A stretch of DNA of 64,000 bases, taken from the NCBI GenBank assembly GCA_965178125.1, contig OZ237749.1, positions 124,001 through 188,000 of the forward strand, read 5' to 3'. The stretch comes from Bilabrum cf. latius. Taxonomy: Eukaryota. Both the position numbers and the translations under genes were made by a program. This document shows positions 1-64,000 of this stretch, piece after piece. Within the stretch, counting starts at the first letter, position 1. Every line of letters starts with the position of its first letter. Under the pieces are notes generated by a model. That model ran no database searches and was not told the DNA's origin. It saw nothing but the letters and a program-made list of their open reading frames with translations.

Positions 1-2347
1 TGCAGCAAGTACCTGATACAGCAGGCCTACATGGCGCAGGTTCAGCCCGTGGCTGTGCAGTGCGCGCTTGATAGCTCGTCGGAGACTGCGAGCATCAGCG
101 CGAAGTGGCCCACCATGCGCTGCACTGCCACTGGAAGTCTTGGCTGCATTGCGAGAATTCCTTAGCTATCCAAGCGCTGCGCATGCAGACGCTGCAGCTT
201 GTTGCAGGTTTGTTGGTCCAGTCAGAAGCTCGCAGACAGCAAACGCCCGTCGTTTCTCAGCCTCCAGCGTCTATGGAGTGCACCGACCTAGCATGAAAGC
301 ATCAGGGCTCACTCTGTCAGGAACATCTACCTTGTCTGCTGCAGCGAGTCGCTCCAGGTGCTTCTTCACGTCCGGCCGAAGCATGCAGGTCAAAACGCCA
401 GTCCCGCCGAAGTACCACGCAGGACAGGATGCGACGAAGACTGCACGCTTGCCCGAGCTGTGCCTGCCGTGCATGACCACGCAGCCGCACCCCCGATGCA
501 CCCCAACAATGCAGACCTCCGCGCCCTTTCTGTCCGCTGCTGAGCTGGTCGACTGTAGAACGCCCTCTTCGGAAGCCGCTGCAGCGCTGCAAAGATGCTT
601 GGTCGGGCTCCACACGCTCGACACAGCGTCGGCAATGGCCTTAGCAGAACCGCCCCCGGCGTCGAGGCACCTCTTCAGCGATGCCGGCAGCCGGGCATGG
701 AACATTCTAGGAGCCCACGATGCCGTTTCCTCCTCTTCCTCCACTCCAAATACAACAGGTGCTGTGCCGGGGTCTTTCTTGGCTGCCTGTATCCAGGCCA
801 TGTCTGGGATCAGCAGCCGGTGCGTGTCCAGCACCACCCTCTCCCCAGTGCCGAGCTGGTGGACCTCCACGTCGAACGGGAGCACCTAGGCGACACCTTC
901 CGGCGCGACCGGGCCATCGTAGCAGCGGGCTTGGGGAGAGCCCCGATAGAACTCGATGACTGTGCCAAGGTTAGCGCCTGATCGAAGGACTAGATCGGAG
1001 TGGTTGACCTTCCCGACCTCTTCACTGACGCTCGAGTCCGGATTCTAGAATTCCTCCTCCTCATTGGAAGCTGTGCTATCCGATATTGCATCGTGTGACT
1101 CTTGCGGAGCGCATGGATCCGTCAATCGGCTGATGCACAACGGCGACAGGCCCATGGCTCGCAGTATATCTGCAGTGGTTGGATAGTCAGTCCGCCGGTC
1201 CAGAGCCTCGAGCACCTCGCACAAAGTGGCTTCAGCTCCCGTTTCGGAGTCCTTTTCCAACACGTGCCTACTTGCATGTCCATCTCGGTCCTCAATGCCA
1301 GAATCACCGGGGCCACTTGCAGCCGTGCCAGCTGCTGATTCGACCGCGGCTGTGGCTAGCCCACTACTGCCAGCATCATCACCCGCAGCTGAGACAGGCT
1401 CCACCTCAACCCAGTGCTTCACCCAGCAAGAGGCACTCTAGTAGCCCCCATCCAGAGCCTTCAGGTGGAAGTGCTCGGCCAGGGGCAGCACCACGGCCTC
1501 GTCCTGCTCCTTGTCAACGTGCATCGTGTGGCCGCCGTCTGCAGAGCCGCAGCACAGCGTTGACTGGCACATCCACGACTGTCATCAGCGGGGTGTTGAA
1601 GTGCACGGTGTCGATCGCGTGCACGGCCGCCGCCGCGTTCACCTCCAGCTTGGTCGCTTTCGCCGCCAGCTCGTCACTCGGGTAGATGCCCAACCCATTG
1701 TCGGGAATCTTAAGGAATAGCCCGTGGCCTTCGTGCAGTGCCTTTGTGCCTCCTGCCATGCCGGAGGGGGCGGTGATGATCTTGATGCCCGCATGCAGCA
1801 CCTCGATGGAGCTGCCTTCGGCTGCGTGACGCCGCATGGCGGCAGGAAGGAGCAATGCGGCCTCCACCGCATCCTGCCTAAATTGATCCCCTACGGCTAG
1901 GATAGTCGCTGCTCTGGCCTGCGCTTCATACTTGTCTGCGGCGATGCGTTGCTTGGCGGCCACAAGCGCCGTCCACGGCGACCTGCCGGCTGGGCCCGTG
2001 GGGGGGCCTACCTCGGCATGCTCGATCTTCGGTGGAATTGACATCGTACATACTTCGCTAGAGCCTGCCCCGGATGCTGGCTCTGGCAGTTAGACGGGGG
2101 CCCTCGCGCCAGAACATTCGCCTGAATCTGCCGCCAGGTATGCCACTAGAGGTTCATACCCCTGACTCGGCAGAGCTTTGAACTGCTCTGCACATCTGGC
2201 CTGTGCGGATGCTTGTACTATATTGCGATCATTGATGGCCTCTTCGCCTGACATGGGACTGTATCCAGCTGCCACCAGCGGCTTTTCAACAGGGGCATCC
2301 GCGGAGACGGCAGAGTATTGCATTTTGTCATTCCTAGCGGTGTCCAT
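1..2347 (-). CDS. CLU (clustered-mitochondria) domain protein, 3'-truncated by the window edge; 5 in-frame TAGs and an apparent frameshift/deletion near 1565-1575 (possible pseudogene or assembly error)
   Basis: CLU-like motifs occur in order: AKATKLEV..FNTPLMTVVD, TLCCGSADGGHT, LAEHFHLK, LPFDVEVH..GERVVLDTHRLLIP, LRPD..VSPDAF, LHSHGLNLRHVGLL. In-frame TAGs at 1438, 1045, 886, 271 and 166 join ORFs 1045..1422 and 271..885 and extend the frame to base 1. Putative ATG at 2347 (gccgccATGg). In-frame TAA at 2090-2092 may be intronic or nonsense. Confidence 0.7.
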
Positions 2348-2756
2348 GGCGGCCGCTGCAACGATGCACAACTACGTTCTTCAATAGTTATCCTCTAGGC
2401 CTCTTTATGGAGCGAGTTTTGCTGGTATCCTCCACAGCTCGTACTGAAGCGATATCACCCAAGTGTATCCGGAACGGAATCCACTGTTCCTAAGCAGGCC
2501 TTGCGACCAAAATGTAACACCGTCGCAGGCCACAAGAGACTTCTAAGGTTTGGAGCTCAACCGAATCGCCCGACAGGTCTGAAGCACACACAGTGTGTGC
2601 GGTTGAATTCGTTGTTGCAGACCTGCAGGGCTACCAAGATTGCGGATCAACTCGAATGAGCCGACAGTCCCAGTATGCAGCACACTGAATGCACACCTGA
2701 GCCCTGCTTGTTCCCCGACTTCTTGATTGAGACTGAAGCTGCTAGAGTATCCACAG

Positions 2757-2776
2757 GAGAGAGAGAGAGAGAGAGA
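2757..2776. repeat. (GA)10 microsatellite
   Basis: Direct reading of the sequence. Confidence 0.9.
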
Positions 2777-3403
2777 AAATAGAGTTTTCGCACGCAATTC
2801 AATACCAGAGACAATCCGAGGACTGCCACAGGAAAACGCACGACACCTGTTCAAAGTTCCGGGTCTCAGCCTGGTGCTGCACCTTCACTTCTTATCTTCG
2901 CAAAGGACTTGCAGAAATCACTATTTTAGGATATTTATGCTTCACTGGAATTTGAACATGCAGTCTTTCCAGTCATGCAGTCGTTGACTGGTGCGTGGAT
3001 CGGCGGATCTCAGCAAAGGCAACAGCTCGGCTACACCACGTTGGATGGTCTATTCGTCAATCCAGAGCCTGAAGAGCCTACATCAAACCGCAGTTAGCTC
3101 ATACGCACTACATTGCAGCTTGCTGGTAGCTTCATGCCAATCTTCAAAAGAGCCGTAGAATTGGTGCCAGATGCCGGATCGGCTGCTCTTACGAGCGATG
3201 ATGAGCCGGCTAGAGCCACTAGGACATTACCGAGCATTGCCAGCACTATGTAATAATGGAGATCTCGCCAGGTAGGCCAACTGCTGGTACCAGCTTGCAT
3301 TGATCCATTTCCTTGCTTGCGACCTCAGGCACTAAGTGCCACAGTGCAGTGCAACAAAAGAAGAGGATGCGAGCATGATGCTCTGTTGTGTTGGACATTC
3401 AAG

Positions 3404-4699
3404 ATGTGCGGTGCGTGTCTTCAAAGGATGCGTCGTAGTTGCATCTGGTATTATGTTGTCATGATCTTGGCCATAGCATTGGTTTTGGAACTACTAGCGT
3501 CCATTCTAGAGGTCTACAACTCTTTCGAACTACCAGAAAGCGTCATGGCGTATCTTGGAATTCATTTTAGGACCGCGCTGAACATACATTTGCGCGTAAT
3601 TCAATGCTTTGCTACGTTTGAACTCATAGCATGCATTGCAGCTCGCGGCCGGACAATGTAGCAGAGAGCAGCCGCAGCAGCGCAGAATCTGCATCTGTGG
3701 AATTACTGCTTCGGCATTGACTGCAGCCGAAAATACTTGCTGGCAGCCGTTACAGCAATCACTGTTGTAGTTGCTACATGGTGCTTGCTTGCTAAATTGC
3801 ACTGTGACGAGAATGGGGACTGTGCCGAAGCCACTGGACATTTGCTACACAAGTTGGAGCAGGTGCTCGGCAGCTCTGCGGGAGTGATCACTGTGATTTC
3901 GACCATCCTCGACCAACTCTGGCCACCTGCTCTGCCTGCTCCAGCTGCTGCAGTGAACCCGCGCCAAGGCAACGCACCTGCTCTGCCTGCTCCAGCTGCT
4001 GCAGTGAACCCGCGCCAAGGCAACGCACCTGCTCTGCCTGCTCTGCCTGCTCCAGCTGCTGCAGTGAACCCGCGCCAAGGCAACGCACCTGCTCAAGGCA
4101 ACAGCCAGGCCCTTTAGCGCACTCTGGCTGTCAACGCAGGGGATTCTGTGGAGGTCGAGCGAGAGGTTGACCTCAATGAAGAAGAGCTTGAAGTGAATGG
4201 TGGCCTAGCCATAGCAGACGAGGGTCCCCAGACAGCTGAGAATCCGCCGCACGGCCAGCAAGCCCGAAGTGGAGCAGCAGCTGCAGCGACTGCTGAGGAG
4301 GACGCACGCATCATGGCTTCCCAGGCAGATGCAGCATTGGATGGATACAAAACTGTGCGTAACCCCATGCAGTTCCATGCCCACAAGCAAAGGCCCGCAA
4401 GCTTGTCAGCAGTTCGCCGCGCGATTCTTGCGATTCCCTTCGATCTTGTGCGGCGGCATCGGGCATCCATTGCGACCATCTCTCAGCACATGCGGGCTAT
4501 CCTGGGTATAGCAAGGCAGATGCAGGGGGGGCGAGGAATGGTTAGTATCGAGAATGAAATATTGGATCGAATCCTAGATTTCGCACGAGAGTTCGTGGGC
4601 AGCTTCGGCCACGACGATGGCGGCCGAGTGCTCCCAGCCACTTGGAACGCTCGAGTGCTTCGCCTTGAAGCTTTTGCAGAGGGATTGCCAGCGGAATGA
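3404..4699 (+). CDS. Hypothetical membrane protein (~431 aa) with 2 in-frame TAGs and an internal 17-aa repeat
   Basis: ORFs 3317..3661, 3737..4117 and 4148..4699 share one frame, are separated only by TAG (3659, 4115) and end at TGA 4697. Hydrophobic segments WYYVVMILAIALVLELLA and LLAAVTAITVVVATWCLLA. Confidence 0.6.
3924..4094 (+). repeat. Coding tandem repeat, 51-bp unit x3 (PALPAPAAAVNPRQGNA); third copy has 9 extra bp
   Basis: Unit cacctgctctgcctgctccagctgctgcagtgaacccgcgccaaggcaacg repeated head-to-tail with no spacers. Confidence 0.9.
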
Positions 4700-5023
4700 G
4701 GAAGCAGCTGGGCTTCCAACCATGTGTCGAACAGGTTGGATGCTGCATGTTTGGCAGCGTTCTGAGGAGTACCCGAGATGATGAGCGGCTGCTTTGACCC
4801 GTCCGTGTAAGGAAGACACAGATGTATCTCGTCAACACAACAATGACAACTGTGAGCATACAATCCATCCAACCCGCAAAACTATAACTCCGCTTTACTC
4901 ATGAATCATCGTGTGTGTTCAGCACAATCGGATAGCGGAGTGGGATACCTGTTAACAATACCACCACCATGAACCCGCCTTAACGCTGCACAAGCAGTAA
5001 AGCGCCACGCCAACCAGTGCCAA

Positions 5024-5752
5024 TCAGTCGACTTTCTTCCCTTCTGTTTCGAGCCGTTTGCATGAATACTGTGGTGATCCTACTTCGAACTCTGGCTCTG
5101 GCAAAGGCTTGCTAGCTCCAAATCCGAAGTACTCTACCAGAACCTCCATTGGTGCATACACGCACTCTGGGGTGGGATACACGCAGGTTTCCAGCCAATA
5201 CTTGGCAAGCTCTAAGTCGCCCCACTGTGGGTAGGCGCGCGACATGTTCCTGCGGCTGTTTCTTGCTGGCCAATCTACGTTGAGCACCTCCAAGAACTTG
5301 GCTCTCCTACGGGCCTCATGCTCGCCCAGCCACTCCAGTCGCATGTATAGTAATTCCTTTCCCAGCTTCAGGTTGTCGTATATCAACCGTGAATGCGTGG
5401 TCAACAGCGCTACGTGGCCCTACAAATACTTGACAAGTACTTGCTCGCAGCGAATCGACACTGTGATGCCATCCCGAAGCTCGATGGAGCGGAACCCGAC
5501 TGTAGGTTGGGGTACATAAACCACCCTCTTGTCCTCGGGTCTGATGGCTTCTGCTGCGTGATCCGATGGCCTGCTCAGCCGCAACTTTCTGCGTTTCAGC
5601 GTCTGGCCACCGCGCTTGCTCAAAACCAATGACATGTTGCCGCTGTCAGAAACTGCTAAAGCAAAGCATGTCTGCAGCGATTTGACTATCAATGGGGAAG
5701 AAGATGCATCATTTAGCTTAATGTCTATGCCCCTGGTGAAGCCGGAGTGCAT
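5024..5752 (-). CDS. Hypothetical protein (~242 aa) with 1 in-frame TAG; 5' end uncertain
   Basis: ORFs 5420..5752 and 5024..5404 are in frame, joined by TAG at 5420-5422, and end at TGA 5024. No recognisable domain. Confidence 0.35.
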
Positions 5753-6079
5753 TTCTAAACAGCACGCAACTGGTTGAATCCCTGCCCTTGCGCCCTTGGC
5801 CCTTTGCCGCGTGAGCCTGGTATTCTGGTATAATTATGTGCCTGTGACGCCTGAGGCTGTTGTACGATACATTGACGTCGGTGCAATTCACATAATTCAC
5901 GTTGCCAATGCCCTTCGTGAGGCCGCAGGCGATTCCCAACTGCAACCTGTGGTGGACGAACCGGAACAACTGGTGGCGGCATGCAGACAGCACCAAAGAA
6001 GCTGGGCACATGCAGCGCTAGGGTACTACCAATCTCTGTGTTGATACCTGTCAGCCCTGGCAAGAATCTCACCTCACAT

Positions 6080-6171
6080 GAGCAGTCGTCACCCCAGCTA
6101 GCCAGGCAATCACACTCTCTCATAACACGAGCAGTCGTCACCCCAGCTAGCCAGGCAATCACACTCTCTCA
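6080..6171. repeat. 43-bp perfect direct repeat x2 (6080-6122, 6129-6171)
   Basis: gagcagtcgtcaccccagctagccaggcaatcacactctctca occurs twice with a 6-bp spacer. The second copy includes the TGA stop of the neighbouring minus-strand gene. Confidence 0.9.
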
Positions 6172-9100
6172 CCCACTGGCAGGGTGCGACTGCAGCCAGG
6201 CCCGTCCTGCCGCCGCGCCCCCTCCCCGCCCTCGATCCACCGCCGCACTGTAGCTGCTGCCCGCACCAGCACCTGCCCTCACGGACCCCGCCCTCGTCAC
6301 ACCCCCAATCGCACCACCGGTACCCTGCGGCCAGCCGGCCTCTATCACTCCCCTCTCAAGGTCCCGACTGGCTGCACCGGCCTATCGAGGCACGCCCGCA
6401 GCTCCCCTACCCGACACGTCCGCCCGCAGCCGCAACCAGCCCGCCGCCTCCCTCGCCGTCAGCAAAGGCGCCCGAGGCGGCAGGGCCAAGGCCTCCCCCA
6501 CGGATGGAGCAGCCAGCAGCGCCGCGCCCTCCCTCAGCCTACCGAAGGCGATCCGCACGGCACCCTGCGCCGACACTTCCTGGCCCTGGCCCTGGCCCTT
6601 GCCCTGGCCCCGTGAGGACGGAGGTACCTGCAGCCCGCTCCTGTCGCCATGTCCGCCACGGGTCGCTGATGGCCGGCCGCCCGACGCACCGGCAGCCGCC
6701 AGCGGCCCCGCCCCCGCAGCGGCCCGCAGGCAGGCCGTGTCTATCGGCTCCGGATCCAGCCTAGCTCGCCTGCGGAACATCCCCTGCGCCGCGCGCACCC
6801 TGGCCGCGAGCAGCAGCCCCGCTGACTCATCCACCGCGGGCCCCCGCAGCACCTCCCGGGCCCAGCCGCGGGCCAGCATGCCTGCGGCCGAGGCCACCAC
6901 CGCGCCGCGGGCCCCCGGCACCAACCGTGCGACGCAAGCGTCCAGCGTCGTACCCTCGATGGCGTGCTGCACCAGCGCTTGCAGCACCGGATCATCGTGC
7001 ACGAGGGCCAGCAGGGCCCGGGGGGGCGCCAGCGAGCCATCCTGGGCCCGTGACTGCATGCCTCCTGTGGGTGTGGGTGTGGATGTGGATGTGCCGGCCG
7101 CAGGAGGAGGGCAGGACGTATCGGCTCGGTTCCCTCTCCTGCCCCTGCCGGCGCGGGGGGGAGACCCACCCCCACCCCGGGGCTCTCTGCCCACCCCTGC
7201 CAGCTCGGCGGGCAGCAGCAGCGTCTCGAGGTCCTGAGCTGCCTCGTCTGCCCTGGCCAGCTCGGATGCGTCGAAGGCGGAGGACTCGAGAGACACGGGC
7301 GAGCTAAAGGGCGAGGGCGGGGGTGCCCCCGCGGCACTTTGGGCCGCATGTCTGCCACCATCACCATCGGTGCCACGCACTGCCGGTGCCTGCGGTGGTT
7401 CATCATCGCCCTGATGCTGGCTGGTAGCACCTTCCGCACGCACAGCCGCCAGGAATTCTCCCAGCGCGCCTCGCAGCAGCGCGCCCGCTGCCTGCTCTGC
7501 TGCCATAGCCCGCATGTCCACCAGTGAGGCATGGGAGCGCCCCATGGACTCAATCGATCGGAGAACAGCATCCACGCCGGCCCCACCCAATGTCAATCCC
7601 GGTCCAGATCCATATCCCAAGCCAGCACCTGCAGGCTGTGCCTTTGCCTGTGCCTATGCCTATGCCTCTCTCGACCTAGGCCCCGATCCGGGGGCGCGTC
7701 GCTTCCCCGATGAAGAACCGGGTGCCGATCCGGACCCGGACTCCGGCGCCCCCTCCCGCCCTTGTTCACTGCATGCATCCTGTTCCCTGAGGTACTCCTC
7801 CGCAGACTCACAGGGCATGGGAAGCACTGCCGCCGCCTCCGCCCAGGCACGCTCCACCAGCACCTCCCCGAAATCGCCAGCCAGCCACAGCGTGTTCAGG
7901 CACGCGGGTGCACTGCACGACAGTCGCAGAGGACCCAGCCGAAGCAGCGCCTGCTCCGCGGGATGACGCACGGCGCCACTCCCGGCGTACGCGCCAGCGG
8001 AATCTCCGCCGCTACCTCCCAGCAGCAGGTCCCCATCGCCCTCGCCCTCGTCTTCGTCCATGTAGCCATCGCTGTCCTCGCCGTCGTCCGCATCCCCACC
8101 CAGCGCGCCCATAACCATACCGAAGAGAGAGCTCCCCACGTCCCTGGCCGCTCGCCCATTGCCACCACCGGTCGCCCCGTCCCCGTCCCCGTCCCCGTCC
8201 CCTGTTCCCCTGCCTACGGAACCCTTGCCAGGCCCGCCCCCACCCTCACCCCCATCCACCCCAGCACCCACGCCGACAGCCGGGTGCCCCTCTGCCTCCC
8301 TCTCCCGCGCGAGCTCCTCCAGTCGAACAGCCCAATCCTGGGCCCCTGCCCACGCCTGCGCCGCCTCCAGCAGCACGCCTGTGTCCTGCAGCTCCCCCGC
8401 CCCCTTGGACAGCACCCGCCCCACTGACAGCACGTCGGACTCCCATGCCCTCGCCACTGCAGCCAGGCCCCCCGCCACCGCGGGAGCCATCGTGGCCCCT
8501 GCCGCCCTCGCTGCCGCATGACCCAGAGCAAAAAAACCTTCGTCTGCCCAACTCCCCACCAGCGGCCCCGTCAGACGGTGGGCGGGCACTCCACCCAGCT
8601 GCAGCCCCGCCGGCTGCTCCCCTGCCCCCTCCGCAGCAGGCAGCACCATCCGCGCGCCGCCACCCGTCCCTGCAACCGCGCCCCCTTCCGTCTCCCACTG
8701 GGCCAGCAAGCCCCCCGCGTCCCTGCCTGCGGGCCTCCACTCCCCCCTGCGCAGCGCTGCAGTCAGCGCACCCCTGCAGCTGCTTTCCTCCACGGCCGCG
8801 TAGGACCCTGCCATGCTCAGCGCAGCGGCTACCAGCCTGCCCTCTGCGTGTGACGAGTGCGTTGCACCCGCCGGACACCCCGTCCCAGCAGCAGACCCCT
8901 GCCCCCAGGCCCCGGTCGCCACCCCCGCAGCCACGGCTCTGCTGGGCTCGTGCACGCCGCCCCGCCCCAGCGCCGCCCCCGCCACCCGCAGGTACCTCTC
9001 GGTGAGTTGCAGGGCAAAGGCAGCCCGGTCCGCAGCAGCAGAGGGGTCGTCGGTCGCCACAGACATACCGTCTGACTGCGCCCCTGCGACAACAGCACCA

Positions 9101-9948
9101 GCACCAGCACCAGCACCAGCACCAGCACCAGCACCAGCACCAGCACCAGCACCAGCAGCAGCAGCAGATGGGCTGGGAGGCAGCCCGGTCTGTTGGCTGC
9201 AGAGGACTAGCACGTCGGCGGCGTGCCGGGCGCACTCCTCATGCAGCCGCGCCGCGACGCCCATCCTCGCCTTCGCCGAGGCATCCAGCTGCGCCACCTG
9301 CTGCAGCCAGGCTCCTGCCGTGGACAAGAGCTCATAGAGGCCCCTCTCGCAAGGCTGCTCGTCCCAGCCGGCGTCGTCCTCGTCTTCCGGCTGCTCGCAC
9401 AGGCCAGTATCCATCTGGCTCGAGGCGGCTGGGGCAGCGACGTTACCGTGCTTTCGTGTAATACCACTTTCGGCGGACTGCAGCCGCACAGAGTCAAGAC
9501 GAGCCCTGATCTGCATCGCGCTCTCTACAAAATCATCGATTGCACGCTTCCCAAACAGTTCTGTGGCGCCTTGAGCTCCAAGACGGGAGCCCAGCGTCCA
9601 TAATACCCTCAGCTAGTCTGGACTGGGCATGTTTGCACCACTTGCTTGCATCTTGCGAAGAATCTCAGCAGCTATTTTCTGCTTTGTCCCCCTTAGAATC
9701 TCTTGCTGCAACTCAATCGCCGTTCTTGCCTGGTCTCTCGACGACGCCACGGCTTTCGAGCCATCATACCCTCCCATCAAAAGCTCTGATCGATACTTTG
9801 CATCGTATGACCGCTTGATGCTGCGCAAAATAGATTCAAGGGCCTCTAAACGCTATATTGCGTCTGAAATACGCCCTTCTCCGTGATCCTGCATGATGTC
9901 ACCCAGCCTACGCCCGAACTCTTCATTGCTGATTGCAAGGTCGGCCAT
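6169..9948 (-). CDS. Hypothetical Ala/Gly-rich protein (~1259 aa) with a helical/coiled-coil-like N-terminus; 5 in-frame TAGs
   Basis: ORFs 9613..9828, 7660..9516 and 6382..7620 are one frame interrupted only by TAG (9853, 9613, 7660, 7654, 6382). ATG at 9948 with upstream in-frame TAA at 9961. Ends at TGA 6169-6171. Confidence 0.75.
9093..9152. repeat. (CAGCAC)10 hexamer repeat encoding (Gly-Ala)n on the minus strand
   Basis: Direct reading; translates as AGAGAGAG in the 6169..9948 gene. Confidence 0.9.
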
Positions 9949-10206
9949 TATATGCAAGGTTTATCCATGATCCTGGCGGAAAGCTCAGGATCTTGTCTTT
10001 CTGTGCAGAATTTGTTGTTACGTGTATTTTGAAATAAGTAACGTGTACTATTATATAATCAGATGCCAGCTTGCTCGTCGCGGACTCAGACGGCTCCAAG
10101 CTTAGGGGTCTAAGTTGTGCATTTGTTTGTACAACCGGGTGTAACTTCGGGCTCATTTGCCTCCCTTTCGGTGACCTGAGGCTCTTTTAGCTTAAAGAGA
10201 CGCACC

Positions 10207-13200
10207 ATGGCGACGTTCGAACCTGGGGTGAGACTCTTGCTGTACGGAATCACCGCATCCTGTACTCTTTGTGCGCTCCTGCTGGAACTGAAGGTTCCAA
10301 ATGTGTTTATTGTAGACCAATTAATACTAGACGAGCTGGAAATCTCTGATAATGGCTGGTTTAGTTGTGTATTTGCTTGTACGAACAATGGTGGTCGCCA
10401 CGACACCTGTCGAGCGCCATTATTTGACCGTCTCTTCTACACGAGAGCGCCATTTGAATGCCACATCTAGCAAGATATAGCTCGCTGGTTGGCACTACGG
10501 CGCGGCGTGCAGGCTGCATCACCGGTATGCTTGCGCCGCGCCAATCGCTGGATCTTGGCGCATCGGCATGAGTTCCGCTCCTGTTTGAGTGCTTGTAGAT
10601 CCGCAGAATGATGTGGATAGTTTGTATGCTTACGATTGCGTGCAGCCTCGCGACAATAGCTGTTATCAAACCGTACCATGGCTCCTTCCGCAGTCGTACG
10701 TTTGGTTCATCCATCCGGAAGACAAATGGCAGTACGGCAAAGTACTTAAGGCTTTTAAGCCCGGGGAGGAGGGAAAGGTGAAGCTTGAAGACGATTCTGA
10801 GTTCAAGATCACCAAGAAGCTGAGCAGCGAGTGCGTGGTGTGCGACGAGGAGCAGCTTGTAGCGCAGGAGAATCTCGTCAAGATGAACAACCTGAACGAG
10901 CCGGTGATTTTGCACAACTTGCGCGCTCGGTTCAAGGGAGACAAGATCTACACGTATATCGGGAACATCCTGATCGCTGTGAACCCGTTCAAGATGCTGC
11001 CCATCTACACTCCGGAGATCCTCGAGAAGTATAAGGACGGCGGATCCCGCAACCAGCCGCCCCACATTTACGCGATTGCCGATTACGCGTACAGCAACAT
11101 GCTTGCTGATAATGCCGATCAGTCGGTAGTGATTTCTGGCGAGTCCGGTGCGGGAAAGACGGAGACGATGAAGCTGGTGCTCCAGTTCCTGGCCGAGGCC
11201 TCCGGGCGAGCGTCCAAAAACAAGGAGGGCGGGTCGACGGAGAGCCTCGAGCAGCAGATCCTCAAGTCAAACCCCGTAATGGAGGCCTTCGGCAATGCCA
11301 AGACGACCCGCAACAACAACTCCTCCCGGTTCGGTAAGTGGACGGAGGTGCTCTTCAACCCCCAGGGGGCCATCGTGGGCGGGTCCATCATCAACTACCT
11401 CCTCGAGAAGTCCAGGATCGTATTCCAGGCCAAGGACGAGAGGAACTACCACATCTTCTACCAGCTGTTCGCCGGCGCGGAGGTGCACAAGGAGATGAAG
11501 AAGGACTTCAAGCTGTCGGAGCTCAACGACTACCACTACACGAACCAGAGCGGGGTCACCACGGTGGACACGATCAACGACGAGAAGGAGTACGTTGACC
11601 TCATGACCGCTTGCGACGTGCTCAAGATGTCGGACGAGGAGAAGGACTACCTCATGAGGACCACTGCCGCGGTGCTGTGGCTGGGCAATGTCGAGTTCCA
11701 GGGGGAGGGCGGGGACGACGAGACGTCGGAGATCAAGACCAAGCCCGCGCTCAAGGAGGCCGCCAGGCTCTTCAAGGTGGACGAGGCGGGACTGATCAAG
11801 TGCCTCACCAAGAAGCTCATCACGGGCTCCACCTTCAAGAACTACAGCGTGAGCGCTGCCAACGACGCGAGGGACTCCTTGGCCAAGGCCATCTACTCGC
11901 AGATGTTCGACTGGATCATCAGGAGGATCAACGTGGTGCTGGGAGGGGCCGTCATCAAGAAAGAGGCGGCTGAGTCGGGCGGCAAGATCAAGCTTACCCA
12001 CATCGGCGTGCTGGACATCTTCGGGTTCGAGTACTTCGACACCAACTCGTTCGAGCAGCTGTGCATCAACTTCTGCAACGAGAAGCTGCAGTTCCACTTC
12101 AACGAGCACATCTTCAAGCTGGAGCAGAAGGAGTACGAGAGCGAGGGTATCGACGTGGCCGCCATCCAGTTCAAGGACAACCAGCCCACGCTGGATCTGA
12201 TCGAGCTCAAGACGACGGGCATCCTTGCCATGATCGACGAGGAGATCAACGTGCCCAAGGGAAGCGACACATCGCTGCTAGCCAAGCTCCTCAAGAAGCA
12301 CGCCAAGCACCCCAACTTCGCCAAGCCCAAGCCCAAGGAGAAGGACAGCCGCAAGGTGTTCAAGGTGTTGCACTACGCCGCCGAGGTGCCCTACAACGTC
12401 ACCAACTTCCTCGACAAGAACAGGGACGCGCTCGCCCCCGACATCTGCCAGGTGCTCATCGCCTCCGAGAGCAAGTTCTGCAGCGACCTAATGACCCTCG
12501 AGCTGGGCGGAGGCTCCGGCGGCAAGAAGAAGAAGAGGGGCGGCAGCAAGGCCACGCTGGGCTCCAAGTTCAAGAAGTCCCTGCAGGACCTCATCGTGCG
12601 GCTCAACGCGACGGACCCCCAGTTCGTGCGGTGCATGAAGCCCAACCACGCCAAGAAGGGCGGCATCTTCACCTCGGACGTCATGCTGGACCAGCTCAGG
12701 AACGCAGGGCTGCTCGAGGTGTGCAGGATCCGGCAGATCGGGTACCCCGTGCGCAAGAAGTTCGACGACTTCGTGTTCCGGTACCGCTGCCTGGACCTGC
12801 TGGCCGCGGCCAAGGGGCACAAGGAGCTGCTGGACGCGCTGACTGAGAAGGGCATCGCCAAGAAGGGCGAGTGGCAGATCGGGCACTCGAAGGTGTTCAT
12901 GCGCAACCTGCAGCAGTCCCAGCTCGAGGAGGCCCGCGAGCACTCCCTCAAGGGCGTCGTGGCAAAGATCCAGACGGCGGCCAGGGGCTACATCATCTGG
13001 AACAGGGCCAAGCGCTGGGCGGAGATCATCGGCCGCATCCGCAAGGCCCTCGCCACCCGCACGGAGGAGGCCCTCAACGAGGCCCTGGGAGACCAGCCCG
13101 AGCTGCCACTGGGCGGCGGCCACCTGGCAGTGGTCAAGGAGGCACGCACCCTGCTGGAGCGGCTGGCCGAGGAGCGTCGCGTGCTGGGACTCATCACAGA

Positions 13201-16200
13201 GGCCATCACGGACCGCGACCTGGCCGAGCTTCAGTCGGCCGTGCAGGCCGCCAAGGACATGTCCCCCGCCTTCGAGCCGGACGAGCTCAAGACGGCCACG
13301 GAACTGATCGCCGTGATCGAGACGGAGAAGAAGTGCGTGGCCTCGCTCAAGGCGGCCATCGAGAAGCGCGAGAAGGGGGCTCTCGTGGAGGCGCTCGAGG
13401 AAGGCCGCAAGCTGGGCGAGTTCGTGACCGGCACGGACTCGTTCAAGCAGGCCGAGGCCCTCAAGAAGCGCATCGACGAGGAGGAGGAGGCGCGTGCCAA
13501 CCTCAAGTCCGCGATGGATGCCAAGGACTACGACAAGATCGTGGAGGCCATGGCCAAGATGGTGGAGATGGGCCTGGACGGCGAGGACATGTACACGGCG
13601 GGCGGCAAGCTCAGGGACGAGCTCGAGGCCCAGGCCAAGGCGAAGGAGATGCTGCGCGACGCGGTGTCGGCCCGCTCGCTGGACCAGCTGGAGGCGGCCC
13701 TGGAGCGCGCGGACAAGGTGTCTCTCCCCGCCGCCGACGAGACTCTGGTGAAGGGCAAGGAGCTCAAGGCCCGGTTGGACAAGGAGGTGGAGGTGCGCAA
13801 GACGCTCAAGGAGGCCATGGAGAAGAACGAGATGAAGGCGCTCGAGGAGGCCATCGGGGCGGCCAAGGGTATGACGCCCCCGCTCGCCGAGACCGTGCCC
13901 GACTGCCAGGAGCTGGCAGACGCCGAGAAGGCCTTGGGTCGTCTCAAGGAGATCCAGGAGGCCCAGAAGGCGCTGGGAGAAGCCGTTGCGCAGCGCAAGC
14001 TGGGCCGTCTGGCTGCCGCCATGCGCAAGTCCAAGGAGGTGGGCGTGGACATGGAGTGCCAGGAGATGAAGGACGCCGAGGCCCTGATCGAGGAGCTGGG
14101 AGCCGCCAACGAGCAGCTCATGAAGCTGGATGAGGCCATCAACAACCTGGACAAGGCCGAGATCGAGACCAACCTCAAGGCGTGCAAGGAGATGGGGCTC
14201 GGGGACGAGGAGCAGTGCGAGCAGGCCGTGGAGGCCCTGGCCAAGATCGACGCCCAGGATAAGCTGGCTGGCGAGCTCAAGGAGGCGACCGAGGCCAAGG
14301 ACCACGACAAGCTCAAGGCCGGCTTGGACGAGGCCGAGAAGCTGCACCTGTCCAAACGCGGGGAGCACGCTGCCGCCGTGGAGGCCGCCGAGAAGGTCCT
14401 GGCCCAGATCCGGCTGGACGAGGAGCAGCTCGAGTCGCTCAAGGCGGCTATCAAGAGCGGCGAGGAGGAGGGCATGGTCAAGGCCCTGGACAAGGCCAAG
14501 GAGCTGGGCGCCAGCGAGGCCGTGATCAAGCAGGGCGAGGAGGGCCTGGAGAAGATCAAGAAGGTCAAGGACCTGGACGAGCGCATGGCCAAGGCCCTCG
14601 AGGCCAAGGACAAGGAGGAGATGAGCAAGCTCTTCGACGAGGCCGAGGGGTCCGGGCTGGAGAGCAGCAAGATCAAAGAGGTCGGCACGGTGGTCAAGCG
14701 CGAGCGCGCCTCGCAGGAGACCCAGAAGGCCCTCGCGGAGTCGGTCAAGACTGGCGACGCAGACGCACTCAACGCCGCCCTTGAGAAGGCCATCGAGCTG
14801 GGCCTCGAGACGGAGGAGGTCAAGGCCGCCAAGGAGGCCAAGAACAAGCTCGACCAGGAGAAGGAGTTGGCGGGGGCCATCCGCGCCGCGGTCAAGGCGG
14901 CCAAGGCCAAGCTCGGCTCCAAGAACGGCGTGGACGCCGGAGACATCGCCCCTCTGCAGACCGCCATCGACGACGCGCTGGACAAGGGCCTCGCGGATGA
15001 CTCTCTGTACCTCAAGGAGGGCAACACGATGAAGGAGCGCTTGGAGGCGGTGATCGTGGTGCAGGGCGAGCTGGAGGAGTCGCTCAAGGGCAAGAAGACG
15101 AGGCTCATGAAGAAGGCCCTGGACCGCGCGGAGGAGCTTGAGCTCGCCTCTCAGCTGGTCAAGAAGGTCAAGCAGAAGATCAAGGAGATCGAGAGGGAGC
15201 AGGCCAGGAACGCCATGGCGGATGAGTACGACGACGAGGAGGACGAGGAGGCCATCAACCTGGGCGAGGAGGAGATGAAGAAGGCAAGGGAGGAGAAGTA
15301 CACCAGGGCCGAGCACAAGCGGTTCACCTGGACCAAGTACGCGAGGATCCGCAGCCCAGACGATTTCGCATCGGGCGTGTTCTTTGGCAAGTCGAGGATC
15401 AAGGCGAACCAGCTGAGGTGGCAGAGCAACACCATCAACAGCTCGCTGGTCGAGTTCGTGTCGAGGGAGCTGGTCAAGACGGCCCGGTTGCTTCACAAGA
15501 ACATCCTTGGGTACTGCGGAGACAAGTAGATGAGCTTCCCCGCGATGCTGGCGCAAGACATCCTCCACAAGGGACTCGAGCAGCCCGACCTGGTGGACGA
15601 GATCTACGTGCAGATCCTCAAGCACCTGACCAACAACCCGAGGCCCGACTCTGCGCTGAGGGCCTGGCAGCTCATGTGCATGTGCGTGGGCACCTTCCCC
15701 CCGAGCCACGACTTTGAGAACTTCCTGCTCAACTTTTTGCTGCAGCACAAGGAGCGGTCCGGCGCCGTGGGCAACTACGCCCGGTACGCCCTGCGCCGCC
15801 TGGAGGGCATCATGAACTCTGGGCCCACCGGGTTCGTGCCCACGGTGGAGGAGATCTACGCCTACAAGGAGAGGCCCCCCGTCCTGGCCACGATCGAGCT
15901 GGTGGACGGCACGCCGCTGACAGAGGACCTGCCCGTGACCCCCGACCTGAACGTGGAGAAGGTGATGACCGTGTGCAGGGGCTTCCTTGACCTGCAGGAC
16001 CCGAGGTGCAGGTACATGGGCATCTTCGTGTACGACATCGACGAGGAGGTGGAGGACGAAGAGGAGAACGAGCTGGGCAAGGAGGACGAGGAGGAGGAGG
16101 AGGACCACATCTCCAAGCTGCCCAAGACCGCCAGGCCTCTGCGGAACGAGAACTTTTTGGGCGACGTGGTGACCATCAAGGTCCGCGAGCAGCAGAAGTT

Positions 16201-16951
16201 CAAGCTGGTCTACAAGCGCAAGATCTTCCTGCTGGATGACGAGCCCGACGTGGGCCCCGATGATGACACGTACGACGAGCGCTTCGAGCAGCTCATGCAC
16301 CTGCAGGCTGTGGACGATATCATCAACAACAACATCGCCCTCGAGACTGAGGAGCAGGTCTGCCTGTTCCTAGCCCTCGCCATGGTGGTGGACTACGGGG
16401 CCGATGTGGGGACGGACGCTGAGTCTCTTGTGGAGCAGGAGATCGTGGAGTACGTCCCGTACATCTGGAGGGAGTCGCACGAGGCGCAGTGGTGGGCCGA
16501 GAAGACCGTGGAGGTGTGCGAGAAGGAGGGCGACCAGAACCCTCTCGAGATGGAGGCGATCGAGGCCCGGGAGAACCTCATGAGGATGACCAAGTCGGAC
16601 GAGCTCTTCGGGACCTTCTTCTTCCACGTCAAGAAGAAGAACGACCGGGGCGGGTGGAGCTCGGACCTCCCCGAGGACATGTTCCTGGTGCCCGACTACT
16701 TTGTGGTGGGCATCAAGTTCACCGGGCTGCGGTTCTACGACCCCGACACCATGGAAGAGAAGGTTCGCTTCGGGTTCGAGGACGTGTACCGGTGGGGCGG
16801 CAGCAAGGTGTCCTTCTGCCTTGAGCTGTGGTTCAAGGAACTCGAGGACACGCGGGAGCTGGAGATGTGGACGGGGCAGGCGCCCGACATCGCGAGCCTC
16901 ATGCTCGACTACATCAACGCCGTGATGGAGGTGCGGGCGCCCGGGTCGTGA
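10207..16951 (+). CDS. Unconventional myosin: SH3-like N-terminus, motor, IQ-like neck, long helical-repeat stalk, MyTH4-FERM tail; join(10207..10227,10694..16951), ~2092 aa, 1 in-frame TAG
   Basis: P-loop GESGAGKT, switch I NNNSSRFGK, switch II DIFGFE, FVRCMKPN. The MyTH4 sequence ILGYCGDK*MSFPAMLAQDIL..DEIYVQILKHLT spans TAG 15527-15529. FERM-like tail (FGFEDVYRWG). Ends at TGA. Confidence 0.95.
10228..10693 (+). other. Predicted spliceosomal intron (466 nt) in the myosin gene
   Basis: GTGAGA donor after MATFEPG and pyrimidine-rich ccttccgcAG acceptor. Splicing gives MATFEPG|SYVWFIHP, a typical myosin N-terminus. Confidence 0.7.
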
Positions 16952-17332
16952 TGTCGGGGCCGGAGAGGAGGCGCGCGCCCGAATAGGGGAGGGGCCGAGA
17001 AAGGAGAAGAAGGGAGCGCGATGCGCTTGGCCCCCTTGGCCGCTGCTGCCAGCCTGCCTGTCCAGCGAAGAAGGCCGAGGGCGGCTGCGCGCTCAGGGCC
17101 ACTGCGCACCCCCCTGGAAGCACAGCCGCGAGGTCGCGCGGCGATGAGTTCATGTTCATGTTTAGATACTATTTCTTTCGAATTAACGTTTCATTTACAA
17201 GGCTTTACACTATCAGCTTGAGGAGCATGAATCCGGAACCCCACTGGCATACGGTACCGCCGGCGTACTGCAACTGCTTGGTTGATATCGGATTAGTGGC
17301 GACAGTCGTCTGTGCGGGGCCTGTCAAACAAA

Positions 17333-17986
17333 ATGCAGTCGGCGGATGGGCGTCTTGCTGCAATTCGCAGCATGCGAGTCAAGCACGAGGTACGGCTCAT
17401 GCAGGGAAACCTGCCCAGAGGAGTAGAATTCGAAACGAACGAGAGTGCTGAATCGCAGTTTCGCTGCTGGGTAGATGGGCCGCCAGACTCCCCATACGAT
17501 GGCTGTCGATTTGAGCTGTCAGTTTCCATACCGGACGCTTTTCCAATGGAGCCTCCGGCTGTGCGAGTCCTGACGCCAGTACGGCACCCGAACATAGACA
17601 GCAGCGGTAGGATATGCATGAACCTGCTCAAAATGGCAAAAGGGGCTGGCTAGGCATCGGCAGGGTTCTGGAGAGCAAGCTGTTCGATAGTTTCGGTTGT
17701 CACTTCTGTGCAAGCGCTGCTTTAGAGCCCGAATTGCGACGATCCGCTGGTGCCGGCCCTTGCTTCCATGATGTTATCGCATCCAGAGGCCTACTTCTAG
17801 GAGGTTCGGGCGCATGCCCGCAAGTATGCCAGTAGGGATGCATCTAGCAGTAGTAGAGCATCCATGGCGCTCTCGCGCACGTCATCCTCGGCAGCCGGCG
17901 GCGCTGCTGCTGCTGCCGCTGCTGCTGCCTCCCAGCCGCAATCCGCTGCGCCGAGCAGCAGCACTCAGGCTGCCACTGGCATGCAT

Positions 17987-18032
<46 letters not shown>

Positions 18033-18496
18033 TCGGCATTTCTTTGCCGAGCTCTGCTTCGAGCGCCCCCGCCTCGGAGGTAGCTGTGAGTGCACCAGTT
18101 GCTACAGCCTCTTCAGGTTCTCTCGGGGCGAGCACTGGCACTGGCAGCACCGAGCAAGTGCTCCCGGCTCGGAGCGAGCACCAGCAGCCGCTCGGTCTGG
18201 GAAGCGGCTCGCGCAAGCGGAAGCGGCGGAGATCCGGCACTCCCAAGGGGTCTGGAGCGGAAGGAGGGGTCACTGAGAAGGCGCGGGTTTTACCTGCCAG
18301 TGTCGGTGCATCTGCCAGCGACACCATCATCGGTGCGGACGCGCCGAAGGGTCGGACGGCAGCGATGCCAGTGGTTGGTGCACACATGGATGGGGCCACT
18401 AGCGCCGGTCAGTCCGGGGTAAAAGCCTCACCGCCGCCGGCTAAAATGGCCCGGATAGGCGATGGTGGCCATGAAACGCGAAGTACAGGGCTTTGA
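17333..18496 (+). CDS. UBE2T: Ubiquitin-conjugating enzyme E2, UBE2T-like (~387 aa), with a Ser-rich tail; 3 in-frame TAGs inside the UBC fold
   Basis: GPPDSPYDG, FPMEPP and HPNIDSSGRIC (catalytic Cys), then W..S.SI.SVVTSVQALL*SPNCDDPL..AYF*EVRAHARKYA, which is the conserved C-terminal half of the UBC domain. TAGs at 17651, 17723 and 17798. Ends at TGA. Confidence 0.85.
17989..18030 (+). repeat. (CAG)14 microsatellite read in frame as poly-Ser (AGC)
   Basis: Direct reading. Confidence 0.9.
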
Positions 18497-18646
18497 GGAC
18501 GGCGGTCCGCCGCCACTGCCAGTGCCAGTGGCGGGTCTGGCAACTTGTTGAACCGGAACATGTGACGAGCGCAACGCCGATTTATCACGTTTGGTCATAA
18601 TCGGCATTTCATCGTCCAATACGCGATATCTGTGGTCCGAGTTGCC

Positions 18647-21600
18647 ATGGATACATAGTCCACCCTCATAACGAGCATTTTGGGCAGTTTAGATGCCAGG
18701 TTGCCGTCAGAGAAGGATGATTCCGAGCCGTGGCATTAGGCACTACGAATTGATGGTTCTGGTCTACCGGCTGCATCAACAGGCTCACACAGTGATCTGA
18801 TTGAGCTGACTCGAATGACTGCAGTATCGATCCTACATGTGCCACGGCCGCCTCTGGATTCACAAGCGCAGAGCCGGGTTGAGGAGGCTAGCATGGACAT
18901 CCAGCCGTAGAAGATATTTTCAACCATGGAGGACTACCGCTTGCAAGAAGACAAACGAATAGCTGGCTTGCGCATCGGATCCATTTTGTCGCTGCTTTCT
19001 ACGAGTCGACGGTGGGCACAAACCTCAGGATCCGCTGGCTCGGGCGGAGCTGCACAGCTCCTATAGGATTTGGAGGAGACGAGACTATTCTGGTGGTCTA
19101 GGCAGGCTAGCACAACTTAGATATTGCGTGAATAGAGCCCTATTGAGTGGCTCCAGCTGGCGTATCGCGGTTGCTTCGGAGAGGACGGCACATTTTCCGA
19201 GGCGGCTCGATGGAGCCGTGGAGTGGGCTCGAGGCGTCCTCTGGATGCGGCACAGTCGGCTAGCAGCGAGGGCCGCAACCCAAGGAACAGCCTCTCGCTG
19301 CATGCACCCACTGCGCGCGAGACAAACGCCCTCTACTCGGCCGCCCGCGCCCGCCTCGACGCCCTCAGCGGCGCCCTGTGGCCCGCCGACCGCATGGCTG
19401 CGGTGGACCTGGCGAGGGAGCCGTGGGTACGGGTGCTCGGGGCTCTCGCGCGTGCGGCGGGTGCATTCGATGACATCGGCAGGGGGGTTCAGGTGGTCCG
19501 TGCTACCGATGCGCATGCTGGGGCCGAGCAGAAGGAGGATCATCAGCAAGGGGGCGGGTTGGGGGGAAGGGGCAGGGGCAGGGTGTGCTTGGTGCGGTTG
19601 GAAGAGGAGGCAGCCGCGGGGATGGCGCCCCCTTGTTCCCTGAGGCCTCTGCTGGTGCGAGAGGGGATGGGGGTGGGTGGTCAAGCCGGTGGGAGGAGTG
19701 AGGCAGGGGCGCATGGGAATGGCGACGTGGAGGATGAGGATGAGGACGAGGACGAGGACGAGGAGGATGGGCTCTCAAGCAGTTCTGGATCAGATGGCAT
19801 GATGGCAGACGGCCGATAGGATGCGATTGCAGATGGAGAGGACCAGGACGGTGGTGCTAGCGGGGAGGGCGGTTTCCCGGCAGAAAGCCCTGTGCATTTC
19901 AGAGGGGGGGGGCGTGCCGCTCTGGTGCCGAGGGCAGGTGGGCGCAGGGGCACGGCCGACTCGCTGTGGGACACAGACCTGGATCCAGACTCCCCGCGGC
20001 AGATCGGCCGTGGTCACGCGCGCACCCCCGAGCCCAGCCGCCCCAGGAACAGCCTGTTCGCCGCTGCACTAGACACGGTACGCTCGGGGCTGCGGCTGGT
20101 GGGCGCGCGCGGCGGCAACGTAGAAGATGACGGAGAGCACGGCGGGGATGGGGCTGATCAACCTGCCGTTGGTAGGCCGGGTAGGCTGGAGAAGAGACTG
20201 TTCCAGCCCAAGCCCGAGGCCAAGCGCCCCCCCGTGCCAGCCGTGCCCACAGCGGTGGTCAGTTCGCTGGGTGCATCGGCGGCCAGGGGCGAGTGCCCGC
20301 ACCTGTGCTGGCCCAAAGTGGATGGAATCCAGCTGCAGACGATGCGTCCAGCCGCGGGAGAAGAAGAACAAGAGGAAGGGATGGAGGTAGATGGCCCGGA
20401 GGCAGAGCCCGCAGGGATGTCAGGTGATGGGGCGAGGCGCGGGAGCGTGCACGCTGCCCTGAATGAATCGATGCTTCGATTCCAGGCACTCACGGAGGGA
20501 AGCGCCGAGTACGCAGCTGCGACAGGTAGGGCGCGGCTGGCGCTGGCGAGGCAGACCGCGAGCGCTGTGGTGGAGGCGGGCGCTGCTCTACTGCGGGTAC
20601 TGGTGATCCTGGAGACGTCCGGCCTACACCGGCCCAGCGCTGGGGAGAGGTGGGGCGGCGTGGATCCGCAGGTCAGGGCTGGCGCGGCAGGTGCCCTCCG
20701 ACGGCTGGAGGAGGCGTTGGCCCGTGGGCGTGGTGAGGAGGCCGAGTGCAGCTGGCTGGCGAGGGGGGCGGCCGCGGGTCGCAGCCCGCACGGCCTCTGG
20801 CAGTATGGTTAGGACCAGAGGTAGGGACATGGGCAGGGTCATCCAGGAGGTATGGATGGTGCTCCCGCGGCTGCTCATGCTCGCGTGTCTCCAGAGGAGC
20901 GGAATGCCATGGTGCTGCTGGATCAGATACACGTGAGGGCGGGCAGGTCGGCGAGGAGGATCGTGGCACTGCTGGACGAGGCCGCAGGACCCCTCGCCAG
21001 GCTGTCTGCCCGCGTGCACGGGGCGCTGCGGCACGCGAGACAGACCACTCTGCAGCTGATGGCCCCTCACGCGCGCAGGGGCTTCCTCAGGCGGAACTGG
21101 CTTCCACTGCTGGTTGGCTCGGGTGCGGCTGCCTTCGGAGGGTACAGGCTGTGGCAGCGGGGCGGGCTGTCGATGGAGACATTCAGGGGCGCCATGTCGG
21201 GAGTGGAGGGCTTCTACAGGGAACACTTTGACGGGCCCGTCAAGTCCATCGCGAACGAGGTGCTCCGCGGCAGCCAGGGCATCGAGGGGGGGCCCTCGGC
21301 GAAGGAGATCGGCGGGGCGCAGGCGAGTCTGCAGAGGATGCTGGGGGACTTTTACACAGAGCTGGCGGACGACAGGGTGCCAGTGCCGGGGGAGCCCGTG
21401 GTGGCGAGCGGGGTGGGCAACGGCGGCGGCGGCACAGGAGGAGGAGGAGATGCTGCTGCGCCACAGCAGACCGGGCTGCTCCCTTCCGTTGGTCCCGCGG
21501 AGGTGTTGGACCGACAGCAAGCGGAGCAGCTGGCCCTGCAGCTAGACCTGGGAGTGGTCTCTCGGTTGTACGAGGGCGAGCTGAGGACTCCCATTCGGTC

Positions 21601-23095
21601 CCTCTTGGCGGGGAACATGACCCGGCTGCTGCTGCTGCAGACAGAGCACCTGCGGGTGCAGATGCTCCGCGCGCTGGGAGCCATGGACACCATGCTCAAG
21701 GCCCAGCACTTCAACCTGCAGGCGATGGCGCTCCTGCCCGCGCTGTACGCATCGGCAGCGGCGGCCAGCGGCGCGGCGGCGCTCTACTCCCGACTGCGGA
21801 GGCCAGTGGCCGTGGACAAGCTTCGGGAGTCGCTGGCTGCCCTCGTGGACGCGCTGGACCGGGAGATCTGCGCGGTGGTGGCGTCCCCTGGGGGCCTCAG
21901 GGGGGCGGTGCTGGGCGCCGACGAGGACGCCGGGGTGGGGGCTGCGGGGCTGAGCTACTCTGATGTGGGCGTGCTGGTGCGAGGGGCGGGTCGTTCGTCA
22001 GCTGGGCTGCAGCCACCGCATTCATCTAGCTCCGGCTCCTACACGCAGGATCCGCCCCTGCCGGGGTCCGTGTACCATCGCCCCGGCAGCAGCAGCATCA
22101 GCATGGGCAGGGGCATGGGTGCTGGTGCCTCTTCGCAGGGATCGGGCAGCTGGCAGACCCAGGGATACCCCGGCAGCGGCACTGGTCCCAGTGGAAGTGC
22201 CGCCCACGGGCCCAGCCATGGCAGCGACACCCATCCGTCGGAACACGCAGCTTCGTCCTCCTCTAATTCCCTGCCCTCTGCCCGGCTGCAGTCGCTCAGG
22301 CACCACCACAAGCAGGGCCCCGCTCCCGGTCCTGGCCAGCACGTTGCGGCACCCATCCACGTGCAGGTGCCTCTCGCGTACGACCAACACTCTCACGGGG
22401 AACACGTGCACGGAACATACACGGACGGGGAGATGGGGTGGGGCATGGATGGCGGCGCCAGCCCGGGCCCGCCCCCCGGCTCCATCGTGTCAAGATCACC
22501 CACGGACGCGCCCATGCCGCCCTCGGCCTCCGAGGCGGGATCCGTGGCGGCGCGGCGGGCGGCAGACGGAGTGATCGGTGCTGGGCAGAGGCAAGGAGCT
22601 CCATCTGACCATGGCTGGAGGCAGGGGCTGCCCACTGTGCCCGAGGGAGGGAGCGAGAGAGAGGACAGCCCCGCGGGGACTGCGAGGGAGGCGACCGCCG
22701 TGTCGTCTGTTTCCAGCGACGCGCGGCTGCGAAGAGGCGGGGGTGGCGCACAGGGATACACCTTGCCGACGCGCAGTGCCCGAGGGTCCGGGCCCGTTGC
22801 CCTCCCACGCGGCACCGCCCCGTTGCAGAGCGGCTTCGGGGACGCATCGCTGGGCCGCGTGCTGCTGCTCGTGCTGACGCTGACCAAGCGGCTCGGCGAG
22901 CTGGCGGGGGCTCGGCCCCAGCTGAGGGGGGACTGTGAGAGGGCCGCCTTGGAGCTGGCCGAGGTGTCAGCCGCTGGAGTGACTCCGCTGCACAGGCTGC
23001 TTGCCCTGCGGAGGGCGAAGGGGTCTCTGCCGATCCTTAGGGCCAGTCCCGGGGGCGACTTGGTGGAGTCGGCCATGGGGGTGGTTGGCCTGTGA
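18647..23095 (+). CDS. NCA2: NCA2 / DGS1-family mitochondrial outer-membrane protein (~1482 aa) with large low-complexity insertions; 9 in-frame TAGs
   Basis: NCA2-like core YEGELRTPIRSLLAGNMTRLLLLQ..AMDTMLKAQHFNLQAMALLPA and TM segment RNWLPLLVG. Single frame from gccATGg 18647 to TGA 23093, broken only by TAG at 18656, 18737, 18908, 19064, 19118, 19133, 19817, 20810 and 20822. Confidence 0.8.
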
Positions 23096-23233
23096 TGGGC
23101 CAGTGGGAATTTGGACTAGAACAGTAATATTTCATCATGCATTTCCTCCAATGTAGCCCCGATCCAGATGCGGATCAGAAGTCAATTGTTTTTGCGCGAA
23201 CGGCACCGTGTGTCCTTGATCCACTAAACGGAA

Positions 23234-26200
23234 TCAGACTGACTCTCCGGACATACCGCCAGCCGCCCTGTCCTCGGTTCCATTCTTCTTCGAGCCAGCG
23301 CCTGCGCCTCCTGCCGCGTCTTGGGCCGTGCTTGGAGCTGCAGGAGCTGCCCCGAAGAGCGACCGCATTGAGCTCATGAAGCGCGATGCAGCAGACCCAG
23401 CTGTCGTCGCCGGTGCGGCCACATCACTTCTCGAGGGGACTGCGCCTGACCCGCTCGCGCCACTCTAGGCGACGGGCCTACCCGCCTGCTGGGATGCCGC
23501 CGCGGGGGATGACCCCACCCCGCTTGGAGATGGCTTGCTCGCCGCGGGTGATTTGCTCAGGAATGAAGAGAGCGAGGTGCGGACTGCGACTCGGCGAGGA
23601 GAGCCCGAGCCACCCGGCGATTGGCCCTGGGAGACCGCCGCAGGAGCAGAGGCGGACCCGGGCGCACCCGGGGCACGGCTAGGAACCACAGGCGGTGTCA
23701 CAATCTTGGCGACTTTGCCCTGAGTGCCGTCGGACCCTGCACTGGTACCATCTGCAGCAGCTCCAGCGCCCCTGTCTTTGCCTGAGGATGGTTCGGCTCT
23801 CGACCCACCATCCTGGTCCTGATCCAGCCCGGTGCTACCTATGGCGATTCCGTCACTCACGCTCCTGCCGCTCGGAGAGCTACTGCTGCTTCCCTGTCCC
23901 TGTCCCTGTCCATGTGCAAGCGCACCTCGAATGGCAGCACCCACGTCGGGGGCCCCCGGAGCCGCAGTGAACTTGCGCAGGAGCACGGCCCTTGGAAGCA
24001 CCGACCCGCTCCTCGCCCTCGTGTGCTTCTTCATGTGGGCAGAGCCGGTGGATCGCAGGTGGGCCATGGAGGGGGTCGTTCGGGCCTGTTTGCACTTGCC
24101 TTTGGTACCCTTCTCGCGGCCATCCTTCTTTGCGGCAGTCCCGGCTTCCTCCTCCTCATCGCTGGCGGCCGAGTCGGCCGAATCCTCGTCAGACGCGCCT
24201 GAATCTGAATCGCTGCTGCTGCCGCTGCTATCATCGTCGCCCTTGTCCTTCCGTCGGGGCTTCGCCTGCTCTTCACCATCGCCCCCCTCACCATCGCCGT
24301 CCTCGCTCTCACTTTCTGTATCCGAATACTCCGGCATGCTGTATCCCGTACCTGCCCTAGCACGATCCACTCCGCCGTCTCCTGTCTCAGCGCCATCGCC
24401 GGCCTTCCGAGCATCGCTTCCACCAGGCCCAGCCAGGCCCGTGGAAAATGACTGCGCGGCTGTCTGCCATCTCGACAGCGGGCCCGCGTCCTCCTCCTCG
24501 TCCTCGTCCGAGTCCACATCGCTCCCCTCAGCACTAGCACTCCCGCTCCCGCTGCCCGCATCGTCCTCCACCAAGTCACCCAGGTCCCCTCCCAGCAGCC
24601 CATCGCCGCCCTCGCCCCCCTCCGCCCCGGAGGACATCGACCTCCCCATCCTGATCTCGCGCTTCACGGCGGCCAGGATGGAGGGCGCCGTGGAGCCAGT
24701 CACCAGGATGCTGCCCCGGCCACGCTGCAGCAGCTTGCCACCGATGGTACCCCGCGACCTCCCCGGTCCGGAGAACATCCGGCGGTCAGGACGACCGTCG
24801 CCACTTGCCCAGGCCACGTCCCGACCACCGGCCCCGCTGCCGCTTCCAGTCGCCCCGTCGCTCCTGGTTGCAACCGGCTTCCCGGAGCCCAGGCCCGCTG
24901 AGCTGCTGCCCCGCCGCCTGGAATGACCCGGAGCCGGAGCAAGCCCCGAGCCCCGCCTCTGCGCGGGCAACGTGCCGAAGCCCGGCCGCAGCACCACGGT
25001 CCGGCGGCGGGCGAGACCCACCCCCGGCAGCGTGGCCGAGGGCCTGAGCTGGCGGAGTCCAGCGGACCAGTCGTGGATGGATGGGGCTCGGCGGTGAAGA
25101 GAGATCCCCCCAGGTCCTTCGTTGTGTTCCCTGGCGTCCTCTCCTGCACCTGCCGCACCATCCTCACCGCCTTTGATGCCTGCGCCAGCTCCCCCCGCGG
25201 CCGCCGCCGCCGCTGCTGCCCCAGTGGCTCCGTCGCTGGTCTGGCTCCTCAGCCTGCCTCGCTGCAGCGCAGCAGCGCCTGCCTCCGCCTCGATGCGGTC
25301 TGCCTGCTGCAGCAGTACCCCGAGGTCGCTGGCTGACCTCTTCCTGCCCTCGTCACCACCGCGGTGGTGGTGACCCGCCGCATCGCCTGTGCCATCTTCT
25401 GCTTCCACCCCACCTTCGCCTCCAACCATAGCCCCCTTCTTGTTCCCTGTGGGGGACGCCACGGCGCCTGTTCCCTGGCTGCTGCTCCCTGTCGGTGTAC
25501 CAGCGCTAGTACTGCCTTGTTCCCTGGTCCCCACGGACCCCTGGGTGTCCCCCGTCTCTGCCCCCAGTGTGGAGGCCTCCGCCTCATGCAGCAGGACACG
25601 TGCGGAGCTCTCGAACTCGCCAGCTCGAGCACTGGTGTTCCCTGCTAGTGAAACGCAACGGGCTATCTGCCTCACGGCCCGCTTCACCAGGGCCAGTGAC
25701 GCGGGATCACTCGTCGCACCACGTGGACTATCTCCCGCTGCCCTCGCATGCTCCTGCAGGTGTCCTTCCCACAGCGAGTCCAGCTCCGACTACAGGCTGA
25801 ATTCATCGCTTGTGGCACCGTCCTCGTCAGCAGCGCCATCGCTTGGGGCATCATTAGCGGCGGCATGACCCACCGCGGCACCGACATCCACCAGGCAGCA
25901 ACCCAGCTGTGCCGTGTCTCTGGTGGCTGCGATCTGCCCAGCCCCCAGCTCGCTCGAGGCCACTGCAATGCCATGCACCCCTCCGTCGAACTGCCACCCG
26001 CCCGGCTCCATACCTCCGGTGGTACTACCACCCCGACCGGACGAACTGCCGCCCGCGCACATGGCGAATATATCGCTGGCGATGTCCGTCACGTGCACCA
26101 CGCCCCCGGGCCCGATCAAGATCCCGGCCCCGAGCAGAGCCGCCGGGTTGCTGTGCGCCCCTTGCCCCTGCTCGCCGTGGGAGTCGCCGTCGTCCTCCCC

Positions 26201-29200
26201 CGCGGCCTCGAAGCCCCACACGAACTGCGTGGGGTCAGCCGCCAGCGCCTGTTCCTGTGCCTTGGCCTGCTTCAGGTCCCGGCCCGATGGCGCGGAGAGC
26301 ATCCGGATGGCCCCGCCCAGCCCGAACTGCGTGCTGCGCCTGCGCCTGGCTTGGCCCAGCCGCGAGTACAGGCCCCTGGGTGTCTGACCCGGGCCCGCGC
26401 CCGCCCTCCCCTGCGCCGCACCCGCCCTCCCCGCCCCTTTCAGCAGAGACCCCGCCCCTCTCGCCTCCGCCGCAGCGTCCCTCCACCACACGCAGGCGTC
26501 CAGCAGTCTTAGCTCAGCATCCGCGCCCACGGGCCCCAGGGCGGCCTGTTGGGACTCACTGGGGAACAACAAGGGGGACACGTCACGCAGAGGCACCACT
26601 TGCTGGCCCGCTGCCGTCCCATCGGCGTCCTCGTCCTCGCCCGCCTTGCGCTCTTCTTCTCTCTTTCCCTCCCTGCTGGCATTGCTGATGCTATTTAACC
26701 CCACCCAGTCCCACGCGGCTCCATACCCGTACCCCTGCCCCGCAGCCTGCACCAGCAGGGGATCCGCCAGCCGCAGGTCGTCCCAGACCCTGAACCCGCC
26801 CGCAGCCGCCATGAGCACCGCATCCAGCGCCTCCCCAGCCTCCCTCCTCAGCCTCCGCGCCTCGACGGGATCCAGCAGGGCCATGCTCGTGGCTGCCTCG
26901 TCCTCGTCCTCGTCCGTTTCTTGTTCCCTAGAGGGACCGTCCTCCGGACCCCCACCCCCTTGTTCCCTGGAGCCAAGTACCCCTCCCCTGGCGCCCGCCT
27001 CCTCCCCCTGCTGCGATGCTCCGAACAGCGACACATCCCCGCCCTTGTCCTTGCCATTGTCCTAGCCACCGGCACCCCTGTCATGCCCCATCCCCATCCC
27101 GAGCTCCACGGTCGTGCCCTCCTTGGCTCGGCGGAGCCTCTCCTCCCGGGCCCGTGCCAGGTCGGCCCGCTCGGACGCCACTGAGGCCCCCAGCCGCGCC
27201 AGGTCCCCTACAGACAGCCCAAGGACGCTAGCGCTCAGCGCCCTTCTCGCCCCCCCGGACATGATGCCGCCTGGCCCCAGGCGAGGATCGGGCGCCACTG
27301 CCCTGGCCCCTTGCCTGCGGATGGCCTGCCCCGTGGAGCTGGGCCCCTCCTGTCTCGCCCTGCGCACAGCCTCCAGGTCATCGTCCCTGCCCTCTTGGGG
27401 CTGTGCCGCGCCCTCCAGCGCCCAGCACACCGGGTTGGAAGCGGTGTCTGCCTCCGCTGCCACGTCCAGCGTAAGCGCCGCATCCTCCAGCAGAGAGGCG
27501 AACGCCTGCGTCTGGGTGAGCCGGGCCACGAAGGGGCGCCAGTGGGGAGGCCTGGACGCCAAAAAGGCCAGCCTGTCGAACCGCACCACTGCGCCCCATT
27601 GGAACCTGTCCGGAACAGCGCACGGTGGAGGCAGGGAGGATGCAGGGGAGGAAGCGTCTGCATCGTCGTTGCCCTTTCCCGTACTAGTGTTGGCCTTGTC
27701 TCTGTCTTTGCCCTTGTCTTGCGCAGCCTCTTGCTTCTTGTCGAGCTGCTGCTCCTGTTTGTCTACCTCTTTATTCTCTTTCTCCTCCCCGAGCACCACG
27801 CCCGCTTCCAGCCCCCTCTGTTCGCACACCTGCGCCACGGCCCGCAGGAAGATGCCCCACGCCAGCCGGATGCGCCTCAGCTGGGCCGAGGTGGAGGCCG
27901 CCTGGACCAGAGAGGCGGGCCCCGCCGCGATCTCCACCGACATCACGCGGTCGTAAGGGCACGCTACAAAGGGAGAGTGTGAGGCGACCTGAGGCCACGA
28001 GCCCGCGCGCCCCGTGCACGCCCCTGCCTCGGCCAGCTCCAGCAGCGCGGCCTGCTCCTCTGGGGAATCGAACTCGCTGCCTGGACAGCTCTTGGAGTAC
28101 AGGAGCGGCGCCTCCTCGCCCTCCGCCAGCAGGTCCTGCATGTCCACGTCGGACCGACGGGCCGCTTCCTCCTCCTCCTCGTCCTTTTTGTCTTCCTCGT
28201 CCTGCCACCGGGGAATGGACCCGTGTTCCCTGCGGCGGGCCTCCTGCGGGCACCACTCCACGGGAAAGCCCCCGGGCGGAAGGCCCAGCCGGGCGCTCAG
28301 GGCACGCAATGATCCACCCGCGGGGGCAGCAGGGGAGGCGTCCCCGGGGGTGGAAGCCGTCTGCTGACCCCTCGTTGGGGACATGACCCGGCCAAGCAGA
28401 CCCCCACTCCGCGAGGGGGACCCTGCGGGAGTGCCCTGCCCCGAGCCAAGCCCGGGCATGGCGGGCCGCGCGATGCGGGGCGGCGGAGAGTGCGGGCTGC
28501 CCACCGGGGATCGAACCTGGGAGGATGGGTCGGCGGACCCACGGCCTCCCGGCGGCGGCCGGGGCGGCTGCCTAGAATCACCCCCGCAGGCACTCGGCTG
28601 CCCCGCCGGCCCCGGGGCATGTGAAGTCAGCCCACCGAGCATGCTCCTGGTGCTGCCCTGCCTACTGAGCGCCGCCTGGCCCGCCTCCTGGGTCAGCCGC
28701 CTCCCGCTCAGGAACCGCCGGAGACCCCCCATCATGCCCTGCCCCGCCGCGGTGCGCCGCGCCTCCGCCTGCCTCCTCCTCCTGATCCTCGCCTCCCTGG
28801 CGGCGCGCGCCCCCTGCGCCCTCGCCACCAGCAGAGAAGGGAACAGCGCAGGGGCGATCACCTCATGCACGCACTCACGCACCGACCCCACGCCCGCACC
28901 AGGCCCAGCCAGCGCGTCCAGGGCCTGGGACAGCTCAGCTGCCGCTTCGGACACCGCGGCGGAAGAGCCCAGGGGAGCTGCGTCCGTCTCAGCGCGGCCG
29001 CCGCCGCCCACGGCACCCGGGGTGCGGGGAGCGCCATCGTGGGCTGCACCCTACGTCCCGTCAACCTTCTCCTCCCCATGCGCATCACTCGTCACACCGG
29101 ATCGGTCGCTTTCACCGGTGCCTGCTCTCCTCCTCGCCTATTCCCGCCGGTACCTCTTCAGCACCTTCCCCGCCCCCGCCAGCTGGGACCACCCGAGCGC

Positions 29201-31492
29201 CCTGTGCTGCCGCTGCAGGCCCCTGGGCACCGCAACCACCGTCAGGAACTCCCTGTACCCGTGCAGTAGAGCCGAGGTGCAGTCAAGAAAAGCGCACCTT
29301 ACCTTCGTCACCCAGTCGCTGCGCACGTCAACCGCCAGCCCGGTACCCTCCAACTCCAAGGCATGCCCGCTCCTAGCCGCAGCGGCATGGGCACGGCCCT
29401 TGGCATCTGCGGCGTCCTGCCACCCCACGTGCCCGGGTGCCACCGCAGTGCAATGGTTCTCCCCATCCGCTACGCCCGCCCCTCCCCCTGCCTGTCCACC
29501 CGCCGCTGCCCCGGGCGATGGTGCCCCCGCAGCTGCAGCACCCGATCCGCCACCGGCAGCTGCCCCGCTCCCGCGCGCCCACTCCTCCTCCTCCCCCTCC
29601 ACCGATGGCACGTGCGCCAGAAGCTGCGCTTCCAGTCGACGGAAGAGCTCCGCCGGCAGCGAAGGGCTGTCGCTCCCAGACCCTGGCGCGCCCGGCGTGA
29701 ACTCGCCCTGCAGGAGAGCCTCCGCCTGCGCTGGTCCAGAGCACAGCGGAGGCACGATCTTCTCGTCGCCTGCGGCCTCCCCCCACGCGCCGTCGGGGGC
29801 GGGGAGGGAGGGTATCTGGGATGGTGATTTGCGGTGGGCTGCTCCTCTGGTGCCCCGGGGGGGGACAGGCTTCTTCGAGGAGGACGACGAGGACTAGGGC
29901 TTGGACCCTACCCCTGTCATCACGCGAGCTCCCGAGGAGGAAGAAGAGGAGGACGATGATGACTTTGCTCCGGACCGCTCTCCTGCCACTGCGTCTGTCA
30001 ACGCCGCCGTCTCAGGGGCTTTTGGACCTGCACCAACAGCCGCCGGCACCGCCCGCCCCGTCCTCAGCAGCAGCCCGGCAGCCAGCCGATCCAGCTGGAG
30101 CACCGCCCCTGCGCCTCCCCCTCCCCCTCCCCCCGTCAACCGCACAGCCACCGTCTCACCCGCCCGCTTGGCCTCTGCCGCCCCCCGGCCCGCCCCGTGG
30201 TGCCCCCACTCCTGGTCCAGGTGCACCAGGTAGCACGAGAGCACCGCCTCCGCGCCCCCCTTGAGCCCCAGGTAGTCCGTGTGCACGCCCATGACCAGAG
30301 GCACGGGGGCAGAGAGATACTCCAGAAGACTCAGGGGCAGCAGTGGGACGTAGACGTGGGACCAGCACAGGGGCAGCAGCAGCGCCTGCAGAGCTTCGGC
30401 TGCCATGGTCAGCCTGGCCGGGTGCTTGGAGTGCAGCAGCACGCGCTGCTCACACAGCAGGGCGGCGTACAGTCGCACCACCCCGCGCGGGGGCAACAAC
30501 CGGAACAAGGTACGAAAAGCCTCCGTGCTCGCGGCGGGCAGGAGGCGGGCCCCTGGGTGCCTCCAGAGGGCGCCAGCAGTGGACCCGGGGCCTGCCAGTG
30601 GCCCGATCCCTGCCGTGCGGGTGTCCGACCCAGACCCAGGCGGCATGCCTGCCTCCAGCAAGACTGCCCTGAGATTCGAAGGAGCCGTGCTTGCTTTGCC
30701 CGTGCCTCCAGCACTGGCAGGGGGCGGGGCCAGCTGCCTCGGCGGGTGCGGCCCATTGGCATTGGGCGGCTGCAGCAGGCTGGGAGCCAGCAGGGCGAGG
30801 TGGAGGGCAGCGGCAGCGGCCGCGCGCACCGGGCTAGACCCCGTGGCCGCGATGGCGGCGCTGGCCAGGGGCCACACGGATGCGAGGAGAGAGTGGCAGA
30901 CCGCCACGGGCATCCAGGGCTCGGCCACGAAGCAGACGGCCAACGGACCGCGGACGCCTGGCAGGCGGCGGAGGGGCACGCTCGCTCTTAAGCAGTGCCC
31001 CAGGCTGCGAGCACCGTCCACGTCCGTCAATACAAAGCTATAGGGCGATGCGATTGCAAACTGATCGGCATCGCTCCTCCCGGCCGTTCCAGCCTCGGTC
31101 ACGTTACCTGTCGCTCGAACTTCTGCTTTCTCGAGCTCCAGCTCCACGCCGTCTGGGCAGCAAAACAGCGCGATAGAATCCGGCAATGGACGCCTTGAAT
31201 GATCCTTGGGCGGATACCTGGCGAGGACCTGAGCCTCCACGATCGGCAGAGATTGATCCGCTCGTGCACCGGTAGCACCAGAAGGAGCACCCGCATCCTG
31301 CATCGGCTCCTCGTTGGTCAGCGATGCTACGTACTCGGCTACTTCGCCGTCTGATAACAATGATTCATCCACACCGACCACGCACGCATATCGGATAGGT
31401 CCGAGCAGCTCCGGCGGCGCGGATTGATGCTTGGGTCTCCGCCTTTGCATCGCTTGCATCGCAGTAGAAATCACTGCCGTGGACTCATTCAT
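23234..31492 (-). CDS. Giant DENN-domain protein (putative Rab GEF, ~2752 aa); 6 in-frame TAGs
   Basis: uDENN ARYPPKD..LPDSIALFCCPDG; cDENN LLCEQRVLLHS..LPLCWSHVYVPLLP..LSAPVPLVMGVH; dDENN VRCAFL..LLHGYREFL and FDRLAFL..PFVARLTQTQAFASLLE. Six track ORFs share one frame, joined by TAG at 29894, 29138, 29051, 27062, 25790 and 23465. Ends at TGA 23234. Confidence 0.85.
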
Positions 31493-31670
31493 GCATTCAA
31501 GCTGCCACTATTTGAATAAACTATCGCACGTTGAGCTATAGGAGTACAACTCTGAGCGCAATGTGCCGCATGCAAAGCAGCATTCGTCACTTGGCCAGCC
31601 TCACCGACGAAACCTGCAATGCTACTATTCTGCTGCATACTTTTGCCGTCAAGTGGGATACGTACGCTTC

Positions 31671-33154
31671 ATGCCGGCCCCTAGGAGGGCGGTGGGTGCT
31701 CTGCGGCGCATAATGTCGGGTATTCAGCCGACTGGAATTCCTACGGTTGGCAACTACATAGGAGCTCTGGCCATGTGGGAGAGGCTGCAGCACTTGAGCG
31801 TTGAACCGGCCATGTTTATGCTAGCAGACTTGCACTCTCTCACGGTACCATTTGACCCGAAGGAAGTGCACGCTCGCAATTTGTAAGGTGGCAATCACTT
31901 GCCCAAGACGTGTGGCCGCTGTCCGACCAGTTCGCTGGAACCAATGCAGCGTGTTTCTCTGTTGTCCCGATTAATTTCCGCAGGCGCACCGCAGCAGCCA
32001 TTCTGGCGTGCGGCATCGACGCGTCTAAGGCAGCCCTATTCCGGCAGTCTGCCATCCCCGAGCACGCGGACCTCGCGTGGCTGCTTGCCTGCCACACACC
32101 ACTGGCCGCCGTGCAGGATAACCACCAGCTGCGGGACAGGCTTGCGCAGCTGGAGAAACAGCGCAACGACGGCTCTCTCTACGACGACAAGCTCCGCGGC
32201 GGCGTGGCGGGCGCCTCGCTCGGCCTCCTGTCCTACCCTGTGCTGCAGGCATCTGACGTGCTCGTCTGCAGGGCCACCGGGGTGCCCGTGGGGGACGACC
32301 AGCGGCAGCACCTGGAGCTGGCCAGGGACGCAGCCAGGGCGCTCAACAGAGCGTGCGGGAAGCCAAAGAAGAGACCCAGGCCGGGCCACTTCGCGTACCC
32401 GCGACGACGGGAGCAGGAGCAGGGGCAGGTGGAAGAGGGGGAGGGACAGGAGGGGGAGCTGCCGTACCGCCCCCGACACGTGGTGCCACCCCCCGTGACA
32501 CTGTCCGCGGCAGCCCCCTGGAGCCGGATCATGTCACTGCGCGACGGCCGCCGCAAGATGAGCAAGAGCGACCCCTCGGCCCAGTCAAGGATAGAGCTCT
32601 TGGACTCGCCGGACGACATGGCGCGCAAGATTCGGAGGGCGAAAACCGACTCCGGGTCTGGGTTCGCGGTGGACCCGGAAGGGAGGCCGGAGCGAACGAA
32701 CCTTCTCTAGCTGTTTGCCGCCCTGGAGTCGGTGCACGCGATCCGAAACACGGACACGGACCGTGACGGGGGTGCGGTGGATGCTGCGGGCGGGCACTAG
32801 GCTAGCGGTGGCGATGGATCCACTGTATCAAGCGGACAAGAGGCTAGTGTAGACGATACGGTGGTGGATGTAGCCGGCCTGGTGTTCCCCGAGGGTCGCA
32901 TGACGAGTGCAGAGGAGGTGGCTCGTCGGTTCGACGGCCGCGAGGGCGCCACCACCGCCTTCAAGGAGGAGCTGGCGGAGCTGTGCGTGGCGGTGCTGGG
33001 GCCCATCGGGGGCAAGATGGGGCGCCTGCTGGAGGACGAGGAGCACCTGCTCGAGGTGCTGAGCGGGGGCGAGCAGCGGGCCAGACGGATAGCTGCGGGG
33101 ACGGTGGATGACGTGAGGGAGCGGCTGGGACTCGCGCCAGTCGCCAGGATGTGA
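31671..33154 (+). CDS. WARS2: Tryptophanyl-tRNA synthetase, bacterial/mitochondrial type; intron 31883..31983; 2 in-frame TAGs; start uncertain
   Basis: [16 protein letters not shown] (HIGH-like), [33 protein letters not shown]. The anticodon-binding domain [19 protein letters not shown] continues past TAG 32708 and 32798 to TGA 33152. The GTAAGG...CAG intron restores the frame. Confidence 0.9.
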
Positions 33155-33370
33155 CTTGCTTGGCGAGAGAGCGGGAGGTTGGTGATTCCGTTTGGCTTGC
33201 CACTTGAACAGACATTGGGACAGAAGAAAATCGAAATTTCAAACCGGAACTGATCCTGCGAGTCACATGGGCGCTTGGCATGGGCAAGCAAACATAGACC
33301 CACTCAAGCACCAGTCCCCAGCCGTACCGCGGATCACGCCCCCCCGCTTCCCCCCCCTCCTCCACCTCCA

Positions 33371-36300
33371 TCACCCCTCGAACTCGATCCCTTCCTCCTC
33401 GGCCCTTTTCTTCCTCTCCTCCACCTTGCGCCGGGCGTCCTCAAACCTCGGGTGGGACCTTTGCAGCTCCTGCACGTCCTCGTTGCTCTCCGGCAGAGTC
33501 GCCACGATGTACCGCAGCGCAGAGTCCACGTTGCTCAGCACCCTGTAGGACCGCCTCTTCCTCACCTCGCCCCCCGGGCCGGGCTCACCGTCCTCCTCGC
33601 TCCACATCTCCGCCTTGAGCGACTCGAGGGCAGGGGACCACCGCACCAGCGAGGTCATCGTCTCGGGTGTCACCAGAGGCAGGCCGCACATGCTCAGGTG
33701 GCGCAGGGAACCGGCCCCCGCCCTGGCCACGGCCACTAGCCCGGAGCCGTCGATCTTGCGGCAGCCCCTCACGTCGATGTGCGTCATGCGCTTGCAGCCC
33801 CTGGCCAGCGCACGGAACCCGTCATCCGTGAAGTCCACGCACCCGGGCACAAGCAGCTGCTCCAGCCGAGGGCAGTGCTTCCCCAGCTCCTCCAAGAAGT
33901 CGTCCGTGGTGCGGTGGAGGTACTCCAGCCCGATCCGCCGCAGGTTAGGCAGCAGCCTGGGCAGCTGGCACAAGTCCTTGTTAGGGATCTGCTGGCACAA
34001 GCCCAGGTCCAGCTCCTCCAGCACGGGCGCATACGACGCGATGAGCAGGAGGTTCTCCGGACGGATGGACAGGCACCCGTGCAGGTTGATGCCTTTGACG
34101 CCCGAGGCGAAGAGGGGCCGGGGCAGGGCGCCGTGCAGCAGCCTGGCCCGCATCGCCAGGCCCCTCTCCTCCGCGCTGTGCTCCGAGGCGGGGGGCAGGA
34201 AGGGACCGTCCTGGTGGAACCGGGCCGCGGGGTCTGACCCGCTGGTCGAGGTGGTGGTGGATGGGGAAGACGAAGAAGACGCATCGCCCTTGGCACCACC
34301 AGCTGCGGCAGGCGACAGAACCGCGGCCGGGTGCGGCTGGGTCGGTGCCGAGGCGGGCATGGGCAGGACGTGCTGGCAGTAGTCCAGCGAGGGAGCGGGG
34401 AAGCCCTCCTCTCTAACCAGTCCACCCCTCCGGTTCCAGGGGTGCAAGCAGTTGAGCGACAGCTGGCTCTGCGCCTTGCTCGCGGCGATGCGCGCCTCGT
34501 CCTCGGCAGCCTGCCGCACCATCTCGTCCAAGTCCTCGACGCTGCCAGCGGCCGCAGTGGCAGCGGTAGTGACGGCATGGGCCGACCGGATCCGCTGCAG
34601 CTGGTAGGGGAACTGGAAGATGTCCGCGCACGCGCACGTGTAGTACACCACGCGCTGCGAGGCCAGCTCGTCCGACCCCCGGGGTGCGTGCCGCACGTAC
34701 CAGGCCAGCTCCGCCTCCCGCCGGCGCCAGTGGGCGGCTTCTTCGTCCTCGGGGCCCGGCATCGCACCGGCCCCGGATCCGTCCGCCTTGGGCTCGTGCT
34801 CCTTGCGGAGTGCCACCAGCTGGGGGCCCATGGGCCTGACGGGGCCGGTGGTCGCTGGGGCGGCGGCGGCGCCACCCCCTGCCCCGCTGGCGGGTGCGGC
34901 GGGCCCGCTCTCCCCCTCCATGGGGGCCTGTCGCACGGGGTCGGCAGGCCTCGGGGGAACCGTCGCGGGGAGCATCGTGTGGCACCGCGCGTCCACGGGT
35001 AGCTGGTTGGGCGCCTCGTTGGTGGGCGCTGCCAGCTTGAGGTCGTCGTCCGCGGGGCACAGGCCCGCCCTCCTCGTCTCCAGGTAGGCCTCCACGGCCG
35101 CCCGGCGGGACACTGCGATGCACGCCTCCACGTCCAGGTTGGGGTTCATGATCTGCGTGCCCATCTGCTCGGCGCGGTGGGGCAGGTGCGAGGCCAAGAA
35201 GAGCTCCATGTTGTGCCGGGCCTCGGGGGCGTGGATGCTCTGCGTCTGGGCGAGGAGTGTCTCGGCCACCTCCAGGCTGGGGTTCTCGCAGGCCCTGTAG
35301 CCCCTCCTGAAGGCGGGGTGCAGCCAGTCCTGAGGGGCATCAGCGGCGGCCCGTCCCGTGTTGGCGGCGACGTCCGGCGTGTAGGGCGGCTCGTTGACTG
35401 CGTTCAGCTCTTCCATCTCGAAGAGGTCCTGGGGCTCCTCTTTGGCCAGGTCGTGCGCCAGTCTGACCACCTCCTCGCCCTTGGGCTGAAGCGGCTCCAC
35501 CTGCATGCCGCACCGGATGGTGTGCCACCAGTCCACGTACCTCACTCCCTCGCCCACGGCTCCGGTCCACCGCGGGAAGGCGGTGGCCACGTCTTGCCGG
35601 GGCACTGCCTTGGAGGAGGCAGCTGCTGTGCCGGCAGATGAGGAGGAAGAGGAAGAGGAAGAAGAGGGAGACGCTTTCTTCTCATCGCCGGGCTTAACCC
35701 CGGGGCAGCCCATCTGCTTGAGCGTGGCCACGGCTGCATCGCACTGCAGGTCCTCCAGGGTCTCGGGCCCCGCCCCCTGCGCCTGGGACAGGGGATGCTG
35801 CGCCAAGGCCGGCTCCAGACCCATGAAGGCCAGCACGTGGCCCGCAGTGGCCCAGCGGCAGTGCCCGAAGTCAAGCCGCCTCGCTGTTCCCTGGGACTTG
35901 CGGAGGAGCCCGTCGAGCAGCTCCAGCGGCGGGTTGGAGAGGCCCCCCAGCAGCTGGCCCAGGGGCAGCTCGTCCATGAGTCCACCGGTGGACAGCATGC
36001 GGTCCACCCGTCGACTCAACCGACAGGCCCGGCTCCGCTCGGGCAGCGGCAGAAACCGCATGATGTTCACCACCACCCCTGGGGGCAGTGCCTGCAAGCC
36101 CCTGGAAGCAGCCCCCCCCCGCAGCGCCGCCTGCGCCTCCTTCTGGGACCCGGGGGTGACCCCGCTCTTGCCGAGGGACGACCAGTCGGCGCCTGTGCCG
36201 CCCACGGCCCGCTCCTCTCCCGCTTCCCCCGCGCCCAGACCATCCATCCCGCTCCCGTTCTTGTTCTTATTCTTGCCCGCGTCGTTGCCAGCGGCCCGCA

Positions 36301-37309
36301 TCCTGGCCCTGACCCTCGCCTCGGACTCGGAGCCGGCTCCCAGGACGATCCTCCCGTCCGCCTCCGTGGCCGCCAGCTCCGCCCTCGCCTTGGCCTCCTC
36401 CAGCGAGGGCAGCGCCCTGGGCCCGTCGATGTCCAGGCGCGGCCGCTCGAACATGCGGAAGCTGGCCACCAGCCGCGTGTCCCTCAGGCGGGGCTGGGGC
36501 GTGGGAGACGTCTCCACGAGCTTGAAGGCGTACCTGCCCTGGTGGTCGTGCAGCAGCTCCAGCACATCACCGGGGACCATCCGGCAGTAGCGCTCCTTGG
36601 CCACGCGGGCCTGCCGCTGGCGGGCCCCGCTGATCACCCTGGAGGCGTTCTTCCCTTGCTGCGGCGAGGAAATCGGTTTGAAGGTGCGAGCAATCGAGGC
36701 AAATGCAGTCAAAGGTTGGGGAAAGTGTGAGATGATGCCGGTGTTGGAGCTTAGGTTTGTTTCCTGTGCGATGCGAAGTGCGCGCAAGAACACCCGTACG
36801 GTGGGTGGGACTGGCCGAATTCACCAGGCTGCGCTCGTTCGAAGCCCGCTCACGTTCTGCATGTGCACCATGCCGATTCCATTTCGATCGAATTGCATCA
36901 CGAATTGGCACTGGACCCTGGATATGTGCGGGTCGTTGAGGTCGCGCTGGTGCGAGTGACGGCCAACCTCAACCACCTTGTTGAGCGGCAAGTCGACTGC
37001 GAACGATATCGGAAGAGAAAGAAACGCTAGCAAGAGGATTATGTTACCATAGAGACTATTCGCAAATGTCGTGCGTCACCTCTGATCCAGCGATACATAC
37101 CGGCAAATGCGACTGGATCTCCACAGGGAGACGAGCAAGGGCTGATCAGGCAATTGCAAACGGTTCGAGCACTCACTTGCAATGTCAGGTGCAAAGCATG
37201 GCACCAAAACAAATCTATTGATCGGATCACTTGCCGAATCGAACGGTTCCTGGTCCTGCGGCGGACCGTCGGCGGCGTCTTGGCCACGCTCGTTTGGTGT
37301 TCCAGCCAT
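33371..37309 (-). CDS. FHA + F-box + leucine-rich-repeat protein; predicted introns 37027..37176 and 36659..36853
   Basis: FHA-like VEVGR..DPHISRVQC..QN|QGKNAS..PGDVLELL; F-box LQALPPGVVVNIMRFLP..ACRLSRR; cysteine-containing LRRs (LEELDLGLCQQI, CPRLEQLLVPGCVDFTDDG). GTGAGT and GTGAGC donors with phase-compatible acceptors. Ends at TGA 33371. Confidence 0.8.
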
Positions 37310-37580
37310 ATTCTAGCCTCTGCTTAGTCACTGAATCTATGAGTAATGACAGTATAAAAAGTAATTGGGCTATTTGCGGCAAGCACGAACCGTTTTGCAG
37401 TTGGAATGACGCAGTTGTTGTAATCGACCGCTGTGGATCGGCCCGTTCGTCACACGACGAGAGCACCGCTGGATTGCCAGGTCTCGCGCTGCGGCAGCGT
37501 TGGCCTCACGGCATCACCAGATCTTTGCTTGCGGCACATTTTCCTGGAGGGAGGATGACAATACATTGAAGTGAATCTTG

Positions 37581-38566
37581 TTACACCCTGCCAGTCACAT
37601 CAGCCAAGCACCGGCCCTCCAGCCGCCCCGAGCCTGCGTCCCTCCTCGCCGCAGCACTGGCACGGCGCAGTGGCACTGCTCGCTACCCCGGCGGCACGCT
37701 CATACCAATGCACGCAGGCGGAGCCTTTCCTGCATGCGAAACGGGCGCCTGCAGGCAGGACCGACCACTGTTGGCTCCCTGCGCCAGCGGCGACCCCGCC
37801 CTCGCGGCCCCACCGTGGCCGCCGGTGCTCCCGGTGCCGCCCACCAGCGGGTTCGCGTGAAACTCGGAGGCGTAACACCGGTCAAAGACCGCGTCCACGG
37901 CCGGTGCAGCTCTATCTCCAACCGCGGTGCGGGTCGCCTTGACTGCCTGCGCGCGTGAGCTGCGGCGACGCGAGCCGAGCGGCAGGAAGAAGACCGTGTC
38001 CTCCATGAAGCGGCACTCTGCGAACTTCGCTGCTCGAACCTCGGAGCATGCCAGATGCTGCGCATCTGAGAGGTCGAGACCAAGTCTATCATTGTCAATG
38101 GCATGCTGCAGCTCGTGAATCAGGACCGTTTCTAGCTCTCCAGGATGCTGCAGTCTGTCGGAGCAGACGACTATGCGGGATGGAGGGCTCAAAAAGTACG
38201 CCCTCCCGTCCGGCTTCCCGGACGGCGACAAGAATTGTTTCTTCTGCGAAAAGAATCCAAGATAAGGACTTGCATGCGCAGCTCGCACCGCGGTGGAGAC
38301 CGAATCTAAGCTAACACTGAGATTCAGTGGGACCTCACTTGGCCGCATTCCATGCAGTGTACCTCAATCGAGGGAATCTTCCGCCCAGCATGGGGAAGGG
38401 ACGGACTGGAATCAGCCGCAGCGGGTTTTGATAGAGTTTTGGTCCCGCATCGAACCTAAGCCCGAAAGAATTGCAGCCTAGCCGCAACTGCGCCTGTGGC
38501 GTCGTCGATGAGCTGCTAGAGGGACTGGCATGCTACCTCCAGGTCTGATCTGCTTTTATCTACCAT
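37581..38566 (-). CDS. ATP23: Mitochondrial inner-membrane metalloprotease ATP23 (peptidase M76); intron 38244..38338; 3 in-frame TAGs
   Basis: HCMEC|...IVVCSDRL..LIHELQHAID..HLACSEVRAA..C (HEXXH). Exon 1 from ATG 38566 has TAGs at 38516 and 38456; another TAG at 37683. Ends at TAA 37581. Confidence 0.85.
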
Positions 38567-38765
38567 GCATCAACGCTTACACTGTAGTTATTGTGCAATG
38601 CAATGGTTGTTTCTCGTGCGACCACAGGACATCATTGCGACCTCAGGAACGATCGTCATCGAGAACTTGCTCGCGCTCACCCCCGCGGGCGAGCACAAGG
38701 ACAGCTGTCTGTTTCACACAACAAGACGTCCAAAAGAGGAGCAGAATACACCATACATCGCACCA

Positions 38766-41165
38766 ATGCTGAATCATATCATGAGTATTGGACCAGGTGA
38801 TGCAAGAGCGCAGCTGCGGACAGACGCTTTGCGCAAGCGCTCCGCAGGGTGGAGTTGCATGACCGCGCTCGTAGGAAGCTCTACCCGCGCCTTTTGGGTG
38901 TTAGCAGCGGCAAACTTGCTCTCATCAGTTCATGCAGATGCCAACGAAGCTGGTTTCTTTGGCCCTGCTTCAACGGACGTCATGATCAGCGGAAAGCTGC
39001 CGCTTGGCCTCGGCTTGGTCGGGCTGCAAGCTGAGCAACTGCAGATTCGCCTGGGAGCCATCACTTCCGACGAAGAAGACAAGCCTCAGCCATGTTCGAT
39101 ACATTTCATGTCTCAAGGCAACATTTCGCCTTACGGGTCGTTTGATGCAGTGCTAGAAGGCGTACCAGCGGGCAGCAACGTCACCTTCTGCGGGAGCCTC
39201 GTCGTGCCATCGGGAATCGACGCAGGGCAGCTCACCGAGTCTACCGATCACAAAGGGATGCTCACATACGCGAACTTCCAGATCCGTGGAATTGTTCCGC
39301 CTGCAGAGGAGCTGAGCGGCAGCTCAGTTCCGTTTTACCTGGTGGACCGCGGGGCGTGGAGCATCGCTCACAGCTCAGGAGCAAGTGGCAACACGGTTCG
39401 AGTGGCTTCCAGCGTGATCGGACTTGTGTCATCTCCTGTCAACATGTGCATTTCCGCTGCTGTACTCGCTTGCTGCGTTGTCCTGGCTCGGGCAGCAGGC
39501 TGTGCCGCCTCTCCCGCCGAGCCGGCTGGTCTTGGTGCCGCTGAACAGGTGATGGAAGCCGAGTGGGACGAGGAGCGAGCCGACAAGGACATCACCATGG
39601 ATGCAAGCCGTGATTTAAACGAGGGTTTCGTCTTGAAGGAGCTGGAAAGCTCTGCAGCATCGATCCCAGCAGCACGGTGGGACTGCAGTCCTGTCCTGAA
39701 GCGCGAGGACGAGGAGGACGAGGACATGCTGGGCTCCCCACTCTTCAACCCTGCCGCCCTGCAGCGGTGCCCATCAGCTCCTCTCAAGGAGAAGAATGAT
39801 CGGCCGCTTCTTCCGAGAGCAGCGCTGCAGGCAGTGAAGCGCACGATCGATTTCGGGGGCGCGGCTGTGACAGAGGACCCGGCAGCGTCACGGACCCAGC
39901 TGACTGCCGCAGGTCTAAGGGGAGGGGATCGGGGCGAGGCTGTGCAGCAGCCGGCAGCCATGCACTTCGCCGTGAGTCCCCTGGGGTAGGAGGACGAGGA
40001 CGAGGACATGGACGAGGGGGCCGCTTTGGACAACAGCGAGATGGCCCGGCAAGCTACCGCCAGGACTCACCTCAGGACCCACCTCGCATCCAGCCTTCTG
40101 GTCCACGGCAGGGACCAAGCACACGGCGAAGGAGATGCGAGCCCAAGCAAGGGGGTCGAGGGCGCCGTGGGGCAGCTCCACGACAAGGCCGAAGTCATGA
40201 CCCCGGCCAGTGTCCCCGGGTCTGCTTTCCGGCTGTTTCGGGAGCATGATGAGGCGGAGGTGCCCCCGGAGTCTGGGATGGACAGCAGCCAGGACGCGGA
40301 GGAGGAGGAGGAAGAGGTCAGTGGGAAGGGCAGCGGGGCGATCGAGGGGCATGTTGCAGCGGGAGACTCTGCTGCAGGCACCGAGGGACCTGCGTCGCAC
40401 TCGTCACACGAGGGACCGCGCCCTGAGCCCTCCGCGCAGCTGCAGACCACCGCGACGAAAGCTGCCGGGCTGTTGCACGTGAGCTCGCTCCTGGCCGGGG
40501 CCAGGTCACCACCACCCAAGGGGTTCCGGGGGGCAAATGGCAAGCGGACCAGGGTGCTCCAGCAGCAGGCGGGTGTCTCTGCCTCGCACCTCGCTGCTGC
40601 TCTGTGGCGGGTGGCCAATGAGAGGCGGCAAAAGCAGCGCCATGAAGAAGAGATGAAGGAGGTAATGGAGGAGGAGGAGACGGGTGCACGTGACCCCCAC
40701 GGAGAGGAGCACCTCGAGCACTTCTATAATTCCAAGTCCAAGGTACCTGCGATCGGGACCAAGCGGCCAAGGGACGAGGCAGAGGATGGAAAGGAGGCGG
40801 AGGCAGCTCAAGGCAAGGGAACACGAGACAGGAAGAGCAGCCAAAGGGGCTTCAAGGGGGAACGCCCCGCCGCCCAGCCCGCCCTCAAGAGGCTAAGGGC
40901 TGCGGCCCGGCACTGCAGAGTGGAGCACGGGCGGGGTGCTGCCAGTGGGCCCGCTGTGACAGTCGACGATGGGATCGTGGCAGCACTCCAAGGGGCGGTG
41001 CACAACAAGGCAGGCAAGGTCCATGGAAAAGGGGATGAGACGGGGCCGGCGGGCAAGGGGGTCCGGAGGGGGACGATCCGCACAGCATCCGAGCAGGGCA
41101 GGCAGCCCGCTGGCTTTGTGGCTGCTGGAGGCATCGGGACAGGCCGGGTGCACGCCGGGTACTGA
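38766..41165 (+). CDS. Hypothetical protein with N-terminal hydrophobic segments, a probable TM segment and a long disordered C-terminus; 1 in-frame TAG; start uncertain
   Basis: ORFs 38565..39989 and 40008..41165 are in frame, joined by TAG 39987, and end at TGA. The ATG at 38565 overlaps the ATP23 start, so a downstream ATG is assumed. Confidence 0.6.
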
Positions 41166-41459
41166 ACATGCGGTGCCTGTCTATGAAGGTTAACATGCTA
41201 TGATTCTTCCTTCCTTTTAACGTTAAACCTTCGACTAGGCCACTATGCAAGGTGAAGCACAGCCTTTCCCGCTTGCCGTCCGTTTGTTAGTCCGCCTGCA
41301 GTAGCCCTGCGTGCTGCTTCCAAGACTGGCAAGTCCAGACTAGGGTTCGAATTAGACGACATGATTACGTTTGGCTTGCATTTAGCTGGGTGGTGTTAAC
41401 AAACACCTGTTTTTGGTTGAAGAATCGCTGCACGCAGCAACGTGCGCCCCAGTTGCCAC

Positions 41460-41873
41460 TTACGAGCGCTCGCCACGGATGCGGCGGGCCAGCTGCATGT
41501 CTCGGGGCATGATTGTCACGCGTTTTGCGTGGATTGCACACAGGTTGGTGTCCTCGAACAGGCCAACCAGGTAGGCCTCAGCGGCCTCCTGCAGGGCCAG
41601 GATGGCGGATCCCTGGTAGCGAAGCTGTCCAACCAAATGTTCCTGGCCGATCTCACGCACCAGGCGCTGGAAAGGAAGCTTGCGGATAAGCAGTTCGGTT
41701 GATTTCTGGTACCGGCGGATCTCGCGCAGGGCCACGGTCCCGGGCCTGTACCGGTGCGGCTTCTTCACACCGCCAGATGACGGGGCAGATTTACGAGCTG
41801 CCTTGGTGGCAAGTTGCTTTCGAGGCGCTTTGCCGCCGGTAGATTTGCGCGCTGTTTGTTTAGTACGCGCCAT
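41460..41873 (-). CDS. H3: Histone H3 variant (canonical tail, divergent loop 1)
   Basis: [28 protein letters not shown]...[28 protein letters not shown] follows the canonical C-terminus directly. Confidence 0.98.
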
Positions 41874-42008
41874 ACTTGCAAAAAAAGCGCAGATAGTAAG
41901 TTAGAGTGAGAGGGCAAGTCGCTATGACCAACAGTCATATCTCTGATTAATGTATAACGTCACGGTACAATGTTAGCTTTGGACCCAAGTGCAAGAGAGG
42001 CAAATAGA

Positions 42009-43680
42009 ATGGTATCCAAGTCAGCAAGTCCCGCTGAACGAGCAAAAGATCATACCATTCAATAGTTGCGAGGAGTCTTTGCTGCATTCGATGAGAATAG
42101 AGACAACTACCTTACGCAGGAGTGAGTTCGAGTTGGCGGTGCTACACTTGTGGATCTATCCCAACACAAGCTCAGGCAGCGTACTCTCGACCACGTACAT
42201 GTCTGTTTGCATCGCAGAGAGCTGGCAGCGGCGTTGCTGAGCTTGGGCTTGGAGCCAACTCCAGCGCTGTTGCAGCGATTCCAAGAATCATCGGAATCGC
42301 AGGATGTCGACCAGAGTGCCTTTGTTACAGTGTGTCTGACCGAAATAGCCGACGATGCTCGCACTACGGCAAGGCCAATTTTGGAACTCCTAAAGGAGTT
42401 CGATCCCAGCGGTGCAGGGACCGTGGACGCAGGAGTACTGAAGCACTTGCTCTCCGGAGTGGACACCCCTTCCAAGCTGTCCGTCGAGGAGGTAAGACTA
42501 CTGGTAGGGAATCATGCCGATGGGCTCAGTGCTGCATCGACTGGCTCTTTGTTTCCGCGCTGGCCCCGACCTGGCCCCATCGCACCGTGCGTCCAACCAT
42601 CCGCCAGCTGTCAATCCCCAGCCATCACCTCACTTGCAGACTTCTGACTTTTTGCGCATGCTTGGGGTGGTTGGACCCACTGACGGGGCATTCACCGCGG
42701 AAGAGGCCCTGGCTCTCACGCAGAGGATCCGACCGGGGGATGGGGCGCACGTGGACTACGGGGCCCTGCTGCGGCAGATGATCTTCCACCCGGGCAAGGC
42801 GGCTCGTGGGCTGGGCGATGCGCCCGTGCTGCAGCGGGCTGCATCTAGGATGGCCAACGGGGCGAGGATCAGGAGGAAGAGGGGGACCGTGCGGGGAGGG
42901 ACAGGGGGGCAGGGGGCGGGGCAAGGGCAGGGGCAGGGGCAGGGGCAGGGGCAGGGGCAGGGGCAAGGAGGTGCGTTGTCCTCCTCATCCTCCTCGTCCT
43001 CGCCCATTCCCAGGCCACCGAGCGCCCCATCGGCGGGTAGCAGCTCCGGTGGGATGCCAGGCAATGGCAATGGCAGGGGCTGGGACAGGGCGGGTGCACC
43101 GTACGGTGACAGTGCGGTCGGATCAGGGGCTGGCAGTAGCAGCAGCAGCGATGCGATGGCCAGCGATGCAGCCCGGGCGAGGGCGGCAGTGGACGCTGCC
43201 GTGAGGCGGGGTGAGAAGGCGCTGGAGGGGATGCCCCGGGGAGCGGGTAACCCCAGGGTGGGGAGTGAAGGGCCCTCGAGGGATGCCCCTGTGGTGGGGC
43301 AGGCACCCCCCGGGGTACCCCTGGGGGCGAGCCACGTGCTCTCCCTCGGTGACCGGCTGCATGCCGTCGGCAAGGTGGGCCTGCAGATGGGCTTCGGGAT
43401 GGAGGGGGGGAGCAGGGGTGTGACGAGTGGGAGTGCCGACGGTGGCACAGCAGCGTCGACCGTCCCTTCCATGCGCAGCATCTTGGAGGACAGCGGTGCC
43501 GCTGTGACGAGTGTGCAGGGCGGCGGCACCGGGGACAGCAGCGGTGCGGCCGCCGGGGCATTTTCGCCCGATTCGGCGGTTGGGGGAAACAGCGGTGGCG
43601 GCTCTGGCCTCAAGCCCATCCCTAGGCCGCCCCCGTAGCACGTGGAGCCACCCGTGGAGTCTTCCGCTGGGGTGGCCTGA
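42009..43680 (+). CDS. Calmodulin/myosin-light-chain-like EF-hand protein with a Gly/Ser-rich tail; introns 42122..42217 and 42492..42639; 2 in-frame TAGs
   Basis: IQ*LRGVFAAFDENRDNYLTQE|ELAAALLSLGLEPT, FDPSGAGTVD, LSVEE|TSDFLR, VDYGALL. GTGAGT and GTAAGA donors with CAG acceptors keep the frame. TAGs at 42063 and 43636. Ends at TGA TGA (43678). Confidence 0.8.
42919..42966 (+). repeat. (GGGCAG)n coding repeat, (Gly-Gln)8
   Basis: Direct reading. Confidence 0.85.
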
Positions 43681-45655
43681 TGAATGAGGCCAGCGTCGCA
43701 AGTGTTTTGGGGAGTCCTCGAGCGCAATCGTCACAGTGCCACAAGCACACCCGAACCTAAATCACCCATATAATTGGCCGCAAATCAGACGAGAATGGAC
43801 GACAGCTAGGCAAGCAGACGGTTAGCAAAGATATCAGGTGTCTCCAGAACCAACGGTGGCGATTAGGCCGATGGGGCGGCAGAGCTACGAGTTGCTGGGA
43901 GCGGGGTGGTCTCTGCAGAAGCAGCCGAAAAGTATAGAACAACGCACAAGCACATGACAGATGAAGAGAGGGATATTCTGGTGGAGAAGTAGGCACAACA
44001 GGAAGCGAATAGAGGCAATGGTACGCGCAGCGATACGGACTAGCTCAACGAAGTGCTTGACGAAGCAGCAACCACAATTTTGCTCACAAGCCAAGACATT
44101 CGCTCCAAATTGAGTCCATCATACTTCTAGTCTGACGTGGCAGGAGCGGTGCGGTATGCGGTCGTGCTGGCAGTTTGCAGCCTTGCCGGGGTTGCACTGG
44201 GAACATGCAACTGGGTGCCTATCGCAGTGCCTGCAGGCATGGAGTAGGCAGATTGGGATACTGCACTGGTTGTTGGGGGTCTGCGATTCGGCCAGGCATC
44301 GGCACTGGCCCAAGTTGCTGAACCCACAAACCGCCTTGTCTCCGGACGAACCCAGTAGACTTACACGCTGCCGTCGGTCGCGGCACTCGAGCTGGCGGAG
44401 CGCATTGATGCTGACGTGGGCGGTGTCGCGGCAGGTACGGGTGGAGGGGAGCCCGGCGGATCCAGCTGGCTGTCGCAGGCGGCTAGCGGAAGCGAAGCGG
44501 AGGCCGGTGCTCCTGTTGAAGCTCCAGCTCGTTCCGGGTGGCTCGGTGGTGTGACGAGTGGCAGGCGAGGTCTGCTGTCATGGCCCCTGGAGGCGGCCGG
44601 TGGGCCCGCCTGGTGGCTCGGCAAGTGGCTGGCTGGGACAGGCACGGGGCTGCAGCGCGGAGAGGGCGAGGAGGGGGAGGAGGGCAGCTGGCTGTAGGTC
44701 TGGCTCTGGCACTGGCCGCTTCTGCTGGTGACAGCGAGTGCAGCGCAATGCGCTGGGGTACTGGCGGAGCGGATGTGGGGCGCAGTGGGAGGCATCGGTC
44801 GAGTGGGAGCTGCGGTGTCATCCGGGGAGATTGGTGGGGCGAGTGGGGCTGGCGGCAGCAGCGGCGGCAAAGCGAGAGCTGGATCTGGAGCAGGAGGAGG
44901 GGCGGGGGCGGGAGGAGGCACGATGTCGTCTGGGCTGCTGTGGGTGGCTCTCGGGGCCGTGCTTCCTTCCTGGGTGCTGGGAGTGCTGCGTGCACCGTGG
45001 GTGTCTGCTGTGACGAGTGTGCTGGGACAGTGCGTGAAGGACATTGTGCTGGGCGCGAGCGTGCTGGTGCTGACAAGCACTGCAGCTGCTGGATGGGTGC
45101 TTGAAGGGAGTGAGGGACCGGGGGGTTCGGTGGATGCCGAGGGGCTGGCGGGGGGCATCATGGGGATGTGCCAGTGAGTAGATCTGGTGTTGGTATTAGT
45201 GCCGTGGCAGCTGTCCTCAGCTGTCCTCAATGCTGTTGCACAATCGTATTATACTTTGTGGATGCTTGCAATGAGCACGCGTTTCTTCACGTCAAAGACT
45301 TATTACACTCTCCCCAACTGTTCCCTACCATCTCCTTCCTCTTCATGTCCATCCCCTCGAGGTGCTGCACCTCCCCCACCCACACCAGCACCCCCCCCAT
45401 CCCCATGACCCCCTCCCGCCCTCAGGGCCGACTCGTGGAAGCCCCCCGCCGCCGCTGCCGCCCCCCTCGATGCTCCCGACTGGGGCCCCAGTGGCACGGG
45501 CGCGCCCAACCACTTGCCCACCCGAGCCAGCACCGAGGGCGCGGGGGGCAGCAGCACGCCGGGCTCCTGCAGGCGCTCCTCGGTGAGGAGCCAGCCAGCG
45601 CGGTGGTAGTGCGAGGGCTGGCTGGCCTCTCGGCCCGATAGCAGTGTGACGAGTG
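43418..45655 (+). promoter_or_regulatory. Cluster of 5 co-oriented copies of the dispersed motif (G)TGTGACGAGTG inside exons; function unknown
   Basis: Copies at 43418, 43503, 44549, 45009 and 45644; further copies elsewhere (see findings). The regulatory label is inference. Confidence 0.5.
43795..45177 (+). CDS. Membrane protein (~460 aa), tentatively GET2/CAML-like; 8 in-frame TAGs
   Basis: ATG 43795 (upstream in-frame TAA 43771) to TGA 45175, broken only by TAG at 43807, 43864, 43990, 44041, 44128, 44245, 44356 and 44695. N-terminal ASRRLAKISG and several hydrophobic helices. Confidence 0.65.
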
Positions 45656-46160
45656 CGCTGCTGGCGGCCTCAGCCAGAATGCCCAGATTGCGGGGGTCCA
45701 GCACGGAGCCGATGGGCCTGCCCCCCGGGTCATGACCGTGACCGGGCACAGCCCTGGCAGCCCTGGCGCCCGGCACTGGATCCGCGTGCGATTGCCGGAG
45801 CGGGATGCTGCTCGCACCGCTCATCGGCAGCTGAGATCGATCCCGCGGGAGGGGCTCTCCAGAGGCGAGCGAGAGCTGCAGCATGCGGAGCTCGTCGATC
45901 TGGCGCTGCAGGACCCGCATCTGCCCATCCTGGGAAGTGCGGCGGTCTCGGGCACCAGCATACGCTTCCGGATATCGTTTGCGAAGGTATGTGTCGTGCT
46001 CATAGCACGCATACAGGAACAGCGCAGGCAACGTGAAGGACTTGGCGATCCACCAGCTCAGGTCCAGCACGTCCGAGGTGCGGTCACCACTGCGGGTGAT
46101 AATCTGAAGCAGCCGGCGAAACGCTCGAGATCCACGCCGAAACGACCTAATCGTGTCCAT
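45303..46160 (-). CDS. Hypothetical protein (285 aa) with one TM-like segment and a short coiled coil
   Basis: Intact ATG-to-TAA ORF filling the gap between neighbouring genes; WWIAKSFTLPALFLYACY followed by QMRVLQRQIDELRML. Confidence 0.6.
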   Translation of the reverse strand: MDTIRSFRRGSRAFRRLLQIITRSGDRTSDVLDLSWWIAKSFTLPALFLYACYEHDTYLRKRYPEAYAGARDRRTSQDGQMRVLQRQIDELRMLQLSLASGEPLPRDRSQLPMSGASSIPLRQSHADPVPGARAARAVPGHGHDPGGRPIGSVLDPRNLGILAEAASSALVTLLSGREASQPSHYHRAGWLLTEERLQEPGVLLPPAPSVLARVGKWLGAPVPLGPQSGASRGAAAAAGGFHESALRAGGGHGDGGGAGVGGGGAAPRGDGHEEEGDGREQLGRV

Positions 46161-46443
46161 TGTGACTGCTAATGGCTCTCCACAGTTGCAGCACGACTGG
46201 ACAGACTCTTGCTTGGTTGCACGGTTTCACTGCAGCCGCGCAAGCCGCTTAATCTAGAACCATGAGAAGGCAAATTAAACAGTCCCGTGTGTTGATACCC
46301 AATAAAGCTCTTGGGAGTCTACAGAGACTGCAAATTGGGGAGCCCTCCAATCGTCATTCGGAGCCTTGGTCCGCAAGTGTGCTCTATCGGGCCTCGTTAC
46401 CGCACTCTGCGCATACCCAAGTCTAAGTTTGCTCTCCTATACC

Positions 46444-48669
46444 ATGCGAGGCTATTTCTTGCATGATCCTCTGGAGGCTGTGAACGAAGTGGTTCTCAAG
46501 GACTGCGGTGTGGAGGTTTCCGAAGGCCCGGCTGCATCTAGCTCCAGCGCGGCAGCGGCTGCTGCACCGCCGGCTGGCGAGTGCAAGTCAAGCAATGCGA
46601 CAACCATTGCAGCAACTACGACTATTTGCCTAGATATTCGTGATTCCGCAGATGCTTGGGTGCGAGTGCCGCTGAAAGCAGGCGAGCAAGCAAAGATACG
46701 CGCCGGCGTCTGGTGGCGCTTGCGGCACGCGCCTGCCCCCGAGGCTGTTTCCTCGTCCGCAGGCGCCATCGCAAGCAGCGACGACGTAGAAGTTGCTTGT
46801 GACTCTGCGTCTTCATCCGCGATTGCGGCCGGTGTGCTGACCGCGCCCGGAGCAGAAGGCGAGCCGGTGCCTGCCGGCGCGGCGCAAGTCAGCACCGACG
46901 GTGCCGCTGTGGTGGAGCGCTTCGGCGAGGCGGGGGCGCGGCAGCAGGAACTGATGGAGCGGCCTTACTGGAAGCACCACGGGTCCAAGCACACCCGCGA
47001 GCTCGTGTGCGAGCTGTGCAACTGCTTCTACCAGCTGGGCTGGTGCTCCGGCACCGGCGGGTCCATCAGCATCCGTCGCGGCTGCCGCACGTACATGGCC
47101 CCGTCCGGTGTGCAGAAGGAGAGAATGATGCCGCAGGACATCTACTGCCTCGATAGCGAGGGGCAGCCCCTGTACGTGCCCCCCAAGCGATTCGGAGCCG
47201 AAAGGGCGCCCAAGCTGAGCGAGTGCGCGCCCCTTTTCAGCCTGCCCTACTCGCTGTGCGGGGCGGGCGCCTGCCTGCACTCGCACCACCCCTCTATCGT
47301 GCTCGTGTCGCTCATGTTCGACCGGCACTTCGAGGCGACCCACCTGGAGATGATCAAGGGAGTGTCCGGGCACGGGTACTACGACACGATGAAGATCCCC
47401 ATCATTAACAACACCGCGAGGGAGTGCAACCTGACCGACTCGCTGCGGCTGGCCATCCAGAACAACCCAGGATGCACGGCTGTCATCGTGAGGAGGCACG
47501 GGATGTATGTCTGGGGCACTTCCTGGGAGAAGGCAAAGGCGCAGGCCGAGTGCCTGCACTACCTGTTCGACGTCGCGGTGCAGATGAAGAGGATGGGCGC
47601 GGACCCGACCAAGCCCGCGGGGTATGTGCCCGACACCAACGACGAGCCGGGTCTGGCCCACGGCTTCGGAGAAGGTCTCACGGAGAAAGACGTCATTGCG
47701 GAGGGGAAGAGGGACAGGTGGGCCTGGATGGAAGGGGGGAAGGGCGCCGCGTCGGGTGCGGGCGACAGCGGTGAAGCTGCGGGGTCGAAGCGGCGCAGGC
47801 CAGACGGAGAAGAGGAGGAGGGTGCAGCCTCTGGCGGGGTTGCGGCGAAGAAGCACCGCGCGGAGGGTAACGGGGCTGCTGCTGCTGCTGCTGGCTTCCA
47901 CGGCGCCAGCAACGAGACCCTCGCCACTGACGCAGACATCGAGGGCCTGGACCCCGTACTGCAGGAGAAGCCCAGCCTCAAGTCGTACCGCGCCGTGCTG
48001 CTGGACATCGAGGGGTGCATGACCCCGCTGTCCTTCGTGCACGACACTCTCTTCCCCTATGCGGCCAAGCACATGCGGGCCTGGCTCGAGAGCAACTGGG
48101 GCAAGCCCGAGTGCCAGTCGATGGTGCGCGATCTGGAGGCCGACGTGCCGGCCGGAACCGATATTGCCTCCGTCGACTCCGCGTTCGGCGCGCTCAAAGG
48201 CCTTGCCGATCGCAATGCCAAAGTCACCTCTCTGAAGAGGGTGCAGGGAGCTGTGTGGCGAGCCGGATACGCCTCTGGTGAGCTCAAGGGAGATCTATTT
48301 GACGACGTAGTGCCATTCTTGCAGAGGGCAACTGCAGCAGGGGTCAAATGCTACATATATTCGTCCGGATCGCGTGAGGCTCAGCGACTGCTCTTCGAGC
48401 ATTCTAAACAGGGCGATATTCGTGGACTGCTGGCGGGGTACTTTGACACAACCACTGGAGCCAAAGTCTCGCCTGCAAGCTACAAGAGCATTTCACTGTC
48501 AGTCGGAGCAGCATCTCCTTCAGAGGTCCTCTTCTTTACTGATGCTGCAAAGGAGGCTGTTGCAGCCACGCGAGCTGGCATGCACGTGGTCTTGACTGAC
48601 CGACCTGGCAACGTGGGACTACCAAAATCCAAATTCGCGACCATTACTGATTTCACTGGAGTGGCTTGA
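46444..48669 (+). CDS. Methionine-salvage fusion: degenerate ARD/MtnD-like cupin + methylthioribulose-1-P dehydratase (MtnB) + enolase-phosphatase E1 (MtnC)
   Basis: MtnB: ELCNCFYQLGWCSGTGGSIS, APSGVQKER, GAGACLHSH, HLEMIKG, VRRHGMYVWG. MtnC HAD: LLDIEGCMTPLSFVHDTLFPYA, YIYSSGSREAQRLLF. N-terminal LDIRDSADAWVRVPLKAGE..IRAGVWWRL resembles ARD. Ends at TGA. Confidence 0.92.
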   Translation: MRGYFLHDPLEAVNEVVLKDCGVEVSEGPAASSSSAAAAAAPPAGECKSSNATTIAATTTICLDIRDSADAWVRVPLKAGEQAKIRAGVWWRLRHAPAPEAVSSSAGAIASSDDVEVACDSASSSAIAAGVLTAPGAEGEPVPAGAAQVSTDGAAVVERFGEAGARQQELMERPYWKHHGSKHTRELVCELCNCFYQLGWCSGTGGSISIRRGCRTYMAPSGVQKERMMPQDIYCLDSEGQPLYVPPKRFGAERAPKLSECAPLFSLPYSLCGAGACLHSHHPSIVLVSLMFDRHFEATHLEMIKGVSGHGYYDTMKIPIINNTARECNLTDSLRLAIQNNPGCTAVIVRRHGMYVWGTSWEKAKAQAECLHYLFDVAVQMKRMGADPTKPAGYVPDTNDEPGLAHGFGEGLTEKDVIAEGKRDRWAWMEGGKGAASGAGDSGEAAGSKRRRPDGEEEEGAASGGVAAKKHRAEGNGAAAAAAGFHGASNETLATDADIEGLDPVLQEKPSLKSYRAVLLDIEGCMTPLSFVHDTLFPYAAKHMRAWLESNWGKPECQSMVRDLEADVPAGTDIASVDSAFGALKGLADRNAKVTSLKRVQGAVWRAGYASGELKGDLFDDVVPFLQRATAAGVKCYIYSSGSREAQRLLFEHSKQGDIRGLLAGYFDTTTGAKVSPASYKSISLSVGAASPSEVLFFTDAAKEAVAATRAGMHVVLTDRPGNVGLPKSKFATITDFTGVA

Positions 48670-49278
48670 TTGGATACAAAAGGTGTGTGTAGCTTGCAGA
48701 AATATACTGATAAGAATAAATCGTCACCGCCGTTGCATGTAGCCGTTGGACATCTTCAAAATAGCAAATATTTAGCTCTCATTGAAAATTTATCATATCG
48801 AATAGACTTATACCGAATGATTGGCCTAATTCCACTCTGGCGAGCTTATTTTCGGATAGAATGAAGACAAATGAGCCAAATACCGTCCCTGAAGCTGTTC
48901 TTGGATATATTGAAAGCCATTTCAACAGCCATTTGTCTGTTACCTTTCTATGGCATTTATGCCTTGCGATGCGGTTTGGATGGAGGCATACATGGTCTCT
49001 ATAACGGTTGCTATGTCCTCAAAACGTCTTTTAATTTATGCATGTTCTGAACACGAACGCTCATGATTACGTCGCCTGTCCAAAACTCCTGACTGTTTAT
49101 TTTCTTAACAGTTCACTGTTACTATTTGTTGTCACTTTTACGAAGACTTTCAACCATAATTCTACAGATTCATTGTAACAGCCTTATGCTTAAGCACTAT
49201 TATTTATCCTTATTATTTCAACTAGTGAGCAATACATATTTTTGATTTCCATGTTTCTGTAGCTGCGTTTGAGATTCT

Positions 49279-49446
49279 CGCACACAGGTCCAGATCTATC
49301 AATGCAAGGTACCAATCGTCACTAAGCTTGTAAAGCATCCCCTCGTCTCATTTCTTCCTTCGCGCACACAGGTCCAGATCTATCAATGCAAGGTACCAAT
49401 CGTCACTAAGCTTGTAAAGCATCCCCTCGTCTCATTTCTTCCTTCG
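49279..49446. repeat. Perfect 84-bp tandem duplication (49279-49362, 49363-49446)
   Basis: cgcacacaggtccagatc...tcatttcttccttcg repeated head-to-tail with no mismatch seen. Confidence 0.9.
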
Positions 49447-50229
49447 GGAGGAAGGCGGACCGGCGCGGCAGTGGTCGGTCCGGGGCCATCATTTTGTCAT
49501 TTGTGTGGGTCAGATTTGGTGCTGAAACTGATACTGTGCACCGCAGTTTCAATAATCGTGTGTGACTGTGTGTGTCCTTTCGGCTTACATCGGACATCAA
49601 AACTCGGCCCAATTGGTAGATCAGAATCAATACTTGACTGAACTGCAGAAGAAGAGTTAATCTTAAGACTGGAAATCGCATTTATCTAGCTGTTCTCGAT
49701 TTACTGTCTCGAATTATCGTTGTGCATCTAAGTAATACATAACTGCAACAGGCAAACCACAGACATAAAATATTCAAGCATAAAGTGAAATCGAGTTATC
49801 AAAACACATTTACAGCATTATCAACATTCTTTCCAATTGCAAAATTATTTGTTCATTTAAAGTGTATATCATCTGCACACATACTAAATCCTTAGCACAA
49901 GTGCATCTCGGCTCGAAATCATCTAATCTTACTACTTTACTTGTCAACATTGCATTTTCGGCTGCAGTTTATTGATTGAATTGGTCTAGACATGTTCTTG
50001 ATTTGAATACATGCCTTTGTTTACCTAACGCGGGATGGGATTCGGTATTGATGGGACGATGAGAGCGCAAGTGGTCAGATTGTTCCGATGTAGGACCTAT
50101 CGCAACCGGTGATCCACGTGCACTGGTTTTATGTATGCTCTCTCTGTGGTCAGTAATAATTCGTAATATACCAAATATGGTGTACTCTGCATTGAGCCAC
50201 TCTTAAATTATCTTACTTGTCGTGCCAAC

Positions 50230-50263
50230 ATGATACACAATCATCAATGATACACAATCATCA
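50230..50263. repeat. 17-bp tandem duplication (atgatacacaatcatca x2)
   Basis: Direct reading. The end of the second copy overlaps the TGA of the adjacent minus-strand ORF. Confidence 0.85.
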
Positions 50264-50869
50264 AACGAACATGTACTGTTCAAAACAAAGTTTCAGGTTA
50301 ATGCCCGCCTTGTCATGAGTACGTCTGCATGCATCTTGTAGACACTTTCCTTGTTTGGGCCAACGGTTCCCTGCGCTAGAAAGCACGCGTTTGGAGCATG
50401 CCGTAGATCGACAAAGAAACTCCCCGTCAGCAACTAAGATGCACTCGTTCAACTGTGCCCCTTGGCCTTGGAACTACTTTGACAGCAGGCGGTACAGCAC
50501 GGTTAGACTATCTGAGTCTTCCCTGATGTCCTCCATAACTGCAGCCGAGTCATTAGTTTGCATGCCAAGCTGCGCAGAGAGCTGCCCTGCTGGGCTGCCT
50601 CGCTCACCGCCGGCGTGGCTCGTCGAACTTTGCTGTCGCATCGATCCTGTTGATGGTACAGTTCGCGTGACTCGCAACGACGTCAGTGTGCTCCATTGCA
50701 TGGCGTATGTATTCAATAGAAGCCATACTGACAACACAATCGCAGCTAGCGGGCCTAGTGTCCAAACCGCTGATTGGATCGAACCCATTCGACATGTGAG
50801 GCTGCAGGGGATAATCCCGAAGACTCGCCTATGGGCGGAAGTCGCCGTAAACCTTTCGATTCTACGCAT
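50261..50869 (-). CDS. Hypothetical single-pass membrane protein with a Cys-containing C-terminus; 1 in-frame TAG; 5' end uncertain
   Basis: ORFs 50474..50869 and 50261..50452 are in frame, joined by TAG 50474, and end at TGA. TM-like LGPLAAIVLSVWLLL. Confidence 0.45.
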
Positions 50870-51438
50870 TAACTCAGAAAAATACTTGGAACTGAGTATC
50901 AGTCAAGTGCTACCTGACACCTTCCTTTTTTTTTCAGGTTCAAGGTCCCGCTGTTGCACTATGCAAATTTCAGGAAGTGCATTTCAATTCAAGTCCGAGC
51001 ACGACTAAATGCAGCGGAAGCGAGAACAGGTTACGCCAAAGTGTAATCGTGATTAAAGTAGCCCGCCTGCCGTTTGTGGTGGTGTCAGCGAATCTCGCAG
51101 CGTGCACTCGGCCGGCGGGCGACTGCAATGCACTCCAGCCAGGGGTGGTGGAAGAGGCATGGCTAGGGTTGTGCCTAGGCCGGCCATTTGATAACACTCA
51201 TTCTTCGCACTAGTCTAAATGTTCAGTATGACATGATTTTCAAATTCCGACTGTTTCGGGATTGCATGAAAGAGTGCCTGCCAGTTCGATTCGAAAGTGA
51301 GCATGTAGGCCATGCTTCGAAAGGCGCAGAACCTCGGGTGAGATCCAATCAACCAACATAATCATCAAAATTAAATCAATGGATTTTTCAGTTAGTTTAC
51401 AGACCAAGCCCCGAGACTGTCCTCCGCAGCTCGACGTA

Positions 51439-52188
51439 TCACACGCCAGGAGCTCGACCAGAAGGGCCAGCACGTGGCGCCCCCGCCCCACCCCCCTCTC
51501 CAAACGTAACGTTGCCGTGCTGTTGTACTGGTACGTACGTCACGCTGCCCCAAAACCCCTCCTCAGCCTGCTGTGCCACAACCCGCCGGGTCGCTTCGAT
51601 GTCGGCCGTGAATGTACGGACGGCCTTCAAGAACTGCCAGCATAGATATCCGATGTAAAAGCTAATTAAGATATTCAGGATGCTGAATATGACCTAGTAG
51701 ACCTCCTGGTCGAAGGTTGCCATGTAGTATATTTGCAGGCCCACTTGAAGGGCTTGGTAGAAAAGGTAACCCCACACGCCCCAACTCTGGACATAATAAG
51801 CACTGTACAGAGCACATATTGGGAACATGAGCGTAATCAGTAGAATGGGAGACAGCCCAAACCCCCAAAATAGTCCGAAAATCAGGTCAATGATTGCAAA
51901 AATCATGAGTGATCTCCTGCATGACATGATTATGTATATGTTCTAAATGCTCTCGGCCGACAAGCCAGCACCAGGCCCAAGCTATGCCCCACGATCGCCA
52001 TAGATAGTACTTGGATGCCGCTGTTGCTGCTGTGGAAGGGCGACAACAGTTGCAGTCGGAATACCATCGGCGCCAGTCGGCGCCTAATACTAAGGCTGGC
52101 CGCCCCCAGGGTACTACGGGGTCTATCTGGCTCTTGCAAGCTCTTCTCGCTATAAACGTGCAGCTAAATCTGCGTCCGACTCGGCCAT
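51439..52188 (-). CDS. Small four-TM-like membrane protein (249 aa) with an N-terminal DAxLAARLQxEE-type motif and a Q/P/Y-rich linker; 8 in-frame TAGs
   Basis: MAESDADLAARL*REELARAR*TP*YPGGGQP*Y*AP...PQQQQ, then four hydrophobic helices. TAGs at 52150, 52123, 52114, 52090, 52084, 51982, 51943 and 51694. Ends at TGA 51439. Confidence 0.8.
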
Positions 52189-52371
52189 TTGTACAGGTTT
52201 AGAGAGCCTAAACTCGTTTGACGTATGAGACGTCATGCAGATATTTCTCCGTTCAGCTGAACGTTCTTGGGGAAAAGGAACGTTCGGTTTTAACCAAAGA
52301 AAGTAGGGGGAAAAACGCACTACTTTGGGTCGCCTAGAGATGTCACATAGTCCAACTTGAGTCAATCAAAT

Positions 52372-53145
52372 ATGTCAGATTTGCGAGGCACAGGGGAAGC
52401 ACGCGAGAACCTCTACGCCCTTCTTGGCTTGGATGGTCCAGACCAATTCGATGCTAGCGATAAGGAAATCCAGAGACAGTTTAGACGACGCGCCATGCCA
52501 CTGCATCCGGATCAGGTTCGACGTCGTGGTGGAAATGAGGAGGACGCCCGGAAGCTGTTCGATGAATTGCGAAAAGCGAGAGATACGCTGCTAGATCCGG
52601 AGCTGAGAGCGGGGCACGACAAATGGCTGCGAGTCGGGGCGGCAGCCCAAATTCGAAGATCATAGGAATCAAAACAGAGACAAAAAGCACGTGCAGACCT
52701 CGAGGCGCGCGAGCAGCGCGCTAGGGAATCCGATGCAGCGGCGGCCGCCAGCTCTGCCCGCTCGTCGGAAGCGGCCCGCCATGCTCGCTTCATGGCACCA
52801 TTCGATGCAAGCCAGGCATCGGCGGCAAAAGGTGCGAAAGAATGGGAAACCGCGGTAGAGGCGTCTCGGGAGGACTTCGCTGCTGCCATCGCGGCGCTCG
52901 ATGCGTCCTCCGGCGCTCGCTCCGGTGCTCGCTCCGGTGCCGCCAACGAATCGACGGACGAGCCCGCCGCGAAGCGCCCGCGGACCTCCTCCCCGCCTGC
53001 TTCCTTGTCTTAGCCTCTGCATTCCGCACCAAGGGATCCGATTATGCGGCGACTATCCCAGGCCGGTGTACCCCTGCCTGCTGGCCTCGGCACTGGCGAG
53101 GACTTGGAGGAGCTGCTCGAGTGGGCGGGGCAGGTGCGGGGGTGA
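52372..53145 (+). CDS. DNAJC17: J-domain co-chaperone, DNAJC17/Cwc23-like (257 aa); 2 in-frame TAGs
   Basis: NLYALLG..EIQRQFRRRAMPLHPD..LLDPELRAGHD. The family motif R.K.R.DLEAREQ lies after TAG 52663; second TAG at 53011. Ends at TGA 53143. Confidence 0.8.
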
Positions 53146-53594
53146 GGGTCGGCTGTTCCTGCGATGCATCATCGGTGCCATGGGTGCATGGGTATTATAG
53201 TTTGCATGGGTGTGGGCAGCTGTTTCGGGCGTCGAAACGGTTCGCAAGGGAGAAGGTGGCACCACGCGGAGGTTCGTCGAATGCCTCCGAGTCATGTCTC
53301 TAGTGCTTGCGCTCTCATTTCGTTTGATGGGCTCTAGTGTACCGTAGCTTCGTACAGGCGCAGACTGGCCTAATGTGATCCATAGTCGCCTTCATCGCCC
53401 CATTTGCAAACCAAGCGAGCACAACAAGCGACCGCCACAAATACGAAGATGATGCAAGACGCCACCATGACGGTCGCAGCGGAAATTCTATCGGTCTACT
53501 TGAGCGTCGCTCTGGGCCTGAAGGCCGCGTTTAGAAGCTCACGCTAAGTTTTAAGTTGGTGATCACTAACCGGGACTGATTGCCATCTTCAGAC

Positions 53595-56500
53595 CTTTCC
53601 TGGGACTTGGTGCAAGTGTGGACGTAGATGCCTTCGATTTTGGCAGGTTGCTCGCGGTAGCTGTACAAGTCTGTGCGCTTTGGTTGGAGTCTTCCGGGCG
53701 ATGTAGCGCTGGTACACGACGAAGTATGCTTTCAATCTGCACTAGCCGCCGCTGGCAAGTCCGGCCATCATGACAGTCTGCCAGTTCTAGTCCCGTGCAC
53801 TTGGTTGGGTCCAGAACTCTCTCCTCCCGGTGCAGAGCTTGCGTTTCGGTCCTACCAAGCGTAGGCTTATGGGCATATATACTCTTTATTCTCAGTCATG
53901 GCTTTTCTGGTATGTTCGTACTATGTGCTGGATACGGCACACATTGCTGTGGGAAACGATGCGTTTCCGGAGCTCGACGACCAGTACATGGCGTGCGTAT
54001 TGTGGAGGGTTGCAGGGGTTGTGTCTACCATATTTTGTTTGGTGGCACATTTTTTGCGGGGACAGTGCACCTCTACTCCGCTGATTCTAGAGGCATCGAA
54101 GGCTGTCGGCCTGGTGGGCATCTCGACGTGTAACCTCGGCCGCATCGCGTTGATGCGAAATACCAGCTAGTTCGCGAGGGGCATCGGGGTAGAGACGGTC
54201 TTGTTCCGAGCATTGATCCCATTGATGCTGCGCGGCGATTTCATCGTTGCATGCACCGCAATGGCGGTCGACGTTGCTCAAGTGATCTACGTGCAGGCCA
54301 TGTACTTCCCTGGAGATCGCAGTCTCAACGACTATGACGTGCAGCTGAGTGTCGTTGGACTTATCGTTGCTATTGTGGTATTCAAGTCGGTGTACGGAAG
54401 CGCAAGAGAGCAGTTCTGCCTCCGCGCGCGGCTCTACAAGCGCAGGCTGGAAACAGCTCTCGCGGCGCAAGCCAGGGCCACACTCTCCAAGCAGTCCCCG
54501 TGCATGCAGCTGCTGGCCAGATCCGGGGCCCTAGTGCTGCTGCCGGGAGACGCAATCAATGAAGGCGGTAGCGACTCCTCTACATCCCCTAATTCCAGCG
54601 AGGAGCAGGAGGCAAGCAGCCCCTCCCAAGGCGAGGCCCCTCCTGACCTCGCCAGCGACGGGGAGCCGCAGCAGCCCCCTCCCTCTACGTCGCACTCGTC
54701 ACATCAACCCGCCCCGAAGCAGGACACGCATACCTCTGACGACGTGCTGGTGCTCCGGGAGCCCTCTCTGCTGCTGACCCAGGGGGAGGCGACCCACTGC
54801 GACCATAGGGCCAGGCAGTGGGGCGGGCTGGGGCTCAGGTGGTGGTCGCACGCGGGGAGCAGGGAAGGGTCGCCCACAGGTCTCGAGACCTCGGTGCAAG
54901 GTGTGACGAGTGCGCGCAGGCTAGCACCTTGGCAGATGCTTGCCCCAATGGAGGGTGTGGCCCAGGTCTGTTCCTCCCTCGGTGTCCGGCGAGACCACGC
55001 GCCCCTCGTCTTTTTATTGCTGAGCGAGTGCGTCGGCACCGTCGTAATTGGAGAAAGGAAGCCGATGAATAGCGGATCTGAACAATTTTAGGGCAGGCCT
55101 CTGCAACAGGGCAGCGGTCCGCCTCGCAATGGCATGCTAGACCGGTTCGAGCCAGGTGCGGATGCTTGGCTGCGGGCCGCAGCCGTCATCCTAAGAGGGG
55201 TGGTCAGAGTGGACCGACTCAAGCATGCAAACGCCGCCACTAGGTCGGGAGGATCTTCGGGTTTGGCCCGAGACATGTCCCAGCAGGGCAACAGCAGCAC
55301 CTCGCTCTCCCACGCCTAGCGAGCTGGCGGCCCCAACAACGTGCAGGGCCTGCAGGCAGCCCCCGCCGGTGCGCCGTCATCTCGGTCGTAGTCCGACTCG
55401 AAGCTGGGTAGCAGGCTTCCGTCTTAGCCCAGCAGAGCCCGTGAACCCAATTTGACGAGAAGCAGGCAAGCAGCGCGCACCGCAGCTGCGCCTCGTGGAA
55501 CCCCACAGTTGCCTCGCAAAGGGCATTCGTGGGCCGGGTCGGGCACTCCGCCGCCCCACAGCAAGCAAGCTGCAGTCACCACTGCGCAAGGCACGCGTGC
55601 AGCAAGCACATCAGTCTAGCAGAGCATACTTCGCCCAGGAAATAGCCTGCCTTCGCCCACTGCGCCGCCCTAGTCCGGCCGCAGCGACAGCTGCTCTGGC
55701 GCCGCCTCCCGGCAAGTGCGCAGGAGGAGAGAGGTGGTGGGTGCAGCCATCCAGGCCGCGGCTCCGCGGGTCATGGAGGTGGCCAAACTCGCGCCCGGTC
55801 TCCGCAGGTCTGGATCCAGGTCTAGCATGGTCAAACCCAAAACCTCGCGCGGCAAGCGACAGAGGCCGTGGTGCTGCGACTGGGCGACCAATGGTGGCGA
55901 CCAGGGCAGTTCGAGCTGTTGCGGGGTGCCAATTCCAGCCGTGCTGCCGTGGACGGTCACCCAAGAAGCGATTCGACTCAGATAGCAGATTTGGCGCCTG
56001 CGATCGGCGTCGTACTCTGCTCTCATGGCAGGTCTCCGACTGCACGTGGCCCCGATGCCTGACGAAACCGAGGTCCTTGCGGTGAGCAAGCAGCTGCTGG
56101 GCCCCGCCAAGATGCGGTCTCAGCTGCAGCGGCGCATGAGGGCGTACGGTCGCCAAGTTCCGCTGGCTGTCTCGACCGATGAGCACGATGCTTTTGGGGG
56201 GGTCTCTCTGGCGGGTTCGCCGCAAGCAGCCTCCAAGAGCAGCACAACGGCAGGTGAGTCGGCCTCCACGGAGCTGACACCGGCAGCGGGGCACGGCGGG
56301 CAGCACTTTGCCGCGCTCCAATCTCACCCTGATACGATGCAAGCCGTCAAGCCTGCAATAAGCGTGCAGCCGTATCTGCCGCGATCGGCCACGGGAAGCA
56401 GACGGACGTTCCGGGGCGGCGTGCTGCCTCAGCAAGGCAACGGCTCAGAGGCGGACTCATCAAGCCGCAGCAGCGAAGCGATGATCGGCGCATTGAAGCG

Positions 56501-59500
56501 GACTGAAGTGAGGGAAGTGACCATTGCCGATCATCTAGATCTCGGGGGTGATGCTGACCGCGACGCCGCTAAGCAAGCTGGGATCCAGCGGCGAGGGGGT
56601 CGGGCTGGGAAGGAAGGCCTGCTGTCACCCAGAGATGACCGAGACGAGAAAGAAATCAAGGGAGGAGTGAGAGCAGGGAAGCGACGGTCTCCGCGCAGCT
56701 AGTCTCGCAAGCCGGGCGGTGCGCCGTCAATGCAAGGAGGAAAGTCAAAGTCAAAATCGATGACAACTGATTTTGAGCTTTCTAACTCCATTCCAGTGGC
56801 TGGTGACAGCTATGAGATGGCTCGCAGGTCCTCCCATGAGACAGCCGGCAGGTCATCTCGCGAGCTAGGCGACGGGAGGTCGAGTCGCCCGGTCCATTCG
56901 CACCACTTGGGCTCTAACCCCGATGACGACCTCCAGCCGCCATCATCGGATGGATTTTTTGAGGCTATGGGTATCGGGTCAAGTGGAATTGGATACAAGA
57001 ATTCCTTTATCGAGCATGGCGTAGGCGCAGTCAAGGATGCAGCAGCTGCACCTAGCCCGCACAGCGGTGGGGTGCAGGTCGCGGCCGACCCACTGAACAG
57101 CCGCGACCGGCTGCACATGCACCACTCCGCCCACGCAACATCCGAGCCGTTGCGGGGCGTCGATGCCCCCATAGTTCCAGGTGGCGTACAACCATAGAGC
57201 GATGCTGGAACTTCGCCGACTAGTGGATCTCCAATCGACAGCTCTCCACCGGGTGGCAATTCTCTGACTCGAAGAGCCACACGCGATGCGTCGGGAGTCA
57301 CGACAGTGGCACCATCCCGCACCGCTATTGGGAACACTCGGGGCCGCGAGGCAACGCATGCTGCCAGCACCGATGCCAGCAGCGGCAGGATAGAGTCGTA
57401 CGCCAAGGAAGACGATGTGCCCGTGTCGATGAACTCGTGGGCTCAGGCAGCTGCCAGTAGTCCAGGCACGGGGCCATTGGTCCACGGCTAGGAAGGAAAC
57501 AGCGAGTACGACTCTTCAAACACTCACGGCCGGGACACTGCAGAAACGCACGGGCTCACTGTGACACAGAGCACCTATGATACGGAGCGCCCCCACCGGG
57601 TCAGGATCCCGCTGGTGCAAGGAAGGCCCAGTGCAGAGGTAGACTGGACGGACCGATCGCTAAACGGTGGTGCTAGCAGTGGAGAGTTTGCCACCGGCTC
57701 CAATTCGGTCGGGGCGAACATGCTGCAAACGGAGACGTCCTTGGGTGACGGCAGCTCCGGGGCGACCAGTCCACGGGAGTCTAGCCGCATGATGCATCGA
57801 CCAGTCTCCGTGCGTGAGCTGCAGCGTAAGACCGACAGGACAGCTAGGGGCTATGCCCATCGGGAGTCTGCAGAGCTGGATGCCTCCATGGACGATAGCG
57901 AAGGGCTCGTGGGGCCTGGCTACGAGCAGCCTAGGCTGGGCGGTCGAGCTAGTCTCGGTCTCGCGCCCATTCGGGAGGTGCCCGACAGCGACCCAGCGAT
58001 GGGTCGAATAGACACCGATGAAAGCACGAGGGAGACAGCAAGCAGCCCATAGACCGAAGACGCCCAGGCCTCGGGTAGGATGGAGAGAACCACATCGGAG
58101 CGGCACATGCAAGCGAGCCTACAGCCGGATGAGATCATTCCTACAAAGAATGGCAGCAAGCTCCCCAAGCAGGGCACCAATCACACGTCAGGGCGATCGT
58201 CCATGGAGCTTTTCAACCAGGACTTCACCGATGTGACGCCACGCACCAACACTGCTACTGAGGGACCGACTGGATACAGCGTGCAACGATTCCATTCGCA
58301 GGACACCCGGGCCAATCCATCCGCGGCAGTTGTCACAGTGACCCACGGAGCGAGGCCGAGGCCAGCTCAGGGGGCTGTGTTGGCCCTGTCGACTGACATG
58401 AGGGGCATTCCATCTGATATTCTCTGGCAGTTGCAGCACGACCGTAAGACTTCGCATGCTCAGCAGCTGCCAAGTGAGAGCATCGGCAGCGGCAGTGCAA
58501 TCCTGCGAAACAGCCCCCGCTTTCGCAGCAGGGCGGTCACTACGCGAGCCGATGACCCAGGCAACGGCATCCCTCGTGGGATGGGGATGACGCTGCAGTC
58601 TCGCATGCGGCTGGTTGCGGGGCAATCTGCCGGATCGGTGGCGGGCGCGTCGCAGATGCATGACGGCTTGCTGGACAACGCGCAGTAGAGCCCAGCGGTG
58701 CTGAGAGAGCATCACTTGGAGCGATGGCCCGTTGGTGGAAGCGTGCTCCTGCCTGCTTCTGCTATCGAGCAGGAACAGTCACAGGTTGGCGGCGGCTCCT
58801 AGCTAGCGCTTGCAGACCGGCATGGCAGCAGCTCGGCTGGGACCGCTTCCATCATGTCGACCGACGTGTTGTAGCGAGTGCACAATTTCTCGCATGGCAC
58901 GCACCGCGGCTCGCGTATGCTTCTCGCGGCCTCGAACTCATCTATGAGTCCTGCCGGGGGCGGCGATTCCAGCACAGGATAGACCCGAGCCTTCGTTAGC
59001 AGCAGGCGTCCTGACTCTGGGTCTGTCTCCGGAGACTCCGCCGATGACCTGAAGGAGGCAGTGTATAGCCAGCCAGACTGGCCATGCAGCCGAGGCAAGT
59101 ACGACATGGACGATGGCGGCGGCGGTGTAGCAAGCGGCGGTGGAAAGGCGGTTGCAGAGGCGAGAAAGCAGGTGGCTCGGTTCGCGCAGGACGTGGATCA
59201 GAACGCTGATCTTTTCCAGGGATCAGCAGATTCCGAGGCACAGCCAAGTGAGAGCGGGGATGATGGTCAAGACGGCCTGGAATCGTTCCAACCGCTGGAA
59301 CTGGCTCCCTTCCAGCGGTCACCCGGCACGGGATCACTACCAAAGGGGCAGCGATCGCCCCCCAAGTCTTCTCGGTCCAAGAACAGTGGGCTGCCCCCGC
59401 TCCCGCAGCACGCGCCGCTGCCCAGCCCAGCATTCAAAGGGCCATTGGGGAGGCAGGCCAACCCGCTGCCAGCCATCAGCGAGAAGGTCACGAGTGAGCC

Positions 59501-59852
59501 CACGGGCAGCCCGGTGCGGGACACCTAGCCAGCTCCCAGCTTTGCTGGTAGAGACACCCGCGATCGTGTGGCGTCAGAGGCGCTATACAGGGCTACTCCA
59601 GTGATTCCGACAAGCGACAAACTCGACGATTGGGTGGCATGCATCGTGCGCTCCGCGGGCAGGTGGGTCCACCGATTGCGAGTGCCTGACCTTGACGATC
59701 CCAGCGGCAGCCTATCGGTGCTAGTTGACAGCGAGAGCGGCAGCAGGCTTGTGCTGACTGCGTCAAGGGTAGAGGGGCACGATGTGGGGCTGCTGTGTGT
59801 GCACGTGTACGAGGCGCCCGAGTGCCTGATGCCGCAGACTGTAGCTGTGTAA
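53595..59852 (+). CDS. Very large hypothetical protein (>2080 aa): N-terminal multi-pass TM region and a long Ser/Gly-rich disordered body; 20 in-frame TAGs; probable short upstream exon near 53449-53545
   Basis: Twelve track ORFs (53673.. to 59568..) lie in one frame, and the only interruptions over 6.26 kb are TAG. Ends at TAA 59850. A branch-point-like cactaac and a ttcAG acceptor at 53592 lie upstream. Confidence 0.8.
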
Positions 59853-59980
59853 CATCCGTGGATGCGAGCTGAATGGATCCGCGCAAGGGCTGGAGCGCGG
59901 GCTGACTTGCAACGGTTTGTTTAAGAGACTAGATGCTCTTTAGGCACGAAATCATGCATTCAAGCTCACTCGGCTCGGAG

Positions 59981-62900
59981 TCACGAAAGCTCAACGATCT
60001 TTGGCCGGATCCCGATTCGCACCCCTCTCGTTGCTCCGAGATTGCTCACTTCCTTGCTCAGCAGTTCCTGCATTTTGCCCACGCACGAGCGGGCATGGCC
60101 TCGCACTACTAGATCCTTGTCCTACTCCGCAGTCGTGGACGCAAGCCGCTGCACTCGCAGCAGCAAAGCCGCTAGGCTCTCCGTCAGCCTTCCCACAGGA
60201 ATCGCTTCAATCAGCCGAAACAGCAGATAGACGGCTGCCCTGCGCAGCTTCGATTCGGCTAATCGCACAGCACGAGGGACCTCGGTGGAACCAGTCGCAG
60301 GGCCCTCATCGCCCTGCATTCTCCCGCTGCTGCCGTCCCGGCCTTGCGTGCCTACTGCTGCACTCTCACTTACTGTGCCTACAAGCACCGAAGCGGCCCC
60401 ACCTACACAATCCTCCAGCAGCGAGACGGAGTGAGCGTGCCCGCCGGCAACGGTTAGAGCATACACTATGTCTGCCGCGGCCGTCAAGCCAGAAGCCCTA
60501 AACTCTTGCCATTCCACGCGCATTCGCAGCTCGGCTGCTGAGATTTGCGCGGCTGCCTCTCCACCACTCCCGCTCCCAGCTGTGACTTTGCTCCCTTGAG
60601 CAGCACCTCCCGCCGACGTCACCGCGCGTGGCTGCTCGGCTTCGAGAACGCATTTCTCGCCGCTTGGCTGGTCATCCCGTTCTACTGAATTGCTGGCCAA
60701 TCTGTGCAGGACAGCGCGAGACACAGCAGTGGATCCAGTCGGGGCCACAAAGCTACTTCTAGGATCCAGCGCTGCCTGAACCAGAGCAGCCCCGCCTTCT
60801 ACAACCGCGACACTATCGCCAGCCAGGTCTTGCAAGACGGCCCCCTTTGGCTGCTTCACACCAGATACACCTGAAGCTGAAGGTTCGACCTCCCCGTCCT
60901 CGGACTCTGACGCAGCGAACCACAGACATGCGTCCATTGGCGGAAGCTCTGGACCACAGCCAGCCTTCATGCATGCACCAAGCACACCGCGGGCATAGGC
61001 CGGCAGCAGCTCGCCTGCCCGCCCTGCCACCTTGATGAGCGCCAAGAAGAGCCTGGTGCGTGCTTTGATCGGGCGATCGTGCTCCATCGCGAGCTTGGCA
61101 AGCAGTGGCACCATTTGCTTTGGCGCGCGTCTTGCGGCTGCCTCGAGCAGGGCTACAGCAGCCAGGTGCACGTACGAGTCCTCGGCGGCCAAATGAGCAC
61201 ACGCCAGCCTCACGATTCGGCCCAGTAGTCCTTCAACCGGGGCCAGCAATGTCCTTGCTTCTGCCTCGGACATGCTGCGGAACGCATCGGCAATCACCTG
61301 GAGGCCACCGCCTTGCATGGCAGGCGATGGGTCTACCAGCATGCCCACACCCTGTCTCAAAGCAGCCTTGAACTCGCTGGCCATTTGCTCCTGTTCTGCT
61401 TTGCTATGCGAGGCGCCTGCATCCGCTACTCCTGTGGCATGCGAACCTATCGGCCGTGTAGGTGCTGCGCCAGCCGACAGCAGCCCGGCCACAGTCGTAG
61501 CCACCAATTCACGGATGGTCGCCGCAACCCCTTGTGCTGCTTCCTCTTCATCGCTTCCGATCTTGCCTTCACCACTGACCTGTGCATCCTCACGAGCGTG
61601 CAGCTTCACTTGCAGCGGTAGCAGGGTATCGACAGCTTGCTGGAGCCAAGGCATGCTCTTCGATGCAGCACTATCGGCGGATGAGCTGACACCCACAGAC
61701 TGCTCTGTGTTACCACGATCAGAGTCTGTTCCTGTTATAAGCATCTTACCGAACACATTTGTCACCCCTTTCAGCAGCTCGCAGGCACCAAGGAACAGAG
61801 GGAGGCAACTGGCACCAACACTATCCTCGATGTTTGAGCCGAGCTTGCCCGCGGCGCCTTCCCCAACTGCGACCCGACGCACGGCATCCGATGTGTATGC
61901 AAGCACATCTGCTGCAAATCTAACAACCCCCACCAAATCTCCCTCGATTGCAGCTGGGCCCAGAGTCCCCATCAGCTCGACAAGGAACTGCATGGCCACG
62001 TCCTCGCCGATATCAGCTGGATGCATGCTGCTCGTCAGCAACGGCCCTGTGCTGCTTTCAGGTTGGTGTGTGCGTGCATCAGTTGCAACCTTTAAAATTG
62101 CCCCCAGCGCAATCCCAGGCAGGCCTGCCTCGATCAGCGAAGTGTCGCGCAAGATCACCGCGGCTTCGTCTGCAACTGTAGCGACCATGCCGGAGCTGGA
62201 CGACGACCGAGATTCAGCTTGCTGTTGCTATCCAGCGGCTGCTGGAATCGATACTCCATCTCGGACAATTGTGAGCCGCTACAATTCAGCAATTCCCCGA
62301 CTTCCCGCATCGTCCTGGTCAAATTTGGTCTGGTCTGTACCAGTGCATGCGATAGTCGCAGCAATTAAGCATTGCTGTACGAAGGCCTCGCCTGCCACAT
62401 GCCCTCCAGCGCGCAAAAACACTCGCACAGCACGTCTCAACGACTCTAAGGAAGCTAAACTAGACTCTTGTCCGCCATGATCCCCCACCTAAAGCTCCAG
62501 GAGATGCGCGCTTCCGGCAGCGGCTAGGCATGCTGCAGCACCCGGATGTAGAGACGCGTGGTTCGCGAGAACTGACAAGGTATTGTGCAGTGGCCACAGC
62601 TGTTCGCTAATGGCGACTGGTGCAGGTGCATCTGATGGTGCCTGGTGCGCCTCGGAGCTCAAGGATCCTTTCCAAGCCGCCACAGCTGCTTTTAGTGCGA
62701 GCCTGCTTCCATTGCCCCAGCAGCGCGAGGCGGCAAGGAGCAGACGCAGCTTGAACTGCCGTGATCTCATTGAGCGATCACGATCCAACCCTGCTCGAAC
62801 GCCCGCAATAGGAAGAATGAGCTGCATAGCAACGCGCACACTAGCAGCCGCACTCAGCCCGACAGATGCCATCCGATCCCCCGAAGCCCTTCCCCCAGCA

Positions 62901-64000
62901 GGTCCACCGGCAGGCGAGGGTGTTGGCGTCGGTGCCAACGCGTCCATCAGATGCAGCGCAACCCGTGATGCGATCATGAATTTAGGGTCATTCTGTAGAA
63001 TCTGCGCAGTCTGATCCCCTTGCCCTTCCTGACCACTCTCCTGGCCACTGGCACTGGAGCTGCCAACAGCAGCAGCAGCACCAGAGGCAGCAGCTGGGTC
63101 TTGTCCACCGCTGGCAACCGATTGTCTGCTGCCATTGGATAGCAGCACCATGGCTTGGGAAGCGACGCTTGCAACGTATGAAGGCTAATCGACAGTAAAC
63201 TCAGACGGCGGACCCCCCAGCGACTTGGTCCATACTCCCGGCCCGCCCAGTGCCACCGACTTGGCCAATCCCTCGGCTGATTTGAGCAGTGCGTCGGGCC
63301 TGAGCCCCTCAAGGGTGGACAGGCTGGCTGCTCCCAGTCCACCGGGGCCTGAGACCGTCCATCGGACTACTGATTGGGCTAGCCTTCCGTAGCACCTCGC
63401 GGCTGCGAATGCCTGTCGCTGCTGGTGCGTGCTGCGGCCCCTTTGAGGCACGCTCGGGCTTCCCACCGGGAGGGCCTGGAAGGCTGCGTGCGATCGCATG
63501 CCGGGGTCGCAGCGGAGGAGCATATGTCTTAGCTTCTGGCATGGAGAGTCCTCGCGATCCGTTCCATGGCGCGCGGCAACCCGCTCTGCTGCGTCAATTC
63601 GCTGCCAAGTCTCAGAGATGAGCAATGCCCTGACCGCGTCGGGCAGCACGGTCTTGGTAAACGACCTTTCCGGACAATTAGACACGGCAGATATGATAGC
63701 TTCGATGGTTTGATTTAAGCAATACTGCCTGTGACTTGCAGTTGTCTTTGGTGCAGCAAATGGGAAGCAGCTCTCTCGAAACCTCTGCAGCCGGGCATGC
63801 TTCCACCCTATCTTTGCTGCTGATGGCCGCTTGGTGAAGGCAGGAACAGCGCGTAGTGGAGCATTCACGTACACACATAGCAGCCACATGCAGTCCAATA
63901 CGAATATGCATGACTGCAAGGCAGTGATGTTGATACCAGTTGAGCCATCACCCTTGCGTTGTACCACAGCGGCACTGAGAGCTTCTGCAGAAGTTCTGCA
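59981..64000 (-). CDS. TANGO6: TANGO6 / Rtp1-family HEAT-repeat protein, 5'-truncated by the window edge; 5 in-frame TAGs
   Basis: RTP1_C1-like LVDPSPAMQGGGL..EDSYVHLAAV, FRASGL, LRRAAVYLL and the terminal E*DKDLVVRGHA motif. TAGs at 63185, 62489, 62279, 62228 and 60122. Ends at TGA 59981. Confidence 0.75.

Follow-up and report, generated by a model that had tools for sequence, protein, structure and literature searches.

TAG is read as a sense codon, probably specifying glutamine, in a 64-kb window from a putative relative of the stramenopile Cafeteria

Gene content of the window

The window, i.e. the whole 64-kb stretch of DNA that was analysed and that forms the evidence base of this study, has a G+C content of about 62% and contains 18 ORFs, distributed to both strands. 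These ORFs were bounded with TAG read through, a procedure by which any true TAG terminator would be masked. Fourteen of them end with TGA, three end with TAA, and one is open at the window edge; in the description below, each ORF ends with TGA unless otherwise mentioned.

The ORF that is open at its end (1..1581, minus strand) contains five TAGs (1438, 1045, 886, 271, and 166) and is weakly CLU-like. It is followed by a 1263-codon ORF of no known family (6169..9960, minus strand), with TAGs at 9853, 9613, 7660, 7654, and 6382. Downstream, three genes are encoded on the plus strand: a myosin consisting of a motor, a coiled coil, a MyTH4 domain, and a FERM/PTB-like tail (10589..16951; TAG at 15527), a UBE2T-like E2 enzyme (17333..18496; TAGs at 17651, 17723, and 17798, all within the UQ_con match), and an NCA2-domain protein (18566..23095), in which the domain is preceded, in the same frame, by nine TAGs (18656 to 20822). 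A uDENN-DENN-dDENN protein (23234..31600, minus strand) contains seven TAGs, including those at 29894, 29138, and 29051, which lie in the interval that separates the DENN match from the dDENN match. The second exon of a mitochondrial/bacterial-type Trp-tRNA ligase (TrpRS; 31985..33154, plus strand), the first exon of which is closed by a GTAAGG donor near 31877, contains a TAG at 32708 in the aligned domain and another at 32798 in an insertion. No TAG is present in the adjacent 1149-codon ORF (33371..36820, minus strand), which shows weak F-box/LRR similarity and has a GC3 of 0.88.

In the second half of the window, an ATP23-like peptidase M76 (37581..38363, minus strand) has one TAG (37683) and ends with TAA, a 901-codon ORF of no known family (38460..41165, plus strand) has TAGs at 38517 and 39987, and a 137-codon histone H3 gene (41460..41873, minus strand) has no TAG and ends with TAA at 41460-41462. 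Three plus-strand ORFs follow, i.e. a 394-codon low-complexity ORF (42496..43680; TAGs at 42505 and 43636), a 467-codon ORF of no known family (43774..45177; eight TAGs), and an Aldolase_II and HAD fusion of the MtnB-MtnC type (46306..48669; no TAG). A 249-codon membrane protein (51439..52188, minus strand) contains eight TAGs, and a DnaJ-domain protein (52294..53145, plus strand) contains three (52348, 52663, and 53011). The remaining two genes are convergent: a 2090-codon ORF of no known family (53580..59852, plus strand; 20 TAGs) ends with TAA at 59850-59852, leaving a distance of 128 bases to the end of an RTP1/TANGO6-like gene (59981..64000, minus strand), which runs into the window edge and contains TAGs at 63185, 62489, 62279, 62228, and 60122.

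Several of these identities had been proposed in an earlier sequence-only reading of the window. TANGO6 is retained on the basis of an RTP1_C1 match (E 1.6e-9), the RTP1_C2 match being only weak; Pfam matches to CLU are present but sub-threshold (E 0.017 and 0.039); what is shown for DNAJC17 is a DnaJ domain; and the proposed EF-hand was not found in the window. The same reading placed an in-frame TAA at 2090. The triplet is present, but the stretch of 96 open codons that precedes it matches no family, so that its location inside a CDS is conjectural.

In-frame distribution of stop triplets

In total, 81 TAGs but neither TAA nor TGA are present in frame in the 18 ORFs (17,039 codons on both strands), a recount that agrees with the earlier estimate of about 80 TAGs in about 18 genes, whereas the two off-frames of the identical stretches contain 202 TAGs, 71 TAAs, and 517 TGAs. 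The density of TAG is 4.8 per 1000 codons in frame versus 5.9 per 1000 off-frame, with no sign of avoidance; purifying selection on UAG is absent in reading frames. Seventy-seven of the 81 in-frame TAGs are located downstream of the first in-frame ATG. TAG-containing ORFs make up 15 of the 18, with the frame kept across every TAG, and include likely essential genes. TAG is scarce in the most codon-biased genes and therefore acts as a minor codon.

When TAG is changed from stop to sense, the three longest ORFs increase from 1646, 1293, and 1149 aa to 2788, 2120, and 2090 aa, respectively, and the ORFs merged in this way are 2788, 2120, 2090, 1509, 1339, and 1263 aa long. Changing TAA to sense alters none of the top three ORFs. 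The in-frame and off-frame counts, together with the homology that extends through TAGs and the ends of histone H3 and two other ORFs at TAA, support the conclusion that the window reads TAG as a sense codon and uses TAA and TGA as terminators, as had been proposed from the sequence.

TAG codons within conserved domains and in independent sequence data

Alignments with homologues bear out the earlier statement that conserved domains of myosin, UBE2T, and TrpRS run through TAG, and the positions given there for the five TAGs concerned (one in myosin, three in UBE2T, and 32708 in TrpRS) are exact. The block containing the myosin TAG is aligned in 120 of 120 homologues, two of the three TAGs inside the UQ_con match align gap-free to human UBE2T, and one TrpRS TAG lies within the aligned domain. 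The three TAGs between the DENN and dDENN matches are also contained in a single frame.

Contigs from four sequencing runs of three studies show no alternative letter in the region 15000-34999, where the contig pieces listed cover 22 of 22 TAGs (X1), 14 (X5), 1 (X6), and 3 (X7). The X5, X6, and X7 contigs stop at 17165-17186 and the X1 contig continues; as an indication that a transcript ends there, this is weak at best. Five translations from the window were sought by exact look-up in the protein collection, and none was present.

Relationship to Cafeteria

The best named match of the window myosin is that of Cafeteria roenbergensis (Bicosoecida, Stramenopiles), with 57% identity over the whole myosin. 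In a FastTree analysis of the myosin tail only, the window, Cafeteria, and the sequence P0023 form a clade, Cafeteria being in a sister position, and this single gene suggests an affinity of the organism to Cafeteria, the genome of which is GC-rich and intron-poor. Such a placement lies outside every lineage in which UAG alone is known to have been reassigned, in agreement with the earlier impression that the organism resembled none of them. It is likely that the window is nuclear DNA from a heterotrophic stramenopile akin to Cafeteria, with a GC-rich genome of few introns, in which UAG alone among the three stop codons has become sense.

In metagenome scans, none of 137 pattern matches obtained with the NCA2 protein is a relative, and the best of 80 loci obtained with the myosin alignment is only 49% identical. 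A tblastn search of 16 window proteins against these 80 myosin loci gave no match, and hence no synteny. In the relative L001, no ORF-merging signal for TAG was detected, and a Pfam analysis of seven L001 ORFs gave no decisive evidence for or against a gene end at TAG. Another relative is the source of P0257, a fragment with 55% identity.

Residue specified by TAG

Log-odds were summed over eight alignable TAG columns, most of which are variable, with homologues counted as if independent; on this scale, glutamine (+3.7 bits) is ahead of alanine (+1.5) and serine (+1.0) by about 2-3 bits, and glutamate (-10.0), leucine (-12.6), and tyrosine (-18.4) score far lower. At the myosin column, the 120 homologues have Q in 48, S in 27, H in 16, T in 9, L in 9, and other residues in 11, and in Cafeteria, the nearest named relative, the 25 residues of context are identical and the column is occupied by Q. 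In the 1263-codon ORF, a (NAG-GCA)x6 repeat reads GAG-GCA TAG-GCA TAG-GCA CAG-GCA AAG-GCA CAG. The residues neighbouring TAG codons gave no residue signal, and none of the tandem repeats in the window (seven rows) shows TAG/CAG variation between copies. Glutamine, the best-scoring residue, is probably the amino acid specified by UAG.

That UAG is sense but specifies another residue, such as Ser, Ala, Glu, Leu, or another, is the alternative that survives best, although it appears unlikely. Q is missing from the homologues at three of the eight columns, A or S/T/N dominate several, the two runners-up trail Q by so few bits, and two membrane-protein columns have E in the lead (10/17 and 7/29). 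On the other hand, Q has the highest overall score, those of L, E, K, Y, and W range from -10 to -18 bits, and the Cafeteria myosin agrees with Q; an alanine reading has the further difficulty that no standard Ala codon is one base from TAG. The literature contributes to both sides: UAG = Leu is known from a rhizarian and from ciliates (PMC5304391 and PMC11687900), but a reassigned UAG most often becomes glutamine according to the latter. Leucine is disfavoured by its summed score and by its frequencies of 9/120, 0/12, 0/12, and 0/120 among homologues at four TAG columns.

TAA and TGA as terminators

Five C-termini in the window are defined by homology (myosin, H3, TrpRS, the HAD end of MtnB-MtnC, and RTP1_C2), and TAG is found at none of them. 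In the myosin and TrpRS ORFs, a TGA is located at the point where the homologous proteins terminate. Histone H3 ends with ...RIRGERS followed by TAA, the Pfam Histone profile being matched to its last position plus four residues. This canonical end, together with the absence of in-frame TAA, establishes TAA as a real terminator. Only three TAA terminators were seen (H3, the M76 ORF, and the 2090-codon ORF).

A dual role of UAG, i.e. sense within genes and, depending on the context, terminator at some gene ends, seems quite improbable. The read-through procedure used in bounding ORFs could mask real TAG terminators, which may occasionally occur at C-termini that lack a homologue, and two TAGs are located shortly before a stop (43636, 13 codons before TGA; 37683, 33 codons before TAA). 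However, all 17 complete ORFs end with TGA or TAA, as stated in the earlier reading, no homology-defined C-terminus has TAG, the in-frame density of TAG is close to the off-frame density, and in-frame TGA and TAA are absent, contrary to the known ambiguous codes.

Still less can be said for a code in which UAA and UAG both specify glutamine and UGA is the sole stop, TAA being merely rare through the high G+C content; we regard it as very improbable. TAA is indeed the rarest of the three stop triplets in the window (193 copies on one strand and 195 on the other), and TGA closes 14 of the 17 complete ORFs. Against these points, the CAA/(CAA+CAG) ratio of 0.209 predicts approximately 21 in-frame TAAs if TAA were synonymous with TAG, while none was observed in frame (P ~6e-9) and 71 were observed off-frame. 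The TGA-only-stop ORFs of supported genes contain no internal TAA; a sense TAA lengthens no supported gene; the canonical end of H3 is followed by TAA; and the 2090-codon ORF would enter its convergent neighbour in antisense, a second TAA being located 24 codons on. Similarly improbable is the possibility that the TAGs are untranslated, owing to sequencing or assembly errors, introns, pseudogenes, or RNA editing: introns do occur (TrpRS), but runs from three studies agree in every letter concerned, homologue alignments cross TAGs gap-free, the frame is kept across all TAGs in 15 of the 18 ORFs, and a C-to-T artefact should also have yielded in-frame TAA and TGA, which are not present.

Possible mechanism

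Under the favoured code, UAG would be read as an amino acid in cytoplasmic translation, and UAA and UGA, mainly the latter, would be used as stops. The decoder may be a CUA-anticodon tRNA, able to pair with UAG and unable to pair with UAA, that could most simply have arisen from a copy of tRNA-Gln(CUG) by one anticodon change. The release factor eRF1 would have lost recognition of UAG and retained that of UAA and UGA. The logic of the CUA anticodon and the expectation for eRF1 are those set out in PMC5304391, which also describes changes in the eRF1 N-domain in known cases (T32G in Iotanema and A69 in exLh). Suppressor tRNA(CUA) genes are reported for leucine-decoding phyllopharyngean relatives in PMC11687900. 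Within the 64-kb window, ARAGORN identified no tRNA gene, no Rfam match and no rRNA were found, and the eRF1 gene is not encoded.

Significance and comparison with known code variants

Our literature search found no nuclear code change in stramenopiles. The earlier suggestion of an independent, undescribed origin is plausible and is now joined by a putative stramenopile placement outside the known UAG-only lineages, and we consider it somewhat probable that the window represents such an origin, the first nuclear code change in stramenopiles, in a GC-rich and UGA-dominant genome. If so, the starting point would not be that of the UAG-only lineages described so far, which terminate mainly with UAA, and UAG could become separated from UAA beginning at either compositional extreme. 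Codes in which the two codons are split bear on discrimination by eRF1 and on the question of why both codons usually change together, and a free-living stramenopile that is represented in the runs of several studies would provide a further, independent instance. The combination of a UGA-dominant stop economy and a close relative, Cafeteria, that uses the standard code would make a direct comparison of tRNAs and eRF1 possible. In addition, gene calling with the standard code fragments the genes of this organism, and its proteome and the plankton surveys that contain it are therefore mis-annotated; a public 70-aa protein fragment (P0256), which is 99% identical to the membrane protein and stops immediately in front of the TAG at 51694, is an example.

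UAG and UAA usually change together, as in NCBI table 6 (UAR = Gln), which is found in many ciliates, hexamitin diplomonads, oxymonads, and ulvophytes. The window resembles table 6 in that UAG is (probably) glutamine, but TAA is never in frame here and ends H3 and two other ORFs. In the ambiguous codes of Condylostoma, karyorelicts, and Blastocrithidia, the reassigned codon also terminates and the other stops are also sense, whereas the ORFs of the window contain neither TGA nor TAA in frame. The myosin of Cafeteria roenbergensis is recorded as a single 2070-aa protein without interruption, its residue at the TAG column being Q.

Codes that split UAG from UAA are rare, being described from two non-ciliate lineages and from three events within one ciliate class in PMC5304391 and PMC11687900. 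The closest counterpart is Iotanema spirale (Fornicata; UAG = Gln, with UAA and UGA as stops; PMC5304391), which shares the same split, the same probable residue, and the same predicted mechanism, i.e. a tRNA-Gln(CUA) and an eRF1 weakened for UAG. It belongs to Metamonada rather than to Stramenopiles, however, and its primary terminator is UAA, in contrast to TGA in 14 of 17 ORFs at a G+C content of about 62% here. The phyllopharyngean ciliates Hartmannula sinica and Trochilia petrani also decode UAG alone as glutamine, with widespread sense UAG as in the window, but they are ciliates and prefer UAA as a stop, unlike TGA here (PMC11687900). Decoupling of UAG from UAA is likewise shared with the rhizarian exLh and three uncultivated phyllopharyngean ciliates (PMC5304391 and PMC11687900), in which UAG is leucine, a residue that scores -12.6 bits at the TAG columns of the window.

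Gene content of the window

The window (G+C content, 48-69% in 4-kb steps) is eukaryotic nuclear DNA and contains approximately 18 protein-coding ORFs, which are tightly packed on both strands and have few short GT-AG introns. Pfam searches identified a myosin with a MyTH4 and IRS-type PTB tail (motor E-value, 1.9e-229), a ubiquitin-conjugating enzyme (human UBE2T being the closest), an NCA2-domain protein, a uDENN-DENN-dDENN protein, a bacterial/mitochondrial-type Trp-tRNA ligase (TrpRS), a peptidase M76, a histone H3 (41873-41460, minus strand), an Aldolase_II and HAD fusion (46306-48669, plus strand), a DnaJ protein, and an RTP1/TANGO6-like protein. The fusion joins MtnB (class II aldolase) and an MtnC-type HAD hydrolase, both of methionine salvage, in a single 787-codon ORF with no TAG. 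The TrpRS gene is split at 31700-31990 (plus strand): the first exon (...HARNL) leads to a GTAAGG donor near 31877, which contains a TAA, and the frame is resumed by approximately 31985. Introns with canonical donors therefore occur in this genome. The myosin ORF lacks an ATG upstream of codon 99 (10589-10885, plus strand), yet its alignment with homologues begins at approximately residue 25; the true start is probably located on an upstream exon.

Within the window, AT content is highest in 48700-51400 (GC, 0.477 over 48001-52000), where there is an 84-base tandem duplication at 49275-49446. No supported gene was found in this stretch, where ORF 50319-51008 has no Pfam family, and it may be an intergenic/promoter region or a decayed insert. 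A 49-base unit is also duplicated in tandem (97% match) at 6076-6171; the duplication covers sequence just past the TGA of ORF 6169-9960 and reaches into this stop codon.

Three gene labels of the sequence-only reading require correction. No EF-hand was found in the window; a DnaJ domain was found, but its assignment to DNAJC17 was unsupported; and a CLU-like match is present, but is sub-threshold and divided between two frames. The CLU-like gene (1480-2460, minus strand) has a one-base frame change near 1581, with overlapping ORFs 1514-2089 and 1-1581; an intron, an assembly error of one base, or a genuine frameshift could account for this. The upstream ORF (1514-2089) is indeed bounded by the TAA at 2090-2092, previously regarded as in frame, but no family support for coding was found in the 96 open codons above it in the same frame. 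None of these corrections affects the main claim, that TAG is a sense codon.

In-frame TAG codons

The 18 ORFs (17,039 codons) contain 81 TAGs in frame and neither TAA nor TGA, whereas 202 TAGs, 71 TAAs, and 517 TGAs are present in the two other frames of the same stretches. TAG is thus similarly frequent in and out of frame (4.8 and 5.9 per 1000 codons, respectively), while TAA and TGA are wholly excluded. The first in-frame ATG precedes most of the TAGs (77 of 81). A 2090-codon ORF belonging to no family has 20 TAGs and no TGA or TAA in frame, and its other frames contain 77 TGAs and 11 TAAs. When TAG is read as sense, the longest stop-to-stop ORFs increase from 1646, 1293, and 1149 to 2788, 2120, 2090, 1509, 1339, and 1263 aa. 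With TAA as a sense codon instead, the top three ORFs were unaltered, and removal of TGA as a stop gave a smaller gain than that of TAG, although TGA is far commoner.

Homology continues through the TAGs. All three TAGs of the UBE2T-like gene are inside the UQ_con match, two of them aligning without gaps with human UBE2T and the third lying within a 6-residue loop insertion, which is below intron size. The TrpRS TAG (32708) is within a block aligned to solved TrpRS structures. The myosin TAG (15527) is in the block GYCGDK-x-MSFP, which is aligned in all 120 homologues, and the MyTH4 and PTB-like domains follow downstream in an unchanged frame. In the DENN protein, three TAGs lie between the DENN and dDENN matches, which share one frame.

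Agreement between sequencing runs

Region 15000-23100 is present almost whole (0.99 of sampled words) in four runs of one study, which may be the source of the sequence, and 0.93, 0.54, and 0.51 of its sampled words were found in runs from two other studies. No differing letters were observed across four runs in 15000-34999, where the listed contig pieces of runs X1, X5, X6, and X7 cover 22 of 22, 14, 1, and 3 TAGs, respectively. The TAGs are not an artefact of a single data set. The agreement is between DNA letters, none of the runs being recorded as RNA; editing or splicing of the TAGs in RNA is a very unlikely alternative.

TAA and TGA as stops

A code of the common type, with both TAA and TAG specifying Gln and TAA just rare in a GC-rich genome, fails to explain these data. 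Given a CAA/(CAA+CAG) ratio of 0.209, approximately 21 TAAs would be expected beside the 81 TAGs, but none was observed (P about 6e-9), and the supported genes still lack internal TAAs when TGA is taken as the sole stop. The most direct evidence comes from histone H3, in which the match to the Pfam Histone profile extends through the final profile position and the canonical H3 end, ...RIRGERS, is followed by TAA. The letters at this stop (G-TAA-GT) look like a splice donor; a stop is the simpler reading, since the TAA is placed exactly at the end of the family. The H3 copy (41460-41873, minus strand) has a divergent central part with one extra residue, has a final Ser in place of the usual Ala, and may be an H3 variant. 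TAA also terminates the M76 ORF and the 2090-codon ORF; past its TAA, the latter would run antisense into a convergent gene and meet a second TAA after 24 codons. TGA terminates 14 of the 17 complete ORFs, and in the myosin and TrpRS ORFs it is located at the ends of their homologues. Damage-type C-to-T errors were rejected as the source of the TAGs, as they would also yield in-frame TAA and TGA, neither of which was seen.

The sequence-only reading was therefore borne out in its claims that TAG is a sense codon, that conserved domains are continuous across TAG in myosin, UBE2T, and TrpRS, and that TAA and TGA remain stops; the five TAG coordinates that it named are exact.

Residue encoded by TAG

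The collections searched contained no close relative (identity was 53% for the best myosin-tail match, and exact look-ups of the window proteins gave no match). The residue can be judged only from TAGs located in conserved stretches. In the myosin column, the 120 homologues have Q (48), S (27), H (16), T (9), L (9), A (4), K (4), and P, V, and I (1 each); Cafeteria roenbergensis, the closest named relative, carries Q there, in a 25-residue context that matches the window exactly. The UBE2T, TrpRS, and membrane-protein (51439-52188, minus strand) columns are variable: A 9, S 1, Q 1, and V 1 (n = 12) and A 5, R 2, I 1, K 1, and gaps 3 (n = 12) in UBE2T; T 47, N 22, G 17, S 9, A 8, Q 3, and others (n = 120) in TrpRS; and E 10 and Q 2 (n = 17) and E 7, Q 4, N 3, and others (n = 29) in the membrane protein. 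A crude sum of log-odds over eight columns, which treats homologues as independent and thereby overweights the two large columns, ranked Q first (+3.7 bits), followed by A (+1.5) and S (+1.0), with E, L, K, Y, and W at -10 to -18 bits. A hexamer run, GAG-GCA TAG-GCA TAG-GCA CAG-GCA AAG-GCA CAG, fits an origin of TAG from CAG. TAG probably specifies Gln, and Leu, the other known meaning of UAG, is disfavoured.

Codon usage and decoding machinery

TAG use follows codon bias, being nearly nil in the high-GC3 genes, i.e. myosin (1 of 77 Gln-type codons; GC3, 0.92), ORF 33371-36820 (0 of 46; GC3, 0.88), MtnB-MtnC, and H3, and reaching 8 of 24 and 8 of 20 Gln-type codons in weakly biased (low-GC3) genes. 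Its scarcity in the most biased genes and abundance in weakly biased ones thus indicate minor-codon behaviour. While the decoding of TAG as sense is observed, we infer the machinery. A UAG-reading tRNA that ignores UAA must have the anticodon CUA, one change from tRNA-Gln(CUG) (PMC5304391), and such a tRNA would read UAG and ignore UAA in this organism. An eRF1 without UAG recognition would also be expected; PMC5304391 describes T32G in the GTS motif of Iotanema eRF1 and an unusual Ala at position 69 in that of the rhizarian exLh.

Placement of the organism

The named myosin matches include the stramenopiles Cafeteria (first), Pinguiococcus, Octactis, Triparma, Chrysophaeum, Hondaea, and Tribonema, and two labelled as non-stramenopile, Durusdinium and Batrachochytrium salamandrivorans. 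Over the whole protein, identity is 57% with Cafeteria versus 49-52% with ten metagenome proteins. In a FastTree tree of 50 myosin tail sequences (the window, with the top 36 matches and 13 named ones from 120, sequences <1200 aa being left out), the window groups with Cafeteria and one further protein. Based on this one gene, the organism is provisionally placed as a bicosoecid-like heterotrophic stramenopile. In L001, a metagenome locus (26,135 bases) of a more distant relative with a 49%-identical myosin, merging of ORFs by sense TAG was not seen, and tblastn detected no neighbouring genes in common with the window.

Comparison with known codes

Two public protein fragments match the membrane protein. 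P0256 (70 aa, 99% identical) begins at an internal Met, stops immediately ahead of the TAG at 51694, and looks like a standard-code gene call from a near-identical strain. P0257 (83 aa) shares 55% identity with the C-terminal part and may derive from a more distant relative, with its gene likewise cut.

A full-text literature search, with subscription journals mostly outside its coverage, recovered no description of an altered nuclear code in any stramenopile or bicosoecid, and the seemingly relevant papers dealt with other subjects; the runs are dated 2025, so a description may be in press. The 2017 list of variant nuclear codes in PMC5304391 (Figure 4 legend) includes no stramenopiles. UAG-only reassignment is described in Iotanema (Gln) and exLh (Leu) (PMC5304391) and in phyllopharyngean ciliates (one reassignment to Leu and two to Gln; PMC11687900). 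The window would add a further lineage to those with the Iotanema type of code, with a difference in stop usage: the main stop is UAA in Iotanema, exLh, and phyllopharyngean ciliates, as described in these two papers, whereas it is TGA in the window.

Follow-up and report, generated by a model that had tools for sequence, protein, structure and literature searches.

The stretch presented here contains a histone H3 coding sequence on the minus strand (41463–41873), which comprises 137 codons, a Met and 136 residues, and carries no in-frame TAG. It is followed directly by the codon at 41460–41462; the plus-strand letters at these positions are tta, that is, TAA on the minus strand, and this TAA comes immediately after the residues RIRGERS. 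The last residue of this H3 is Ser, not Ala, and after helix 1, a divergent segment of 17 residues, with one residue inserted, stands in place of the usual AQDFKTDLRFQSSAVM; the protein is otherwise canonical.

The window, meaning the whole 64-kb stretch of DNA that was analysed, has a GC content of 0.48–0.69. When only TAA and TGA were treated as stops, long open reading frames (ORFs) of 2,788, 2,120, 2,090 and 1,509 codons were obtained, and these are open neither under the standard code nor with TAA as a sense codon. The gene products identified with Pfam include a MyTH4-FERM myosin, a DENN protein, NCA2, an RTP1-like protein, an MtnB-MtnC fusion (methylthioribulose-1-P dehydratase/enolase-phosphatase; hereafter MtnBC), a mitochondrial-type tryptophanyl-tRNA synthetase (TrpRS), ATP23 (Peptidase_M76), a DnaJ protein, a UBE2T-like E2 and a CLU-like protein. 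For the myosin tail, the best named match was Cafeteria roenbergensis (53% identity), followed by other stramenopiles, and the matches of MtnBC were from stramenopiles and plants. In our view, the window is nuclear DNA from a bicosoecid-like stramenopile that is GC-rich and poor in introns, with the affinity assigned from best hits rather than from a phylogeny.

Several further features of the window were recorded. Split coding or spliceosomal introns seem to exist at 10589–10885 (+), 31856 (+) and 1514–1581 (−). The first ATG of the myosin ORF comes no earlier than codon 98, yet the ORF is open and coding-like upstream, where an N-terminal SH3-like domain was recognised by eye only; the first Pfam profile position represented in the TrpRS ORF is 66 of 292, and the CLU-like gene shows a frame change between two overlapping ORFs. 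A single TAG-free ORF at 46306–48669 (+) encodes MtnB (class II aldolase) joined to MtnC (HAD enolase-phosphatase), and the same fusion was also found in plants and other stramenopiles among the matches. Next to this gene, a low-GC stretch (0.48) at 48700–51400 has no convincing gene or family match; it contains a two-copy 84-bp tandem repeat (49275–49446, 98% identical) and a 17-bp repeat (50230–50264). At 3227–4699, long ORFs overlap on both strands, neither has a family match, and both were kept outside the ORF counts. The plus-strand ORF has 480 codons with two TAGs, ends in TGA and encodes a threefold 17-residue Pro/Ala-rich repeat, and the minus-strand ORF has 392 codons with seven TAGs and ends in TAA.

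The sequence-only reading had taken TAG to be a sense codon, and this was upheld by 83 in-frame TAGs and by homology that runs past TAGs in UBE2T, TrpRS and myosin. The UBC fold of the UBE2T-like E2 (ORF 17231–18496 on the plus strand, ending in TGA) contains three in-frame TAGs between 17651 and 17800 (at 17651, 17723 and 17798), all of which are covered by the UQ_con match (E = 3.3e-30). Alignments to human UBE2T run on past the two of these TAGs that have aligned positions. The first is within an insertion, which has no counterpart in PDB chains and is a gap in 146 of 150 homologues. The TrpRS of the mitochondrial/bacterial type (ORF 31856–33154, plus strand, ending in TGA) has two in-frame TAGs at 32708 and 32798 (32708–32800), and its alignment to PDB chains resumes at query residues 351–425, in the C-terminal helical domain downstream of both. 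The MyTH4-FERM myosin (ORF 10589–16951, plus strand) has a single in-frame TAG at 15527–15529, and its MyTH4, FERM and PTB-like domains are all encoded downstream of it.

The ORF of 2,090 codons, referred to here as the giant ORF, provided evidence of another kind. Two predicted protein fragments of a close relative (P0202 and P0203; 76% and 93% identical) stop exactly at TAG sites of this ORF within 53862–55091 (+), so TAG is conserved in the relative, whose proteins have been cut short by gene calling under the standard code. These two fragments were the only relatives of the giant ORF in the protein search and neither spans a TAG site, so the amino acid is not readable there. Metagenome scans with the giant ORF and with the myosin tail gave no confirmed locus. 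Judged from these alignments, TAG is clearly translated as a sense codon.

Under the standard code, the in-frame TAGs would instead have to be unrecognised introns, pseudogenes or assembly errors. The late first ATG of myosin, the start of TrpRS at profile position 66 and the frame change in the CLU-like gene are indeed signs of introns. However, the same frames hold 83 TAGs against no TAA or TGA, and the ORFs of 2,788, 2,120 and 2,090 codons are open only with TAG as sense. TAGs also lie inside aligned domain cores, and their positions are conserved in a related organism. In addition, four public sequencing runs (X1–X4; one study, one organism label, possibly the window's own source sample and thus no sign that the organism is in culture) contain 97–99% of the sampled words. 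Ten runs matched in all; none was labelled as RNA, although three of them may be RNA. Every TAG would have to be spliced out, and we regard this reading as refuted in practice, with a negligible probability.

The termination of H3 at TAA was evaluated by homology. The claim that H3 ends RIRGERS-TAA at the universal C-terminus was borne out by the minus-strand translation together with alignments to PDB H3 chains. When the translation with TAA read as X was searched against PDB chains using phmmer, the best match (E = 4.7e-74) covered query residues 1–137. Full-length H3 chains are aligned up to their final position (for example, 1–136 of 136), which corresponds to the residue immediately before the TAA, and nothing aligns beyond X. 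The 60 codons before the TAA have a coding score of 19.2 and a GC of 0.63, and the 60 after it have −10.0 and 0.52. In the same frame, TGA is first reached 318 codons further on, the intervening sequence is non-coding-like, and a read-through extension of H3 would, by coordinates, enter the convergent neighbouring gene.

TAA had likewise been proposed as the end of the ATP23-like ORF, of the ORF at 45303 and of the giant ORF, with TGA ending the rest. All three TAAs were found, and TGA ends the 15 further ORFs whose 3' end lies inside the window. TAA thus ends four ORFs (with H3) and TGA 15, in a tally that covers about 19 gene ends in one 64-kb window, with ORFs delimited using TAA and TGA as stops. 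In the ATP23-like ORF (37581–38363, minus strand), TAA occupies 37581–37583 and is indicated by a drop in GC3. The Peptidase_M76 match stops about 95 residues before this TAA, which is thus not located at a conserved C-terminus, and about 60 before an in-frame TAG at 37685 in the tail. Across 60 codons on each side of the TAA, the coding score falls from −0.9 to −18.7 and GC from 0.71 to 0.56. In ORF 45303–46226 (minus strand), TAA lies at 45303–45305 with a second in-frame TAA directly after it (45300–45302); GC changes from 0.70 to 0.53 over the same span, and the coding score is barely changed (4.7 to 3.0). The giant ORF (53580–59852, plus strand) ends in TAA at 59850–59852, where the coding score over 60 codons on each side drops from 14.8 to −16.2 and GC from 0.63 to 0.55, and it is convergent with the RTP1-like gene ending at 59981. 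Neither ORF 45303 nor the giant ORF has a family match in Pfam.

GC therefore falls after all four TAA ends, and the coding score turns negative after three of them (H3, the giant ORF and ATP23). H3 is the only homology-anchored TAA, because the M76 domain of ATP23 stops some 95 residues short of its TAA and no family is matched by either ORF 45303 or the giant ORF; the support for these three TAA ends is purely compositional.

TGA was found at conserved C-termini. The myosin stops at TGA (16949–16951, plus strand), and 41 of 58 homologues end at or before its last residue and 48 of 58 within three residues of it. The MtnB-MtnC fusion stops at TGA (48667–48669, plus strand) at a conserved C-terminus, its final three residues GVA being shared with the 91%-identical relative P0001. 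TGA, as read from these aligned C-termini of myosin and MtnBC, is a true stop.

It was also considered that TAG may be dual, mostly a sense codon but a context-dependent terminator of some genes. The end of ATP23 leaves room for this, as it is not fixed by homology and the M76 domain stops well before both TAG 37685 and the TAA; ambiguous stop/sense codes also occur in other protists, as described in the part of that literature available to us. However, GC3 in ATP23 stays at 0.75–0.8 past the TAG up to the TAA and collapses to 0.25–0.45 only after it. TAG follows none of the four C-termini that are anchored by homology (H3, myosin, MtnBC and TrpRS), and no ORF in the window needs TAG as a stop, although rare exceptions would be beyond the reach of a window-sized sample. 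We therefore consider a dual role of TAG improbable.

In-frame codons were counted in 21 long ORFs with a total of 17,951 codons, which gave 83 TAG, no TAA and no TGA. Of these TAGs, five precede the first ATG in the ORF that contains them and are possibly untranslated. The +1/+2 frames of the same ORFs contain 34/44 TAA, 114/110 TAG and 285/260 TGA. The number of TAAs expected in frame if TAA were synonymous with TAG was estimated from the CAA/CAG, GAA/GAG, AAA/AAG and TTA/TTG ratios; it is 13.0–22.4 when pooled and 34.4 when summed per gene, and the Poisson probability of observing none is below about 2e-6 even at the lowest expectation. The absence of TAA and TGA is partly built in, since the ORFs were delimited by these codons, and the real evidence is the length and continuity of the ORFs. 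The zero is still informative, because a giant ORF with about nine sense TAAs would look like short same-frame pieces; for this ORF alone, 9.1 in-frame TAAs are expected and none was observed.

The flanks of each stop-like codon were scanned in all six frames, using sites with no TAA or TGA within 40 codons on either side and a coding score above 4 on both flanks; a stricter threshold left too few sites, and lower thresholds were used. Coding-like sequence on both flanks was seen at none of the 64 TAA sites, 27 of the 302 TAG sites and 2 of the 338 TGA sites. The only TGA listed with coding-like flanks (21.2 and 10.6), at 17967 (−), lies opposite the E2 tail, which is of low complexity and rich in Ser and Ala, and is therefore best explained as an artefact of the codon score on the antisense strand.

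These counts bear on the possibility that TAA, like TAG, has a sense meaning (UAR reassigned, or context-dependent) but is too rare to show in a GC-rich window, and that the TAA of H3 stops translation only by its position near the mRNA end. GC3 in the window is indeed high (0.54–0.92) and A-ending codons are rare (for example, 153 CAA versus 539 CAG), and codes in which UAA is both stop and sense are known, as in Blastocrithidia according to the portion of the literature at hand. However, the zero in-frame TAAs stand against 13–34 expected, the giant ORF has 20 TAGs, 30 CAAs and no TAA in its 2,090 codons, and no TAA among the 64 sites is flanked by coding-like sequence on both sides. A sense role of TAA is thus very improbable, still more so than a dual role of TAG.

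The claim that TAA terminates was accordingly confirmed by the H3 anchor, the missing in-frame TAAs and the compositional change at the gene ends (GC after four of four, score after three of four). The associated claim, that the common UAR=Gln code is excluded, also held in the window: TAG is translated, whereas TAA terminates H3 and is absent from the reading frames, and UAG is thus decoupled from UAA.

The use of TAG falls steeply with increasing GC3. It amounts to 8 per 308 codons at a GC3 of 0.54 (ORF 51439–52365), 20 per 2,090 codons at 0.67, 1 per 2,120 codons at 0.92 (myosin) and 0 per 1,149 codons at 0.88. Overall, TAG makes up about 10% of the putative Gln codons.

The amino acid read at TAG was evaluated from homologue columns, profile scores, codon context and repeats. 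At the myosin TAG site, Cafeteria roenbergensis has Q, with 10 residues on each side identical, and its myosin (P0085) has no in-frame TAG under the standard code. The column of 58 myosin homologues contains S 19, Q 14, T 7, L 7 and H 6 among others, and the nearest matches by E-value carry S. For the E2, the columns of 150 homologues contain A 55, S 46, G 15 and Q 8 among others at site 131, and R 33, E 28, K 18, A 15 and Q 14 among others at site 156; the matches of the representative search with the E2 domain were about 29–52% identical (best matches about 38%), and the TAG columns were variable. The BLOSUM-weighted sum over the three TAG columns was highest for S (2.13) and Q (1.93). The alignments to PDB chains also show variable columns at the TAG sites (A/N, S, K), and the residue is not fixed by them.

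Pfam matches were re-scored with TAG read as each of 10 residues (10 of the 20 were tried), and the bits were summed over UBE2T, TrpRS and RTP1_C2. Q and T both reach 266.9 and K and E both 265.9, followed by R with 264.7, S with 264.0, Y with 261.0, A with 260.6, L with 257.9 and W with 254.6. Q thus has the best sum among the seven one-step neighbours of TAG (Q, K, E, S, Y, L and W), with Lys and Glu within 1 bit; Thr ties with Gln but is not a one-step neighbour. Re-scoring of MyTH4 was uninformative, as the TAG lies outside the envelope. In the neighbour-context test, a classifier was calibrated on gene-matched samples of real residues, and the value given is the probability that the true residue ranks as low as observed. 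This test disfavours S (0.005), A (0.01), L (0.03), E (0) and G (0), and keeps Q (0.42) and K (0.34). In two short codon repeats, at 7632–7664 (−) and 20807–20842 (+), TAG occupies the same repeat position as CAG, AAG or CAT; one of them is a GCA-NAG hexanucleotide repeat and the other is GGN-CAN-like. Some TAGs adjoin Ser runs of TCC/TCG codons.

From these sequence comparisons, glutamine is the best-supported of the one-step residues, and we consider this assignment fairly probable. The main competitor is that UAG is decoupled from UAA but encodes Ser, Lys, Thr, Glu or another residue. Ser is slightly above Gln in the three homologue columns and is the residue of the nearest myosin matches, Thr, Lys and Glu are close to Gln or level with it in the Pfam sums, and nuclear codes with UAG=Ser and UAG=Leu exist (PMC11687900, in the part accessible to us). 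However, the context test speaks against Ser, Glu and Leu, Thr is not one step from TAG, TAG alternates with CAG in the two codon repeats, and Cafeteria has Q in an identical context. A residue other than Gln is less probable, although clearly more plausible than a dual TAG or a sense TAA.

In summary, it is highly probable that UAG is an ordinary sense codon, most probably for Gln, and that UAA and UGA are the sole terminators in this bicosoecid-like nuclear genome, a conclusion drawn from one 64-kb window with about 19 gene ends and one homology-anchored TAA. We take this layout to match NCBI translation table 15. UAG would be decoded by a dedicated tRNA with the anticodon CUA, whose C34 would pair with G only, so that UAA would be left alone. 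In eRF1, recognition of the G in UAG would be lost or weakened, and UAA and UGA would still be read. TAG codons probably arise mainly from CAG by a C-to-T change, and they may be tolerated most in genes with a weak GC3 bias. By analogy with described systems, a tRNA(CUA) together with an altered eRF1 is the most likely mechanism here. In the accessible part of PMC5304391, a tRNA with anticodon CUA is described as reading UAG and not UAA, and a changed eRF1 as no longer competing at UAG; T32G in the GTS motif of eRF1 is given for Iotanema and Ala at position 69 for the rhizarian exLh. No tRNA genes were found in the 64-kb window with ARAGORN and Rfam, and eRF1 is not encoded in it.

This may be the first stramenopile nuclear genome (bicosoecid-like and Cafeteria-related) in which UAG alone is reassigned, probably to Gln, with UAA and UGA as stops, a claim of priority that we put forward only tentatively. 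Full-text searches of the literature accessible to us, outside subscription journals and supplementary files, yielded no case of nuclear UAG reassignment in a stramenopile or bicosoecid. If true, the decoupled code would have arisen independently in a bacterivore lineage that is GC-rich and culturable. Flagellates of the Cafeteria type are known as hosts of giant viruses. Each new independent origin tests the proposed route, in which tRNA(CUA) comes first and eRF1 then loses the recognition of UAG, and the gradient of TAG against GC3 would help to trace the spread of a new codon within a genome. In practice, gene calling under the standard code chops the proteins of this lineage at every TAG, and public collections already contain such fragments (P0202 and P0203). 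Annotation of the genome needs a translation table that reads TAG as sense and stops at TAA and TGA.

For comparison with known codes, we take UAR to Gln to be NCBI table 6 and the ambiguous stop/sense codes to be tables 27, 28 and 31. Nuclear codes that split UAG from UAA were unknown before 2017 and are still confined to few lineages, as far as the available parts of PMC5304391 and PMC11687900 indicate. In these same parts, reassignment of UAG alone to Gln is described for Iotanema spirale (PMC5304391) and for Protocruzia tuzeti and two phyllopharyngean ciliate lineages (PMC11687900). Reassignment of UAG to Leu is described for the rhizarian exLh and to Ser for Scotinosphaera, with Gln and Leu both occurring in phyllopharyngean ciliates, and UAR to Gln codes are described for many ciliates, Dasycladales/Cladophorales, Hexamita, oxymonads and Amoeboaphelidium (PMC11687900, accessible part). 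UAG-only reassignment is therefore already a known kind of code, and the lineage studied here would be an additional case.

The present code resembles that of Iotanema, Protocruzia and the phyllopharyngeans in that UAG is sense (here probably Gln) and termination is left to UAA and UGA. It differs from them in its setting, which is a bicosoecid-like stramenopile lineage with a very GC-rich genome, in which TAG use tracks low GC3. Whereas changes in tRNA(CUA) and eRF1 have been described or proposed for Iotanema-type organisms, the code here is known from the protein-coding genes of one window. As in exLh (Leu) and Scotinosphaera (Ser), UAG alone is reassigned and UAA is still a stop. Unlike in exLh, however, Leu is disfavoured here, being 9 bits below Gln in the Pfam sums and reaching 0.03 in the context test; as for Ser, the residue used in Scotinosphaera, the context test speaks against it (0.005), but the homologue columns do not. 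The UAR to Gln codes share the probable reading of TAG as Gln, but here TAA is a stop, as in H3, and never occurs in frame. Finally, a standard stop codon lies inside genes, as it does in Condylostoma, karyorelicts and Blastocrithidia nonstop according to the portions of those reports available to us. In contrast to these organisms, only TAG is found inside genes here, TAA and TGA are absent from the frames, and no gene end needs TAG.
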